A stretch of DNA of 64,000 nt from Malacoraja senta (GCA_038087875.1 CM075990.1:2048001-2112000); one strand, 5' to 3'; shown: positions 1 through 64,000, numbered from the stretch's first letter. Notes: generated by a model from the sequence alone, not told the origin. Made by a program: numbers and translations.

Positions 1-292
1 GGTGGTGCAGCAGTAGAGATTTTCTACCTCACAGTGCCAGAGACCTGGGTTCGATCCTGACTAGGGCTGCTTGTCTACGCAGTTTGTACATTATCCCCGT
101 GAGCCGCGTGGGTTTTCTCCGGGAGCTTCCGTTTCCTCCCACACTCCAAAGACGTGCGGGTTTACAGGCTAATTGGCTTGGTATCATTGTAAATTGCCCC
201 TAGTGCGTGTCTGATAGGCGCGGACTCAGTGGGCCCTAGGGCCTGTTCCCGCTCTGTATCTCTAAACACCAAACTAAAAAACTAAACTAAAA
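1..292 (+). mobile_element. tRNA-derived V-SINE (HE1-like), cut by window start
   Basis: A-box-like GGTGGTGCAGCAGTAG, B-box GGTTCGATCC, V-domain GTGGGTTTTCTCCGGG..TCCGTTTCCTCCCACACTCCAAAGAC, tail CTGTATCTCTAAA(CTAAA)n. The same element recurs dozens of times in the window. Confidence 0.85.
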
Positions 293-1551
293 AGTGCTGG
301 AGTAACACAGCGGGTCAGGCAGCATCTCTGGAGGAAAAGGACGGGTGATGTTTCGGGTGGCAACCCCTCTTCTAAACTAAAACTGAACAGTGTTCTGTGA
401 ACGATGGAGGATTGCTGAACTGTCCAGGTGGGCACGATGATACTCTAGTTGGTCAGGAGGTATCTGCCAAAAAGATTTGCTCAGTGAGGATAAAGTTCAA
501 AGCCGTATCTTGTTCCTAAAGGAAGCCTTGCTCAGAGTGTCACAAGGCAACCTACAGTGAGCTTAAAATGACTTTGTGTGAGGAAGATTTTCTTTTCTTT
601 GGACAGCTTCTACACATGACCATAGTGCTCCCTGACATTTCAGCAAGATAATAGCTCAATTTATTACCTTGATATTAAGGATTCCTAGCTCGGTTAGTTC
701 TCCAAAGATGATTCAATGTCAGGTTATTTATTAAGTAGTTGAAGGTCAAGGATTGCAGAAATTCACCGTGGGTTTATGAAAGGAAAAAGTGCGTAATGAT
801 TACTGTGGTTCATTGAGGCTGCAGCTCGTAGAATAAAGGACAGAACCATGGATAGACACAAAAAGCTGGAGCAACTCAGCGGGTCAGACAGCATCTGGCG
901 AAAAGGAATAGGTGACGTTTCGGGTCGAGACCCTTCTTACCCAACAGAACCATGGATTTGTGTATTTAGTAGTAGACGCAGGTACTGATCTCTGCACCAT
1001 CAATGGGATCGACAAGAGGTACTGCCTCAAAATGGCAGCCAATATCGTCAAAGACCCACCCAACCTCCCAAGGTCAGGGGTGATCTTACAGAGGTGTATA
1101 AGATCATGAGGTGAATAGATAGGGTAGATGCACAGAATCTTTTATCAACAGTAGGGGAACCGAGAACCAGAGGTGAGAGTGGAAAGATTTACTAGGAACC
1201 TGAGGGGTAACTTTTTTCACACCAGGTGGTGGGTCTACGGAATGAGCTACCAGAGGAGGTAGTTGAGGCAGGTGCAATAACACCATTTAAAAGGCATTTG
1301 GATAGGTACATGGATAGGATAGGTTTAGACGGATGGAAGTGCAGGGAATGGGGGAATATGGATCATGTACAGGCAGATGAGATCGCTTGAACTTGGCATC
1401 ATGTTCGGAACAAACATTGTGGGCCGAAGGGCCCGTTCCTGTGCTGTACTGTTCTATGTTCAATGTAAGTATGTGCAGTTGGTCTCTTAACATGGCTTCC
1501 CACCCCTTTGGTAGTCAGTTTGCCCTTCTCAAGTCGTGCAACAATTTCTCC

Positions 1552-1983
1552 GGATATTTCGCTTGGGCAGCTTACATCCCCAGCGGTATGAGTTGATTTC
1601 TCTCACTTCAAGTAGCCCTTGCATCCTCTATCTCTCTCTCCGTCCCTCCCCCACCATAGTCGTAGTACGTGTTTCACTGTTGTCCTGTTGCGTTTCACCG
1701 TCTGTACAACTCGCTGTCACCGACCCAACAGCCAACAATGGACCATTGTGGGCTCCACCTTTCCATGATCAGCGTTGCTTTTTGCACATCTTTCATTCAT
1801 TTGTCCAAAGTACTGTCTATATCCCTCGTTTCCCATTCCCCTGACTCTCAGTCTGAAGGAGGGTCTCGACCCGAAACGTCGCCTATTCCTTCTCTCCAGA
1901 GATGCTGCCTGACCCGCTGAGTTACTCCAGCTTTTTTGTGTCTATCTTCGGTTTAAACCGGCATCTGCAGTTCCTTCCTGCAC
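1552..1983 (+). mobile_element. Penelope-like element 3' remnant with hammerhead-like terminal repeat
   Basis: Encodes IFRLGSLHP, matching the end of the GIY-YIG region at 10090-10356. Followed by CTGAAGGAGGGTCTCGACCCGAAACGTC (1853-1880) and the AGATGCTGCCTGACCCGCTGAGTTACTCCAGC repeat. Confidence 0.7.
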
Positions 1984-2572
1984 AATTCCACCTATCCATT
2001 CTCTTCCATCCTGTAACCAGATTGAACAGCAACAGAAAATGTTGGTGAAATAGTCTAAAACCTTGATTCCATTCATCATGTATGTAACTAGTCTAAAGAC
2101 AAGCTCCTGCCTTTGTTGTCTGGCTGGCTTGTTCCTTCTAAGTTCATAACTTCATTGGTTATAGGAGCAGAATTAGGCCATTCGGCCCATCGCGTCTACT
2201 CCGCCATTCAATCATGGCTGATCTATCTTTCCCTCTCAACCCCATTCTCCTGCCTTCTCCCCATAACCCCTGACACCCGTACTAATCAAGAATCTATCAA
2301 TCTCCATCTTAAAAATATCCATTGACTTGGCCTCCCAGCCGTTGGTGGCAATGAATTCCACTTCCGTGAATGTGATTTGCAGAAGGATGTCGTTTTGCGG
2401 AATAAAGAATGGATCCATTAATCATTGCACGGAACACACAGGCACACCTACCTGTCACATTCCTTTCTTCCTTCCTTCTTGTTCCACGTAGGTAAGTAGA
2501 ACATTATGAGATGGGTGGGCAGGAGCAGAGACGAGGATTTAATGGGCTCCAATTGCTACAATTCTAATTAGA

Positions 2573-3575
2573 ACATAGATAGAACGTAGAACTGTACAGC
2601 ACAGGAACGGGCCCTTCGGCACACAACGTCCGTGCCGAACATGATGCCAAGTGAAACTCTGCACGTGATCCATATCCATATCCCTCCATTCGCTGCACTT
2701 CCATGTGCCTATCTAAAAGCCTCTTAAACACCACTATCGTATCTACCTCCACCACTACTTCTTGCAGCATGTTCCAGCCCCCACCACCCTCTGTGTTAAA
2801 CAACTTGCCCCACACAGCTCCATTAACCTTTCCCCCTCTCACCTTATCGCTACACCCTCTAGTGTTGGACATTTCCACCCTGGGAGAAAACTGACTGTCT
2901 ACCCTATCTATGCCTCTCATAATTGTATACACTTCTATCAAGTCTCCCCCCAACCTCAGACGTTCCAGAGAAAACAATCCAAGTCTATCCAACCTCTCCT
3001 TGTATCTGAAAGCGTCTAATCCAGACAGCATTGTGGTAAACCTCCTCTGCACCCTCTCCAAAGCCTCCACATCCTTCCTGTAATGAGGTGACTAGAAGTG
3101 CACGCAATATTCCAATTGCAGCCTAACCAAAGTCCTATAGATCTAGCATCACGACTTCCTGACTCTTCCAGTAATGGAGGCAAACATACCATACACCTTC
3201 GTTACCACCCTACACACTTGTGCCGCCATCTTCAGTGAGCTATGAACTTGCACTCCAAGATCCCCTTGTTCATCAATGCTGTTAAAGGTCTTGCCACTAA
3301 CTGTATACTCTCATCTTTCACTCAAACTCCCAAAGTGCAACACCTCATTCTTTCTCAGGTTAAACTCCATCTGCCATTTCTCTGCCCATTTCTGCAGCTG
3401 ATCAATATCCCACTGTATCTTCTGACAGCCTTCCTCACTGTCTGCAACTCCTCCAATGTTGGTGTCATCAGCAAACTTACCAACCCACCTGTATTTATGT
3501 CCGTCATTTACATATTTCACAAACATATTTCAGGACCCATCACAGATCCCTGCGGAAACCTCCATTGGTCACAGA
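2573..3575 (-). mobile_element. CR1 LINE ORF2 3' fragment (degenerate RT C-terminus)
   Basis: Peptides KFADDTNIGG..WAEKWQMEFN and LERVQRRFTTML..LGLFSLER..GDLIEVY; frameshifted; CR1 3' UTR. Confidence 0.9.
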
Positions 3576-3608
3576 CCTCCAGCACAACCCTGCCATACGC
3601 ATCAGCCA

Positions 3609-3925
3609 GTTTAGTTTAGTTTAGTTTAGAGATACAGAAACAGGCCCTTCGGCCCACTGAGTCTGCACCGACCAGCGATCCTCGCACACTAAGACTACCC
3701 TACACACACTAGGGACAATTTTACATTTATACCAAGCCAATTAACCTACAAACCTGTACGTTTTTGGAGTGTGGGAGGAATCCGAAGATATTGGAGAAAT
3801 CTCACGTAGGTCACGAGGAGAACGTACAAACTCCATACAGACAGCATCCGTAATCAGGATCGAACCCGGGTCTCCGGTGCTGCATTCGCTGTAAGGCAGC
3901 AACTCTACCGCTGCGCCACCGTGAC
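3609..3925 (-). mobile_element. HE1-like V-SINE, near full length
   Basis: (TTTAG)n tail at 3609-3630, V-domain, B-box GGATCGAACC and head CTACCGCTGCGCCACCGTG as read on the + strand. Confidence 0.85.
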
Positions 3926-4557
3926 TGCTTAGTGTACGGGTGATCGCTGGTCGGCGCGGACTCGGTGGGCCGAAGGGCCTGTTTCTGCGCTGTATCTCTA
4001 AAGAGTCTAAAATAGATTGCCCATGGGGTGGGTGTCAGCCATTTGTCAGGGCAAGGCAGTGGATAATCAGGGCCAAGCTACTGTAAACCGGATTGAGGCG
4101 CTGCAATGACTCTGAGTGTGGGAGGAACACTGAACACGATGATGAGTGTGTAGGAAGGAACAGCAGATGCTGGTTTACACCGAAGATAGACACAAAACCA
4201 GATCAATCCCGGGTTTCTGGCGCTGTAAGACAGTAACTCTACCGCTATACCACCATGGCGGCCACAGTTCTGAATCTATACCCCCAAGTCACCATGAATC
4301 CCGTGCTTCTTAATCTGGATCTGCTTACAATGAGGGACCTTATCAAAATCCATGTGTACAGCATCCATTGCTCTCCCTTCATCAGTCTCCTTCGTCACTT
4401 AGTAAGTTAGTAAGATAATGGTGACAGTGTTCAATGTCAAGAATCTTTCCATCACTACATCCTGTCTTCTATCATCGAGCTCATTTTGGATCCAATTTGC
4501 CAGTTACTATTTTCCACAACCTTCTGCACCAGCCTAACATGCAGGACCTTGTCAAAT

Positions 4558-4970
4558 GGAACAGAAACATAGAAAATAGGTGCAGGAGGAGGCCATTCGG
4601 CCCTTCGAGCCAGCACCGCCATTCATTGTGATCATGGCTGATCGTCCCCTATCAATAACCCGTGCCTGCCTTCTCCCCATATCCCTTGACTCCACTAGCC
4701 CCTAGAGCTCTCTCTAACTCTCTCTTAAATCCATCCATTGACTTGGCCTCCACTGTCCTCTGTGGCAGGGAATTCCATAAATTCACAACTCTCTGGGTGA
4801 AAACGTTTTTTCTCACCTCAGTCTTAAATGACCTCCCCTTTATTCTAAGACTGTGGCCCCTGGTTCTGGACTCACCCAACATTGGGAACATTTTTCCTGC
4901 ATCTAGCTTGTCCTGTCCTTTTATAATTTTATATGTTTCTATAAGATGCCCCCTCATCCTTCTAAACTCC
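4558..4970 (-). mobile_element. CR1 LINE 3' end
   Basis: ORF 4652-4957 RGHLIETYKIIKG..SRTRGHSLRIKG..FTQRVVNLWNSLP; (TTCTATGT)-type tail. Confidence 0.9.
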
Positions 4971-6085
4971 TTACTAGTGTACGGGTGATCGCTGGTTGGC
5001 GCGAACTCGGTGGGCTGAAGGGCTGAAATGCCTTACTAAAGTTAAACTAAACAACTTATACCTCCTTATCTTCACCAATTTAATTATCCAGGTTCAATCC
5101 TGCCTGGGGTGCTGTCTATGCTTGGAGGTAGCACGTTCTCCCTGTGACCACGTGGGTTTTCTCCAGGTGCTCTGGTTTCCTCCCACATCCCAAAGACGTG
5201 TGGGATTGTAGGTTAATTGGCCCTCTGTAAATTGCCCCTAGTGTGTAGGGATGTAAAAGTGGGATAACATAGAACTAGTGTGACCGGCCGATTGATGGTG
5301 GGTGTGGGCTCAGTGGGCCGAAGGGCCTGTTTCCATGCTGTATCTCTAAACTGAAACGAATAACTAAAATCTACCCAAAAAACTCAATCAAATTAGTTTT
5401 GTTTAGAGACAGAGCGGAAACAGGCCCTTCGGCCCACTGAGTCTGCACTGACCAGCGATCCCCGCACAATCCTACACACTAGGCATAGTTTACAGAATCC
5501 AATTAACCTACAAACCTGCACTTCTTTGGAGTGTGGGAGGAAACCGGAGCACCCGGAGTCAGGATGGAATCGTGTCTCTGGCGCTGTAAGGCAGCAACCT
5601 ACTGCTGCGCCACCGTGCCGCCCTTGTGTGTTACAAGGATATCAAAGGATGTGCATCCAAGAGGATATCAAATCCATCCTACCTTTCTAGTAGGACCTGT
5701 TTGAAAGTTCATTGGCCAGAAACATTAACTGGCTCTTTCTCCACAGATGCTGCCTGACCTGCTGAGTTTTTCCAGCACTTTCGGTTATAATTTCAGATTT
5801 CCTGCAGCATCTGCAGTTTCTTATCTTTATTGCCTTTATTTCGTTTAGTTTGGTTCAGTTTAATTTATTGTCACGTGTACCGAGGTACAGTGAAAAGCTT
5901 TTTTGATGCATGCTATCCAGTCAGTGGAAAAACAATACATGATTACAATTGAGCCGTCCACAGTATACAGTGAATAGTTTAGTGTAAGATAAACACGTGT
6001 AACGTCCAATTAAAGATAGTCCGAGTTGCATCAATAAGGTAAATAGCAGCTCAAGACCGTTCTTTAGTTGTTGATAGTCCCTATC

Positions 6086-7380
6086 TATAGAAACATAGTA
6101 AATAGGTGCAGGAGTAGGCCGTTCAGCCCTTCGAACCAGCACCGCCTTTCAATATGATCATGGCAGATCATCCATAATCAGTACCCCGTTCCTGCCTTCT
6201 CCCCATATCCCTTGATTCCCTTAGCCCTAAGAGCTAAATCTAACTCTCTCTTGAAAACATCCAGTGAATTGGCCTCCACTGCCTTCTGTGGCAGAGAATT
6301 CCACAGATTCACAACTCCCTGGGTGAAAAAGTTTTTCCTCATCTCAGTCCTAAATAGCCTATGCCTTATTCTTAAACTGTGACCCCTGGTTCTGGACTCC
6401 CCCTACATTGGGAACATTTTTCCTGCATCTAGCCTGTCCAATCCCCTAAGAATGTTATAAGTTTTTATAAGATATCCACTCATCCTTCTAAATTACCGCG
6501 AATACAAGCCTAGTCGACCCATTCTTTCATCATATGTCAGTCCCGCCATCCCAGGAATTAACCTGGTGAACCTACGCTGCACTCCCTCAATAGCAAGAAT
6601 GTCCTTCCTCAAATTAGGAGACCAAAAGTGCACCCAATACTCCAGGTGCTGTCTCACCAGGGCCCTGTACAACTGCAGTAGGACCTCCTTGCTCCTAAAC
6701 TCAAATCCTCTCGCAATGAAGGCTTTCTTCACTGCCTGCTGTACCTGCATGCTTACTTTCAGTGACTGATGTACAAGCACACCCAGGTCTCATTGCACCT
6801 CCCCTTCTCCTAATCTGAGACCATTCAGATAATAATCTGCCTTCCTGTTCTTGCCACCAAAGTGGAAAACCTCACATTTATCCACATTATATTGCACCTG
6901 CCATGCATCTGCCCACTCAACCAACCTATCCAAGCCACCCTGCAGCCTCACAACATCCTCCTCGCAGCTCACATTGCCACCCAGCTTTGTGTTATCTGCA
7001 AATTTAGAGATGTTACGTGTACTTCCCTCGTCCATATCGTTAATATATATTGTAAATAACCGGGGTCCCAGCACTGAGCCTTGCGGCACCCCACTAGTCA
7101 CTGCCTGCCATTCTGAAAAGGACCTGTTAATTCCTACTCTTTACTTCCTGTCTGCCAACCAGTTCTCTATCCATGTCAATACCCTACCCCCAATACCATG
7201 TGCTCTAATTTTGCACACTAATCTCTTGTGTGGGACCTTGTCAAAGGCTTTTTGAATGTCCAGATATGTCACATCCACTGGCTCTCCCTTATCCATTCTA
7301 CTTGTACATCCTCAATAAATTCCAGAAGATTAGTCAAGCATGATATCCCCTTCATAAATCCATGCTGACTTTGACCGATC
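6086..7380 (-). mobile_element. CR1 LINE ORF2 fragment, 5'-truncated
   Basis: SGVPQGSVLGP..FTIYIND..KFADNTKLGG and LYRALVR..FWSPNLRKDILAIEGVQRRFTR in broken frames. Confidence 0.92.
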
Positions 7381-7877
7381 CCGTCACTAATGCTTTCTAA
7401 TATTGGTTCCTTTCCACAGATGCTGCCTGACCTGCTGAGTGATTCCCCCACTTTTGGTTATTATTTCTAGCATCTGCAGTTTCTTTGCTATACAGCCTTC
7501 ATTGGCTCTAGTTCCCTATCTATAGATGTTGGTTCCTCTTCATAGATGCTGCCTGTCTTGGATAATGTTTCCAGCATTGTTTTTTTTTTAAATTTCTATC
7601 GTTCTGCAGCATTTTACTTTTAAATCAGATGTATAACCTTATAAAATGGGGCTAGGACAGGTGTGAGGGCTGAAAGGCCTGCTTGCATTCTGAATGTATT
7701 GAACTGAGATTGACATGTATGGTTGCTGCTTCCATTAACCCACATAATGTTGGTAAATCTTTGCTGATGGTTAGAGAAGTTTTATTTACTGCTCAACTTG
7801 TACAGTTGAGTTTAATTTAGTTTACTTTAGTTTAGAAACACTCGGCAGTGTCCACGCAGACCAGCGATCACCCCATA

Positions 7878-8882
7878 CAATAGACAATAGACAATAGGTG
7901 CAGGAGTAGGCCATTTGGCCCTTCGAGCCAGCACCGCCATTCAATGTGATCATGGCTGATCATCCCCAATCAGTACCCCATTCCTGCCTTCTCCCCATAT
8001 TCCCTAACTCCGCTATGTTTAAGAGCCCTATCTAGCTCTCTCTTGAAAGTATCCAGAGAACTGGCCTCCACCGCCCTCTGACGCAGAGAATTCCACAGAC
8101 TCACAACTCTTTGTGCAAAAAAGTGTTTCCTCGTCTCCGTTCTAAAATGGCTTACTCCTTATTCTTAAACTGTGGCCCCTGGTTCTGGACTCCCCCAACA
8201 TCGGGAACATGTTTCCTGCCTATAGCGTGTCCAAACCCTTAATAATCTTAAATATTTCAATAAGATCCCCTCCCATCCTTCTAAACTCCAGCGTATACAA
8301 GCTCAGCTGCTCCATTCTCTCAGCATATGACAGTCCCGCCATCCCGGGAATTAACCTTGTAAACCTATGCTGCACTCCCTCAATAGCAAGAATGTCCTTC
8401 CTCAAATTAGGGGACCAAAACGGCACACAATACTCCAGGTGTGGTCTCACCAGGGCCCTGTACAACTGCAGAAGGACCTCTTTGCTCCTATACTCTACTC
8501 CTCTTATTATGAAGGCCAACATGCCATTCGCTTTCTTCACTGCCTGCTGTACCTGCATGCTTACTTTCATTTTCTGATGAACAAGGACCCCCAGATCCCG
8601 TTGTACTTCCCCTTTTCCCAACGACACCATTTAGATAGTAATCTGCCTTCCTGTTGTTGCTACCAAAGTGGATAACCTCACATTTATCCACATTATATTG
8701 CATCTGCCATGCATCTGCCCACTCACCCAACCTGTCCAAGTCACCCTGCATTCTCATAGCATCCTCCTCACAGTTCACACTGCCACCCAGCTTTGTGTTA
8801 TCTGCAAATTTGCTAATGTTACTTTGAATCCCTTCATCTAAATCATTGATGTATATTGTAAATAGCTGCGGTCCCAGCACTG
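7878..8882 (-). mobile_element. CR1 LINE ORF2 fragment with (TATTGTC)n tail
   Basis: VLGPQLFTIYINDLDEG..FADNTKLGG; LVRPHLEYCVPFWSP; tail CAATAGACAATAGACAATAG at the left end. Confidence 0.92.
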
Positions 8883-9892
8883 ACACTAACTATTTTACAC
8901 ACAAGGGACAATTTATAATTATAGTATAGTTTAGTTTAGTTTAGTTTAGAGAGGTAGAGCATGGAAACAGGGCCTTTGGTCCACCGAGTGCGTGCTGACC
9001 AGCTATCACCCCATAACTCTATCCTACACACAAGGAACAATTTGTCATTTTTACTGCAGCCAATTAACCTAGTAGATGGGTCCCTCACACTTATCTCCAT
9101 CGCATCCCGTAGTTCTGCTCTCGTTCCCCCACACTATAGATGCAACAGAGACAGTTCCCCTGGTCCTCACCTTTCCCCCTACCAACCTTCGCATCCACTC
9201 GTTCACTGCAGAATGAGGACATCTCGGATGTTACAACTCTGCCATTTACTGTCCGCTCACATTATGTCAGAAGGATCTTCACATTGTATAGGGCGACACG
9301 GTGGCGCAGCAGTAGAATTGCTGCCTTACAGCCAGCACCGCCATTCAATGTGATCATGGCTGATCATCCCCAATCAGTTCCTGCCTTCTCCCCATATCCC
9401 CTGACTCCGCTATTTTTAAGAGCCCTGTCTAGCTCTCTCTTGAAAGCATCCAGAGAACCTGCCTCCACCGCCCTCTGAGGCAGAGAATTCCACAGACTCG
9501 CCACTCTCTGTGAGAAAAAGTGTTTCCTTGTCTCCGTTCTAAATGGCTTACTCCTTATTCTTAAACTGTGGCCCCTGGTTCTGGACTCCCCCAACATTGG
9601 GAATCAAGAACCACATAGATTTATGGTGAGGGGGAAAAGATTTAATAGGAACCTGAGGGGTAACTTTTTCACACAAATGATGGTAGGTTTATGGAACGAA
9701 CTGCCAGAGGAGGTAGTTGAGGCAGGTACAATAACAACATTTGAGAAACATTTAGATAGGTACATGGATAGGACATGTTTGGAGGGATATGGGCCAATTG
9801 CAGGCAGGTGGGACTAGTGTAGATGGGGCATGGCGGTCAGTGTGGGCAAGTTGGGCCGAAGGGCCTGTTTCCACACTGTATCACTCTTTGAC

Positions 9893-10985
9893 TGACGTCC
9901 TACGAGATCCCACCACTTATCCCATCTTCCCATCTCCATCCATTTCCACCTTCCGCAGGGAAGGTTCCCTCCGCAACTCCCTGGTAGACATCCCTTCCCA
10001 ACCAAACCTTCCCCTCCCGCAGGAGATTTAACACCTGTCCCTTTACCTCCTCTTTTGTCAACGTCCAGGCAGTCCTTCCAGGTGAGACCATGGTTCATAT
10101 GCACCTCCCCCAATCTCATCCACTGCATCCAGCATTCCTGTTGTGGCCTCCTGTACATCAGCGAGATCAAGCATACACTCGACGACCGTTTTGCCGAAAA
10201 CTTGTGCTCGGACTGCTGGATTGCCCAGTTGCTAAACATTTTAATTCCTCTTCCCATTCCCACACTGACCTTTGTGTCCTGGGCCTCTTCCACTGTCAGA
10301 GTGAAGCCACACACAAATTGGAGGAACAGCACCTCATATTCCACTTGGGCAGCTGACAACCCAGCGGTATGAACATTGACTTCTCCAATTCTAGGGAACC
10401 TCTAACAACCCCTATCCCCCTCCTCTTTCTCCCCCAAACCTTCTCTTTCTTCTCTCTGCCCCCCACCCCTCCTCACCCCCATCCCCATTCCCTTCTCCCC
10501 ATATCAAAGGATATGGGGAGAAGGTAGGCACAGGTTACTGATTGTGGATGATCAGCCATGATCACTATGAATGGCGGGTGCAGTGTCGAAGGGCCAAATG
10601 GCCTCCTCCTGCACCTATTTTCTTTCTATGTGCTGCATTTGGACTCACACCGATTTCTCCCCTCCCCCCTCCTCCCACATTCCTTCCTCTAGCTTCACAG
10701 CTTGCAATTCTGCAATCCTTTTGTCTCACGCCTTCTGTTTTTATCTCTGGCCTCTGTTCCCAAACATCTGCCTACTGAACCGCCCCTCGCCTATATTCAC
10801 ATTGTCTACCTCTCCTCGCTTCTAGTTTTCTTGCTCTCCTCCCCCACAATCAGTCTGAAGAAGGGTTCCAACCCGAAATGTCACCTGTCCATGTTCTCCA
10901 GAGAGGCTGTCGGACCCGCGGAGTTACTCCAGCACTTTATGTCCTTTTGTGTAAACCAGCATCTGCAGTTCCTTGTTTCTACCCT
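9893..10985 (+). mobile_element. Penelope-like element remnant: GIY-YIG endonuclease region plus terminal repeat
   Basis: Frameshifted peptides LRDPTTYPIFPSP..FRREGSLRNSLV, FICTSPNLIHCI..CGLLYISEIKHTLDDRFAENL, PVAKHFNS..HSHTDL..KLEEQHLIFHLGS. Ends in the CTGAAGA..GAAA repeat at 10855-10882. Confidence 0.8.
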
Positions 10986-11199
10986 ACATGGCTAACCACC
11001 TTTCATCATGACTCCGATCACCATCTGATATGGATAGAAATTCTAACTTTCGTGGACAATTAGAAATGGGATGGTGTGAAACGTAAATGTGTAGAGGGAT
11101 GAGGCAGGGCTGACTGGAGATGTGGTCTTTCAGTCTGGAATTTGCTGCAGATCTTGTTTGATAGATGAATGGAATTCTTCCCTCACTCTCTAAAGTTTA

Positions 11200-11464
11200 A
11201 GGGGCCTGTCCCACTTTCACGACCTAATTCACGACCTTTTTTACTCGTGGACATTTTTCATCATGCTAGAAAAACGCCCCGACCTACTTGATGCCACGAG
11301 AACCTACGACTAGCATCACGGCCTGCTACGACCTACCTACGACCTACCTACGACCTACCTACGACCTACCTACGACCGCCTACGACCTCGTGACGACCAT
11401 GCTGCGAGTATGAGTCAAGGGCAAACTCGGCAGAGGTCATGAATTAGGTCGTGAAAGTGGGACA
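11200..11464. mobile_element. PIF/Harbinger-type MITE, right TIR clipped
   Basis: Left GGGGCCTGTCCCACTTTCACGACCTAATTC versus right GAATTAGGTCGTGAAAGTGGGACA; internal (ACGACCTACCT)n at ~11328-11387. Confidence 0.75.
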
Positions 11465-14069
11465 CCCCCAGCTCCCCAGACTCAGCGGTCCAGCCTGAAG
11501 GTTTCTCCATCCACCGTATGGAGCGTACACTGGCATCTGGGAAAGGGAGAGGAGGGGGCGTCTGCCTCATGGTCAACTCTGCGTGGTGCTCAGACGTGGC
11601 AGTCCTGTCCAACTCCTGCTCTCCACACCTCGAACATCTGGCGGTGAAGTGCCGTCCCTTTAACTCCCAAGGGAATTCACCTCCATCATCATGACCGCGG
11701 TCTACATCCCTCCCCAGGCAGACGTCCGTCTGGCACTGGGGGAGCTGCACGCCGTGGTCAACAAACACCAGACGTCTTACCCCGAGGCGTTCACCACCAT
11801 GGCCGGGGACTTCAATAAGGCAAACCTAAAGAAATCACTCCCTAACTTCCACCAACATGTCTCCTGCTGCACCAGAGGACCAAACACCCTCGACCAGTGC
11901 TACACCACCATCAAGAATGCCTATCGCTCTATCCCTCGCCCTCACTTCGGTAAATCAGACCATACTGCGGTGCTGCTTCTTCCTGCCTACAGGCAGCAAT
12001 TAAAGAGCGCACCCCCAGAGGTGAGGACTGTACAGAGCTGGTCGGGGGGGGGGGGGCAGAGGAACAACTCCAGGACTGTTTGGAGTCTGTAGACTGGGCA
12101 ATGTTCAAGGACTTGGCAACGGACCTGAACGAATACGCCACCGTCGTTACAGACTTCATTAAGAAGTGTGTGGAGGACTGCATCCCCACCAAAACCTTCC
12201 GAGCGTTTCCCAATCAGAAACCTTGGATGAACTTTGAGATCCGCACTCTTCTGAAGTCCAGCCACTGGCATTCATGGCTGATGATACAGTGGCCTACAAG
12301 AAGTCCAGATACAACCTTGGTAAGGCCATCAAAAAGGCCAAAAGGGACTTCTGCTCGAAACTGGAGGAAGAGACAGATGTTCGGCGGCTGTGGCAGGGCC
12401 TGAATGCAATCACCTCTTACAAGTCGAAATCAGGAGGCAGCTCGAATGTCGGCGAAACATCACTCCCTGATGAGCTCAATGCAAAGGTATTTCAGTCTCA
12501 GTCACAGAGGCCGACGTCAGGAAATCCTTCAGAGGGGTGAACCCTCGAAAAGCGCCTGGACCTGATGGTATACCTGGTCGTGTTCTAAAAACCTGTGCGG
12601 ACCAACTGGCTGGAGTTTTTACGGACATTTTCAACCTCTCACTTCTGAGGTCTGAGGTTCCCATCTGCTTCAAAAGGGCATCAATTATACCAGTGCCCAA
12701 GAAGAGTAAGGTGACGTGCCTCAATGACTATCGACCTGTGGCACTAACGCCTGTGGTGATGAAGTGCTTTGAGAGGTTGATCATGACGCAGATCAACTCC
12801 TACCTCGACAAAAACCTGGACCCACTGCAGTTCGCTTACCGCCACAACAGATCAACGGTGGATACGATCTCGCTGGCCCTCCACTCCACTCTGGACCACT
12901 TGGACAACAAAAACTCATATGTCAGGCTGTTATTCATTGATTACAGCTCGGCATTTAACACAATCATCCCCTCCAAGCTGGTTACCAAACTCGCAGAACT
13001 GGGTCTCTGCGCATCCCTCTGCAATTGGATCCTCGACTTCCTCATTCTCAGACCACAGTCTGTTCATATTGGTGGAAATGTGTCAGACTCGATAACAATT
13101 AGCATGGGAGCACCTCAAGGCTGCGTGCTCAGCCCCCTGCTGTACTCACTCTATACTCATGACTGCGTAGCCGGACATAGTGCGAACTCCATCATCAAGT
13201 TCGCTGATGACACCACTGTTGTGGGACGTATCACTGATGGGGATGAGTCAGAGTATAGAAGAGAGATCGAGCAACTGTCCATATGGTGCCAGCACAATAA
13301 CTTGGCCCTCAACACCAGCAAAACCAAGGAACTGATTGTGGACTTTGGAAGGAGTAGGATGGGGACCCACAGTCCCGTTTATATCAACGGGTCGATGGTT
13401 GAAAGGGTCAAGAGCTTCAAATTCCTGGGCGTGCACATCTCTGAAGATCTTTCCTGGTCCGAGAACAATGATGCCATTATTAAGAAAGCACATCAGCCCC
13501 TCTACTTCCTGAGAAGATTACGGAGAGTCGGTTTGTCAAGGAGGACTCTCTCTAACTTCTACAGGTGCACAGTAGAGAGCATGCTGACCGGTTGCATCGT
13601 GGCTTGGTTCGGCAACTTGAGCGCCCTGGAGAGGAAAAGACTACAAAAAGTAGTAAACACTGTCCAGTCCATCATCGGCTCTGACCTCCCTTCCATCGAG
13701 GAGATCTATCACAGTCGCTGACTCAAAAAGGCTGGCAGTATCATCAAGGACCCACACCATCCTGGCCACACACTCATCTCCCTACTACCTTCAGGTAGAC
13801 GGTACAGGAGCCTGAAGACTCCAACGACCAGGTTCAGGAATAGCTACTTCCCCACAGCCATCAGGCTATTAAACCTGGCTCGGACATAACACTGAACTTT
13901 ATTAGCCAATACTGTTATTTGCACTTTATCAGTATATTGATTCATGTGTGTATATATTTATAGAATGCCTTGTAGTCAATGCCTACTATATTCTGTTGTG
14001 CTGAAGCAAAGCAAGAATTTCATTGTCCTATCAGGGACACATGACAATGAACTCACTTGAACTTGAACT
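11465..14069 (+). mobile_element. Rex1/Babar-type LINE, 5'-truncated, APE endonuclease + RT
   Basis: Endonuclease motifs GKGRGGGVC, AVYIPP, AGDFN, GKSDH; RT motifs in ORF 12537-13721; 3' TGACAATGAA followed by (ACTTGA)n tail. Confidence 0.9.
12537..13721 (+). pseudogene. Reverse transcriptase ORF (394 aa) of the Rex1/Babar element
   Basis: [59 protein letters not shown]. Upstream frames are broken and there is a premature stop at 13721. Confidence 0.85.
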
Positions 14070-14653
14070 GATTTCCTGAGGTTCGTAGATTGTAATGTAA
14101 ATTGTATTAGTTGCAATCAGCAAGTGTAGGCATGAATAGGGGAGACAGTCAGAACTTTTTATTTTCCCGTGGTAGAAATGTTAAAGACTAGAGCGTATAG
14201 CTTTAAGGCGAGAGGGGCCAAGTTTAAGGGGGGCGTTCATAAGTTCATGTCATAGGAGCAGAATTAGGCCATTCGGCCCATCGAGTCTACTCCTCCATTG
14301 AATTGTGGTTGGTCTATCTTTCCCCCTCAACCCCATTCTCCTGCCTTCTCCCCGTAACCAATGACATCATTACCAATCAAGAACCTGTCAAAGTCCCCGC
14401 TTTAAAAATACCCAAAGATTTGCCTCCACTGCCTCCGTGGCAATGAACTCCACAGATTTGCCACCCTCTGGCTAAAGTAATTCCTAAATTCCTGGCTTAA
14501 ACGTGCTGCCAGGGGTGGTGGTGGAGGCAGATACGATAGTGGAGTTTAAGAGGCTTTTGGGTAGGCACGCGGAGATGCAGGGAGTGGAGGGGTATGGATC
14601 ACGTGCAGGCAGAGGAGATGAGTTTAACTTGGCATCATGTTCGGCATGGACAT

Positions 14654-15290
14654 GATGCCTTCGACAAGGCAGCGCCATTACCACCTCAGGCAATTGAGGA
14701 ATATTCAGAGTGTCTCCGAGGATCCTCCAGTGCTTCTACTCAGCGGCTGTGGAAAGCATCTTGTCCGGAAATATTACAATCTGGTTTGGGAATTGCTCTG
14801 CCCAGGACAAGAAGGCTCTGCAGAGGGTAGTGCGTTCGGCCGAACGCACTATGGGAACTTCACTCGCCCCCCTGCAGGAACTATACATCAGGAGGTGCAA
14901 CTCCAGAGCCAATAAGATCATGGGGGACCCCTTCCACCCCTGCAACGGACTGTTCCAGCTGCTACAGTCAGGCAAACGCCTCTGTTGCCATGCTGTGAGA
15001 ACGGAGAGGGTGAGAAGGAGCTTCTTCCCAGAGACCATTAGGACTGTAAGCTCCTATCTCACCAGCGACTAACTTTACTGAACCAATCTACTGGGTTTTT
15101 TTAAATTGCTGTTTTTTTTCTCCCTTTTTCCTTCCGCCCACAATATTTAATATGTAAAAGAATATATGATTCTGTTCCATTCTGTTTGTTTGGTTGTTTG
15201 TTTGTTTTCTGCACAATCCGCGAGCATTGCCCCTTTTCGTTTCACTGCACATCTCGTATGTGTATGTGACGAATAAACTGACTTGACTTG
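14654..15290 (+). mobile_element. Rex1/Babar LINE 3' fragment inserted in a CR1 tail
   Basis: VESILSGNITIWFGNC..LQRVVRSAER..LLQSGKR..SFFP; TGACGAATAAA(CTGA/CTTGA)n tail; GACAT duplicated at 14649-14653 and 15290-15294. Confidence 0.85.
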
Positions 15291-16354
15291 ACATTGTGGG
15301 CCGAAGGGCCTGTTGGTGTGCTGGACTGTTCTGTTCTATGTACAAGGTATCCCTTTTGTTTGCCTTCTCAGAGCTGCATTTAACACTGTAAACAGCCAAA
15401 GGGTTGGGCATTTTATGTAAATGTATTTGAGAATTTTCAAATTTTATAATACATTTTTGTTCCCCTCACCCTGCTAACCTAGTTTGGCAGGTTTGATTTT
15501 ATTTGAATTGCTCGGGCTTACGAGTTTTGTTTCCTGAACTGCTGCTGCCTGTCCAAGCGGAATATGAGGTGCTGTTCCTCCAAAGGTCAGTGTGGGAATG
15601 AGAAGGGGAAGGGTTAAAGTGTTTGGCAACCGGGAGATCAGGTAGGTTTAGGCAGACTGAACGATAAACCTGCACGTCTTTGGAGTGTGGGAGAAAACTG
15701 GAGCACCCAGGGAAAACCCACCTGGTCACAGGGAGAACGTATAAACTCTGTACAGACAGCACCCGTAGTCAGGTTCGAACCCGGGTCTCTGGCGCTGTGA
15801 GGCAGCAACTCTACCGCTGCGCCACCGTGCCGCCCCACAGGAAGAGGAAGCGACGGAATGGAAGCCAAAATCAAAGAGGAGGATGTTATCTGATTCGAGG
15901 CTCAAGGAACTGCAGATGCTGGAATCTTGAGCGAAACAGAAAGTGCTGGAGTAACTCAGCGGGTCAGGCAGCATCTGTGGAGGGGAATGATTAGGCCATG
16001 TTTCAGACCTGATTTTCTGTCATAAAATACCTTGGGGAATGAGAGAGTGGAGAAGCCTATAGCCTGCTCCAGGCTCATTTACAGTACCTCAAATTAATTG
16101 AGCTTTTGCTAACGTTCTTAATTATTTAAAGGAAGCTTAAACGATTGTTTTATTGTGAATTTTTAATTACTTACAGATATCCCTGAATATCCGTTTTGAT
16201 ACCTGGTAATAAGGTTCCTGTAGCCGGTGTTTTTTAATGTTGCATTGTTGTGTGGGAGGGGTTGTTCTGCCCCCCTACCCCTCCCCACCACCAAACCCCT
16301 CCCTCAGGCTCAGGGAAGCACCTACTACCCGTGTTCCAAGGAATAATACCCACG

Positions 16355-16650
16355 AGGGTGGCACGGTGGTGCAGCGGTAGAGTTGCTGCCTCACAGCACC
16401 AGAGTCCCGGGTTCGATCCCGACTACGGGTGCTGCCTGTACAGAGTTTGTACGTTCTCCCGTGACCTGCCTGGGTTTTCTCCGAAATCTTCGGTTTCCTG
16501 CCACACTCCAAAGACGCACAGGTTTGTAGGTTAATTGGCTTGGTGTAAATTAAAAAAATATCCCTAGTGTGTGTAGGGCAGTGTTAGTGTGCGGGGATCG
16601 CTGGTCGGAGTGGACTTGGTAGGCCGAAGGGCCTGTTTCCGCGCTGTAAC
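16355..16650 (+). mobile_element. HE1-like V-SINE
   Basis: GGCACGGTGGTGCAGCGGTAGAG head, GGTTCGATCC B-box, V-domain, GGCCGAAGGGCCTGTTTCC tail. Confidence 0.85.
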
Positions 16651-18074
16651 AGTCTCTTCGGCCTACCGAGTCTGCTCTGACCAGCGATTACTGAATTAAA
16701 TTAAAAAGTCATAAACATCGTGGTAAACCTCTAGACTAAATGCAATCTGCATTATTGATCCACAGAAATGGGTTTGAATTTCACATCAGCATTCATTACA
16801 TTTAAATCCTTCATTAAATAACTCTAGATTGAAAAAGAAATAAGCTAATATTCAAACCGCGACCTTGAAACTGTTGGGTTTTGTCCAAACACATCTGTCT
16901 AATGTCCAAAAGGACACAGAGTGCTGGAGTAACTCAGCGGGTCAGGCAGCATCTCTGGAGAACATGGATGGTTTGGGCCGGGACCCTTAAAGTCATAGTG
17001 TCATAGTGCCATATAGCTTGTAAACGGGTCCTCCAGCCCAATTCGTCCATACCGACCAACATGCCACTTGCACGCATTTGACCCATATCCCTCTAAACCT
17101 TTCCTATCCATGATTCTGTCCAAATGTCCAGAAGAATGTCTCCAGTCTAAAGACGGGTCTCGACCCGAAACGTCACCCATTCCTTCTCTCCAGAGATGCT
17201 GCCTGTCCTGCTGAGTTACACCAGTTTTTGTGTCCATCTTCAAATGTCTATTAAATCTTATTATTGTCCCTGCCTCTGCTACCTCGTCTGGCAGCTCGTT
17301 CCATATGCCTACCACCCTCTGTGTGTAAAAAGTCGTCCCTCGGGTTCCTATTAAATCCCCCCCCCCCCCCCTCACCTTAAACCTATGTCCTCTGGTTCTT
17401 GATTCCCCTACTCTGGACAAAAGACTGTGCATTTATCTATTCCTCTTATGATTTTATACACCTCTATAAGATCACCCCTCATCCTCCTGCAAGCAATAGA
17501 GCCCTAGCCTGCCCAACCTCTCCCTATAGCTCAGGCACTCAAGTCCTGGCAACATCCTCGTAAAACCCTTCTTCAGATTAATGCCTAGCACTACCCTACA
17601 CACAAGGGACAATTTACAATCTTTACCTAAGCCAATTAACCTACAAACCTGCACGTCTTTGGAGTGTGGGAGGAAACCAGAGCACCCAGAGAAAACCCAC
17701 ACAGGTCACGGGCAGAATGTAAAAACTCCCTACAGACAGCACCCATAGTCAGGATCAAACCCGGGTCACTGGCGCTGTGAGGCAGCAACTCTACCGCAGC
17801 GCCACTGTGCCACCCAAGTCCTATGGGAACAAAATCTTCCGTCCCTACTGTGTAAGGGAAGGAGATCAGAATACACGTGAACACTCACTCGGGGAAGCAC
17901 CCATCAGCAAGTGACAAGCATCGTGCTAAACCGCTAGACTATCTGTTATCTGCATTATTGATCCACAGAAATAGGTTTGAATTTCACATCAGCACTTAAT
18001 CAATTTCAATTTGTCATTAAATAAGTCTGAAATTTAAAAAAAAGAAGCTAATATTCAAAAGGTGACCATGAAGC

Positions 18075-18726
18075 CACGGGTGGATATCGTCTTTAAAACA
18101 TGAGGGGTACACAATGAGGCCTGACATCTGGGACAGGGGGTCGGAAACGTACGGCCCACGGGCCGCATCCGGCCCGCAACCCAAAATCATCCGGCCCGGA
18201 GGCGTATTTTTTTCAATTAGTTTTCGCGACCTGGGAACTACAGCCAGTCCCGGGGCAGGTGAGCTGACCTGGGAACTACAGCCTGTCCCGGGGCAGGTGA
18301 GCTGACCTGGGAACTACAGCCAGTCCCGGGGCAGGTGAGCTGACCTGGGAACTACAGCCAGTCCTGGGGCAGGTGAGCTGACCTGGGAACTACAGCCAGT
18401 CCCGGGGCAGGTGAGCTGACCTGGGAACTACAGCCAGTCCCGGGGCAGGTGAGCTGACCTGGGAACTGTGGGTCCTTTGGCCCACCGTGTCCGCGCAGAC
18501 CAGTAATCACCCCGTGCACTAGCACCATCCGACACACTAGGGACAATTTACCAAAGCACTAAACCTACAAACCTGCACGTCTTTGGAATGTGGGGCAAGC
18601 GAGCCGACCTGGGACTGGCTGTAGCGCCCAGGTCACAAGACATGGGGGGGTTGTCCCCCACCTCTCAAAACATGGGGAGGGACAGCCCCTCCCCCCCTCC
18701 CCCCCACCCCAGGATTTCCGCCCATG
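18075..18726. mobile_element. Non-autonomous hAT-type DNA transposon
   Basis: TIRs CACGGGTGGATATC / GATTTCCGCCCATG (11/14 match); 8-bp TSD CATGAAGC / CATGAAAC; single CTTGAAAC at the paralogous empty site 16864-16871. Confidence 0.8.
18228..18467 (+). repeat. 38-bp minisatellite, ~6.3 copies
   Basis: Unit GACCTGGGAACTACAGCCAGTCCCGGGGCAGGTGAGCT starting at 18228, 18266, 18304, 18342, 18380, 18418 and 18456. Confidence 0.97.
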
Positions 18727-18859
18727 CATGAAACTATTGGGTTTTGTCCAAACACACCTGTCTAGTGTCCAAAAGGACACAAAGTGCTGGAGTAACTCAG
18801 CGGGTCAGGCAGCATCTCTGGAGAACATGGATAGTTGACATTTTGGGTCTGGAACCTTA

Positions 18860-19072
18860 AGGGCCTGTCCCAATTAGCGATTTTTTTCGGCGACTGCTGG
18901 CACCCGTCATAGTCGCAGCAGGTCGCCGAAAATCTTGAACATGTTGAAAATCCATGGCGACCAGAAAAAGGTACGACTCTTTGGGCGACCACTCACGACC
19001 ATACAGATGTCACCCCGCGACTATGACGGGTGCTGGCAGTCGCCCAAAAATCGTGTAAGTGGGACAGGCCCT
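18860..19072. mobile_element. PIF/Harbinger-type MITE
   Basis: AGGGCCTGTCCCA..TGGGACAGGCCCT termini, ~65-bp imperfect inverted arms, TTA duplicated at 18857-18859 and 19073-19075. Confidence 0.85.
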
Positions 19073-19439
19073 TTAGAGTCATGGAGTCATAACGCCATGC
19101 AGCATGGAAACAGGCCCTTCGGCCCAATTTGTCCTGGCTGACCAACATGCCCCTTCGACACTAGTGCCACCTGCCTGCATTTGGCCCCTATCCCTCTAAA
19201 CCTGTCCTATCCTTGAACCTGTCCAAATGTCCCTTAAATGTTGTTCTTGTCCCTGCCTCAGCTACCTCCTCTGGCAGATTGTTCCATATACCCACAATTT
19301 TCTGAGTGAAAAAGTTGTCCCTCAGGTTCCTATTGAGTCTTTTCTCCCCTCACCTTAAACCTACAGTATGTCCCCTGGTTGTTGATTCATCTACTCTGGG
19401 TAAAAGGCATTTACCCTATCTGTTCCTCTTATGATCTTA

Positions 19440-19866
19440 AGGGGCTGTCCCACGGGTGACCAAATTGGCAAGTTTAGAAGAGTTTAGTAGAGTATGAAAA
19501 AAATGTCATGTTGAAGACCTCCTTCGACTATGTTGAAGACTAGCTTCGACTAGCTACGACTAACTTCGGGAAAATGGGACACCGAATAGTGGAGAGTGAA
19601 GACGACCTCCTTCGATCTCCTTCGACCTCCTTCGACTATGTTGAAGACTATCTACGACTACCCTCGACTACCATCGATTACCCACAACTAACGTGCCGAC
19701 TTACTACGACCTACTACGACTAAACCTACAAGTAAAAAAAGTATCGATTTTTTCCATGGCGACCTTTTTTTACTCGCGGGCATTTTTTAACATATTGAAA
19801 AATATACGCCGCGACCTAGCTGAGGCCTTGAGTACACGGAGACCTTGAGTATGCGGAGACCACTCA
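19440..19866. mobile_element. Harbinger-type MITE, left part only
   Basis: TTA|AGGGGCTGTCCCAC; internal (TCGACT/ACGACT/ACGACC) repeats and TTTTTACTCG.GG.CATTTTT shared with the 11200 element. No right TIR seen. Confidence 0.6.
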
Positions 19867-21484
19867 GGACCCTGAGAGTTATAGAGTCATACCTGGGGGA
19901 GGGGCGGGGGGAGGGGAGGTTTTGCTAACAGTGGGAGGTTTGAATGTTCTTGTATGGGACCCAGCGAAGGTTAGAAGACAAGGTAAAGAAGGTCAGGCAA
20001 TCAGTGTAGAAGGGACCTGATGTATTAACATGTGACTTGTGCAGAAGACGTGACATTTTAAGGTGAAAGAGCTTAATTGTCATGTTTAGAGACTGAGGAA
20101 TAATTAAAAGATATTAACCACAGGCTACATTGGGCATTAGATGGATTAGACAGGCTTGGATGGTTATCTCCAGAACACCAGTGATTGAGGGGAGAGATGA
20201 TGGAGGTGTATAATCGTGAGAGGCATAGATAGGGTAGATAGTCAGCACTTATTTTCTCAGGATGGAAAAATTAAATACTAGAGGTCGTAGCTTGAAGGTG
20301 TGTGAGGCAAAGTTTAACTGGGATGTGTGGGGCAAGTTTTTGTTACACGAGGGTTGGGTTGTCTGGAACGTGCTGCCAGGGATGGTGGTGGAGGCAGATA
20401 CAATAGTAGCGTTTAATAGACTTTTGGATAGACAAATGGATATACAGGGAGATGGAGGGATATGGATTTTGTGCAGGCAGATAAGGGCTAGTTTTGGCAT
20501 CATGTTCGGCTCAGACATTGCGGGCCGAATGGCCTGTTCCTATGCCACGCTGTTCCATGTTCCATATTGTCCTTTGTCATTGGCAGTTGAAAGTAAAGTC
20601 CAGTCAACTAGATTTGGGAAGAGACCTGGAGATTGAACATGTTGTGATTGTAGACACAAAAAGCTGGAGTACCTCAGCGGGACAGGCAGGCAGCATCACT
20701 GGAGAGAAGGAATGGGTGACGTTTTGGGTCGAGACCCTTCTTCAGATGTCTTGACCCGAAACGTCACCCATTCCTTCTCTCCAGAGATGCTGCCTGTCCC
20801 GCTGAGTTACTCCAGGGAGGGAATTTTGGAGATGAGATGTCTGCTGGATGAACATCTTGAGGAAACTCTCTCCGTTCTGAGTGAGGGCAAGTGAGACCAG
20901 TTGATTTCAGGAGAGATTGTTTGAGGATGGGATACTCAGTGCCTGGCTGGTAAATCATGGAATCCTTTTATGGACTAGCTGTAATTGTTTATATTGGGGA
21001 GAAAGAAAATATTTCTTTGCGTACGAATGAATGGCTTCATATAAATATTATTTCATTCCCAAGCCGTGTCTAACGGCAATGGTTCTGATGTTGGCTCAGG
21101 CCTGAACACCACCAGCTCTTTGGTTCCAGCTTCATATACAATATATTATCAGCAGTGAGCCCACGCAGTCTGTATCAACGACTATCATAACATTTACAGC
21201 GTGGAAAAAGGATCTTCGACCCAACGCCCACACCGGCCAACATGTCCCATCCACACTAGTCCCACCTGCCTGCGTTTGGCCCATATCCCTCCAAACCTGT
21301 CCTGTCCATGTGCCTGCCTAACTGTTTCTTAAAAGTTGGAATTGTCCCAGCACCAACTACTTCCTCTGCCAGCTTGTTCCATACACCCACCACCCTTAGT
21401 GAGAAAAAGTTATCCCTCAGATTCCTATTAAATCTTTTCCCCTTCACCTTAAATCGTTGTCCTCTTAAGAGACATTTGGACAGG

Positions 21485-22105
21485 TCTTCTTCTTCTGTCG
21501 TGTGTCTTTAAGACCTGCAGCTCCGTTGAGGCGAGCCAGGCCAACGTGTCATCGTCGAGGTCAATCACACCTCGTTCACCATTCGGTGGCCGGTGTTGGG
21601 GGCAACTGGTGACTATGTGTGGGCTCCACTGTCTGTGTTGGGTCCCCACACTCGCGGGAGGCACTCGCTGTCCACGAGGCCCCACCTCTTCATCGCTACT
21701 CCATAGCGTCCGATGCCTGTCCTCAAGCGGTTGAGGGTTGTCCACTGCTTTCGGGGCAGGTCCTGGCCAGGGACGTCCATGGGGTCATTGATGTACTGGT
21801 GTAGCCTAGATGGTTCCGCTGACTTCCACTGGTCTCTCCATCTCGTCTTGACCCAGGCGGCCTTAGAAGCGTCAGCCGGTGTTGTGCAGAGCAGCTCTTG
21901 GGCTTGCGTGGCAAAGGGGTGCCGTGACTTGAGGCGCACTTGTCGTGGTGTCTCTGTGACGATCTGATGGAGGAGGTGGGATTCACTGGTCTGTGCCTTT
22001 CGAGAGAGGGCCAGCGTGGCTGCTTCTGGTCTGATGTTGGCTGGGGCGATGCCAGTGAGGACGGGCAGTTGGTTTACTGCGGTGGCTCGTAGGCATCCGG
22101 ACCTA
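21485..22105 (-). mobile_element. Vingi/Ingi-like LINE 3' fragment
   Basis: GCLRAT..LPVLTGIAPANIR, RLKSRHPF, LPRKQWTTLNRLRTGIGR, C-terminal C..CG..QTVEHIVTSC zinc-knuckle-like motif, 3' ACACGACA(GAA)n tail. Confidence 0.7.
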
Positions 22106-22376
22106 CGCTTGGTCTCGCCGATGTAGAAAAGTTAGGAGAAGGGCCTCGAGCCGAAATGTCGCCCATTTCTTCTCGCCATAGATGCTGCCCCACCCGCTGA
22201 GTTTCTCCAGCATTTTTGTCTACCTTTGATTTTTCCAGCATCTGCAGTTCTTTCTTAAACAATAATACAACATATGCCTTTCAACTTAACAATGTTAATA
22301 ATTATAATATGTGATATGTTTTAGATTTGTATGCAGAGAAATATTCTCGTTGTTATTGTAGCTGTAGTTATTGCGA

Positions 22377-22481
22377 AGGGCCTGTCCCACTTAGGCGATT
22401 GTTCAGTGGACTGCCGGCGACTCTCTAATTCGCAGCACTCGTCCTGAAAACCGGGAACTGGAACGGCGACTGTCAGAGTGG

Positions 22482-22523
<42 letters not shown>

Positions 22524-22544
22524 CGCACACACGCACACACGCAC

Positions 22545-22602
<58 letters not shown>

Positions 22603-22850
22603 CGCAAAGGCGGGGGCCAGGGAAAGCGGAGGAGTGCAGTCTGAAATTCACACGGTGCAAAGCCAAGGTGATACAGACACACAGGAAGGTTAAGACGGCT
22701 ACCACAGTGTACAGTAGTCCTTTAAAAGAGGGGGGAGGGGAGAAAGGGGGAGAAGGGGGGGGGGGGGGGGGAGAAGTGGGAGGAGAAGAGGGAGAGAAGG
22801 AGTGGAGACACTTTTAAGAAGCCAGACAACTTTTAAGAAGCCTGGGATAC
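22377..22850. mobile_element. Harbinger-type element left end carrying a (CA)n tract
   Basis: AGGGCCTGTCCCACTTAGGCGAT terminus similar to 18860. Right end not identified. Confidence 0.5.
22483..22601. repeat. (CA)n microsatellite with CG interruptions
   Basis: Directly visible. Confidence 0.98.
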
Positions 22851-23551
22851 ACAGGCTTCTTTTCGAGGTTTCTTGCCCTGCTACAATCAGTCTGAAGGAG
22901 GGTCCCTAACCGAAACTTTGCTGATCCATGTTCCCCAGGGATGCTGCCTGGCCCGCTGAGTTAATCCAGCATTTTGTGTTTTATTTAAGTTTTCCAGCAT
23001 AGGTAGTTCCTTGTTCACTGACACCTTATTGTAACCCAAAACTTTCTTCCAAGGCATTCACCACTTTGTCAATTTAAAGAAAATATATTTTTTCCTATTG
23101 GACATGATATAGAAGGAGGATATTCGGCCCATCGAGTCTCTACCAGCTTCAGGAGCAGTGGCTTCTGTACCAATTATTCCTTGTACCCCATGTTTTAAAA
23201 TCCCCATCAACTCCTCTCAATTCTCCTGCCTCTCCACCAACTGCAACAGGAATTTACAGTGGCCAATTAACCGGCCAACCTGTATGTCGTTGAGATTGGG
23301 AAGAAACTGGAACACTCAAGAGAAACAGGGTGGCATGGTGGCGCAGCGGTAGAGTTGCTGCCTCACAGCGCCAGAGACTCCGGGTTCGATCCTGACTACG
23401 GGTGCTGTCTGCACATTCTCCCTGTGACCGAGTGGGTTTTCTCCGGGTGCTCCAGTTTCCTCCCACAACCCAAAGACGTGCAGGTTTGTAGGTGAATTTT
23501 CTTTTGTAGATTGTAAATTGTCCCTAGTGTGAAGGATATAGTGTTAGTGTA

Positions 23552-25979
23552 GAAACATAGAAACATAGAATATAGGTGCAGGAGGAGGCCATTCAGCCCT
23601 TCGACCCAGCACTGCCATTCATTGTGATCATGGCTGATCATCCCCAATCAATAACCCGTGCCTGCCTTCTCCCCATATCCCTTGATTCCACTAGCCCCTA
23701 GAGCTCCATCTAACACTCTCTTAAATCCATCCAGTGATTTGGCCTCTGTGGCAGGGAATTCCACAAATTCACAACTCTCTGGGTGAAAAAGTTTTTTCTC
23801 ACCTCAGTCTTAAATGACCCCCCCTTTATTCTAAGACTGTGGCCCCTGGTCTGGACTTGCCCAACATTGGGAACATTTTTCCTGCATCTAGCTTGTCCAG
23901 TCCTTTTATAATTTTATATGTTTCTATAAGATCCCCCCTCATCCTAAATTCCAGTGAATACAAGCCTAGCCTTTTCAATCTTTCCTCATATGACAGTCCC
24001 GCCATCCCAGGGATCAATCTCGTGAACCTACGCTGCACTGCCTCAATCACAACGATGTCCTTCCTCAAATTAGGAGACCAAAACTGTACACAATACTCCA
24101 GATGTGGTCTCACCAGAGCCCTATACAACTGCAGAAGAACCTCTTTACTCCTATACTGAAATCCTCTTATTATGAATGCCAACATTCCAGCTTTCTTCAC
24201 TGCCTGCTGTACCAGCTCGCCAACTTTCAGTGACTGGTGTACAAGGACACCCAGGTCTTGCTGCACCTCCCCCTTACCTAACCTAACCCCATTGAGATAA
24301 TAATCTGCCCCCTTGTTTTTGCCGCCAAGGTGGATAACCTCACATATATTTATATTATACTGCATCTGCCACGCATCTGCCCACTCACTCAACCTGTCCA
24401 GGTCACCCTGCAACCTCCTAACATCCTCTTCACAGTCCACACTGCCACCCAGCTTTGTGTCATCCGCAAACTTGCTAGTGTTGCTCCTAATTCCTTCTAC
24501 CAAATCATTAATATATATGGTAAACAGTTGCGGCCCCCAACACCGAAGCTTGCCGCACTCCACTCGCCACTGCCTGCCATTCTGAAAAGGACCCGTTCAC
24601 TCCTACTCTTTGCTTCCTGTCTGCCAACCATTTTTCTATCCATGTCAACACCCTACCCCCAATACCATGTGCTCTAATTTTAGTCACCAGTCTCCCGTGC
24701 GGGACCTTATCAAAGACTTTCTGAAAGTCTAGATACACTACATCCACTGGCTCCCCTTCATCCATTTTACTTGTCACATCCTCAAAAAATTCCAGAAGAT
24801 TAGTCAAGCTTGATTTCCCTTTCATAAATCCATGTTGACTTGGACTAATCCTTTTACTGCTATCCAAATGCCCCATTATTACCTCTTTATTAATTGACTC
24901 CAGCATCTTTCCCACCACCGAAGTCAGGCTAACTGGTCTGTAATTCCCCGTTTTCTCTCTCGCTCCTTTCTTGAAAAGTGGGATAACATTAATTATCCTC
25001 CAATCCACAGGAACTGATCCTGAATCAATTGAACATTGGAAAATGATCACCAATGCGTCCACTATTTCTAGAGCCACCTCCCTGAGGACCCTGGGATGCA
25101 GACCATCAGGCCCAGGGGATTTATCATCCTTCAGTCCCATTAGCCTACCCAATGCTATTTCTCACCTAATGAAAATTTCATTCAGTTCCTCTACCCCCTT
25201 AGATCCTCTGTCCTCCAGTACATCTGGGAGATTGTTTGTGTCTTCCTTAGTGAAGACAGATCCGAAGTACCTGTTCAACTCTTCTGCCATTTCCTTGTTC
25301 CCCATAATAATTTCACCCGTGTCTGCCTTCAAGGGACCCACATTTGACTCTACTACTCTTTTTCCCTTAACATATCTAAAGAAGCTTTTACTGTCCTTCT
25401 TTATATTCCTGGCCAGCTTCGTACTTCATCTTTTCAGCCCGTATTGCCCGTTTTGTTTCCTTCTGTTGACCTATGAAAGTTTCCAATCCTCTGGCTTCCG
25501 GCTACTCTTTGCTGTGTTATACATCTTTTCTTTTAGTTTTATTCTATCCCTAACATCTCTTGTCAGCCACGGTTGCCTTCTACTCCCCTTAGAATCTTTC
25601 TTCCTTTTTGGAATGAAATGATCCTGCGTCTCCTGGATTATGCCCAGAAATTCCTGCCATTGTGGCGGCACCTGATAGCAACCCAAGGTCACGATGAACC
25701 ATCGGCTCTAGAGGGCGACATCTTGGTGGGGGAGGCGCGAGTCACGGGGTCGGTACCTCAGCTGGTATTTAAGGCCGGGCAGTGCCCGGCTCAGGGGAGT
25801 AGTAGGGAGCTGTATTACAGAAGAATAAACATATTTAGTGCACACAACTCGTGCCCGACTTGTTTTTGCCTGAACTCCTGCGTGTCCCTGCCACACCATT
25901 GCTGTTCCACCGTCATTCCTGCTAGGATCCCTTTCCAGTCTACCTTGGCCAGCTCCTCTCTCATGCCTTCATAGTCCCA
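23552..25979 (-). mobile_element. CR1 LINE, ~2.4 kb, 5'-truncated, inserted in a SINE tail
   Basis: KSPGPDGLHPRVL, NYRPVSLTSVVGK, QHGFMKG, YLDFQKVFDKVPH, KFADDTKLGG; (TTCTATGT)n tail; TSD TAGTGTA at 23545-23551 and 25980-25986. Confidence 0.93.
25661..25895 (+). mobile_element. Solo LTR (235 bp) inside CR1
   Basis: TGTGGC..GCCACA termini, 4-bp TSD CCAT (25657-25660, 25896-25899), TATTTAA at 25766, AATAAA at 25824. Confidence 0.85.
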
Positions 25980-26374
25980 TAGTGTACGGGGTGATCACTG
26001 GCCGGCGCAGACTTGGTGGGCCGAAGGGCTAGTTTCCGCGCTGTACCACGAATCTGAAGTAAACTTGTATGGTTGGAATGTGGTTGCGGAGGTTTGAGTG
26101 CATACAATCTGCTCAACAAATGAGCGATGAGTTGATTTGTCTTTCCCCAGTTCATTACCTCTCCTTACTGCAACATCCTGCAGCCTTGCCACTATCTCCA
26201 AATCTTCCATGTCCTCTCATGTGCCCCTTCCCAATCAACAGTTGCCACGTTTCCTGTTGACTTGGCCTGATACACTGGCCTTTCCTCCCTGAACCCTGCT
26301 TCCTGTTCATCTCTCCCATTTTAAACCAATCAGCATCTCCCTGTAAACTCTCAGCTTACTTTAGTGTAGAGATA

Positions 26375-26747
26375 CGGCTCCACCACTAATTTTCTGACAC
26401 CCTTGGTTCCAGAACGTTGCCGTGTGATCCGTTTTGCCGGTCCAACAGAGGTCATGGCCTTGGGGTGCCTAGATGCCGGCCTGTAAAGTCGGCTATGGGA
26501 GCGGATCTGCCGGCTCCAGCTGTACCGGAGTTTCAGAGCCCCGGCCACAGGGGGCAAAGTCCACCCGCCGATCGGCCGCGGAAGTCCCGATGAGATTGAG
26601 ATCGGCCTCACCCGGCCTGGGGGCCACATTTTCAAGGGGGGGTTCTGGGGGGTGGGGGGGGGGTGATTTCAAGTACGCGCTCGTAACTTTTTCAAGATTA
26701 AAGGAGGTGCCGGACCACCAGTTGCTGGATAATCGGTGATGGACATG
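26375..26747. mobile_element. Tc1/mariner (Tigger/pogo-like) MITE in a SINE tail
   Basis: Degenerate ~40-bp TIRs (left TCCACCACTAATTTTCTGACACCCTTGGTTCC, right GGACCACCAGTTGCTGGATAATCGGTGATGGA) interrupting the SINE motif AGAGATA|CAGCG at the TA. Confidence 0.6.
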
Positions 26748-27005
26748 CACAGCGTAGAAGCAGGCCCTTCAGCCCACTGAGTCTGCACCGACCAACAATC
26801 AACCCCACACTAGTTCTATCCGACACACTGGGGATTATTTACAGTAACCAACTCAATTACAGACCTACACGTCTTTGTAGTGTGGGAGGAAACCAGAGCG
26901 CCTGGAGAAAACCCACACGGGGAGAATGTACAAACTCTGTACAGACAGCACCCGTAGTCAGGATTGAAGCCGGGTCTCTGGCGCTGTGAGGCAGCAACTC
27001 TACCG

Positions 27006-27286
27006 CTGCTGTGGTTTGTCCCATGGACCGGTGCATAAATACAGACTGCCCTCCTCATGCTTCTTCCCCTGTTGTTGCTGAACCAAGGCCAGGTTTATAT
27101 AACACAGGGGCAGTCCAACACAAGCAGGGACAGGCACCCTCTGCAACGCTTGGCTTCAGTTTTCACATCTTGTCTTAATCTTGTTATTCCAGTCACAACT
27201 GTTGCATTCCGAGCCTTCCTCTATACTCTTGGCCCCGAATAAATTGCTTTGCCTTGACTTACAGCGCTTGCAGCACCGCAGACCCG
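27006..27286 (+). repeat. Copy 1 of a duplicated cassette (copy 2 at 58254-58529)
   Basis: Near-identical sequence in the same orientation; the ORF track gives LLLLNQGQVYITQGQSNTSRDRHPLQRL at both places. Confidence 0.95.
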
Positions 27287-29260
27287 AGTTTGACCCTGAC
27301 TACGAGCGCTGTCTGTACGGAGTTTGCACGTTCTCCCCGTGACCTGCGTGGGTTTTCTCCGAGATCTTCGGTTTCCTCTCACACTCCAAAGACGTACAGG
27401 TTTGTAGGTTAATTGGCTTGGTATAAGTGTAAATTGTCCCTAGTGTGTGTAGGATAGTGTTAATGTGCGGGGATCGCTGGTCGGTGTGGACTCTGTGTTT
27501 TTTCCCTGAATCTCTAAACTAAACTAAACTAAATTCATTCTAGTGAATTATTCCAGGGCTAAAAGATTAAACTGTGCAGAAAGGTTCAGCAGCTAATGCT
27601 GGCAAGCTGTGTGTAGAAGAGTAAGAGATGATCTAGAGACAGACACAAAATGCTGGGGTAACTCAGCGGGTCAGGCAGCATCACATAGAACCATAGAGTG
27701 ATACAGCATGGAAACAGGCCGCGGGACTTGCCCACACCGGCCAACATCCCCATCTGCACGTCCCACCTGCCTGCATTTGGCCCTTATCCATCAAAACCTG
27801 CCCTATCCATGTACCTATCTAAATGTTTGTTAAACATTATGATAGTACCAGCCTCAACTACCTCCTCCGGCAGCTCGTTCCATACACCCACCACACTTTG
27901 TGTAAAAAAAAAAATGACCCCTCAGGTTCCTATTAAATCATTCCTCCCTCAACCTTCTCGATTCCCCTACTCTGGGTAAAGACACTATGCGCATACCCAT
28001 CTATTCCTCCAGAGTTTCAATTTTGCCAAACTGACATGGATCAACTAATATGCTGCAATCTCTGCTAGGTCAGACACACTAAGATAACACAATTCATCTC
28101 CTGGATAACATTGACAAACCATAAAGTCCTAGATTGAAATAAAATGAACTGCAGATGCTGGTTTATACCAATTATAGGCACAAGGTGCTGGAGTAACACA
28201 GCGAGACATGCATAGAACATAGAAAAATAGGTGCAGAAGGAGGTCATTTGGCCCTTCGAGCCAGCACCGCCAATCAATATGATCATGGCTGATCATCTAA
28301 AATCAGTACCCTGTTCCTGCTTTTACCCCATATCCCTTGATTCCTTTACCCTAAGAGCTAAATCTAACTCTCTGTTGAAAACGTCTCTGGAGAACATGGA
28401 TACGTGACGTTTCAGATCTGAAGAAGGGTCTCGACCGAAACGTCACCTATCCACGTTCTCCAGAGATGGTGCCTGACCCGCTGCGTTACTCGCACTTTGT
28501 GTTTATCGAAACGTCACAGAGCTGTCGAGTCGCAGACCCAACGCCCATTCTGGGCTAGTCCCACTATGACCCCAAAATGGTATTTGATGATTGCGTAATG
28601 GAGGGAGAATTATAAATGATAATCCCATTCTGTGTTCAGTGTAACATATTTTGATTTAGATCCAGACAGTTAAAGTTACTTGAAAGTTAGAGGCAAGATA
28701 TTGAGATGTGAATCCAGTGAATGCCTCTTTATACATGGCAGGGTGTAAATGATATAAAATGAAGGCCCTTCACAACAAGAAGCCACGGAGTGTGAGAGGG
28801 ATTGTCAGTTTGTTGTTGGGTCACATCATTTAACAGTCAAGTGTTGAGTGTTTTACTGTCATATGTCCCAAAACCTAATTGAGACGTACAGAACAGTGAA
28901 AGGCTTGGATAGAGTGGATTTGAAGAGGATGTTTCCATTAGTGGGGGAGTCCAGAACGACAGGTCAGAGCCTCAGAATTAAAGGAGGTTCTTTTAGGAAG
29001 GAGATGAGGAGAAATTTCTTTATTCAGAGGGTGGTGAATTTGTGGAATTATTTGCCACAGAAGGCTGTGGAGGCCAAATTAGTGGATATTTTTAAGGCAG
29101 AGATAGATAGATTCTTGATTAGTGCGGGTGTCAGAGGTTATGGGGAGAAGGCAGGAAAATGGGGTTAGGAGGGAGAGATAGATCAGCCATGATTGAATGG
29201 CGTAGACTTGATTGGCCGAATGGCCTCATTCCGCTCCTGTCACCTATGACCTTATGACCT

Positions 29261-29813
29261 CGGAGCGTGGGGAGCGGTGGTGGCTCGTTGCTGCTCACAT
29301 CGGAGCTCGGAGGCTCCAGCTGCAGACCGGTGGACTGGGACATCAGGAGCTCGCGGGTCCGGGTGAGAGACCGCTTTCCGGAGCTCCCGCAACGCAACTT
29401 CTCTAGCTCCTGTCGCGGGGTTGGAACGACCCGGAGCGGGGCCGTACATCACCCGGCGCGGCTTTAATGGCCGCGGGACATTCCAGCGCCCGCCGGGGGC
29501 ACCAACTTTGTGACTTTTGGACTGGAGCGGGGCCGTACATCGCCCGGCGCGGCCTCAACGGCCGTGGGACTCACCATCGCCCGCCTGGGGCTTCGACATT
29601 GGGAGAGAAATGGTGCAGGGGAGAGAAAAGACTTTGCCTTCCATCACAGTGAGGAGGAGATTCACTGTGATGGATGTTTTTCTGTAAATTGAATTGGTTG
29701 TGTGTCTTGTAGGATTTGTTTTGTTTGTATGACTGTGGAAACGGAGTTTCGTTTGAGCCTCTCTGAGGTTCAAATGACAAGTAATAAAATCTAATCTAAT
29801 CTAATCTAATCTA
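29261..29813 (+). mobile_element. GC-rich non-autonomous retroelement, 5'-truncated
   Basis: TSD ATGACCT (29254-29260, 29814-29820), hairpin CCATCACAGTGA..TCACTGTGATGG, AATAAA plus (CTAAT)n tail; homologous to 54007-54506. Confidence 0.8.
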
Positions 29814-30074
29814 ATGACCTAAAAGGGAACAATGACATTTTTACTTGCAGCAGCACAACAGATACCTAAACATAGTACTCTGTAAAACCAGTAATAAACT
29901 GGAGGTTGTCGTGTTTAATAGCCTGATGGCTGTGGGGAAGGAGCTGTTCCTGAACCTGGACGTTACAGTTTTCAGGCTCCTGTACCTTCTTCCCGATGAC
30001 AGGAATGAAATGAGAGCGTGGCCAGGGTGGTGTGGGTCTCTGATGATGCTGGCTGCATTTTGAGTGATGTTGGG

Positions 30075-30650
30075 AGGTCATGCTGCAATTGTATAAGACG
30101 TTGTTGAGGCTGCGTTTGGAGTTTTGTGTTCAGTTCTGGGGACCATGTTATAGGAAAGATATTGTAACGTTGGAAAGGATACAGAGAAGATTTACGAGGA
30201 TGTTGCCAGGGCTCGATGGTCTCAGCTATAGGGAGAGGTTGAGTAGGCTGGGACTCTATTCCTTGGAGTGAGGAGGATGAGGGGTGATCTTATAGAGGTG
30301 TATAAAATCATGAGAGGAATAGATCGGGCAGATGCACAGAGTCTCTTGCCCAGAGTTGGGGAATCGAGAACCAGAGGACATGGGTTTAAGGTGAAAGGGG
30401 AAAGATTTATTAGGAATCTGAGGGATAGTGTTTTCACACTAAGGGTGGTGGGTGTATGGACTGGGCTGCCAGAGGAGGTAGATGAGGCAGGGACTATTGC
30501 AGCGTTTAAGAAAAAGTGAGACGGGTATATGGATAGGATGGGCTCAGAGGGATATGGGCCAAACGCAGGCAGATGGGATTAGTGTGGATGGGGTATGCTG
30601 CTCGGTGTGGACAAGTTGGGCCGAAGGGCCTGTTTCCCGCCCTATGACTC
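30075..30650 (+). mobile_element. CR1 LINE 3' fragment
   Basis: LQLYKTLLR..LERIQRRFTRMLPG; RGDLIEVYKIMRGIDR..SRTRGHGFKV. Confidence 0.88.
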
Positions 30651-32144
30651 TTATAGATCCCTTCGAAGCTGGGGAGTTCAGTACCCATGATGGACCGAGT
30701 AGACTTGATGGGCCGAATGGCCTAATTCTACTCCTATTCCTTATGACCTTATGGCTGGGCAGTGCTCACCACTGTTTGCAATGGTCATTGTTCCTGTGCA
30801 TTCTATCTGTGAAATCTCAGGGGGTGGGGGGAAGGGGGAGGGGCTGAATTGGGGGGGTGGGGGGAGGGGTGATGAGGGGGGGGGGGAAAGAGGGGGGGGG
30901 AAGAGGGGGGGGAAGAGGCTTGATGTAGTTTATCCTCAAGCTGACCAAATGGCTCAAGGGGCAGAATGTTTTTGTTCAGTTCGAACATTCTTCAGAGTTT
31001 AGCTTGGATCATCGAAGAAAAATTCTTGCGCTGAAAAACAGTCGGGGAAAGTTGAACAAGATTGAACTTCCAGAACGTTCTTGCTCAGCAGGTGTGTGCT
31101 TTGAATTGAGGTTAGCGCCATCAACCCTCGTTTGCCCGGTATTCAGACACGCGGGCCTTTCATGCCACTGGCAACAAGTTGTTTTATTGTGAAAATGAGC
31201 TGCAATGAATTGTTCTTGAACATAAGCAGCAAAAGACATCTTTAGCTTCGTTACGTTTGTACACAAGCATGGTTGCAGGATGATTAGTAGCCAGATCCCA
31301 TTTGAAGATGTAACATTTCATGGGGCGGTGAGTAAAGACTAAATCATTTGATTTATTTTTGCAGCAGTTTACATGAATATTGTTTAGCATTTGCCAGTGC
31401 AGAACGCTTGCTGAAAAGGGTGAGGAGATGACACACATTTCAGCAAATGTCTTCAGCAAAAAACAAGGTGCTGGAGGAACTTAGCGGGTCAGTCCGTCTG
31501 AGAGAGAGGGGCTCTCTGAGAGATAGGGGCCGTCGGAGAGCTGTTGAAGAGGAGGGAGGGCTTCTGAGAACGGGGGGTCCCGGCAAGGGGGGGGGGGGTG
31601 AGGGTTCTGCTGCCACATGTGTCAACAGGCACTAGATGGCACTGAAGATGAACACAAAAAGCTGGAGGAACTCAGCGGCTCAGGCAGCATCTGTGGAGGG
31701 AATAGAGGAATGGACAGGCAACGTTTCAGGTGTGAAGAAGGGTCCCGACTCAAAACATCGCCTGCCCAGATGCTGCACGACCTGCTGAGTTCCTCCAGCA
31801 CTTTGTGTTCTAGTTTAAATCCTTGTTCCGTAGTCATTCTCCTTCACTGGGGAAATAAGACATCACTGCTCATCCTAGATAGACACAGAATGCTGGAGTA
31901 ACTCAGCGGGGGGACAGGCAGCATCTCTGGAGAGAGGGAACGGGCGACGTTTCGGGTCGAGACCCTTCTTCGATTGTTCGGTGAACGTTAGTAACTTTGT
32001 CGACGTCAGTAACCTGGCGACACTAATGTACAGCCTCGATGAGGTCTGCTGTGTGAATTTACCAGGTTGTACGGAAAAGCAAAGCACATCACTGTAACTA
32101 GGTACACGTGACAATAAATATCATTGAAACAATGAATTGCGTAA

Positions 32145-32579
32145 GCGAGTTCGGTATTCCGAAAAACGCAAGGAATTATGGGATTTGTCACAGGTCACTC
32201 GCGATAAACACGATTGGCAAGCCTGTGGCCGCATGCATGCGGACCTGCAGCTCATCCGCAGCCAGGATCGAACCCGGGTCTCCCTGGACAGACGGGATTG
32301 GCAGCCCAGGCTTACAGCCAGCGTGGAGAAGCAGCGCTAACTCCACTGCTCCGGGCTGGTGTCCGGTCAGTCCAGGGCTGTAGGTTAACCCGGCGGGACA
32401 GGCAGAGTTGAGCTGGAGTTAGCGCTTCTTCTCCGCGCTGGCTGGAAGCCTGGGCCGCCACTCCCGTCTGACTCCCGACGTCTCCGGCCGCATGTGTGCA
32501 TGCGGTGGCACTGTTGCGGTGAGCGTTTATCGCGAGTGACCTATGACCTGGGCATGCGCAGTCGGAATACCGAACTCGC
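32145..32579. mobile_element. Foldback / long-palindrome MITE-like element
   Basis: Perfect 18-bp TIR GCGAGTTCGGTATTCCGA / TCGGAATACCGAACTCGC, plus further nested inverted blocks over most of the length. Confidence 0.8.
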
Positions 32580-34859
32580 ATATTGTATCATCTGTGGATG
32601 GAAATGGACAGGCAACATTACGGATCGGAAACCCTAAAGGTTTTTTCCTACTATATCAGTGCAATAATGTGTGTCTGGAGATATTCTCCTGCAATCACCA
32701 TCTCCATTCCCCATGGATGCTGACTGGTGCAGAGGGTACTGTATGTTGTCAATGGTCAACAGTATTTAATTGTCCCATGCACCGAGGTTCAGTGAAAAGC
32801 TTTGCTCTGCACACAATCCAGTAAGCAACTTGGACTTAGAAAATCTGGCGACTCTTGTATACTGTTTTCAGTTTTAGTTTTAGTTTAGTGTAGAGATACA
32901 CCGTGGAAACAGGCCCTTCAGCCCATCGAGTCCGTGCCGACCGGCAATCACCCTTTACACTTGCACTATCCGACACACACACTGGGGACGATTTACAATA
33001 TTTACCGAAGCCAATTAACCTACAAACCTGCACGTCTTTGGAGTGTGGGAGGAAACTGGAGCCCGGAGAAAACCCACGTGGTCACAGGGAGAACGTAAAA
33101 CTCCGTACAGACAGCACCCGTTGTCAGGATTGAACCCGGGTCTCCAGTGCTGTGAGGCAGCAACTCTACGCCATCCTCCTGCGATTGTTTAAGTGGACGA
33201 CCTCTATACACTTCGAGCTAGTGCTCTCGGAGATCTCAGACCAGAGGGCGCAGCCTCAGAATAAAAGGACGTACATTTAGAAAGATGAGGAGGAATTTCT
33301 TTAGTCAGAGGGTGGTGAACCTGTCGAATTAATTGCTACAGATGGCTGTGGAGGCCACATCAATGTATAATTTTAATAGACAATAGACAATAGGTGCAGG
33401 AGTAGGCCATTCGGCCCTTTGAGCCAGCACCGCCATTCACTGTGATCATGGCTGATCATTCACATTCAGAACCCCTTTCCTGCCTTCTCACAAGTCCTGA
33501 CTCCACTATCTTTAAGAGCTCTATCTAACTCTCTTGAAAGCATCCAGAGAATTGGCCTCAACTGCCTTCTAAGGCAGAGAATTCCACAGATTCACAACTC
33601 TCTGGGTGAAAAAGTTTTTCCTCATCTCCGTTCTAAATGTTCTACCCCTTATTCTTAAACTGTGGCCCCTGGTTCTGGACTCCCTCAACATCGGGAACAT
33701 GTTTCCTGCCTCTAGTGTGTCCAATCCCTTAATAATCTTACATGTTTCAATAAGATTCCCTCTCATCCTTCTAAATTCCAGAGTATTATGGTGGAGATTG
33801 TTAGGCACTTGATTAGTATGGTGTCAGGGGTTATGGGGAGAAGGCAGGAGAATGGGGTTGAGAGGTGAAGATAGACCAGCCGTGATTGAATGGCGGAGTA
33901 GACTTGATGGGCTGAATGGCCTAATTCTGCTCCTAGAACATATGAACATGAGATCAACAAGAGCTGCGTAGGTGAACACTGGCCAGAACAATATCCCCAC
34001 TCTTCTTTAAAGTGGTAGTGTTGCTACTTTACAGCGCCAGGGATCCGGGTTCGATCCTGTCTGCACGGAGTTTTACGTTCTCCCCGTGACCGCGTGGGTT
34101 TTCTCCAGGTGCTCCGGTTTCAGCGCACATCCCAAAGACGCACAGGCTTGTTGGTTAATTGGCTTTGGTAAAATAATAATTCATAACAAGCCCCCTGATC
34201 AGCAGAAATAAGCAGAGGCCAGCACCCCTCCTCTAAATTAATATCGCTTGATATAGTAAATAATGTTGCAGGGCTGAAAAGGCCTAGGATTCAAGAATCA
34301 ACATGGTGGGAGAATACTGTCCATAAACTCAGGAAGTTACAGGTCATTTGCAACCAAAGAATGGTTAAAGTAAACTTGCTGTTGTAAATGTGTGAGACTC
34401 TGTGCACAGTGCAATCATGCAAGCAACAATGTGATGACCCCTCCCCATTCTCCCCCAAGACCCCCCCCCCCCCATACACCACTCATCCCCTTCCCCACCT
34501 TCCTCCCCTGAACACTGGCTGACCTTACTCCGGTCCCCCCCTCCCCCTCCGCCTCCCCCAACCTCCCCCACCCTCACCCTCCCCCTCCCCCCCACCACCC
34601 CCCTCCCCCTCCCCCTCCCCCTCCATCTGCACCATTTCCAATGGCTACACAATTTGCAACTTTTCTATCCCCCAACGTAATTATTCGTCACTCTTTATCC
34701 TTTCCAGGCTCACCCCTGTTTCTTCCGCCTGGCCTTTGTCCGACAATCTGCCCATCTAATAACCCCCTCGCCAGCCTTCCCCTATTACCGGCCATGCTCT
34801 CTCCTGCCCCTCCTCTTTTCCAGATTTCTTTGCCCCTCGACCCCCCTCCGGTAATCAGT

Positions 34860-35595
34860 CTGAAGAAGGGTCCTGACCTGAAACGTCACCTATCCATGTT
34901 CTCCACAGATGCTGCCTGACCCGCTGAGTTAAGGGCCTGTCCCACTTGGGCGTCATTTGCAGTTCATTTACACTACATCATTTACGCGTGCATTACGAGT
35001 ACATGGCGAATGGTGAGGCGTGGTGGCGTAAGTAGTGACGCGCGGTCGCGCACCAGGATTTTAGGATTCACAAAATCTTCACGCGCCACCTGCGTGACGC
35101 GCAAATGACGCCCAAGTGGGACAGGCCCTTTACTCCAGCACTCTGTGAAACGTCACCTACCCATGTTCTCCACAGATGCTGCCTGACCCGCTGAGTTACT
35201 CCAGCACTCTGTGAAACGTCACCTATCCATGTTCTCCACAGATGCTGCCTGACCCGCTGAGTTACTCTGGCACAGTTGTACTTCTGTGCTTTGTAAGCTA
35301 TACGGAACCACACTATAAATGATAAGGTAGACCAAAATGCTGGAGAAACTCAGCGGGTGCGGCAGCATCTATGGAGCGAAGGAAATAGGCAACGTTTCGG
35401 CCCGAAACCCTTCCGGGTTTCGGCCCGAAACGTTGCCTATTTCCTTCAGGGTTTTGGCCCGAAAGGTTGCCCATTTCCTTCGCTCCACAGATGCTGCCTG
35501 ACCCGCTGAGTTACTCCAGCACTCTGTGAAACGTCACCTACCCAAGTTCTCCACAGATGCTGCCTGACCCGCTGAGTTACTCCAGCACTCTGTAT
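34860..35595 (+). repeat. Tandem 66-bp units of the Penelope-derived terminal repeat
   Basis: Unit GAAACGTCACCTA(C/T)CCATGTTCTCCACAGATGCTGCCTGACCCGCTGAGTTACTCCAGCACTCTGT at 34880, 35147, 35213 and 35528. Confidence 0.9.
34932..35129. mobile_element. PIF/Harbinger-type MITE
   Basis: Perfect 29-bp TIR AGGGCCTGTCCCACTTGGGCGTCATTTGC; TTA TSD splitting the host motif GCTGAG-TTA-CTCCAGCA. Confidence 0.92.
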
Positions 35596-37009
35596 CGTTA
35601 TTACTCACATAAAGCAACGTGATTTCCGTGTGCCGTTGGATTTAGTGCACTGTTCATCACCCTTTGCAACCCGTTGCTGATGAAGGGCGTGTACCTTCAG
35701 GGAGTAATCTCAACATCTGTGGCCATCCAGTGCTTCGTGCCTATCGTTGGCAAAAAACAACATCTGCAGCTCTTTGTTTCGACAGAGAATCTTGCAAATT
35801 GCAAAATATAACAAAGGCCGGGCACAGTGGCGCAGTGACAGAGTTGCTGCCTTACACCGCTTTCAGTCCTAGAGACGCGGGTTCGATCCCGACTACGGGT
35901 GCTGTACGGTCTGTATAGAGTTTGTACGTTCTCCCTGTGACCTGCGTGGGTTTTCTCCGAGATCTTCCGTTTCCTCCCACACTCCAACAATGTACAGGTT
36001 TGTAGGTTAATTGGCTTGGTATGAATGTAAATTGCCCCTATTGTGTGTAGGATAATGTTAATGTGAGAGGTTTGCTGGTCAGTGCGGACTCAGTGGGCCG
36101 AAGGGCCTGTGTCCGCTCTGTCTCTAAACGAAACTAATTTGATTGAATTTTTTGGGGAGATTTTAGTTATTCATTTGAGTTTAGAGATACAGCATGGAAA
36201 CAGGCCCTTCGGCCCACTGAGCCCACACCCACCATCAATCGCCCACTAGTTCTGTTATCCCACTTTTACATCCACTCCCGACACACTAGGGGCAATTTAC
36301 AGAGGGCCAATTAACCTACAATCCCACACGTCTTTGGGATGTGGGAGGAAACCAGAGCGCCCGGAGAAAACCCAGGACAATGTTAGTGTGCGGGGATCGC
36401 TGGTTGGCGCGGACTCGGTGGGCCTGCTGTGCGCTGTATCTCTAAACTAAACCAAAGTAAATTGCTTTGTAATTGACAGTGTGCTGGGAGGTGGTTGGGT
36501 GAAGAGTTCAGGAATATTTTGAGCCTGTGCAAGATTGATGGTGAATAATTCCTGTTGACAACAGGAAGGAAGATGGTGCAGCAAAGGCTCAACTATTCCA
36601 ACAACGTGACCTTGACCCGAAGCATCTCATGCTTTCCTGTGGAGAGACCACCACCCAGAATCAGTAGGACCTCTTGCTCCAGAGATAGGTCTTCACTTAA
36701 TCTAAGGGAAACAACCTAATGGAAAGCAGCCATTGCTTAGGTCACCCACCAGGAATGAGCATGTCTGAACTATTCCTCCCAACAGTAAAACAAACTTAAC
36801 CACACAGATTGAGATCTAAAGAGTTTGCTGACTCCCCTCAACCTCTCCCCAAGGAAGATAAACACCAATGAGTTTAGTTTAGAGATACAGCATGGAAACA
36901 GGCCCTTCGGCCCACATTCCATGTAGCTCATTCCATATACCTACCATCATTTGTGTCAAGATGTTGCCCCTCGGGTTCCTATTAAATCTTGTTCCCCTCA
37001 CGTTAAAGG

Positions 37010-37312
37010 TCGGCACGGTGGCGCAGCGGTAGAGTTGCTGCCTTACAGCGCTGGAGACCCGAGTTCAATCCCGACTACGGGTGCTGTCTGTGCGGAGTTT
37101 GTACGTTCTCCCCGTGACCGCATGGGTTTTTTCCGAGATTCTCGGTTTCCTCCCACACTCCAAAGATGTACAGGTTTGTAGGTTAATTGGCTTGGTATAA
37201 GTTTAATTTGTCCCTAGTGTGTGTAGGATAGTGTTAGGGTGCGGGGATCGCTGGTCGGTACGAACCCGGTGGGCTGAAGGGCCTTGTTTCTCTAAAACTA
37301 AAACTAAACCTA
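37010..37312 (+). mobile_element. HE1-like V-SINE, full length
   Basis: CGGCACGGTGGCGCAGCGGTAGAG head, GTTCAATCC B-box, V-domain, (CTAAA)n tail. Confidence 0.87.
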
Positions 37313-39789
37313 AAACCTACAGTACGTCTGGTTCTTGATTCCCCCTACTCTTAGTCAAAGACTGTGCATTCACCCCATTTATTCCTCCCATGGTCTTCTA
37401 CACCTCTATAAGATCAGCCCTCATCCTCCTGCGCTCCAAGGAATAAAGTCCTAGTCTGGACCTGCTCTATTTGGTCTTGCCCTTGCTCTTAGGCAATCAT
37501 TCAGCATCAAGTATAACGTACCTCCATTCTGGTTTACTGGAGGTGGCAAATGAGACCAAATTGGGAACTGCAGATGGTGGTTGAATACAATAAGCTGGAT
37601 CAGACACAATTAGCTGAAGTAACTTTGTGAGGGCGGTTGACTTTAAGAAGTGTTTACGTCAGTCACTGCTGATAGATTGCACTGTGCTTGGGTACACGTG
37701 GTTTCAAACTTTCGTACCGTCTGTCTGACCGGAGAGGGCAGGAGAGAAGAGGAGGGATAGATCACCGCAAGATGATATATTTAGGGTGGCGCAGCGGTAG
37801 AGTTGCTGCCTCGCAGCGCCAGACGCCCGGGTTCCATCATGACCTTGGGTGCTGTCAGTGTGGAGTTCACATTCTTCCAGTGACCACGTGGGTTTTCTCC
37901 GGGTGCTCCAGTTTCCTCCCACATCCCAAAGACGTGCGGGTTTGTAAGTTAATGGCTCCTGTGCATTGCCCCATGTGTGTAGGGAGTGGATGGGAAAGTG
38001 GGATAACATAGAACTAGTGTGAATGGGTGATTTAGTTTAGTTTAGAGATACAGCGTGGAAACAGGCCCTTTGGCCCACCGAGTCCGTGCCGACCAGCGAT
38101 CCCCGCACATTAAAACTATCCCACACACACTAGAGACAATTTACAGAAGCCAATTAACTGACAAGCCTGCGCGTCTTTGGAATGTGGGAGGAAACCGATC
38201 ATCTCGGTGAAAACCCACGTAGATCACGGGGAGAACGTACAAACTCCGTACAGATACAGACAGCATCCGTAGTCAGGATCGAACCCAGGAATTGGGTCTC
38301 TGTAAGGCAGCAACTCTGCCACTGCGCCACTGGTTGGTATGAGATTGGTGGGCCGAAGGGCCTGTTTCCGCGCTGTATCTCTAAACTAAACTATGATATA
38401 GGTTGGTGACTGCGGCCACTTTAAGAATGAAAGCTGTGATTGCGGTTGTGTGTTTCACCACAGTGAAGGAAGATAACAGCCGGTCTGATGATTGCTAGGG
38501 TTAGTTTATTGACGAGAGCAGTCTAATCAATACCAGATCTGTGGTTGAGATTTCCTTATCCCAGTGGTTCTTCCAACATAGAAACATAGAAATATAGAAA
38601 ATAGGTGCAGGAGGAGGCCATTCGGCCCTTCGAGCCAGCACCGCCATTCATTGTGATCATGGCTGATCGTCCCCTATCAATAACCCGTGCCAGCCTTCTC
38701 CCCATATCTCTTGACTCCACTATCCCCTAGAGCTCTATCTAACACTCTCTTAAATCCATCCAGTGACTTGGCCTCCACTGCCCTCTGTGGCAGGGAATTC
38801 CATAAATTCACAACTCTCTGGGTGAAAAAGGTTTTTCTCACCTCAGTCTTAAATGACCTCCCCTTTATTGGTTCTGGCCCCTGGTTCTGGACTCGCCCAA
38901 CATTGGGAACATTCTAGTTTAGTTTAGTTAGCTGAGAGATACAGTATGGAAACAGACCCTTCGGCCCATCGACTCCGCGCTAACCAGCGATAGTACACTA
39001 ATACTATCCTACACACTATGGACAATTTACAGGAGCCAATTAACCTACAAACCTGTACATCTTTGGGATGTGGGAGGAATTCGGAGCACCCGGTGAAAAC
39101 CCACGCGGTCACAGGGAAAGCGTGCAAGCTTGTATGGTCATGTATTGTCTTTCCGCAGACTGTTTAGCACTGTGCCTCCGTACAGGTAACAATAAGCTGA
39201 ACTAAATTCCAAGCAGACATGCAGTGGTTTTCACACAGATTCCAAACAGGCCCTTTGGCCCATTGAGTCCAGGCCGCCCAGCTATCACCCGTAAACTAGT
39301 TCAATCCCACACACTGGGGACAATTTTATAATTTTATCAACGTTAATTAACCTCCAAACCTGTGCGTCTCTGGAGTGTGGGAGGAAACCGGAGCACCCGG
39401 AGAAAGCTCGCACAGTCACAGGGAGAACGTACAAACTCCGTGCAGATAATAGACAATAGATAATAGGTGCAGGAGTAGGCCATTTGGCCCTTCGAGCCAG
39501 CACCGCCATTCAATGTGATCATGGCTGATCATCCCCAATCAGTACCCCGTTCCTGCCTTCTCCCCATATCCCCTGACTCCGCTATTTTTAAGAGCCCTAT
39601 CTATCTCTCTCTTAAAAGCATCCAGAGAACCTGCCTCCACCGCCCTCTGAGGCAGAGAATTCCACAGACTCACCATTCTCTGTGAGAAAAAGTGTTTCCT
39701 CGTCTCCGTTCTAAATGGCTTACTCCTTATTCTTAAACTGTGGCCCCTGGTTCTGGACTCCCCAACATCGGGAACATGTTTCCTGCCTC

Positions 39790-39960
39790 TACAATACAAT
39801 ACAATACGGTTTTATTCGTCACATTGCACATAAAGTGCAAGTGAAATGAATTTGCCAGCAGCGGTACAATGAGAAAGAACACACAATACACAATTAAAAT
39901 GTAACACAAACATCCACCACAGCATTCATCACTGTGGTGGAAGGCACAAAAATTGGCCAG
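39790..39960 (-). mobile_element. Short 3' end of a non-autonomous retroelement nested in CR1
   Basis: Minus strand reads TGCCTTCCACCACAGTGA..CTGTGGTGGATGTTT..TGACGAATAAA..(TATTG)n, the same 3' architecture as 29261-29813. Confidence 0.7.
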
Positions 39961-41149
39961 TGTGTCCAAGCCCTTAACAATCTCAGACAGCACCTGTAGT
40001 CAGGATTGAACCTGGGTCTCTGGCTGTGAGGCAGTGACACTACCGCTGCGATATTGCGCTGCATGAAACCCATCTTGCTGCGATTTAGTTTGAAAGATTA
40101 TTTACTGGGTATCAGTTGCAGCAAAATATTTCAACTGAACCTCTGTTAAACTGGGACAGAAAAAATGCACGAGCTTCTGGCAAAACAGGAAGCTAAAACT
40201 GGAAACGAAACTGGTATGGAATGTTCAAATTCTTCATCCCACCTGTGGGTAGCTCGCTGCGATACATAACAAGTCACAAGCGCAATAGCGAGTAGTCAGG
40301 GTGATGAAAGCCCTGAGCCGATGTTGTTGCAAAGGCTGCCTGGATGCTGCCAATAACTTGCTTGCTCCCTGTTCTCTGTGCGGCCCACATAGACTTTTTA
40401 AGGCCTGCAGCGCGGGAGCTGTTTGATTTGTCCATGGCACGACCATAAATGGAGTCTAATCTCTGCAAGTAGACAGCAGCAGAGCTGTTCACTTCAGAAG
40501 AGGAATGGGCCCTGGGATATTTCCAGTTGTTTTCCCGCAGTGGGGAATTTGCCCTCCCCACGAGAAATACTCATCGCTGAAAAATCTTATCTCCACAAAC
40601 AGCAGCAAGGACATCCAGAGTGCGAAATAAAACAGACGCAAAGTCCTGGAGTAACTTAGTGACTCTTGTAGATACAAAATGCTGGAGTAACTCAGCGGGC
40701 CAGGCAGCATGTCTGGAGAGAAGGAACCGGTGACATTTCGGGTCGAGACCCTTCTTCAGACTGTTAGTGACTGTTGCATTTGCTCCATTAGCTCATGAGT
40801 TTTCTCATCCAGAGGCTCAGTGGCACAGCGGTAGAGTTGCTGCCTCACAGCGCCAGAGACCCGGGTTCGATCCTGACTACAGGTGCTGTCTGTACGGAGA
40901 TTGTACGTTCTCCCCATGACCTGTGTGGGTTTTCTCCAGGTGCTCCTGCTTCCTCCCACTTTCCAAAGACGTACAGGCTTGTAGGTGAATTGGCTTCTAT
41001 AAATTGACCCCAATGTATAGGATAGAACTAGTGAATGGGTGATCATTCATCAGCGCCGATTCGGTGGGACAAAGGGTCTGTTCAACTCTGTATCTCTAAA
41101 ATTAAAAATGCAGCGGGACAGGCAGCATCTCTGGAGAAAAAGGATTGAT

Positions 41150-41177
41150 GACGTTTCGGGTCGAGACCCTTCTTCAG
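41150..41177 (-). ncRNA. Minimal hammerhead ribozyme-like core (best-conserved copy)
   Basis: Minus strand reads CTGAAGA-A-GGGT(CTCG)ACCC-GAAA-CGTC: both catalytic boxes, stem II, palindromic ACGT helix III and a GUC triplet. Activity not shown. Confidence 0.6.
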
Positions 41178-42704
41178 GTTGTCTGAGGAAGGGTCTTGTT
41201 ATGAAACGTCACCTATCCATATTCTCCAGTGATGCTGCCTGACCGCTGAGTTACTCCGGCACATTATTTCTTTGCTCAGTTCTCACAACCCAGCGTAACA
41301 CGTTCAATACTCTAACTCTCCCCTGTGTGAAATTAAACTGTCCAACGTTACTGTGCCCATGCCAACCAAGATGCCCCATCTACTCTAGTCCCACCTGCCC
41401 GCATTTGGCCTGCATCCCTCCAAACCATTCCTATCCATGCACCTGTCTAAATGCCATAAGGTCATGTGAAAGAGGCAGAATTAGGCCATTCGGCCCATCA
41501 TGTCTACTCCGCCATTCAATCATGCCTGATCTATCTCTCCCTCCTAACCCCATTCTCCTGCCTTCTCCCCATGACCTCTGACACTCATACTAATCAAAAA
41601 TCTTTCTATCTCTGCCTTAAAAAGATCCATTGACTTTGTTCCCACAGCCTTCTGTGGCAAATAATTCCACAGATTCACCACCCTCCGACTAAAGACATTT
41701 ACATGTATCTTCATCTCCAGCCTAAAAGAACGTCCTTTAATTCTAATGCTATGACTTAGACTCCTAGACTCTCCCACTAGTGGAAACATCCTCTCCACAT
41801 CCACTCAATCCAAGCCTTTCACTATTCTGTATGTTTCAGTGAGGTCTCCTGCTCAACATGTCTTTTAGCTATTTTGCTCAGTTTTGGTCTCCCTGTTGTA
41901 GTAAAGGTGCCAAGCTGGAAAGAGAGTCGAGAAAATTTATGAGGATGTTGCCAGATCTCGAGGGCCTGAACATTGAGGTATACGGAAAGGTTGGGCAGCC
42001 AAGGATTTTATTCTTTAGATTTCAGAGATGCAGTGTGGAAACAGGCCCTTCGGCCCACTTTACCCGCGCTGACGAGTGCTCACCTCATACACGAGCACTA
42101 TCCTACATATCAGGGACAGATTACAACCTTACAAGCTGTACTGTTAAACTCGAAACTCTAAACATATGTCTCGATAGATGCTATAACTTTGGAAACTAAG
42201 GATTGGGGACATTTCACTGCAATAAATATGCTGCAGAAATTACTTTTGTGCTGTGGAGGGTTATTGTCAAGTCATCTGTGCATGAAGAGTCAAAATCATA
42301 GTCACACAGTGTGCAAGAAGGCCCTTCGGCCCAACTTGCCCATACCGACCAACAATCCCCATCTACACTAGTCCCACCTGCCTGTGTTTGGCCCATATCC
42401 CTATAAACCTGTCATATCCATGTACCTGTCTAAATGTTTCTTAAACGTTGTGATAGTCCCTGCCCCAACTACCTCCTCTGGCAGCTCGTTCCATACACCC
42501 ACCACCCTTTGTGAAAAAAAGTTACCCCTCAAGTTCCTAATAAACCTTTCCACCCTCACCTGAAATCTATGTCCTCTGGTTCTCGATTCTCCTACTCTGC
42601 GCATTCACCCGATCTAGTCCCTAAAAAACATTTATTTTCTTTCATTAGTTTGCTTTACTTCTGCCTTGAATGAAGATCATTTTACCTGACCTACACCACC
42701 AGGC

Positions 42705-43117
42705 ATTTCAGGCCCACCGTCCTCATCTTTGGGCAGCCAGTGCGTCGGGGAGTGGGGAGAGCAGAAGATGTCCTGGTTGGGTTGTTCCTGGGCCTGGCCA
42801 AGCTGGCCATTCGTGGGTCACGGCTCCAGGCAGACGAGGGCTCTGCCCGAGCCGACTGCCTGCCCCGTTTCCAGGGTTACATCCGTGCCCGGGTGTCCTT
42901 CGAAAAGGAACACCATGGAGGAGTTCCGGGACCGCTGGGCACCGCGGGGGGGGGGGGGGTGACTGTATCCTGGATCAGGATTGCAATGTAGTATTTAATA
43001 TTTAACATGAATAATATTAGGTGATTTTTGTACTTTGTGGAGGGTGCGTTCTTACTGTCTTTGTAAATATTATTATTGTTCATAATTTAATACATTTATT
43101 AATTGTAAAAAAAAAAA
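42705..43117 (+). mobile_element. L1/Tx1-clade LINE 3' end with poly(A)
   Basis: PTVLIFGQPVRRG..DVLVGLFLGLAKLAI..YIRARVSFEKEH..EEFRDRWAP; AT-rich UTR; A11 at 43107-43117. Confidence 0.72.
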
Positions 43118-43338
43118 GTAGCATTGCTCTCGGGGTGAGATGCACAGTAAGGTAACGTTGAGATGTTGAATTCCACTCGACTGCCCGCTCTCTGCAACAG
43201 TCACATGTTTTACCTATCAGTGTGAAATATTTCTGAGGACAGCTCCAACCAAAAGTTTAGTTTAGTTTAGAGATACAGCGTGGAAACAGGCCCTTCAGCC
43301 CACCGAGTCGGCACCGACCAATGATCCCTGCACACTAA

Positions 43339-43846
43339 AGGGCCTGTCCCATGAGCATGAGACTGCATGCGTCTAGCGCGATCAAACGTGGTGGCTTGAG
43401 CCGTACGGCCTCGCGGGGCTGGTTCCACTTCCAACCGCGGAGCCGTCTGGAGTTGTGCGGGGCTGGTCCCAACATCAAACTCACCAATCAGCTGGGCAGG
43501 AGGCGGGCCGACTGAATTTGGACGTCGCACGGCGTCGGGCGGTGACGTCATCACACAACAGCACGCCAGGCGGTGACGTCATCGCGCAACGCCACGCACT
43601 AGGTGTACGCCATCAAGACACTGCGTTCGGCGTCAATACGCTGCGTACGGTCTCGATGCGGCTGCGGGCCGGCAGGCCGTTGCCGCGCAGAATTTTCGGA
43701 CAGTGTCAGTGTTTCGGAGCCCCGCGCGATGTCGGGACCAGCTCCGCACAACTCCATACGGCTCCGGCGATCGAAGTGGGACCGGCCCCGCGAGGCCGTA
43801 CGGTCGCGCTAGCCGCATGCAGTCGCATGCTCGTGGGACAGGCCCT
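43339..43846. mobile_element. CpG-rich PIF/Harbinger-type MITE with long inverted arms
   Basis: AGGGCCTGTCCCA..TGGGACAGGCCCT-like termini, flanks TAA/TTA, inner inverted blocks CCGTACGGCCTCGCGGGGC / GCCCCGCGAGGCCGTACGG; interrupts a SINE tail. Confidence 0.88.
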
Positions 43847-43944
43847 TTACTCTATCCTATACACACTAGGGACAATTTACATTTATAGCAAGCCAATTAA
43901 CTTATAAGCCTGTACGTCTTTGTAGTGTGGGAGGAAGTCAAAGA

Positions 43945-45125
43945 ACTCTGGTGACAAGAACAAGAAGGCAGATTATTATCTGAATGGTGTCAGGTTAAGA
44001 AAAGGGGAAGTGCAACGAGACCTGGGTGTCCTTGTACATCAGTCACTGAAAGTAAGCTGCAGGTACAGCAGGCAGTGAAGAACGCTAATGGCATGTTGGC
44101 CTTCATAACAAGAGGAGTTGAGTATAGGAGCAAAGGAGTCTTTCTGCAGTTGTACAGGGCCTTAGTGAGACCACACCTGGAGTATTGTGTGCAGTTTTGG
44201 TCTCCTAATTTGAGGAAGAACATTCTTGCTATTGAGGGAGTGCAGCGTAGGTTCACCAGGTTAATTTCCGGGATGACTGTCATATGGAAAAATGGAGCGA
44301 CTGGGCTTGTATTCACTGGAATTTAGAAGGATGAGAGGGTATCATAGAAACATAAAATTATTAAGGGATTGGACATGCTAGATGCAGGAAGAATGTTCCC
44401 GATGTTGGGGGAGTCCAGAACCAGGGGCCACAGTTTAAGAATAAGGGGTAGCCCATTTAGAACTGAGATGAGGAAAAACTTTTTCACCCCGAGAGTTGTG
44501 AATTTGTGGAATTTTACATAGAAACATAGAAACATAGTAAATAAGTGCAGGAGGAGGCCATTCGGCCCTTCGAGCCAGCACCGCCATTCATTGTGATCAT
44601 GGCTGATCGTCCCCAATCAATAACCCGTGCCTGCCTTCTCCCCATATCCCTTGATTCCACTAGCCCCTAGAGCTTTATCTAACTCTCTCTTAAATCCATC
44701 CAGTGATTTGGCCTCCACTGCCCTCTGTGGCAGGGAATTCCACAAATTCACAACTCTCTGGGTGAAAACATTTTTTCTCACCTCAGTCTTAAATGGCCTC
44801 CCCTCTAGTCTAAGGCTGTGGCTCCTGGTTCTGGACTCGCCCAACATTGGGAACATTTTTCCTGCATCTAGCTTGTCCAGTCCTTTTATAATGTTATATT
44901 TTTCTATAAGAATCCCCCCTCATCCTTCTAAACTCCAGTGAATTTTCTGCCTCAGAAGGTAGTGAAGGTCGATTCACTGGATGCTTTCAAAAGAGAGTTA
45001 GATAGAGCTCTTAGGGCTATCAAAAGGGTATGGGGAGAAGGCAGGAATGTGGTACTGATTTTGGATGATCAGCCATGATCATTTCAAAGGGTCGACCGGC
45101 CTACTCCTGCATCTATTTTTCTATG
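43945..45125 (+). mobile_element. CR1 3' fragment containing an antiparallel CR1 insertion (44516-44939)
   Basis: ANGMLAFITRGVEYRSK..LVRPHLEYCVQFWSP; insert flanked by GAATTTT at 44509-44515 and 44940-44946. Confidence 0.88.
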
Positions 45126-47128
45126 TAACTCAGAGAAAGCCCACGCAGGTCACGGGGAGAACGTACAACTTCAGTACAGACAGTACCGGTAGTCAGGATC
45201 GAACCCGGATCTCTGGCGCTGTAAGTGCTGTAAGGTATGACACAAAAGCAGTTCTGTGCTTGCCTTCAGACGAGAGTTATTTGGTTGTGGAGGGAGAGGT
45301 GGGGTGGGGTAGGAAGGGGTCTCAAATTGGAGAGTGAGGTGTACTTGTACTGAGTGTACAGGGGGTTGCCTTAGCCACTCTGGGGCAGTGGCTCTGCAAG
45401 ATGTGCCACTGTGCCGCGCTTGGAATGAATGTCGTGAATGTAAGCCAAGGCTATCCTTTCTGGGGTGTTGGTGTCTAGGCAGCAACAAGCTCTCTGGTGC
45501 TTCAATGATGCATTGCCTAACTTCCAGCAAGACAAACTGCAGCTGCAACAATCTGAAACTAAAATAAAAACTGCTGGAAGTATGCGGTGGCTCACTGCCT
45601 CACAGCTGTAGAGACCCGGATTCGATCCTGACCTCGGATGCTGTCTGTGAGGAGTTTGCACGTTCTCCCTGTGACCACATGGGTTTCCTCCAGGAGTTCA
45701 GGTTTCCTACCACATCTCAAAGACGTGCGGGTTTGTTGGTTAATTGGTCCTCTGTAAATTACCCCTAGTGTGTAGGGAACAGATGAGAAAGTGGGATAAC
45801 ATAGAACTAGTGTGAATGGGTGATCGATGGTCGGCATGGACTCGATGGGCTGAAGGACCTGTTTCCATGTTGTACCTCTAAAGCTCAATTTGGTTTTGTG
45901 TATTTAGTTGAGTTTATTACTGTCATGTGTACTGAGGTGCAGTGAAAAGCATTTTAGTTGCGTGCTATGCAATCAGCGAAAAGACTACATATGATTATAA
46001 TCCACAGTGTACAGGGCATAGAAATGCTGCAATAGACAATAGACAATAGACAATAGGTGCAGGAGGAGGCCATTTGGCCCTTCGAGACAGCACCGCCATT
46101 CAATGTGATCGTGGTTGATCATCCCCAATCAGTAGCCCGTTCCTGCCTTCTCCCCATATCCCCTGACTCCGCTATTTTTAAGAGCCCTATCTAGCTCTCT
46201 CTTGAAAGCATCCAGAGAACCTGCCTCCACCGCCCTCTGAGGCAGAGAATTCCACAGACTCACCACTCTCTGTGAGAAAAAGTGTTTCCTCGTCTCCGTT
46301 CTAAATGACTTACTCCTTATTCTTAAACTGTGGCCCCTGGTTCTGGACTCCCCCAACATCGGGAACATGTTTCCTGCTTCTAGCGTGTCCAAACCCTTAA
46401 CAATTGTATATGTTTCAATGAGATGCCCGCTCATCCTTCTGCAGTTGAAATAAAGTTTTATAAGTCTGGTGCGACAGTAATGAATGATAGCAGATCCACT
46501 TCTGGGACCAGCACGCAAAGAGTCGCCTGGCCTCGATGAAATTTCAAGCAAGGGTTACATACCCTCCATCTTTTACCTTGTGTGTGCCTGCTATGTGGGA
46601 GCAGTGATCTGAGGACAGAATTGGCCAAAGTAGCCCCTCATGGAAGTGTGGCCATCCACTCCGTCCCACTCAACATTACAGCATGATCGACATAATCTCA
46701 CTGCGTTTTGTGGGACTCTATTACACAGATTGCTGCTCTGCTTTCTACATTAGGACTAAGGTAGACATCCTTGGCTGGAAATTGCTTTGGCATGTGGTAG
46801 CACTGCATAACTTTGGCTGTTTCTCTCATTTCTCAAACCAGACAGATGGCCTCTTGCCCTCATCTACTTTGCATTGGAACCAATTTTTATCTGACTGCTT
46901 TTGTACACAAGTTCTTAAGTCAAAAAGCTGTTCCTGAACCTGGACGTTACAGTTTTCAAACTCCTGTACCTTCTTCCCAATGACAGGACTGAATTGAGAG
47001 TGAGGCCAGGGTGGTGTGATGATGCTGGCTGCCTTTTTGAGGCAGCGACTCTCGCTGGTCCCTTCGATGGTGGAGGGGTCAGTACTGGGCTGTGATGGAC
47101 TGGGCTTTTTTCTTACCAAAAGGCCTAG

Positions 47129-48258
47129 TGGTTCTTGGTTCTTGGTTTCTTGGTCCTCCAAAATATTCCAAATGGAATTTAAACTGGAGGTGGTGGAGGG
47201 AGGACTTAAGCCGGAAAGGTTTTTTGGGAAGAAAGAGCTACCTTAAATTTAGTTGCATCTGGTTGGGTAACTATGGTAGGGTGGAGATTATTCCATGCTT
47301 TAATTGTGCGGGGGAAGAATGAATTGCTGTACACATCTGTCTTGGTAGCTGGAATCACAAATTGGATCGAATGCCCTCGTCTGCTCCTAATTGGTTTGGG
47401 TTTGGTGTAGGTCTTGTAATCTACGTCGAGCTGACCATTTAACATTTTGTAAAAACAGGTCAAACGGTGAGCTTCACGTCTGTCTTGGAGAGGGTTCCAC
47501 CCCAGAGAATTCAGAAGTTTGGTAACACTCACTTCTCTCTCATAGGTGTTAGTAACAAATCGAGCTGCCTGTCTTTGGACACGTTCGATGGAACAAATGT
47601 TTTTATTTGTGTATGGGTCCCATGCTGCAACTGCGTAGTCCAAATGAGGTCTAACGAGGGTGAAGTATAGCTTCTCCTTGACAGAAGTTGAACAATGATG
47701 AAAGTTGCGCCTCAGAAAATTTAGGGCACCTGTTGCTTTCACCGTTGCATGATGAGTCTGACCATTCCAACGCAGATCATTCTGCGATTTGATGCCAAGA
47801 TACTTGGTTTGTTTGGATTCTTCAAGGGTGGTACCAAGTATATTGTACGATGTTTCGCCTGGATTCCTCTTTCTGGTGACATGCATGGTTTCACATTTGG
47901 AAGGGTTGAACTGCATGCCCCATTGTTGTGACCACTCAACCATTGTATCGAGGTCCTTTTGGAGAGCATCTTCATCATCAGCTGACTTAATTGGACGGTA
48001 CAGCAAACAATCATCAGCGAATAGTCTGGTCGTGCTTGCGACTTTTTCATGGATGTCGTTTATGTAAAGCAAAAACAGATGTGGGCCAAGTACTGTGCCC
48101 TGAGGTGTACCACTCAACACTGGATGACAATTGGAGCTCTTTCCGTTCACACACACACGCTGAAGACGTTTTGTCAGGAAACTGGAAATCCATTGTTTCG
48201 TGTTGGAACGAATACCATAGAAGTCAAGCTTCCGTAGCAGTCTCTGGTGTGGGATGAC
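47129..48258 (-). mobile_element. Divergent CR1-group LINE, 5'-truncated, uninterrupted RT/C-terminal ORF
   Basis: IPHQRLLRKL..SGTPQGTVLGPHLFLLYIND..RLFADDCLLYR..KYLG..LVRPHLDY..NSFFPRTIKAWNNL with no stop until 47206; 3' hairpin and (AACCAAG)n tail. Confidence 0.88.
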
Positions 48259-49499
48259 ATGGACGGGGCTTGCTGAGAGGGGTTGCTGAGAGGACCAAAG
48301 GTTGATTTGCTGCTCCTGCTCAGAGCAAGTCTTATCTGAGGTCTGGCTTTCCTTCATAGAGCAATGAATTTCCACTGGACTCCAATCCCTGGGGCTGACC
48401 CTAATCAATCAACATCAGCTTGTACGGACACAGATAGGAACGGGAAATGGTCCCGCTGAAAATATCCCTGATAAACCGGCGGCACGGTGGAGCAGTGGTA
48501 GAGCTGCTGCCTCACAGCGCCAGAGACCTGGGTTTGATCCTGACTACGGGTGCTGTCTGTACGGAGTTTGTATGTTCTCCCCGTGACCGCGTGTGATATT
48601 TCTACGAGATCTTCGGTTTCCTCCCGCACTCCAAAGACGTGCGGGTTTGTAGGTTAATTGGCTTGGTGTAAATGTAAAGACTGCCCCACTGAACTCATCT
48701 CCATCTTAATCCCAATCTATTTCCCTTCATCTTCCTGGTCCAGTCTCTTCTGACGCCCTCTGGCGACCTACCCTCCACAGCCTCCAAACCTATCTGCCCC
48801 CTCCCCAAAATCCACAGGCAGGGCTGCCCCAGGAGATCCAGCGTTCCCGCCTGCTCCTGCCCCACTAAACCCCTCTCCACATACCTCGATTCCATCCTAC
48901 CCCACCCTCCCCACCCCGTCCAATCCCCTCCGAACCTGAGTCCGAACAAGGGTCCCGACCCGAAACGCACCTGTCCATGTTCTCCAGGGATGCTTCCTGA
49001 CCCGCTGAGGTTTACTCCAGCACTTTGTTTTCCTTTTTGTGTAAACCAGCATCTGCAGTTCCTTGCTTCTCCAAAATAACGACAAGGCTTGAACACATGC
49101 AGAGCAAAAGAAGAACTTGGAAATAAATAGTTCTCTCTTCAGTTACAAAGAAATTAAAATATTGTGGATAAGCATACGGTATAAGTTAAAGTTCTTTATG
49201 AATATTTTGCAGTTTGTTTAGTTTTGAGATACAGCGTGGAACAGGCCCTTCAGCCCACCGAGTCCGCAACCGACCAGCGATCCCCACACACTAGCACTAT
49301 TCTAATCACACTAGGGACAATTTTACACTTTCCAAGCCAACTAACAGACAAACCCGTACGTCTTTGGAGTGTGGGAGGAAACCGAAGATCTCGGAGGAAA
49401 ACCCTCACAGGTCACGGGAGAAACGGCAAACTCCGTACAGACAGTCAGGATGGAACTTGTGTCTTCCCGGCGCTGCAGCGCTGTAAGGCAGCAACTCTA

Positions 49500-49677
49500 C
49501 CGCTGCGTCACTGGGCCACTCACACTGACATTGTACACTCTCTTGATGTATGGACCCACTGCGCCACTGGGCCACTCACACTGACATTGTACACTCTCTT
49601 GATGTATGGACCACTGCGCCACTGGGCCACTCACACTGACATTGTACACTCTCTCGACGTATGGACCACTGCGCCAC
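49500..49677. repeat. 55-bp tandem repeat, ~3.2 copies, in a SINE head
   Basis: Unit CCACTGCGCCACTGGGCCACTCACACTGACATTGTACACTCTCTTGATGTATGGA starting at 49500, 49556, 49611 and 49666. Confidence 0.95.
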
Positions 49678-51427
49678 CGTGCCGCTGTCAAAGTTGTCTT
49701 CATGACTTCATGATATTGCAAGTAAAGATTACATTCATAAAATATTAAATTTTAAACATATTCAAAGATAGTCATTAAAATGTTCGTCTTTTATGAAAAG
49801 GAGGTGGATTACCTGGTCATTTGAAATATTCCTGGCTGTTTAAAAAAGGCTCTGACCACCAATTTCCTACCATTCAATAATGGATGGTCTATTTTCCCCT
49901 TTCAAATTAATTCTCCTGCCTTCTCGCTGTAACCTTTGACACCAGTACTAATCAAGAATCTATCAATCTCCACTTTAAAAATACCTAATGACGGCCTCCA
50001 CAGCCGTCTGTGGCAATTGAATTCCACAGATTCCACCATCCACTGACTAAAGAAATTCTCCTCATCTTTCTGAAACTATGTCCTTTTATTCTGAGGCTGT
50101 GCCCTCTGGTTCTAGACACTCCCATTACTGGAAACATCCTCCTCCACGTCCATTCTATCTAGGCCTTTCATTATTCGGCAGGTTTCAGTGAGGTTTCCCT
50201 TATCCTTCTAATGTCCAGTATGCAGTCCCAGAGACTTCAAACGCTCCTCGCACATAACCCAATCATTCTCGTAAACCTCCTCTGGACCCTCTCCAAAGCC
50301 AGCAGAATCCTTCTTCAGATATGGGGCCCAAAACTGTTCACAAAACTCCAAATGTGGCTGACCAGGGCCTTACAAAGCCTGAGCATTGCTTTTATATATG
50401 CTAGCCCCCTTGAGATGAATGGTAGCATTGCACTTGCCTTTCCTACTGCTAACAACCAACTCAGGGTGGCACAGTTGTAGAGCTGCTGCCTCACATCGCT
50501 AGAGACCCGGTACAATCCCGACTACGAGTGATGACTGCGTGGAGTTTGCTCGTTCTCCCTGGGATTGGGTGGGTTTTCCCCGGGTGCTCCGGTTTCCTTC
50601 CACATCCCAAAGAAGTACATGTTTGTAGGTTAATTGGCTTCTGTAAATAACACCTTAGTGTGTAGACACGGGAAAGTGGGATAACATAGTACTAGTGAAC
50701 AGCCTGGACTTGGTGGGCTGAAGGGCCTACTTCCATGTTGTGTCTCTAAAACCTTCAAATTAACCTGCACCAAAGTCCCTGTGCTCCCTCCGATTTCCCA
50801 AACCTCTCTCCATTTAGAAAGCATAAAGTCTACGCCTTTATCTCTGTTAGCAAAGTACATGAGCGTACACTTTGCCACGCTGTGTTCCATCTGCCACTTC
50901 TTTGCCCTGTCTCCCTACCTGTCCAAGTCCTTCTGCAGACTCCCTGCTTTCTCATCACTACCTGCCCCTCCACCTATCTTCGTATGATACGCAAACTTGG
51001 CCACTAAGCCATCAATGGTTTTTTTGTAAACCAACATCTGCAGTTCCTTGAGTCCAAATGGTATCCAGACGGGCTTCAGTGCAAGAGGCACGGGGTTGAT
51101 CTGCAAACGCAGGGCAATGAGCCTGGACCACAGGATGGGTCTCAGTGAGGCTCCAGAGGGTTCTGTATTCCGTGCCCCACTCTTTAGGCTTCAGAGATAC
51201 AGCGCAGATACAGGCCCGTCGGCCCACCGACTCCGCGCCGACCAGCGATCACCCCGTACACTAGCACTACCACGAGGGACAATTTACAATTTTTACAGAA
51301 GCCAATTAGCCAACAAAACCCGTGTGGGTGGAAACCGGAGCACCCGAAGTGAACCCACGCGGTCACAGGAGAACGCACAAACTCCTTACAGACAGCACCT
51401 GTAGTCAGGATCGAACCCGGTCCTATG

Positions 51428-51830
51428 GTCTTGGTCTGGATCAGCCTGATCTTGTTCTGGATTCAACCTGAGCTTGATTTGGGATTAACCTGGTTTTGGT
51501 CTGGGAATAACCTGAGTTTCGTCTGGATTAGTCTGGGTTTGGACTGGAATTAACCTGGGTTTGATCTGGAATTAGCCTGGGTCAGCCTGGATTTGGACTG
51601 GAGCTACCTGTGATTGGCCTTGATCATCCTGGTTTTGGGCTGGAACAACCTGGAATCAGCCCGAGTTTAGCGTGGATCTGCCGGGGCTTAGCCTGGGGTT
51701 AACCTGGTCTAGATCAGTCTGGGTTTGGCCTGCAGCAGCCTGGGTCACCTTGGCCTTAGCCTGGATCAGACAGGGCCTGGTCTTGTCCAGCCTGGATTAG
51801 CCTGGGTCAGCACGGGCTTGGCTTTGATCA
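51428..51830. repeat. Degenerate ~10-11-bp satellite (CCTGG-centred)
   Basis: Repeated variants of CCTGGGTTTG / CTGGATTAG. Confidence 0.75.
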
Positions 51831-53849
51831 TTCTGACCGGCACACCAATCCCGGACCAGCTCCTGCTCCGATGTTCTCGGCTCCTGTCCACATTTCCAAA
51901 GGAATTTGGATTTAGGGATGAGGTGGAAAAACGGAGGGGGTTAAAGATCAGTCACATTCTTCTCGAGCGGTTGAAAAAATGTGAAGCACGATGTGTCTGA
52001 CTCCTGTTTCTAATTCAAGTTCCTGTGTAAACACCTTCTGTGTGCTCGTTCCAAAGACCACATGCCTCATGGCAGTGCGAGCCATCCTGCCAAACTTAGT
52101 CACAACAATAGGCTGTGTTTATAAACCTGCTGGATGGTCACCAGACCCCTGAGATCACCCGCTGAAGGAACGCACCCTTCATCAACAACAGATTGGGAAG
52201 AGTGACAGACTGGTGCACTAAATCGAACACTACTTGGAGATCAGGCGTGGAAACCAGGCCCTTCGGCCCCTGAGTCCGCACCGACCAGCGATCCCTGTAC
52301 ATTAACACAATCCTACACACACTAGGACAATTTTACATTGATACATTAGAAGCTTAGTTAACATTTCTGGTTGAGACCTTGTTGATGAAGCTTCTCCAGC
52401 ATTTTCTGTTGGGCAGCAACAGCTTCTGTTAGACCTGGGTAGCATCTGTATATGTCGCTGCCTTACAACGCCAGAGACCCCGGGTTCGAGCCTGACTATG
52501 GGTGCTGTCTGTACAGAGCTTGTACATTCTCCCTGTGACCACATAGGTTTTCTCCGGGAGCTTTAGTTTTCTCCCACACTCCAAAGACATGCGCGTTTGT
52601 AGGTTAATTGGCTTCTGTGAATTATCCCAAGTGTGTAGGGTAGAACGAGTGCACAGGGCGATTGCTGGCCAGCATGCACTCAGTGGGCCGAAGGGCCTGT
52701 TTCCACGCTGTATCTCTAAACTAAACTAACTATGCTGCCTGAATCTGCTGAGTTTTTCCGGCATTTTCTGTTTGTTTGTTCTATCAATGTTGACTTTTCC
52801 AGTAAAATTAAATAAAAGCCAGGAAAATGAGTCTTGGACTTGTAATCTTTAGTTTATTTATTGCATTTATTTGTGTACAGTTTATAATAAAACTATACAA
52901 TATATTATTGCTATAACTATGATTATTATGTGGTTATTATAGAAATATAAATTCTTAATGGATTGGACAGGCCAGATGCAGGAAAATGTTCCCGATGTTG
53001 GGGGATCCAGAACCAGGGCCCCAGTTTAAGAATAAGGGGTAGGCCATTTAGGACTGAGATGAGGAAAAACCTTTTCAGAGTTGTGAATCTGTGGAACTTT
53101 CTGCCACAGAAGGCAGTGGAGGCCAATTCAGTGGGATGTTTTCAAGAGAGTTAGATTCAGCTCTTAGGGCTAAGGGAATCAAGTGATATGGGGAGAAAGC
53201 AGGAACGGGGTACTGATTTTGGATGATCAGCCATGATCATATTAAATGGTGGTGCTGGCTCGAAGGGCCGAATGGCCTACGCCTACACCTAATTTCTATG
53301 TTTCTATATGTGATCACTAATCGTATTGTCATTATTATAGTGTGGGGTTTTTGCCACTTACCCCCTACACATTAATTTTTGGTTCCTAGCGCCAATTGTT
53401 GTATTGGGGACGTATTTTGGGGAGCGCAGAAAGTCACTTTTGCCACTTACCCCCTACACAAAGAACAATCCAGAACTCTTCACAGCCATCTATTTATTTG
53501 GGCGGCGCAGTGGTAGAGTTGCTGCCTCATAGCGCCAGAGACCCTGGTTCGATCCTGACTATGGGTGCTGCCTGTACGGAGTTTGTACGTTTAGTTTAGA
53601 TTAGTTCATTGTCACGTGCACTGAGGTACAGTGAAAAGCGTTTTAGTTGTGTGCTAACCAGTCAGCGGAAAGACTGGACGTGATAATCGATAATGTTTTA
53701 TTATTGATGTTTAATGTTCCGGAAGTGACAGTCCGTCTGTCTTTTATCTTTTTATTTTTATTTTTGTACTGTTAAGTGCATGTTTTTGGTTGTAGTTTAT
53801 ATATTATTTTTAGCTGTGTATATGTGGGGGACGGGGGGGGGGGGACTTT

Positions 53850-54506
53850 TTAAATCTCTTCCCTGTACGGGGGGACCCGACCTTTTCTCTGTCGGGTCTC
53901 CGTTGTCGTTGGGGCCTAGCACCGTGGAGCGGCCTCCAGCCGGAATTGACCTGGGGGCTCCAGTCGCGGAGCCTGCGAACTCACCATTGTGGAGCTGGCC
54001 GGCTTCGGAGCGTGGAGAGCTGTGGTGGCGCCCGGCTGCGACCCGACTGGAGATTCGGAGGCTCCAGCCGCCGGCCCGGTGGACGGTGACATCGGGAGCT
54101 CGCGGGTCCCTGGTGGGAGACCGCTTTTCGGAGCTCCTGCAACGGCAACTTCTCCCGCCCGAATTGCGGGGTTGAAAGTGACCTGGAGCGGGGCCTTACA
54201 TCGCCTGGCGCGGCTTTAAAGGCCGCGGGACTTGCCATCGCCCGCCGGGGGCTCCAACATCAAGACCCCAGAGCGGGGCCTTACATCGCCCGGCGGGCCC
54301 TAACGGCCGCGGGACTTGCCATCGCCCGCCGGGGGCTTAACATCGGGAGAGGATGGAAAACAGGGGAGAGACAAGACTTTGCCTTCCATCACAGTGAGGA
54401 GGTGTTTGGAGATTCACTGTGATGGTTGTCTGTGTGAATTGTGTTAATTGTGTTGCCCTTGGTTTTTTTTTTTCTTGTTTTGTATGACTGGCAGAAAACG
54501 TAATTA
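53850..54506 (+). mobile_element. Longer copy of the GC-rich non-autonomous retroelement, running into the gap
   Basis: Colinear with 29261-29745 from ~54007, including two internal GAGCGGG..CATCGCC.GGCG..GGCCGCGGGAC..GCCCGCCGGGGGC units and the 3' hairpin. 5' boundary uncertain. Confidence 0.75.
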
Positions 54507-54706
54507 NNNNNNNNNNNNNNNNNNNNNNNNNNNNNNNNNNNNNNNNNNNNNNNNNNNNNNNNNNNNNNNNNNNNNNNNNNNNNNNNNNNNNNNNNNNNNN
54601 NNNNNNNNNNNNNNNNNNNNNNNNNNNNNNNNNNNNNNNNNNNNNNNNNNNNNNNNNNNNNNNNNNNNNNNNNNNNNNNNNNNNNNNNNNNNNNNNNNNN
54701 NNNNNN
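54507..54706. other. Assembly gap (200 N)
   Basis: Run of exactly 200 n. Confidence 1.
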
Positions 54707-57635
54707 CCCGTAGGCAGGATCGAACTCGGGTCTCTGGTGTTGTAAGGCAGCAACTCTACCACTGAGCCACTGTGTATTAGATTACAACAGGCATAGATAT
54801 GGGAACTTGTTTCTCATGGGGCGAGGGGTAACAAAAACATGAGGAAGGAATGTTAAAGGGGCAGATATGGAATTCAAAGCAATCATGATTTTTTATTGGC
54901 ATTTGGAGAGTTAAATAGACATGGCATCGAAGGATATGGTCATAATGTGGGCTAATGTAATTGGTGTAGATGGATACAAAGGTTGGCAGGGATGTGGTGG
55001 GCCGAAGGGCCCGTTTGTGTGCAGTTTCAATCCATCACCCTCTGTTCAGTGTTTGTACTGATTTGATCTGAAATGGAGACAAGATACATCCATTTCATTC
55101 TGAAGAAGGGTCTCGACCTGAAACGTTACCTATTTCCTTCGCTCCATAGATGCTGCCTCACCCGCTGAGTTTCTCCAGCACTTTTGTCTACCTTGGATAC
55201 AAGATATAGTTTACTGTGGGTTAAATCGACTTCCAATCCCATCGTGAGAATGGAATCTCCCTGCACACAACACCTTGTACACTAACGCTATCCTACACAC
55301 CAAGGACAATTTTACAATTTTGCCAAAGCCAATTAACCTACAAAATATACCTCTGTGAGATTGAATCTTTAGACTGTAGAGATATACAGTGGAAACAGAC
55401 CCACTAAGTCCGAGCTGGCCAGCAATCACCACAAACACTAGCACGATCCTAAACACTAGGACAATTTACAATTTGAACTTTGTCGGACTTCAATGCTATA
55501 TTTTGCACTAGCTGTTGAACCCTTTATTGTTTATCTGTACACTGTGGACGGCTAGATTGTATAGTCTTTTTTGACTGGATAGATGCAAACCAAAGCCTTT
55601 CACTGTACATTGGTGCACTTGACAATAATAAACTAAACTAAACTCAACTAAAAGGTTGTGAGGCAAATGGACATGAATGTTAACGAGGGCCTGAGTCAGG
55701 GAAACCTTCTGAACCTGGCACTTTCCTTTGTAAACTAAAGCAACGTTTACTCCGACCATCGATCACCCGTTGACACGAGTTCTATGTTATCCCACTTTCC
55801 CATCCTACGCACTAGGGACAATTTTATGGAAAGACAATTAACCTACAAACCTGCGCGTCTTTGGGATGTGTGAGGAAACCGGAGCACCCGGAGGAAACCC
55901 ACGTGGTCACGGGGGAATGTGCAAACTCTGCACGTAAAGAGCACCCGGCGTTAGGATCGAACCCGGGTCTCCGTGGCTGTGAATATTGATTTCTCTAACT
56001 TCAAGTAACCCTTGCATCCCCTCTCTCTCCATCCCTCCCTAATCCAAGTTGTTGTACAATTGTCAAAGTCATCTTGTAACTCGTTTTCACTTAACAAACA
56101 GTGGCCTGTTTCCTTTATCATCGTTACCTTTTTATTTTTTATTTTTTTATTTATCATTACACTTATGGGCGCCTTTCAAAGACTCTCAAGGACGCCTTGC
56201 AAATAAGCAGATTACAAAACATATAAGCAGAATAAAAAAAAAAAAAATAGTAGGGACATCAACAACATCACAATACACAAATTAAGGACAGAATTCATTC
56301 TAAAGGCACAAAAAAGAAAATCAGAAACACAATTTGCATATGCACAATTTGCACAAACACTTTTTGCATATCTTTCATTCATTTGTTCTACATCTCTCTA
56401 TATCACCGTCTATATGTCCCGTTTCCTTTCCCCTGAATCACCGAAGAAGTGTCTCGACCCAAAAGTGTCTCGACACCCATTCCTTTTCTCCAGAGATGTG
56501 TCTGACCCGTTGAGGTACTGCAGCTTTTTGTCTATCTTCGGTTTAAACCAGCATCTGCAGTTCCTTCCCACACAATACTACTACTGTGTTTGATTAAACA
56601 GCAGTTAACCACTTTCCCCACACTTTTGTGTACAGATTGCATGGATAATCTGGTTAAAACAAACACCAGTGAGAATGTGGCAATTAGCATACATGCCTTG
56701 TGCAAATTGTCAAACCCACGCTGTTACAAGAACATATGAACTTCAAACGCAAACAACACCCAAGGTCAGGATCGAACCAGGGTTGTTGGTGCTGTGAGGC
56801 AGCAGCTCTACCAGTAGGTTGTCACTTAGTACACAACAATGTCCCATAAACAGCAACGAGAAGAATGACTAGACAACCTGATTCATAAGTTCATAAGTGA
56901 TAGAAGAAGAATTAGGCCATTTGGCCCATCAAGTCTACTCCGTCTGCTCAAGTCTACATAGCTGATCTATCCATAAGGTCATAAGGTCATAAATAATAGG
57001 AGTAGAAAGGCCATTCGGCCCATCAAGTCTACTCTGCCATTCAATCATGGCTGATCTATCTCTCCTAACCCCATTGTCCAGCCCTCTCCCCATAACCTCT
57101 GACACCCGTACTAATCATCTATCTACCTTAAAAATATCCATTGATTTGGCTTCCACAGCCTTCAGTGGCAATGAATTCCACAGATTCACCACCCTCTGAC
57201 TAAAGTATTGCTCGGGGGATTGGTTAGGACATTTTAAAAACTGCTGTGGGAAGTTTAGAGTGGAAGTGTCATCCATTCCCTCTCTCCAGAGATGCTGAGT
57301 TACTCCAGCTTTTTGTGTCTCGTCAGGAAAGAATATTGGTTCATCTTCTCGATCAAAGGACAGTGATTCTGAGGCAGTTTAGTTTAATTTAGTTTAGAGA
57401 TACAGGGTGGAAATGGGCCCTATGGCCCACTGAATCTGTGCTGACCAATGATTCTCCAACTATCCTACACATTAGGGACGATTTATAATCTTTACTGCAG
57501 CCAATTAACCTACATACCTGTAACGTCTTTGTAGTGTGGGAGGAAACCGGAGCTCCCGGAGAAAAACCCACACAGAGAGAATGTACAAACTCTGTACAGA
57601 CAGCACCCGTAGTCAGGATTGAACCCGGGTCTCTG

Positions 57636-58182
57636 CAGTTGTACAGAGCCCTAGTGAGACCACACCTGGAGTATGGTGTGCAGTTTTGGTCCCCTAATTT
57701 GAGGAAGGACATTCTTGCTATTGCAGGACTGTCATATGCTGAGAGAATGGAGCAGCTGGGCTTGTACACTCTGGAGTTTAGAAGGATGAGAGGGGATCTC
57801 ATTGAAACGTATAAGATTGTTAAGGGCTTGGACACACTAGAGGCAGGAAACATGTTCCTGATGTTGGTGGAGTCCAGAACCAGGGGCCACAGTTTAAGAA
57901 TAAGGAGTAAGCCATTTAGAACGGAGACGAGGAAACACTTTTTCTCACAGAGAGTGCTGAGTCTGTGGAATTCTCTGCCTCAGAGGGCGGTGGAGGCAGG
58001 TTCTCTGGATGCTTTCAAGAGAGAGCTAGATAGGGCTCTTAAAAATAGCGGAGTCAGGGGACATGGGGAGAAGGCAGGAATGGGGTACTGATTGGGGATG
58101 ATCAGCCATGATCACATTGAATGGCGGTGCTGGCTCGAAGGACCAAATGGCCTACTCCTGCACCTATTGTCTATTGTCTATT
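57636..58182 (+). mobile_element. CR1 3' fragment inserted in a SINE
   Basis: LQLYRALVRPHLEY..; internal deletion (KDILAI|AGLSY); (TATTGTC)n tail; GTCTCTG duplicated at 57629-57635 and 58183-58189. Confidence 0.9.
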
Positions 58183-58253
58183 GTCTCTGGCGCTGTGAGG
58201 CAGCAACTCTACCGCTGCGCCACCGTGCCGCCCCTGCTCGCTATCGTGCTCTC

Positions 58254-58529
58254 CTGCTGTGGTTTGTCCCATGGACCGGTGCATAAATACAGACTGCCTT
58301 CCTCGTGCTACTGCCCCTGTTGTTGCTGAACCAAGGCCAGGTTTATATAACACAGGGGCAGTCCAACACAAGCAGGGACAGGCACCCTCTGCAACGCTTG
58401 GCTTCAGTTTTCACATCTCGTCTGAATCTTGTTATTCCAGTCATAACTGTTGCATTCCGAGCCTTCCTCTATACTCTTGGCCCCGAATAAATTGCTTTGC
58501 CTTACAGTGCTTGCAGCACCGCAGACCCG
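58254..58529 (+). repeat. Copy 2 of the duplicated cassette (copy 1 at 27006-27286)
   Basis: Direct comparison of the two segments. Confidence 0.95.
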
Positions 58530-59919
58530 GTTTTGTCTATGGAGTTTGTACTTTCTCCCTGTGACCGCGTGGGTTTTCTCCGAGATCTTCGGTTTTCTAC
58601 AGTGCACCATACACTGATTATTCAACACAGTGCAAGTGCTTTCAACTCATAGATACAGAATTAACGATGCTGGCATTGAAACATGCCTTAGATCTAATAA
58701 ATCACATCCATTTCAGGGACACATTCATCTGGCTTTAGTTTTAGTTTCACTTATTGTCACATTTGTTGCGTGCTATCCAGTCAGTGGAAAGACTAAACAT
58801 GATTCCAATCAAGTCATCCAGCGAACTCTCTGTACACTAACCTACACTCACCCAGGAGATTTTTTTTAAACGCTTACCAAAGCCAATTAACCTCCCATCC
58901 TGCATGTCTTTGGAGGGTGGTAGGAGACTAGAGCACCCAGAGAAAACCCACGCAGTCACAGGGAGAATGTACAAACTCTGTACAGCACAGCACCCGAGGT
59001 CAGGATCGAACCCGGGTCTCTGATGCTGTAAGGCAGCAACTCTACCACTGCGCCACCGTGCCGCCAAACTAATAGTGCTATCCAGTCAGCGAAAAGTCTA
59101 TGCATTGATTCCAATCGAGTTGTCCACAGTGTATTGATACACGATAATGGGAATAACGTTTGGTGCAAGATAAAGTCCAGTGAAGTCCGATTGAAGATAG
59201 TCCAAGGGTCTCCCACGAGACAGATGGGAGAATTCTGCACAGTTGTAATTGAACAAACCTCTCCATGTGATCAACGAGAGATTTAATTGTCCCGGGTGCA
59301 CATGCTTGTATTCAGAATTAATTAAGTCAAAGGCCGCTGATAGTCGGGGCAACCTCATTAAAACAGCAATAAATTTAAGTCTGCAGACCTGGGAATAGAT
59401 GAATTAATTATCTCTGCTGAACTGTCAAGGAGACTATTTCATCGGGAAGGTTAATGTTAATTTGAAATGTACTCCTGGCCTTCCAAGATACTGCCAGCTG
59501 GATACTGGTTACTGTTTCTTGCAGATTATATTTTTCAGATTCATTTGAGGGGTATGGATGACACGGATACTGCCATCATCTACAGTCCATCGCTAATCCT
59601 CGCAGTTCAGTATATTAGTGCAATGACCTTTAAGAACTGTGAGCAGCCAGTCTTATGACTTTCCATATCCTTTCCATCAGTTATCGCTATTTGAGTTTGG
59701 TGTTGTTTGAATGATCAGTCCGATACTGAACAGTCTCTAACATGGCCAGCTCCAGCTATAACTGTATTCAGGATAGTCACACTGATCGCCTCTATGCAGT
59801 CACCACCCCACTACTGAGAATGGAGATCATGCAGGAAGGCATGGTGGCGCAGCGGTAGAGCGCCACAGACCCGGGTTCAATCTGTGTGTCTGTGCGGAGT
59901 TTGAACGTTCTTCCCGTGA

Positions 59920-60508
59920 TTCTCACCGGAGCTCGGAGAAAAGACGGGGGAAGAGCCATGGGGGAGAGGGGGGTATCACCAGGAGGGGGGCAGGAGGCAG
60001 CGAGGGGGACCAGAGGGGAAAGGGCTGGAGCTGCGGGGTGTTGTGATGGCGGTGAGTTTGGGACTCACAGTGAGCGCTGGACGTTCTCCTCTGCCGGGAT
60101 CAGATACACCGCTTTCCGTTTGGCGAGATCGCCGCGCCGCGCCGGGCCTCTTCCAGTCCCTCCGAAAATTGTGGAGACCTCCGCCAGCCTCCCTCAGCTC
60201 CAGTAAAGACGCGATGGTGCAGGAACGGGCGGACCATCCCGCGGTGTGACAGGAGAAGAGACTATTCCGCGCGGCGCTGACTGGCAGGAGAGGAGATCGA
60301 TCTGCACACACGCATTTTTTATGATTTTTAAACCTCACTAACTTTTCCATTATACCACCAATCGGAATGGAACGTGGTGCACTTGCAGCACAGGTGAACG
60401 GTGAGTGAGCTGGTGAAAAATTGTAGTGCTATCACGTACCGTTTTCGCGCAAATAGAAGAAACGCGCAAACCGGAAGAGCACAAGATCAGATTTAGTTAT
60501 GTATAGAG
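59920..60508 (-). mobile_element. Possible non-autonomous Helitron-like element, 5' part
   Basis: Minus strand starts TCTATACATAACTAAATC next to an (ATCT)n tract; CpG-rich interior. No 3' hairpin or CTAG end found. Confidence 0.35.
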
Positions 60509-60520
60509 AAGATAGAGTTG

Positions 60521-60632
<112 letters not shown>

Positions 60633-60989
60633 TAGGCAGGTGACACTAGTGTATATATATATATATATATATATATGCACTGAACTTTTTTTCCATTCAT
60701 TATATTTACAGTGTTTACATATTCTGTTGTGCAGCTGCAAGTAAGAATGTCATTGTTCTTTCTGTTTGGGAGGTGACAATAAATCACTCTTGACTTAACT
60801 CATGACTCACTATATATCATGTTTTCTCATTCTTCTTCTGTCTGACTCTCTGTGTGTCTCTGTCTTTGACCCTCTCTCTGCTGGGGTGTTCTCTGTCAAC
60901 ACGTTTCTGCTTCTGTTCTATGGAATGAGTTGACAATTTTGAAGAAGCTCTTGAAGATGAGACATCTAGTTCACTTATTCACTTTACTC

Positions 60990-61690
60990 AGTTTCAGTTT
61001 AGTTCAGTTTCAGATTTAGTTTATTGTCACGTGTACCGAGGTACAGTGAAAAGCTTTTGTTGCGTGCTAACCAGCCAGCGGAAAGACAATACATGATTAC
61101 AATCGAGACATTCGCAGTGTACAGATACGTGATTAGGCTATAACGTTTAGTGCAAGGTAAAGCCAGTAACGTCTGATCAAAGATAGTCTGAGGGTCATCA
61201 ATGAGGTTGATAGTAGTTCAAGACCACTCTCTGGTTGTGGTAGGATGGTTCAGTTAGCTGATAACATCTGGGAAGAATGCCCCTGAATCTGGAGGCGTGC
61301 TTTTTCATATTTCTATACCTTTTGCCCGATGGGAGAGGAGAGAAGAGAGAATGGCCAGGGTGCGACTCGTCCTTGATTATGCTGGTGGCCTTGCCGAGGC
61401 AGCGTGACGTGTAAATGAAGTTGGTGAGAGTTGTAGGGGACTTGCCAAACTTCCGAAGCCTTTTAAGGAAGTAGAGGCGTTGGTGTGCTTTCTTGGTCGT
61501 TGCTTCAATATGGGTGGTCCAGGAGAAGTTGTTGGTGATATTGACTCCTGGGAATTTGAAGTTTTCAACCATCTCTACTTCAGCACCGTCAATGCAATGG
61601 GGTATGTGTAGAGACTTCACTTCCTGAAGTCGATCACTATCTCCTTTGTCTTGCTGACGTTGAGAGGAAGGTTGTTGTCTCGACACCAGG
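60990..61690 (-). mobile_element. Rex1/Babar LINE 3' fragment
   Basis: VEMVENFKFPGVNI..KKAHQRLYFLKRLRKFG..IIKDESHPGHSLFSPLPSGKRYR; TGACAATAAA(CTAAA/CTGAA)n tail. Confidence 0.85.
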
Positions 61691-61889
61691 ACACAAGGTT
61701 CTCGATTGAAGTTCACTCTAGGACACAATCTAGTTCACTATTTCATATTACTGTCAAATGTATATTTTAATTGGTAGAAAATGTTACCCAATTTCTTATT
61801 CAGAGAAGAATTTGGATGGTTGGAAACCCCAATTGTTTTTATCAATCAGCACAATAGCACAATAGTAGAGGAATATCCTAAGACTGAGG

Positions 61890-62545
61890 AGGACACAGGA
61901 AGGCAAATACAATGTTATCATTCATTTCAAGAGGACTACAATACAGAAGCCAGGATGTAATGCTGAGGCTTTATAAGGCACTCACCAGAACACTTTTGGA
62001 GTATTGTGAGCAATTTTGGGCCCCATTTCTGAGGAAGGATGTGCTGGAGTTGGAGAGGGTCCAGAGGAGGCTTATGAGAATGATCCCAGGGATGATTGAG
62101 AACATATGATGAGCGTTTGATGGCTCTGGGCCTGAATTTGATGGAGTTTAGAAGGTATGAGGAGGTTTCTCACTGAAGTCTACCGAACAATGGTAGGCCT
62201 GGATAGCGTGGATGTGGAGAGGATGTTTCCACTAGTGGGAGAGTCTAGGACCAGAGGGCACAGCCTCAGAATAAATGGACGTAGCTTTAGAAAGGATATG
62301 AGGAATAATTCTTTCACAGTCAGAATGTGGGATTCATTACTGCAGACGACTGTGGTGGCCAAGTCACTGGGTATTTTTAAAGTGGAGATTGATAGGTTCA
62401 TGATTAGTAAGGGTGTTAAAGGTTATGGGGAGAAGGCAGGAGAATGAGGTTGAGGTGAAGAGATCGAGACATGAGTTGAATGGTGGAGGAGACACGATGG
62501 GCCTGATTCTGTTTCTATGTCTTATGATCATATGGTCTTATGACA
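61890..62545 (+). mobile_element. Old CR1 3' fragment
   Basis: MLSFISRGLQYRS..LEYCEQFWAP..LERVQRR; MFPLVGESRTRGHSLRI. Confidence 0.85.
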
Positions 62546-63676
62546 AGACATCAGCTTTCAAGGCAAATTGTGACAGAAAAACAGCACCAGAAATCTAGCG
62601 TTTAAGACAGGATGATGCTTTTAGATAGGAACATGGACATGCAGAGAATATGGATCATATGAGGTCAGTAGTATAACTTGGCATCGTGTTTGACACAGAC
62701 ATTGTGGGCCGAAGGGCCTCTTCCCGTGCTGTACTGTTCTATGTTCTGTCCCCACGGCTTTTAATGTAACATTTAAAAGGATGTTCTCTGTAATTGGTGT
62801 TTAAATAGTCCTGGGAATTGTCACTTATAATTGAGTTTTCTGCCATTTCATTAAAATGCTGTGACTTTCTGAATTTGTGATTGTCAACTCCTGCTGGAAG
62901 TGCCAGGGTTCACCTCTGATGCAGGTGCAGTATAACAGCCTTGGTGTGTTGTTCATTAGGGGTTGAGTTCCTGCACAGTGCCGCCCCACTCAGGGATGTT
63001 ATGCTGAGGCTTCACAAGGCGCTGATCAGTCAGCAGTTCTGGGCCCCATATCTGAGGGTGGATGTGCTGGCGTTGGAGAGGGTCCAGAGGAGGTTTGTGA
63101 GAATGATCCCGGGATGACTGGGTTAACATATGATGTGCGTTTGACAGCACTGGGCCTGTACTTCAATGCTTTAATGGTGTTTTTATTGCAAAGTGGTAAC
63201 ACAGTGAAATTCTTTTTGGTACAAATATACGGGCGGCAGGGTGGCGCAGTGGTAGAGTTGTTGCCTTCCAGCACCAGAGACACGGGTTCGATCCTGACTA
63301 TGTGTGCTTTATTGTATAGACTTCTCTAACTTCAAATAGCCCCTGTGTTTCCTCTCTATCCCCACTCCTTCTCAGTTCTCCCACCAGTCTTACTGTCTCC
63401 GACCACATTTTATCTCTGTCCCGTCCACTCTCCTGCCATCAGTTTGAAGAAGGGTCTCGACACGAAACGTCACCCATTCCTTCCCTTCAGAGATGCTGCC
63501 TCACCCGCTGAGTTCCTCCAGCATTTAGTGTCTACCCTGACTATAGGACTATGACCCTATGTCTCTATGACTGTATCTCAGCCATGATTGAATGGCAGAG
63601 TAGACTTGATGGGCTGAATAGCCTAATTCTGCTCCTAGAACTTGACATGACTTTATGACTATGACTCGATGACTCT

Positions 63677-64000
63677 AAGTAAGTAAGTTTATTGGCCAAG
63701 TATTCACATACAAGGAATTTGCCTTGGTGCTCCGCCCACAAGTAACAACATAACATACAGTGACAGTTACGAATGACTCAGAAAACACTAAACATTAATA
63801 ATAATAAGACATTAATGATAAAACACCATTGATCAAGCATGTGAACCAACAAAATACCAGATCAAAGGGAGGCTACAGATTTTTGGCTGTTGAGTAGAGC
63901 AACCACTCGTGGATAAAAACTGTTTTTATGTCTGGCTGTGGCAGCTTTGACAGTCCGGAGTCGCCTTCCAGAGGGAAGTGATTCACAGAGTTTGTGGCCA
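63677..64000 (-). mobile_element. Rex1/Babar-type LINE 3' end, continuing past the window
   Basis: Minus strand encodes GHKL..SLPSGRRLRTVKAATARHKNSFYP; AATAAA plus (CTTA)n tail. Confidence 0.75.

What the first reader, a model, noticed from the sequence alone, without database searches (positions are those of the whole stretch)
914..63474. Dispersed minimal hammerhead-ribozyme-like motifs in a high-copy Penelope-derived repeat
Seen: the ubiquitous short repeat (..AGATGCTGCCTGACCCGCTGAGTTACTCCAGC..) is preceded by CTGAAGA-A-GGGTCTCGACCC-GAAA-CGTC. The best copy is 41150-41177 (-). Others with 1-3 changes: 914-940(-), 1853-1880, 10855-10882, ~17146-17174, 20718-20745(-), 28418-28444, ~31946-31972(-), 34860-34887, 40732-40759(-), 55100-55127, ~63444-63471. 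Stem II keeps pairing while changing sequence (GGGTC/GACCC, GGGTT/AACCC at 10863, GGGTT/GGCCC at ~35415). Two copies sit directly downstream of GIY-YIG remnants (1552-1983, 9893-10985). Established: CUGAnGA and GAAA are the hammerhead core boxes, and Penelope-like elements carry minimal type I hammerheads with a short palindromic helix III that are thought to act as dimers. Inference: this genome holds a very large family of hammerhead-bearing Penelope derivatives, some perhaps still able to cleave host pre-mRNA. Caveats: helix I is only 2-3 bp (GT/AC) and there is an extra A before stem II.
Basis: partly seen in the sequence, partly recalled or inferred. Interest (0 to 1): 0.72.

Follow-up and report, generated by a model that had tools for sequence, protein, structure and literature searches.

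The report
Penelope retrotransposon minimal hammerhead relics
The repeated motif is the already described small self-cutting "hammerhead" RNA that Penelope-like jumping genes carry at their ends, here left behind as many mostly decayed copies in what looks like a shark or ray genome.

Summary
The motif is real. It is the known minimal type I hammerhead (min-HHR) in the terminal repeat (pLTR) of a Penelope-like element (PLE), probably Neptune-type, in a cartilaginous-fish-like genome. The window holds 43 copies (5.8% of its length), 34 spanning the motif. It fits the published PLE consensus. PLE coding remnants adjoin five copies. Other PLE hallmarks are present: head-to-head inversions and an optional ~30-nt 3' tail. 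Three claims fail. Stem II shows no two-sided covariation here. Cleavage of host pre-mRNA is therefore unlikely. One extra observation: no copy starts or ends at the cut site, but 12 of 29 mapped 5' ends pile up within 8 nt at the hammerhead's 5' edge. This suggests uncleaved template RNA and a start site or reverse-transcription stop there. This scan reported the same kind before in other vertebrate, shark and ray-like genomes.

The parts
34860..34887 (+). Only copy meeting all tested min-HHR criteria (core, stem II with G-U at 10.1/11.1, palindromic stem III, 2-bp helix I); the repeat is interrupted downstream by a MITE
41107..41177 (-).
41181..41293 (+). Inverted partner copy; core intact, stem II broken
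1552..1612 (+). Last ~20 codons of the PLE endonuclease, frameshifted
1613..1850 (+). Pyrimidine-rich 3' spacer between the endonuclease end and the hammerhead; public contigs bridge from it into the motif
1851..1984 (+). pLTR copy, long form with 3' tail; core has A9G
9899..10395 (+). Degenerate PLE coding remnant: linker (decayed Cys finger) and GIY-YIG endonuclease, with frameshifts
10853..10974 (+). pLTR copy, long form; core intact, palindrome broken by CpG decay
48738..48899 (+). Fragment of PLE reverse transcriptase (N-terminal part) joined almost directly to a pLTR copy (internal deletion or chimera)
48941..49064 (+). pLTR copy, long form; core mutated
55984..56008 (+). Last codons of the PLE endonuclease, upstream of copy 56442
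56442..56566 (+). pLTR copy, long form; core mutated
22104..22125 (-). Short inverted endonuclease piece (19 of 22 identical to the 10 kb remnant; 0 of 628 control pieces score as high), head-to-head with copy 22132
22132..22253 (+). pLTR copy, long form; core mutated
844..938 (-). Short-form copy starting inside the CUGA box, flanked by a 14-bp direct repeat (likely target-site duplication)
40667..40761 (-). Short-form copy starting just 5' of helix I, with a 9-bp flanking direct repeat; core intact, palindrome decayed
17146..17244 (+). Short-form copy; G5A
20645..20815 (.). Head-to-head inverted pair (20645-20746 minus with G12A; 20748-20815 plus starting in stem II)
28382..28511 (.). Head-to-head inverted pair (28382-28420 minus; 28417-28511 plus, core intact, 1-nt deletion in stem II)
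31639..31819 (.). Head-to-head inverted pair
31870..31972 (-). Short-form copy; CUGA box damaged
35147..35603 (.). Cluster of ~66-bp tandem units lacking the CUGA box, with an inserted inverted pair (35323-35443) of another subfamily
55099..55198 (+). Short-form copy; core intact, G-U at 10.1/11.1, 1-bp helix I
63442..63544 (+). Copy with pyrimidine-rich upstream spacer; C3U
22891..23012 (+). Long-form copy; A9G
284..374 (-). Short-form copy in a T-rich simple repeat; CUGA box lost

Best explanation
The repeat is the 3' end (pLTR) of a Penelope-like retrotransposon with a C-terminal GIY-YIG endonuclease, probably Neptune-type. The motif is its minimal type I hammerhead. How it works: (1) SHOWN: motif and repeat sit 240-460 nt downstream of the endonuclease end, on the coding strand. 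(2) INFERRED from the known class: the zero-loop palindromic helix III (ACGU) can form only between two motifs, so cleavage after GUC/GUU needs a dimer, as in a transcript of tandem elements, and probably the element's protein. COMPUTED: a longer hairpin pairing the purine-rich 5' half with the bases around and after the cut site usually outcompetes stem II, which would keep the ribozyme off by default. (3) SHOWN: insertions have two 3' end classes about 30 nt apart, and 34 of 34 motif-bearing copies run across the cut site. INFERRED: reverse transcription starts at two internal sites on uncleaved RNA, as shown in vitro for the Anolis element. (4) SHOWN: most copies stop at or inside the hammerhead's 5' half, some as head-to-head inversions, some with flanking duplications. 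INFERRED: the cDNA runs off an RNA 5' end or stalls at the structure there, giving a SINE-like flood of 95-130-bp copies. (5) SHOWN for this window: after insertion the copies decay, with no detectable protection of catalytic positions, so nearly all are dead relics.
For: Matches the published consensus NNN CUGANGAH G..C GAAAN-palindrome-NUH with a U-rich upstream flank. The closest listed architecture is the Acropora Neptune motif (4-bp stem II, 4-nt loop, CGUC) (PMC4209133 Fig. S3 and Table S1). The descriptor gives 3 loci against ~0 in shuffles. The remnant at 9.9-10.4 kb finds 47 relatives; 18 of 38 scanned carry a GIY-YIG hit at E<=0.01; the 5 named among 8 looked up are from rays and sharks. 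54 full-length RT+EN relatives were found, 49 of 54 with the C-x(2-5)-C-xx-C linker that marks Neptune and Nematis (PMC8557442). Variation at the cut site stays compatible with the structure: position 17 is C or U in 32 of 34, and position 1.1 is A or G in 33 of 34, both able to pair with U2.1. There are six head-to-head junctions and two 3' end classes, both PLE hallmarks. No 5' or 3' end falls at positions 28-33, matching PMC11167929. Essential CpG positions differ from the majority in 24 of 118 cells against 18 of 122 at other CpGs (p=0.31); non-CpG core 14 of 219 against downstream 99 of 1094 (p=0.24) (39 of 43 copies, 4 duplicates dropped).
Against: No cleavage was tested. No two-sided change occurs in stem II in this window, so the fold rests on the match to the published class and on one-sided changes. 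The modelled dimer is far less stable than the minimum-energy cofold (-0.9 against -21.3 kcal/mol); nearest-neighbour energies ignore tertiary contacts. Rfam finds no hammerhead family. No full-length element of this family was recovered (no genome held; searches gave none). The clade call rests on a linker motif in ~45%-identical relatives, not on a tree. The selection tests have low power (39 copies).
Confidence: 0.87

Rival explanations
1. One reading: dispersed copies are active ribozymes that cut host pre-mRNA, alone or by pairing with another copy in the same transcript.
For: The family is enormous, so some complete copies must exist. One complete copy lies in this window. Copies 40759 and 41177 are 418 nt apart on the same strand, both with intact cores.
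Against: 1 of 34 copies is complete, and that one has a G-U first pair and stem II probability 0.0 in its context. Copy 41177 has an inverted partner directly upstream that would pair with it. There is no sign of selection on the core and no strand bias (25 plus, 18 minus, p=0.36). Published min-HHR monomers are inactive and dimers weak; the Anolis one needs the ORF protein. No host exon was identified: 28 further ORFs gave only LINE-related or sub-threshold Pfam hits.
Confidence: 0.05
2. In this family the 30-nt stretch is kept mainly as an internal RNA polymerase II core promoter (initiator plus downstream element), with the hammerhead vestigial or secondary.
For: 5' ends pile up at positions -1 to +6 (12 of 29). 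The native upstream word TCAGT fits 5-6 of 6 letters of the human initiator BBCA(+1)BW (PMC5287114, listing only). At the published spacing (+18 to +29) 9 of 12 letters fit the MTE consensus (PMC8384218), against 0.29% of window 12-mers. Penelope has an internal promoter (PMC2377424).
Against: The tests are post hoc on short degenerate words. In D. virilis the start site lies 46 nt before a 75-nt intron whose end meets helix I, so not at the hammerhead. Most other PLE hammerheads in Fig. S3 lack this word at this place (by eye). The match to the hammerhead consensus is complete and explains the palindrome and the extra base, which a promoter does not. No capped-RNA data were seen.
Confidence: 0.05
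3. The short repeat is an independent non-LTR retrozyme that spreads through self-cleaved circular RNA and tandem arrays.
For: Retrozymes derive from pLTRs and occur in the one chondrichthyan sampled (bioRxiv 10.64898/2026.07.22.740005). A small tandem cluster exists at 35147-35603.
Against: The tandem units lack the CUGA box. No unit boundary lies at the cut site. Copies are dispersed monomers or inverted pairs, and five adjoin PLE coding DNA.
Confidence: 0.02
4. The hammerhead likeness is a chance reading of an arbitrary repeat sequence.
For: All copies descend from few masters, so the shuffle test counts one event many times; no covariation in the window.
Against: The motif sits exactly where PLEs carry it, on the coding strand, and fits every element of the published consensus.
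Confidence: 0.01

Closest known systems
Metazoan PLE minimal hammerheads, min-HHR (Cervera and de la Pena 2014, PMC4209133; dimer cleavage also Lunse et al., seen only as a citation in PMC6765202)
   Same: CUGAnGA core plus one extra base, G10.1-C11.1, GAAA-CG-UH with zero-loop palindromic helix III, short helix I, U/pyrimidine-rich upstream flank, position in the 3' pLTR after the endonuclease, most copies dispersed as single truncated motifs, some as close opposite-strand pairs.
   Different: A new host family: no chondrichthyan entry appears in the supplement text searched and read. Stem II (4 bp) and helix I (2 bp) are at the short end of the published range. Loop II is Y-N-[A/C]-G in 20 of 27 copies, with 5 more explained by CpG decay.
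Neptune-type PLEs (Arkhipova classification as summarised in PMC8557442); Acropora digitifera Neptune min-HHR
   Same: C-terminal GIY-YIG with upstream Cys linker in relatives, 5' truncation, inverted 5' partners, optional 30-40-nt tail.
   Different: Only fragments here; Nematis shares the linker and was not excluded by a tree.
Poseidon element PAc of Anolis carolinensis (PMC11167929)
   Same: Two 3' end classes downstream of the hammerhead, insertions that span the cut site, no ends at the cut site.
   Different: Different clade. In PAc the ORF starts inside the hammerhead; here the only ATG noted in the repeat opens a short frame, and the true ORF start was not located.
Non-LTR retrozymes (bioRxiv 10.64898/2026.07.22.740005; PMC7229834 listing only)
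   Same: Non-coding, hammerhead-bearing, pLTR-derived.
   Different: No tandem units with intact hammerheads here; copies look like truncated insertion products.

Membership tests
PLE min-HHR | Core boxes CUGANGA and GAAA, NUH cut site | tested here: met
   Majority of aligned copies; all 11 core bases intact in 7 of 34 copies; H17 is C/U in 32 of 34.
PLE min-HHR | Unpaired base between positions 9 and 10.1 | tested here: met
   A in 21 of 24 copies covering it; listed hallmark in PMC4209133.
PLE min-HHR | G10.1-C11.1 closing pair and a paired stem II | tested here: met
   G-C in 20, G-U in 3, unpaired in 1 of 24; stem II cells 88% paired.
PLE min-HHR | Palindromic 15.2/16.2 with no loop III | tested here: met
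   C-G in 15 of 24; 5 more are CpG-type U-G, 4 unpaired.
PLE min-HHR | Helix I of at least 2 bp | tested here: met
   G-U/A-C (or U-G) in copies that keep the native upstream bases; 2-bp examples in Fig. S3. Lost in most truncated copies.
PLE min-HHR | Compensatory changes within and between families | tested here: inconclusive
   0 of 4 stem II pairs with a two-sided change; score equals shuffles. 24 closely related, decaying copies cannot show it; no other family was obtained.
PLE min-HHR | Located in the pLTR downstream of a PLE ORF, sense strand | tested here: met
   Endonuclease ends about 240, 460 and 430 nt upstream of three copies; RT fragment before a fourth; protein P0008 reads through the same layout.
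PLE min-HHR | Self-cleavage as a dimer | not testable with these tools
   Needs an assay; folding favours an inactive hairpin.
EN+ Penelope-like element | Single ORF with RT and C-terminal GIY-YIG | tested here: inconclusive
   Only separate fragments in the window; a profile of 54 full-length relatives hits both the EN and RT fragments; no intact element recovered.
EN+ Penelope-like element | 5' truncation, inverted 5' partner, optional 30-40-nt tail | tested here: met
Neptune clade | C-x(2-5)-C-xx-C linker before GIY-YIG | tested here: inconclusive
   Decayed in the window (one Cys left); present in chondrichthyan relatives and 49 of 54 full-length relatives; shared with Nematis.
Neptune clade | RT phylogeny with reference clades | not tested
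   No named reference PLE sequences were in hand.
Non-LTR retrozyme | Tandem units each with an intact hammerhead; circular RNA | tested here: not met
   The only tandem units lack the CUGA box; circular RNA not testable.
Rfam hammerhead families | Covariance-model hit | tested here: not met
   No hammerhead family among the 5 matches at E<=1.

The most novel reading that the evidence does not exclude
In this family the hammerhead sits at the very 5' end of the element's own transcript, and its DNA doubles as the core promoter (initiator at the helix I strand, MTE-like element over stem II and GAAA). The RT initiates internally about 92 nt downstream and runs off the capped end, which would explain the flood of short solo copies and their sharp 5' edge. 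An alternative hairpin holds the ribozyme off until the ORF protein refolds it. Short and long 3' forms would then come from the upstream and the downstream pLTR respectively: long tail in 6 of 7 copies with native upstream sequence against 2 of 16 without, p=0.002, hand-classified, 23 of 43 copies.
Probability: 0.17. Interest if true: 0.55.

Novelty: new member of a known kind. Interest (0 to 1): 0.2.

Why it matters
As a class it adds little: PLE hammerheads and their mass dispersal were described in 2014, and this scan has logged them in other fish genomes. The function of the hammerhead in endonuclease-bearing PLEs is still open (PMC8557442). A family with very many copies gives a direct statistical test: where insertions begin and end relative to the cut site, and whether intact sense copies are purged from introns. 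The 5' pile-up at the ribozyme's edge and its link to the short 3' form, if they hold genome-wide, would show how PLEs make SINE-like debris and where their transcripts start.

Tried and rejected
No whole genome is held, so no genome-wide count. Rfam: no hammerhead hit; the miRNA-family matches are inverted-repeat junctions far below gathering scores. Exact-pattern scans found nothing in viral contigs or prokaryote genomes. The 9 metagenome stretches match only the ~21-nt pattern and are 59-66% GC, so chance. PLE protein scans of genome and viral contigs found no loci. A direct word-index homolog search with the degenerate remnant failed, and Pfam on the remnants themselves was blank; both were overcome through relatives. 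No RNA holder was listed, which says nothing about expression. All four laid runs were contigs, so RNA ends, strand and level could not be read. One search had a one-column error in helix I and is replaced. Target-site duplications: 8 of 43 copies have a shared flanking word of 8 nt or more against 3.5% in mismatched pairs, but at least three come from tandem or inverted neighbours; I accept only 844-938 (14 bp) and 40667-40761 (9 bp) as clear. A 3' splice acceptor reading of the pyrimidine tract plus CAG was considered. It was dropped because a U-rich flank is part of the published consensus, truncated copies share no upstream exon, and none of the 15 joints shown of 724 is a GT..AG skip to that site. 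Fold-back priming through the alternative hairpin does not fit the six junctions. Lunse et al. is not held and may already list this family, as may the closed supplements of the 2026 preprint.
Full report
Observation. An iterated profile built from the window finds 43 copies covering 3,718 bp. In alignment numbering the CUGAAGA box is 3-9, the extra A is 10, stem II is 11-14 with 19-22, GAAA is 23-26, CG is 27-28, and the cut would follow position 30. A generic minimal-hammerhead descriptor hits three loci against a mean of 0.02 hits in 200 shuffles. Because the copies share ancestry, this shows non-randomness, not independent origins. Rfam has no hammerhead match at E<=1.

What the repeat is. 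The frame at 10013-10369 finds 47 relatives among 1.84 billion proteins. 18 of the 38 I scanned have a GIY-YIG hit at E<=0.01. The five named ones among eight looked up come from two rays and two sharks, so the host is probably a cartilaginous fish (inference). One of them, used as query, gives 54 longer proteins, nearly all with RT or PLE-type domains. 49 of the 54 carry a C-x(2-5)-C-xx-C linker before the YIG motif, which PMC8557442 (passages) assigns to Neptune and Nematis. A profile of these proteins hits the window at 9900-10386 and 48801-48899. The endonuclease's last codons also lie upstream of copies 1853 and 56442, and a 22-nt inverted piece abuts copy 22132. So five copies adjoin PLE coding DNA, not two. 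On the 461-bp stretch 1540-2000, 241,377, 255,574, 23,236 and 19,871 contigs were laid from four public runs of three coded organisms, some bridging spacer and motif. These are counts of contigs, not copy numbers.

Comparison with the published class. PMC4209133 (main text parts 1-2 of 4; supplement file 2 parts 1-2 of 3) gives the consensus CUGANGAH, G..C stem II, GAAAN, palindrome, NUH, with a U-rich upstream flank. It names the base between 9 and 10.1 as a hallmark and lists 2-bp helices I. The window motif fits each element. The Acropora Neptune entry has the same 4-bp stem, 4-nt loop and CGUC. The paper also reports that most motifs are dispersed, truncated singles, that monomers did not cleave, and that dimers cleaved weakly. 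A search of that supplement file for shark, skate, Callorhinchus and Leucoraja found nothing (file 1 not searched). Literature searches returned no description of this family. Lunse et al. is not held, and the supplements of the 2026 retrozyme preprint (passages and sections 12 and 14 read), which sampled one chondrichthyan, are closed; either may cover it.

Of 34 motif-spanning copies, 7 keep all 11 core bases and 1 (34860) keeps the whole fold; 41150-41177 has no helix I. In 24 aligned copies no stem II pair has a two-sided change, and the covariation score equals the shuffled mean. Changes are one-sided. Some look like subfamily traits compatible with the fold (U-G at the fourth pair; C or U at position 17; A or G at 1.1; loop Y-N-[A/C]-G in 20 of 27). 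The name YNMG for such loops is recalled; one search is a listing only. Other changes are CpG decay. Two CpG dinucleotides overlap essential positions, and they differ from the majority in 24 of 118 cells against 18 of 122 at other CpGs; non-CpG core positions differ in 14 of 219 against 99 of 1094 downstream (four duplicate copies dropped; neither difference significant). Folding gives stem II probability 0.0 in four of six real copies (0.86 and 0.32 in the other two). For three subfamily majorities it gives 0.02, 0.34 and 0.0, with a cost of 5.3, 1.7 and 7.6 kcal/mol to keep stem II with an open core. The competing hairpin buries the cut site.

Insertion anatomy. No copy starts at positions 29-33 or ends at 28-33; starts fall 34 at 1-25, 2 at 26-49 and 7 at 50 or beyond. 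By hand, 12 of 29 ends not continuing into native upstream sequence lie between -1 and +6 (p=3e-6 against uniform over -30 to 60; duplicates collapsed). Caveat: the upstream spacer differs between subfamilies, so breakpoints just upstream are harder to see. 3' ends form two classes, near position 92 and near 123-130, the PLE tail. The long form goes with retained upstream sequence (6 of 7 against 2 of 16; post hoc; 23 of 43 copies classifiable). Six head-to-head junctions are present. PMC11167929 (parts 1-2 of 4) shows, for an Anolis PLE, two internal RT start sites that define the tail, uncleaved RNA as the main template, no reads ending at the cut site, and cleavage only with the element's protein. 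The window's anatomy agrees.

Mechanism. Most likely the motif is a dimer-dependent, protein-assisted ribozyme of the parent element (inferred). It was copied passively into very many truncated insertions made from uncleaved RNA (anatomy shown, template state inferred), and these now decay (shown here, low power). The 5' pile-up needs either an RNA start or a structural stop at the ribozyme's edge. An initiator-like TCAGT and a 9 of 12 fit to the MTE consensus at the published spacing make the first worth testing. These are post hoc matches, and the Penelope promoter lies further upstream (PMC2377424, passages).

Verdict. A correct catch of a known kind; new member, low interest. Earlier scan notes on other genomes reached the same filing. 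I had stated this reading before seeing them, and they are not used as support.

Noticed in passing
window 34929-35132 and 18858-19074; further ends at 11201, 22377, 43830: A MITE family with ~17-30-bp terminal inverted repeats beginning GGGCCTGTCCCA and 3-bp TTA/TAA flanks (PIF/Harbinger-like by recall). One copy splits the only complete hammerhead repeat; another sits at the 5' junction of copy 18766-18858.
   Followed up: partly
window 15904-16009 (-): Copy that appears to have lost stem II by joining the two GAA words, as expected from a reverse-transcriptase skip over a hairpin; the 28382-28420 copy may be the same. One or two cases only.
   Followed up: no
window 16866-16973 and 18729-18836: Two copies share flanks (95% over 108 nt, 1,863 bp apart): a local duplication, not independent insertions.
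   Followed up: yes
window 15544-15663 (-): Further weak endonuclease remnant joined to a SINE-like repeat, with no hammerhead after it.
   Followed up: partly
window 12474-13721 (+) and 47206-48408 (-): Open LINE-type reverse transcriptase frames of 415 and 399 aa (Pfam RVT_1); many CR1/L2-like fragments elsewhere, e.g. 23826-25161 (-) (family names recalled).
   Followed up: no
window 48500-48678 and about 40 other places: Another high-copy short repeat, probably the elasmobranch tRNA-derived SINE (name recalled); ARAGORN finds no tRNA gene.
   Followed up: no
window 18190-18493: Tandem array with a 38-bp period, neighbouring units 97-98% alike.
   Followed up: no
window 59800-60300: GC- and CpG-rich island (GC up to 0.65, up to 22 CpG per 200 nt) with no Pfam hit in three frames tested; possibly a host promoter or first exon.
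   Followed up: partly
window 54507-54706: Assembly gap of 200 N.
   Followed up: yes
proteins P0011, P0018, P0029, P0008: Public shark and ray gene models that contain PLE endonuclease pieces under host names such as 'mucin-2' or 'receptor-transporting protein 3-like'; P0008 is a mistranslation running through the spacer and hammerhead.
   Followed up: no
whole window: Rfam release 15 detects none of these minimal hammerheads even at E<=1, so standard annotation misses this known class.
   Followed up: no
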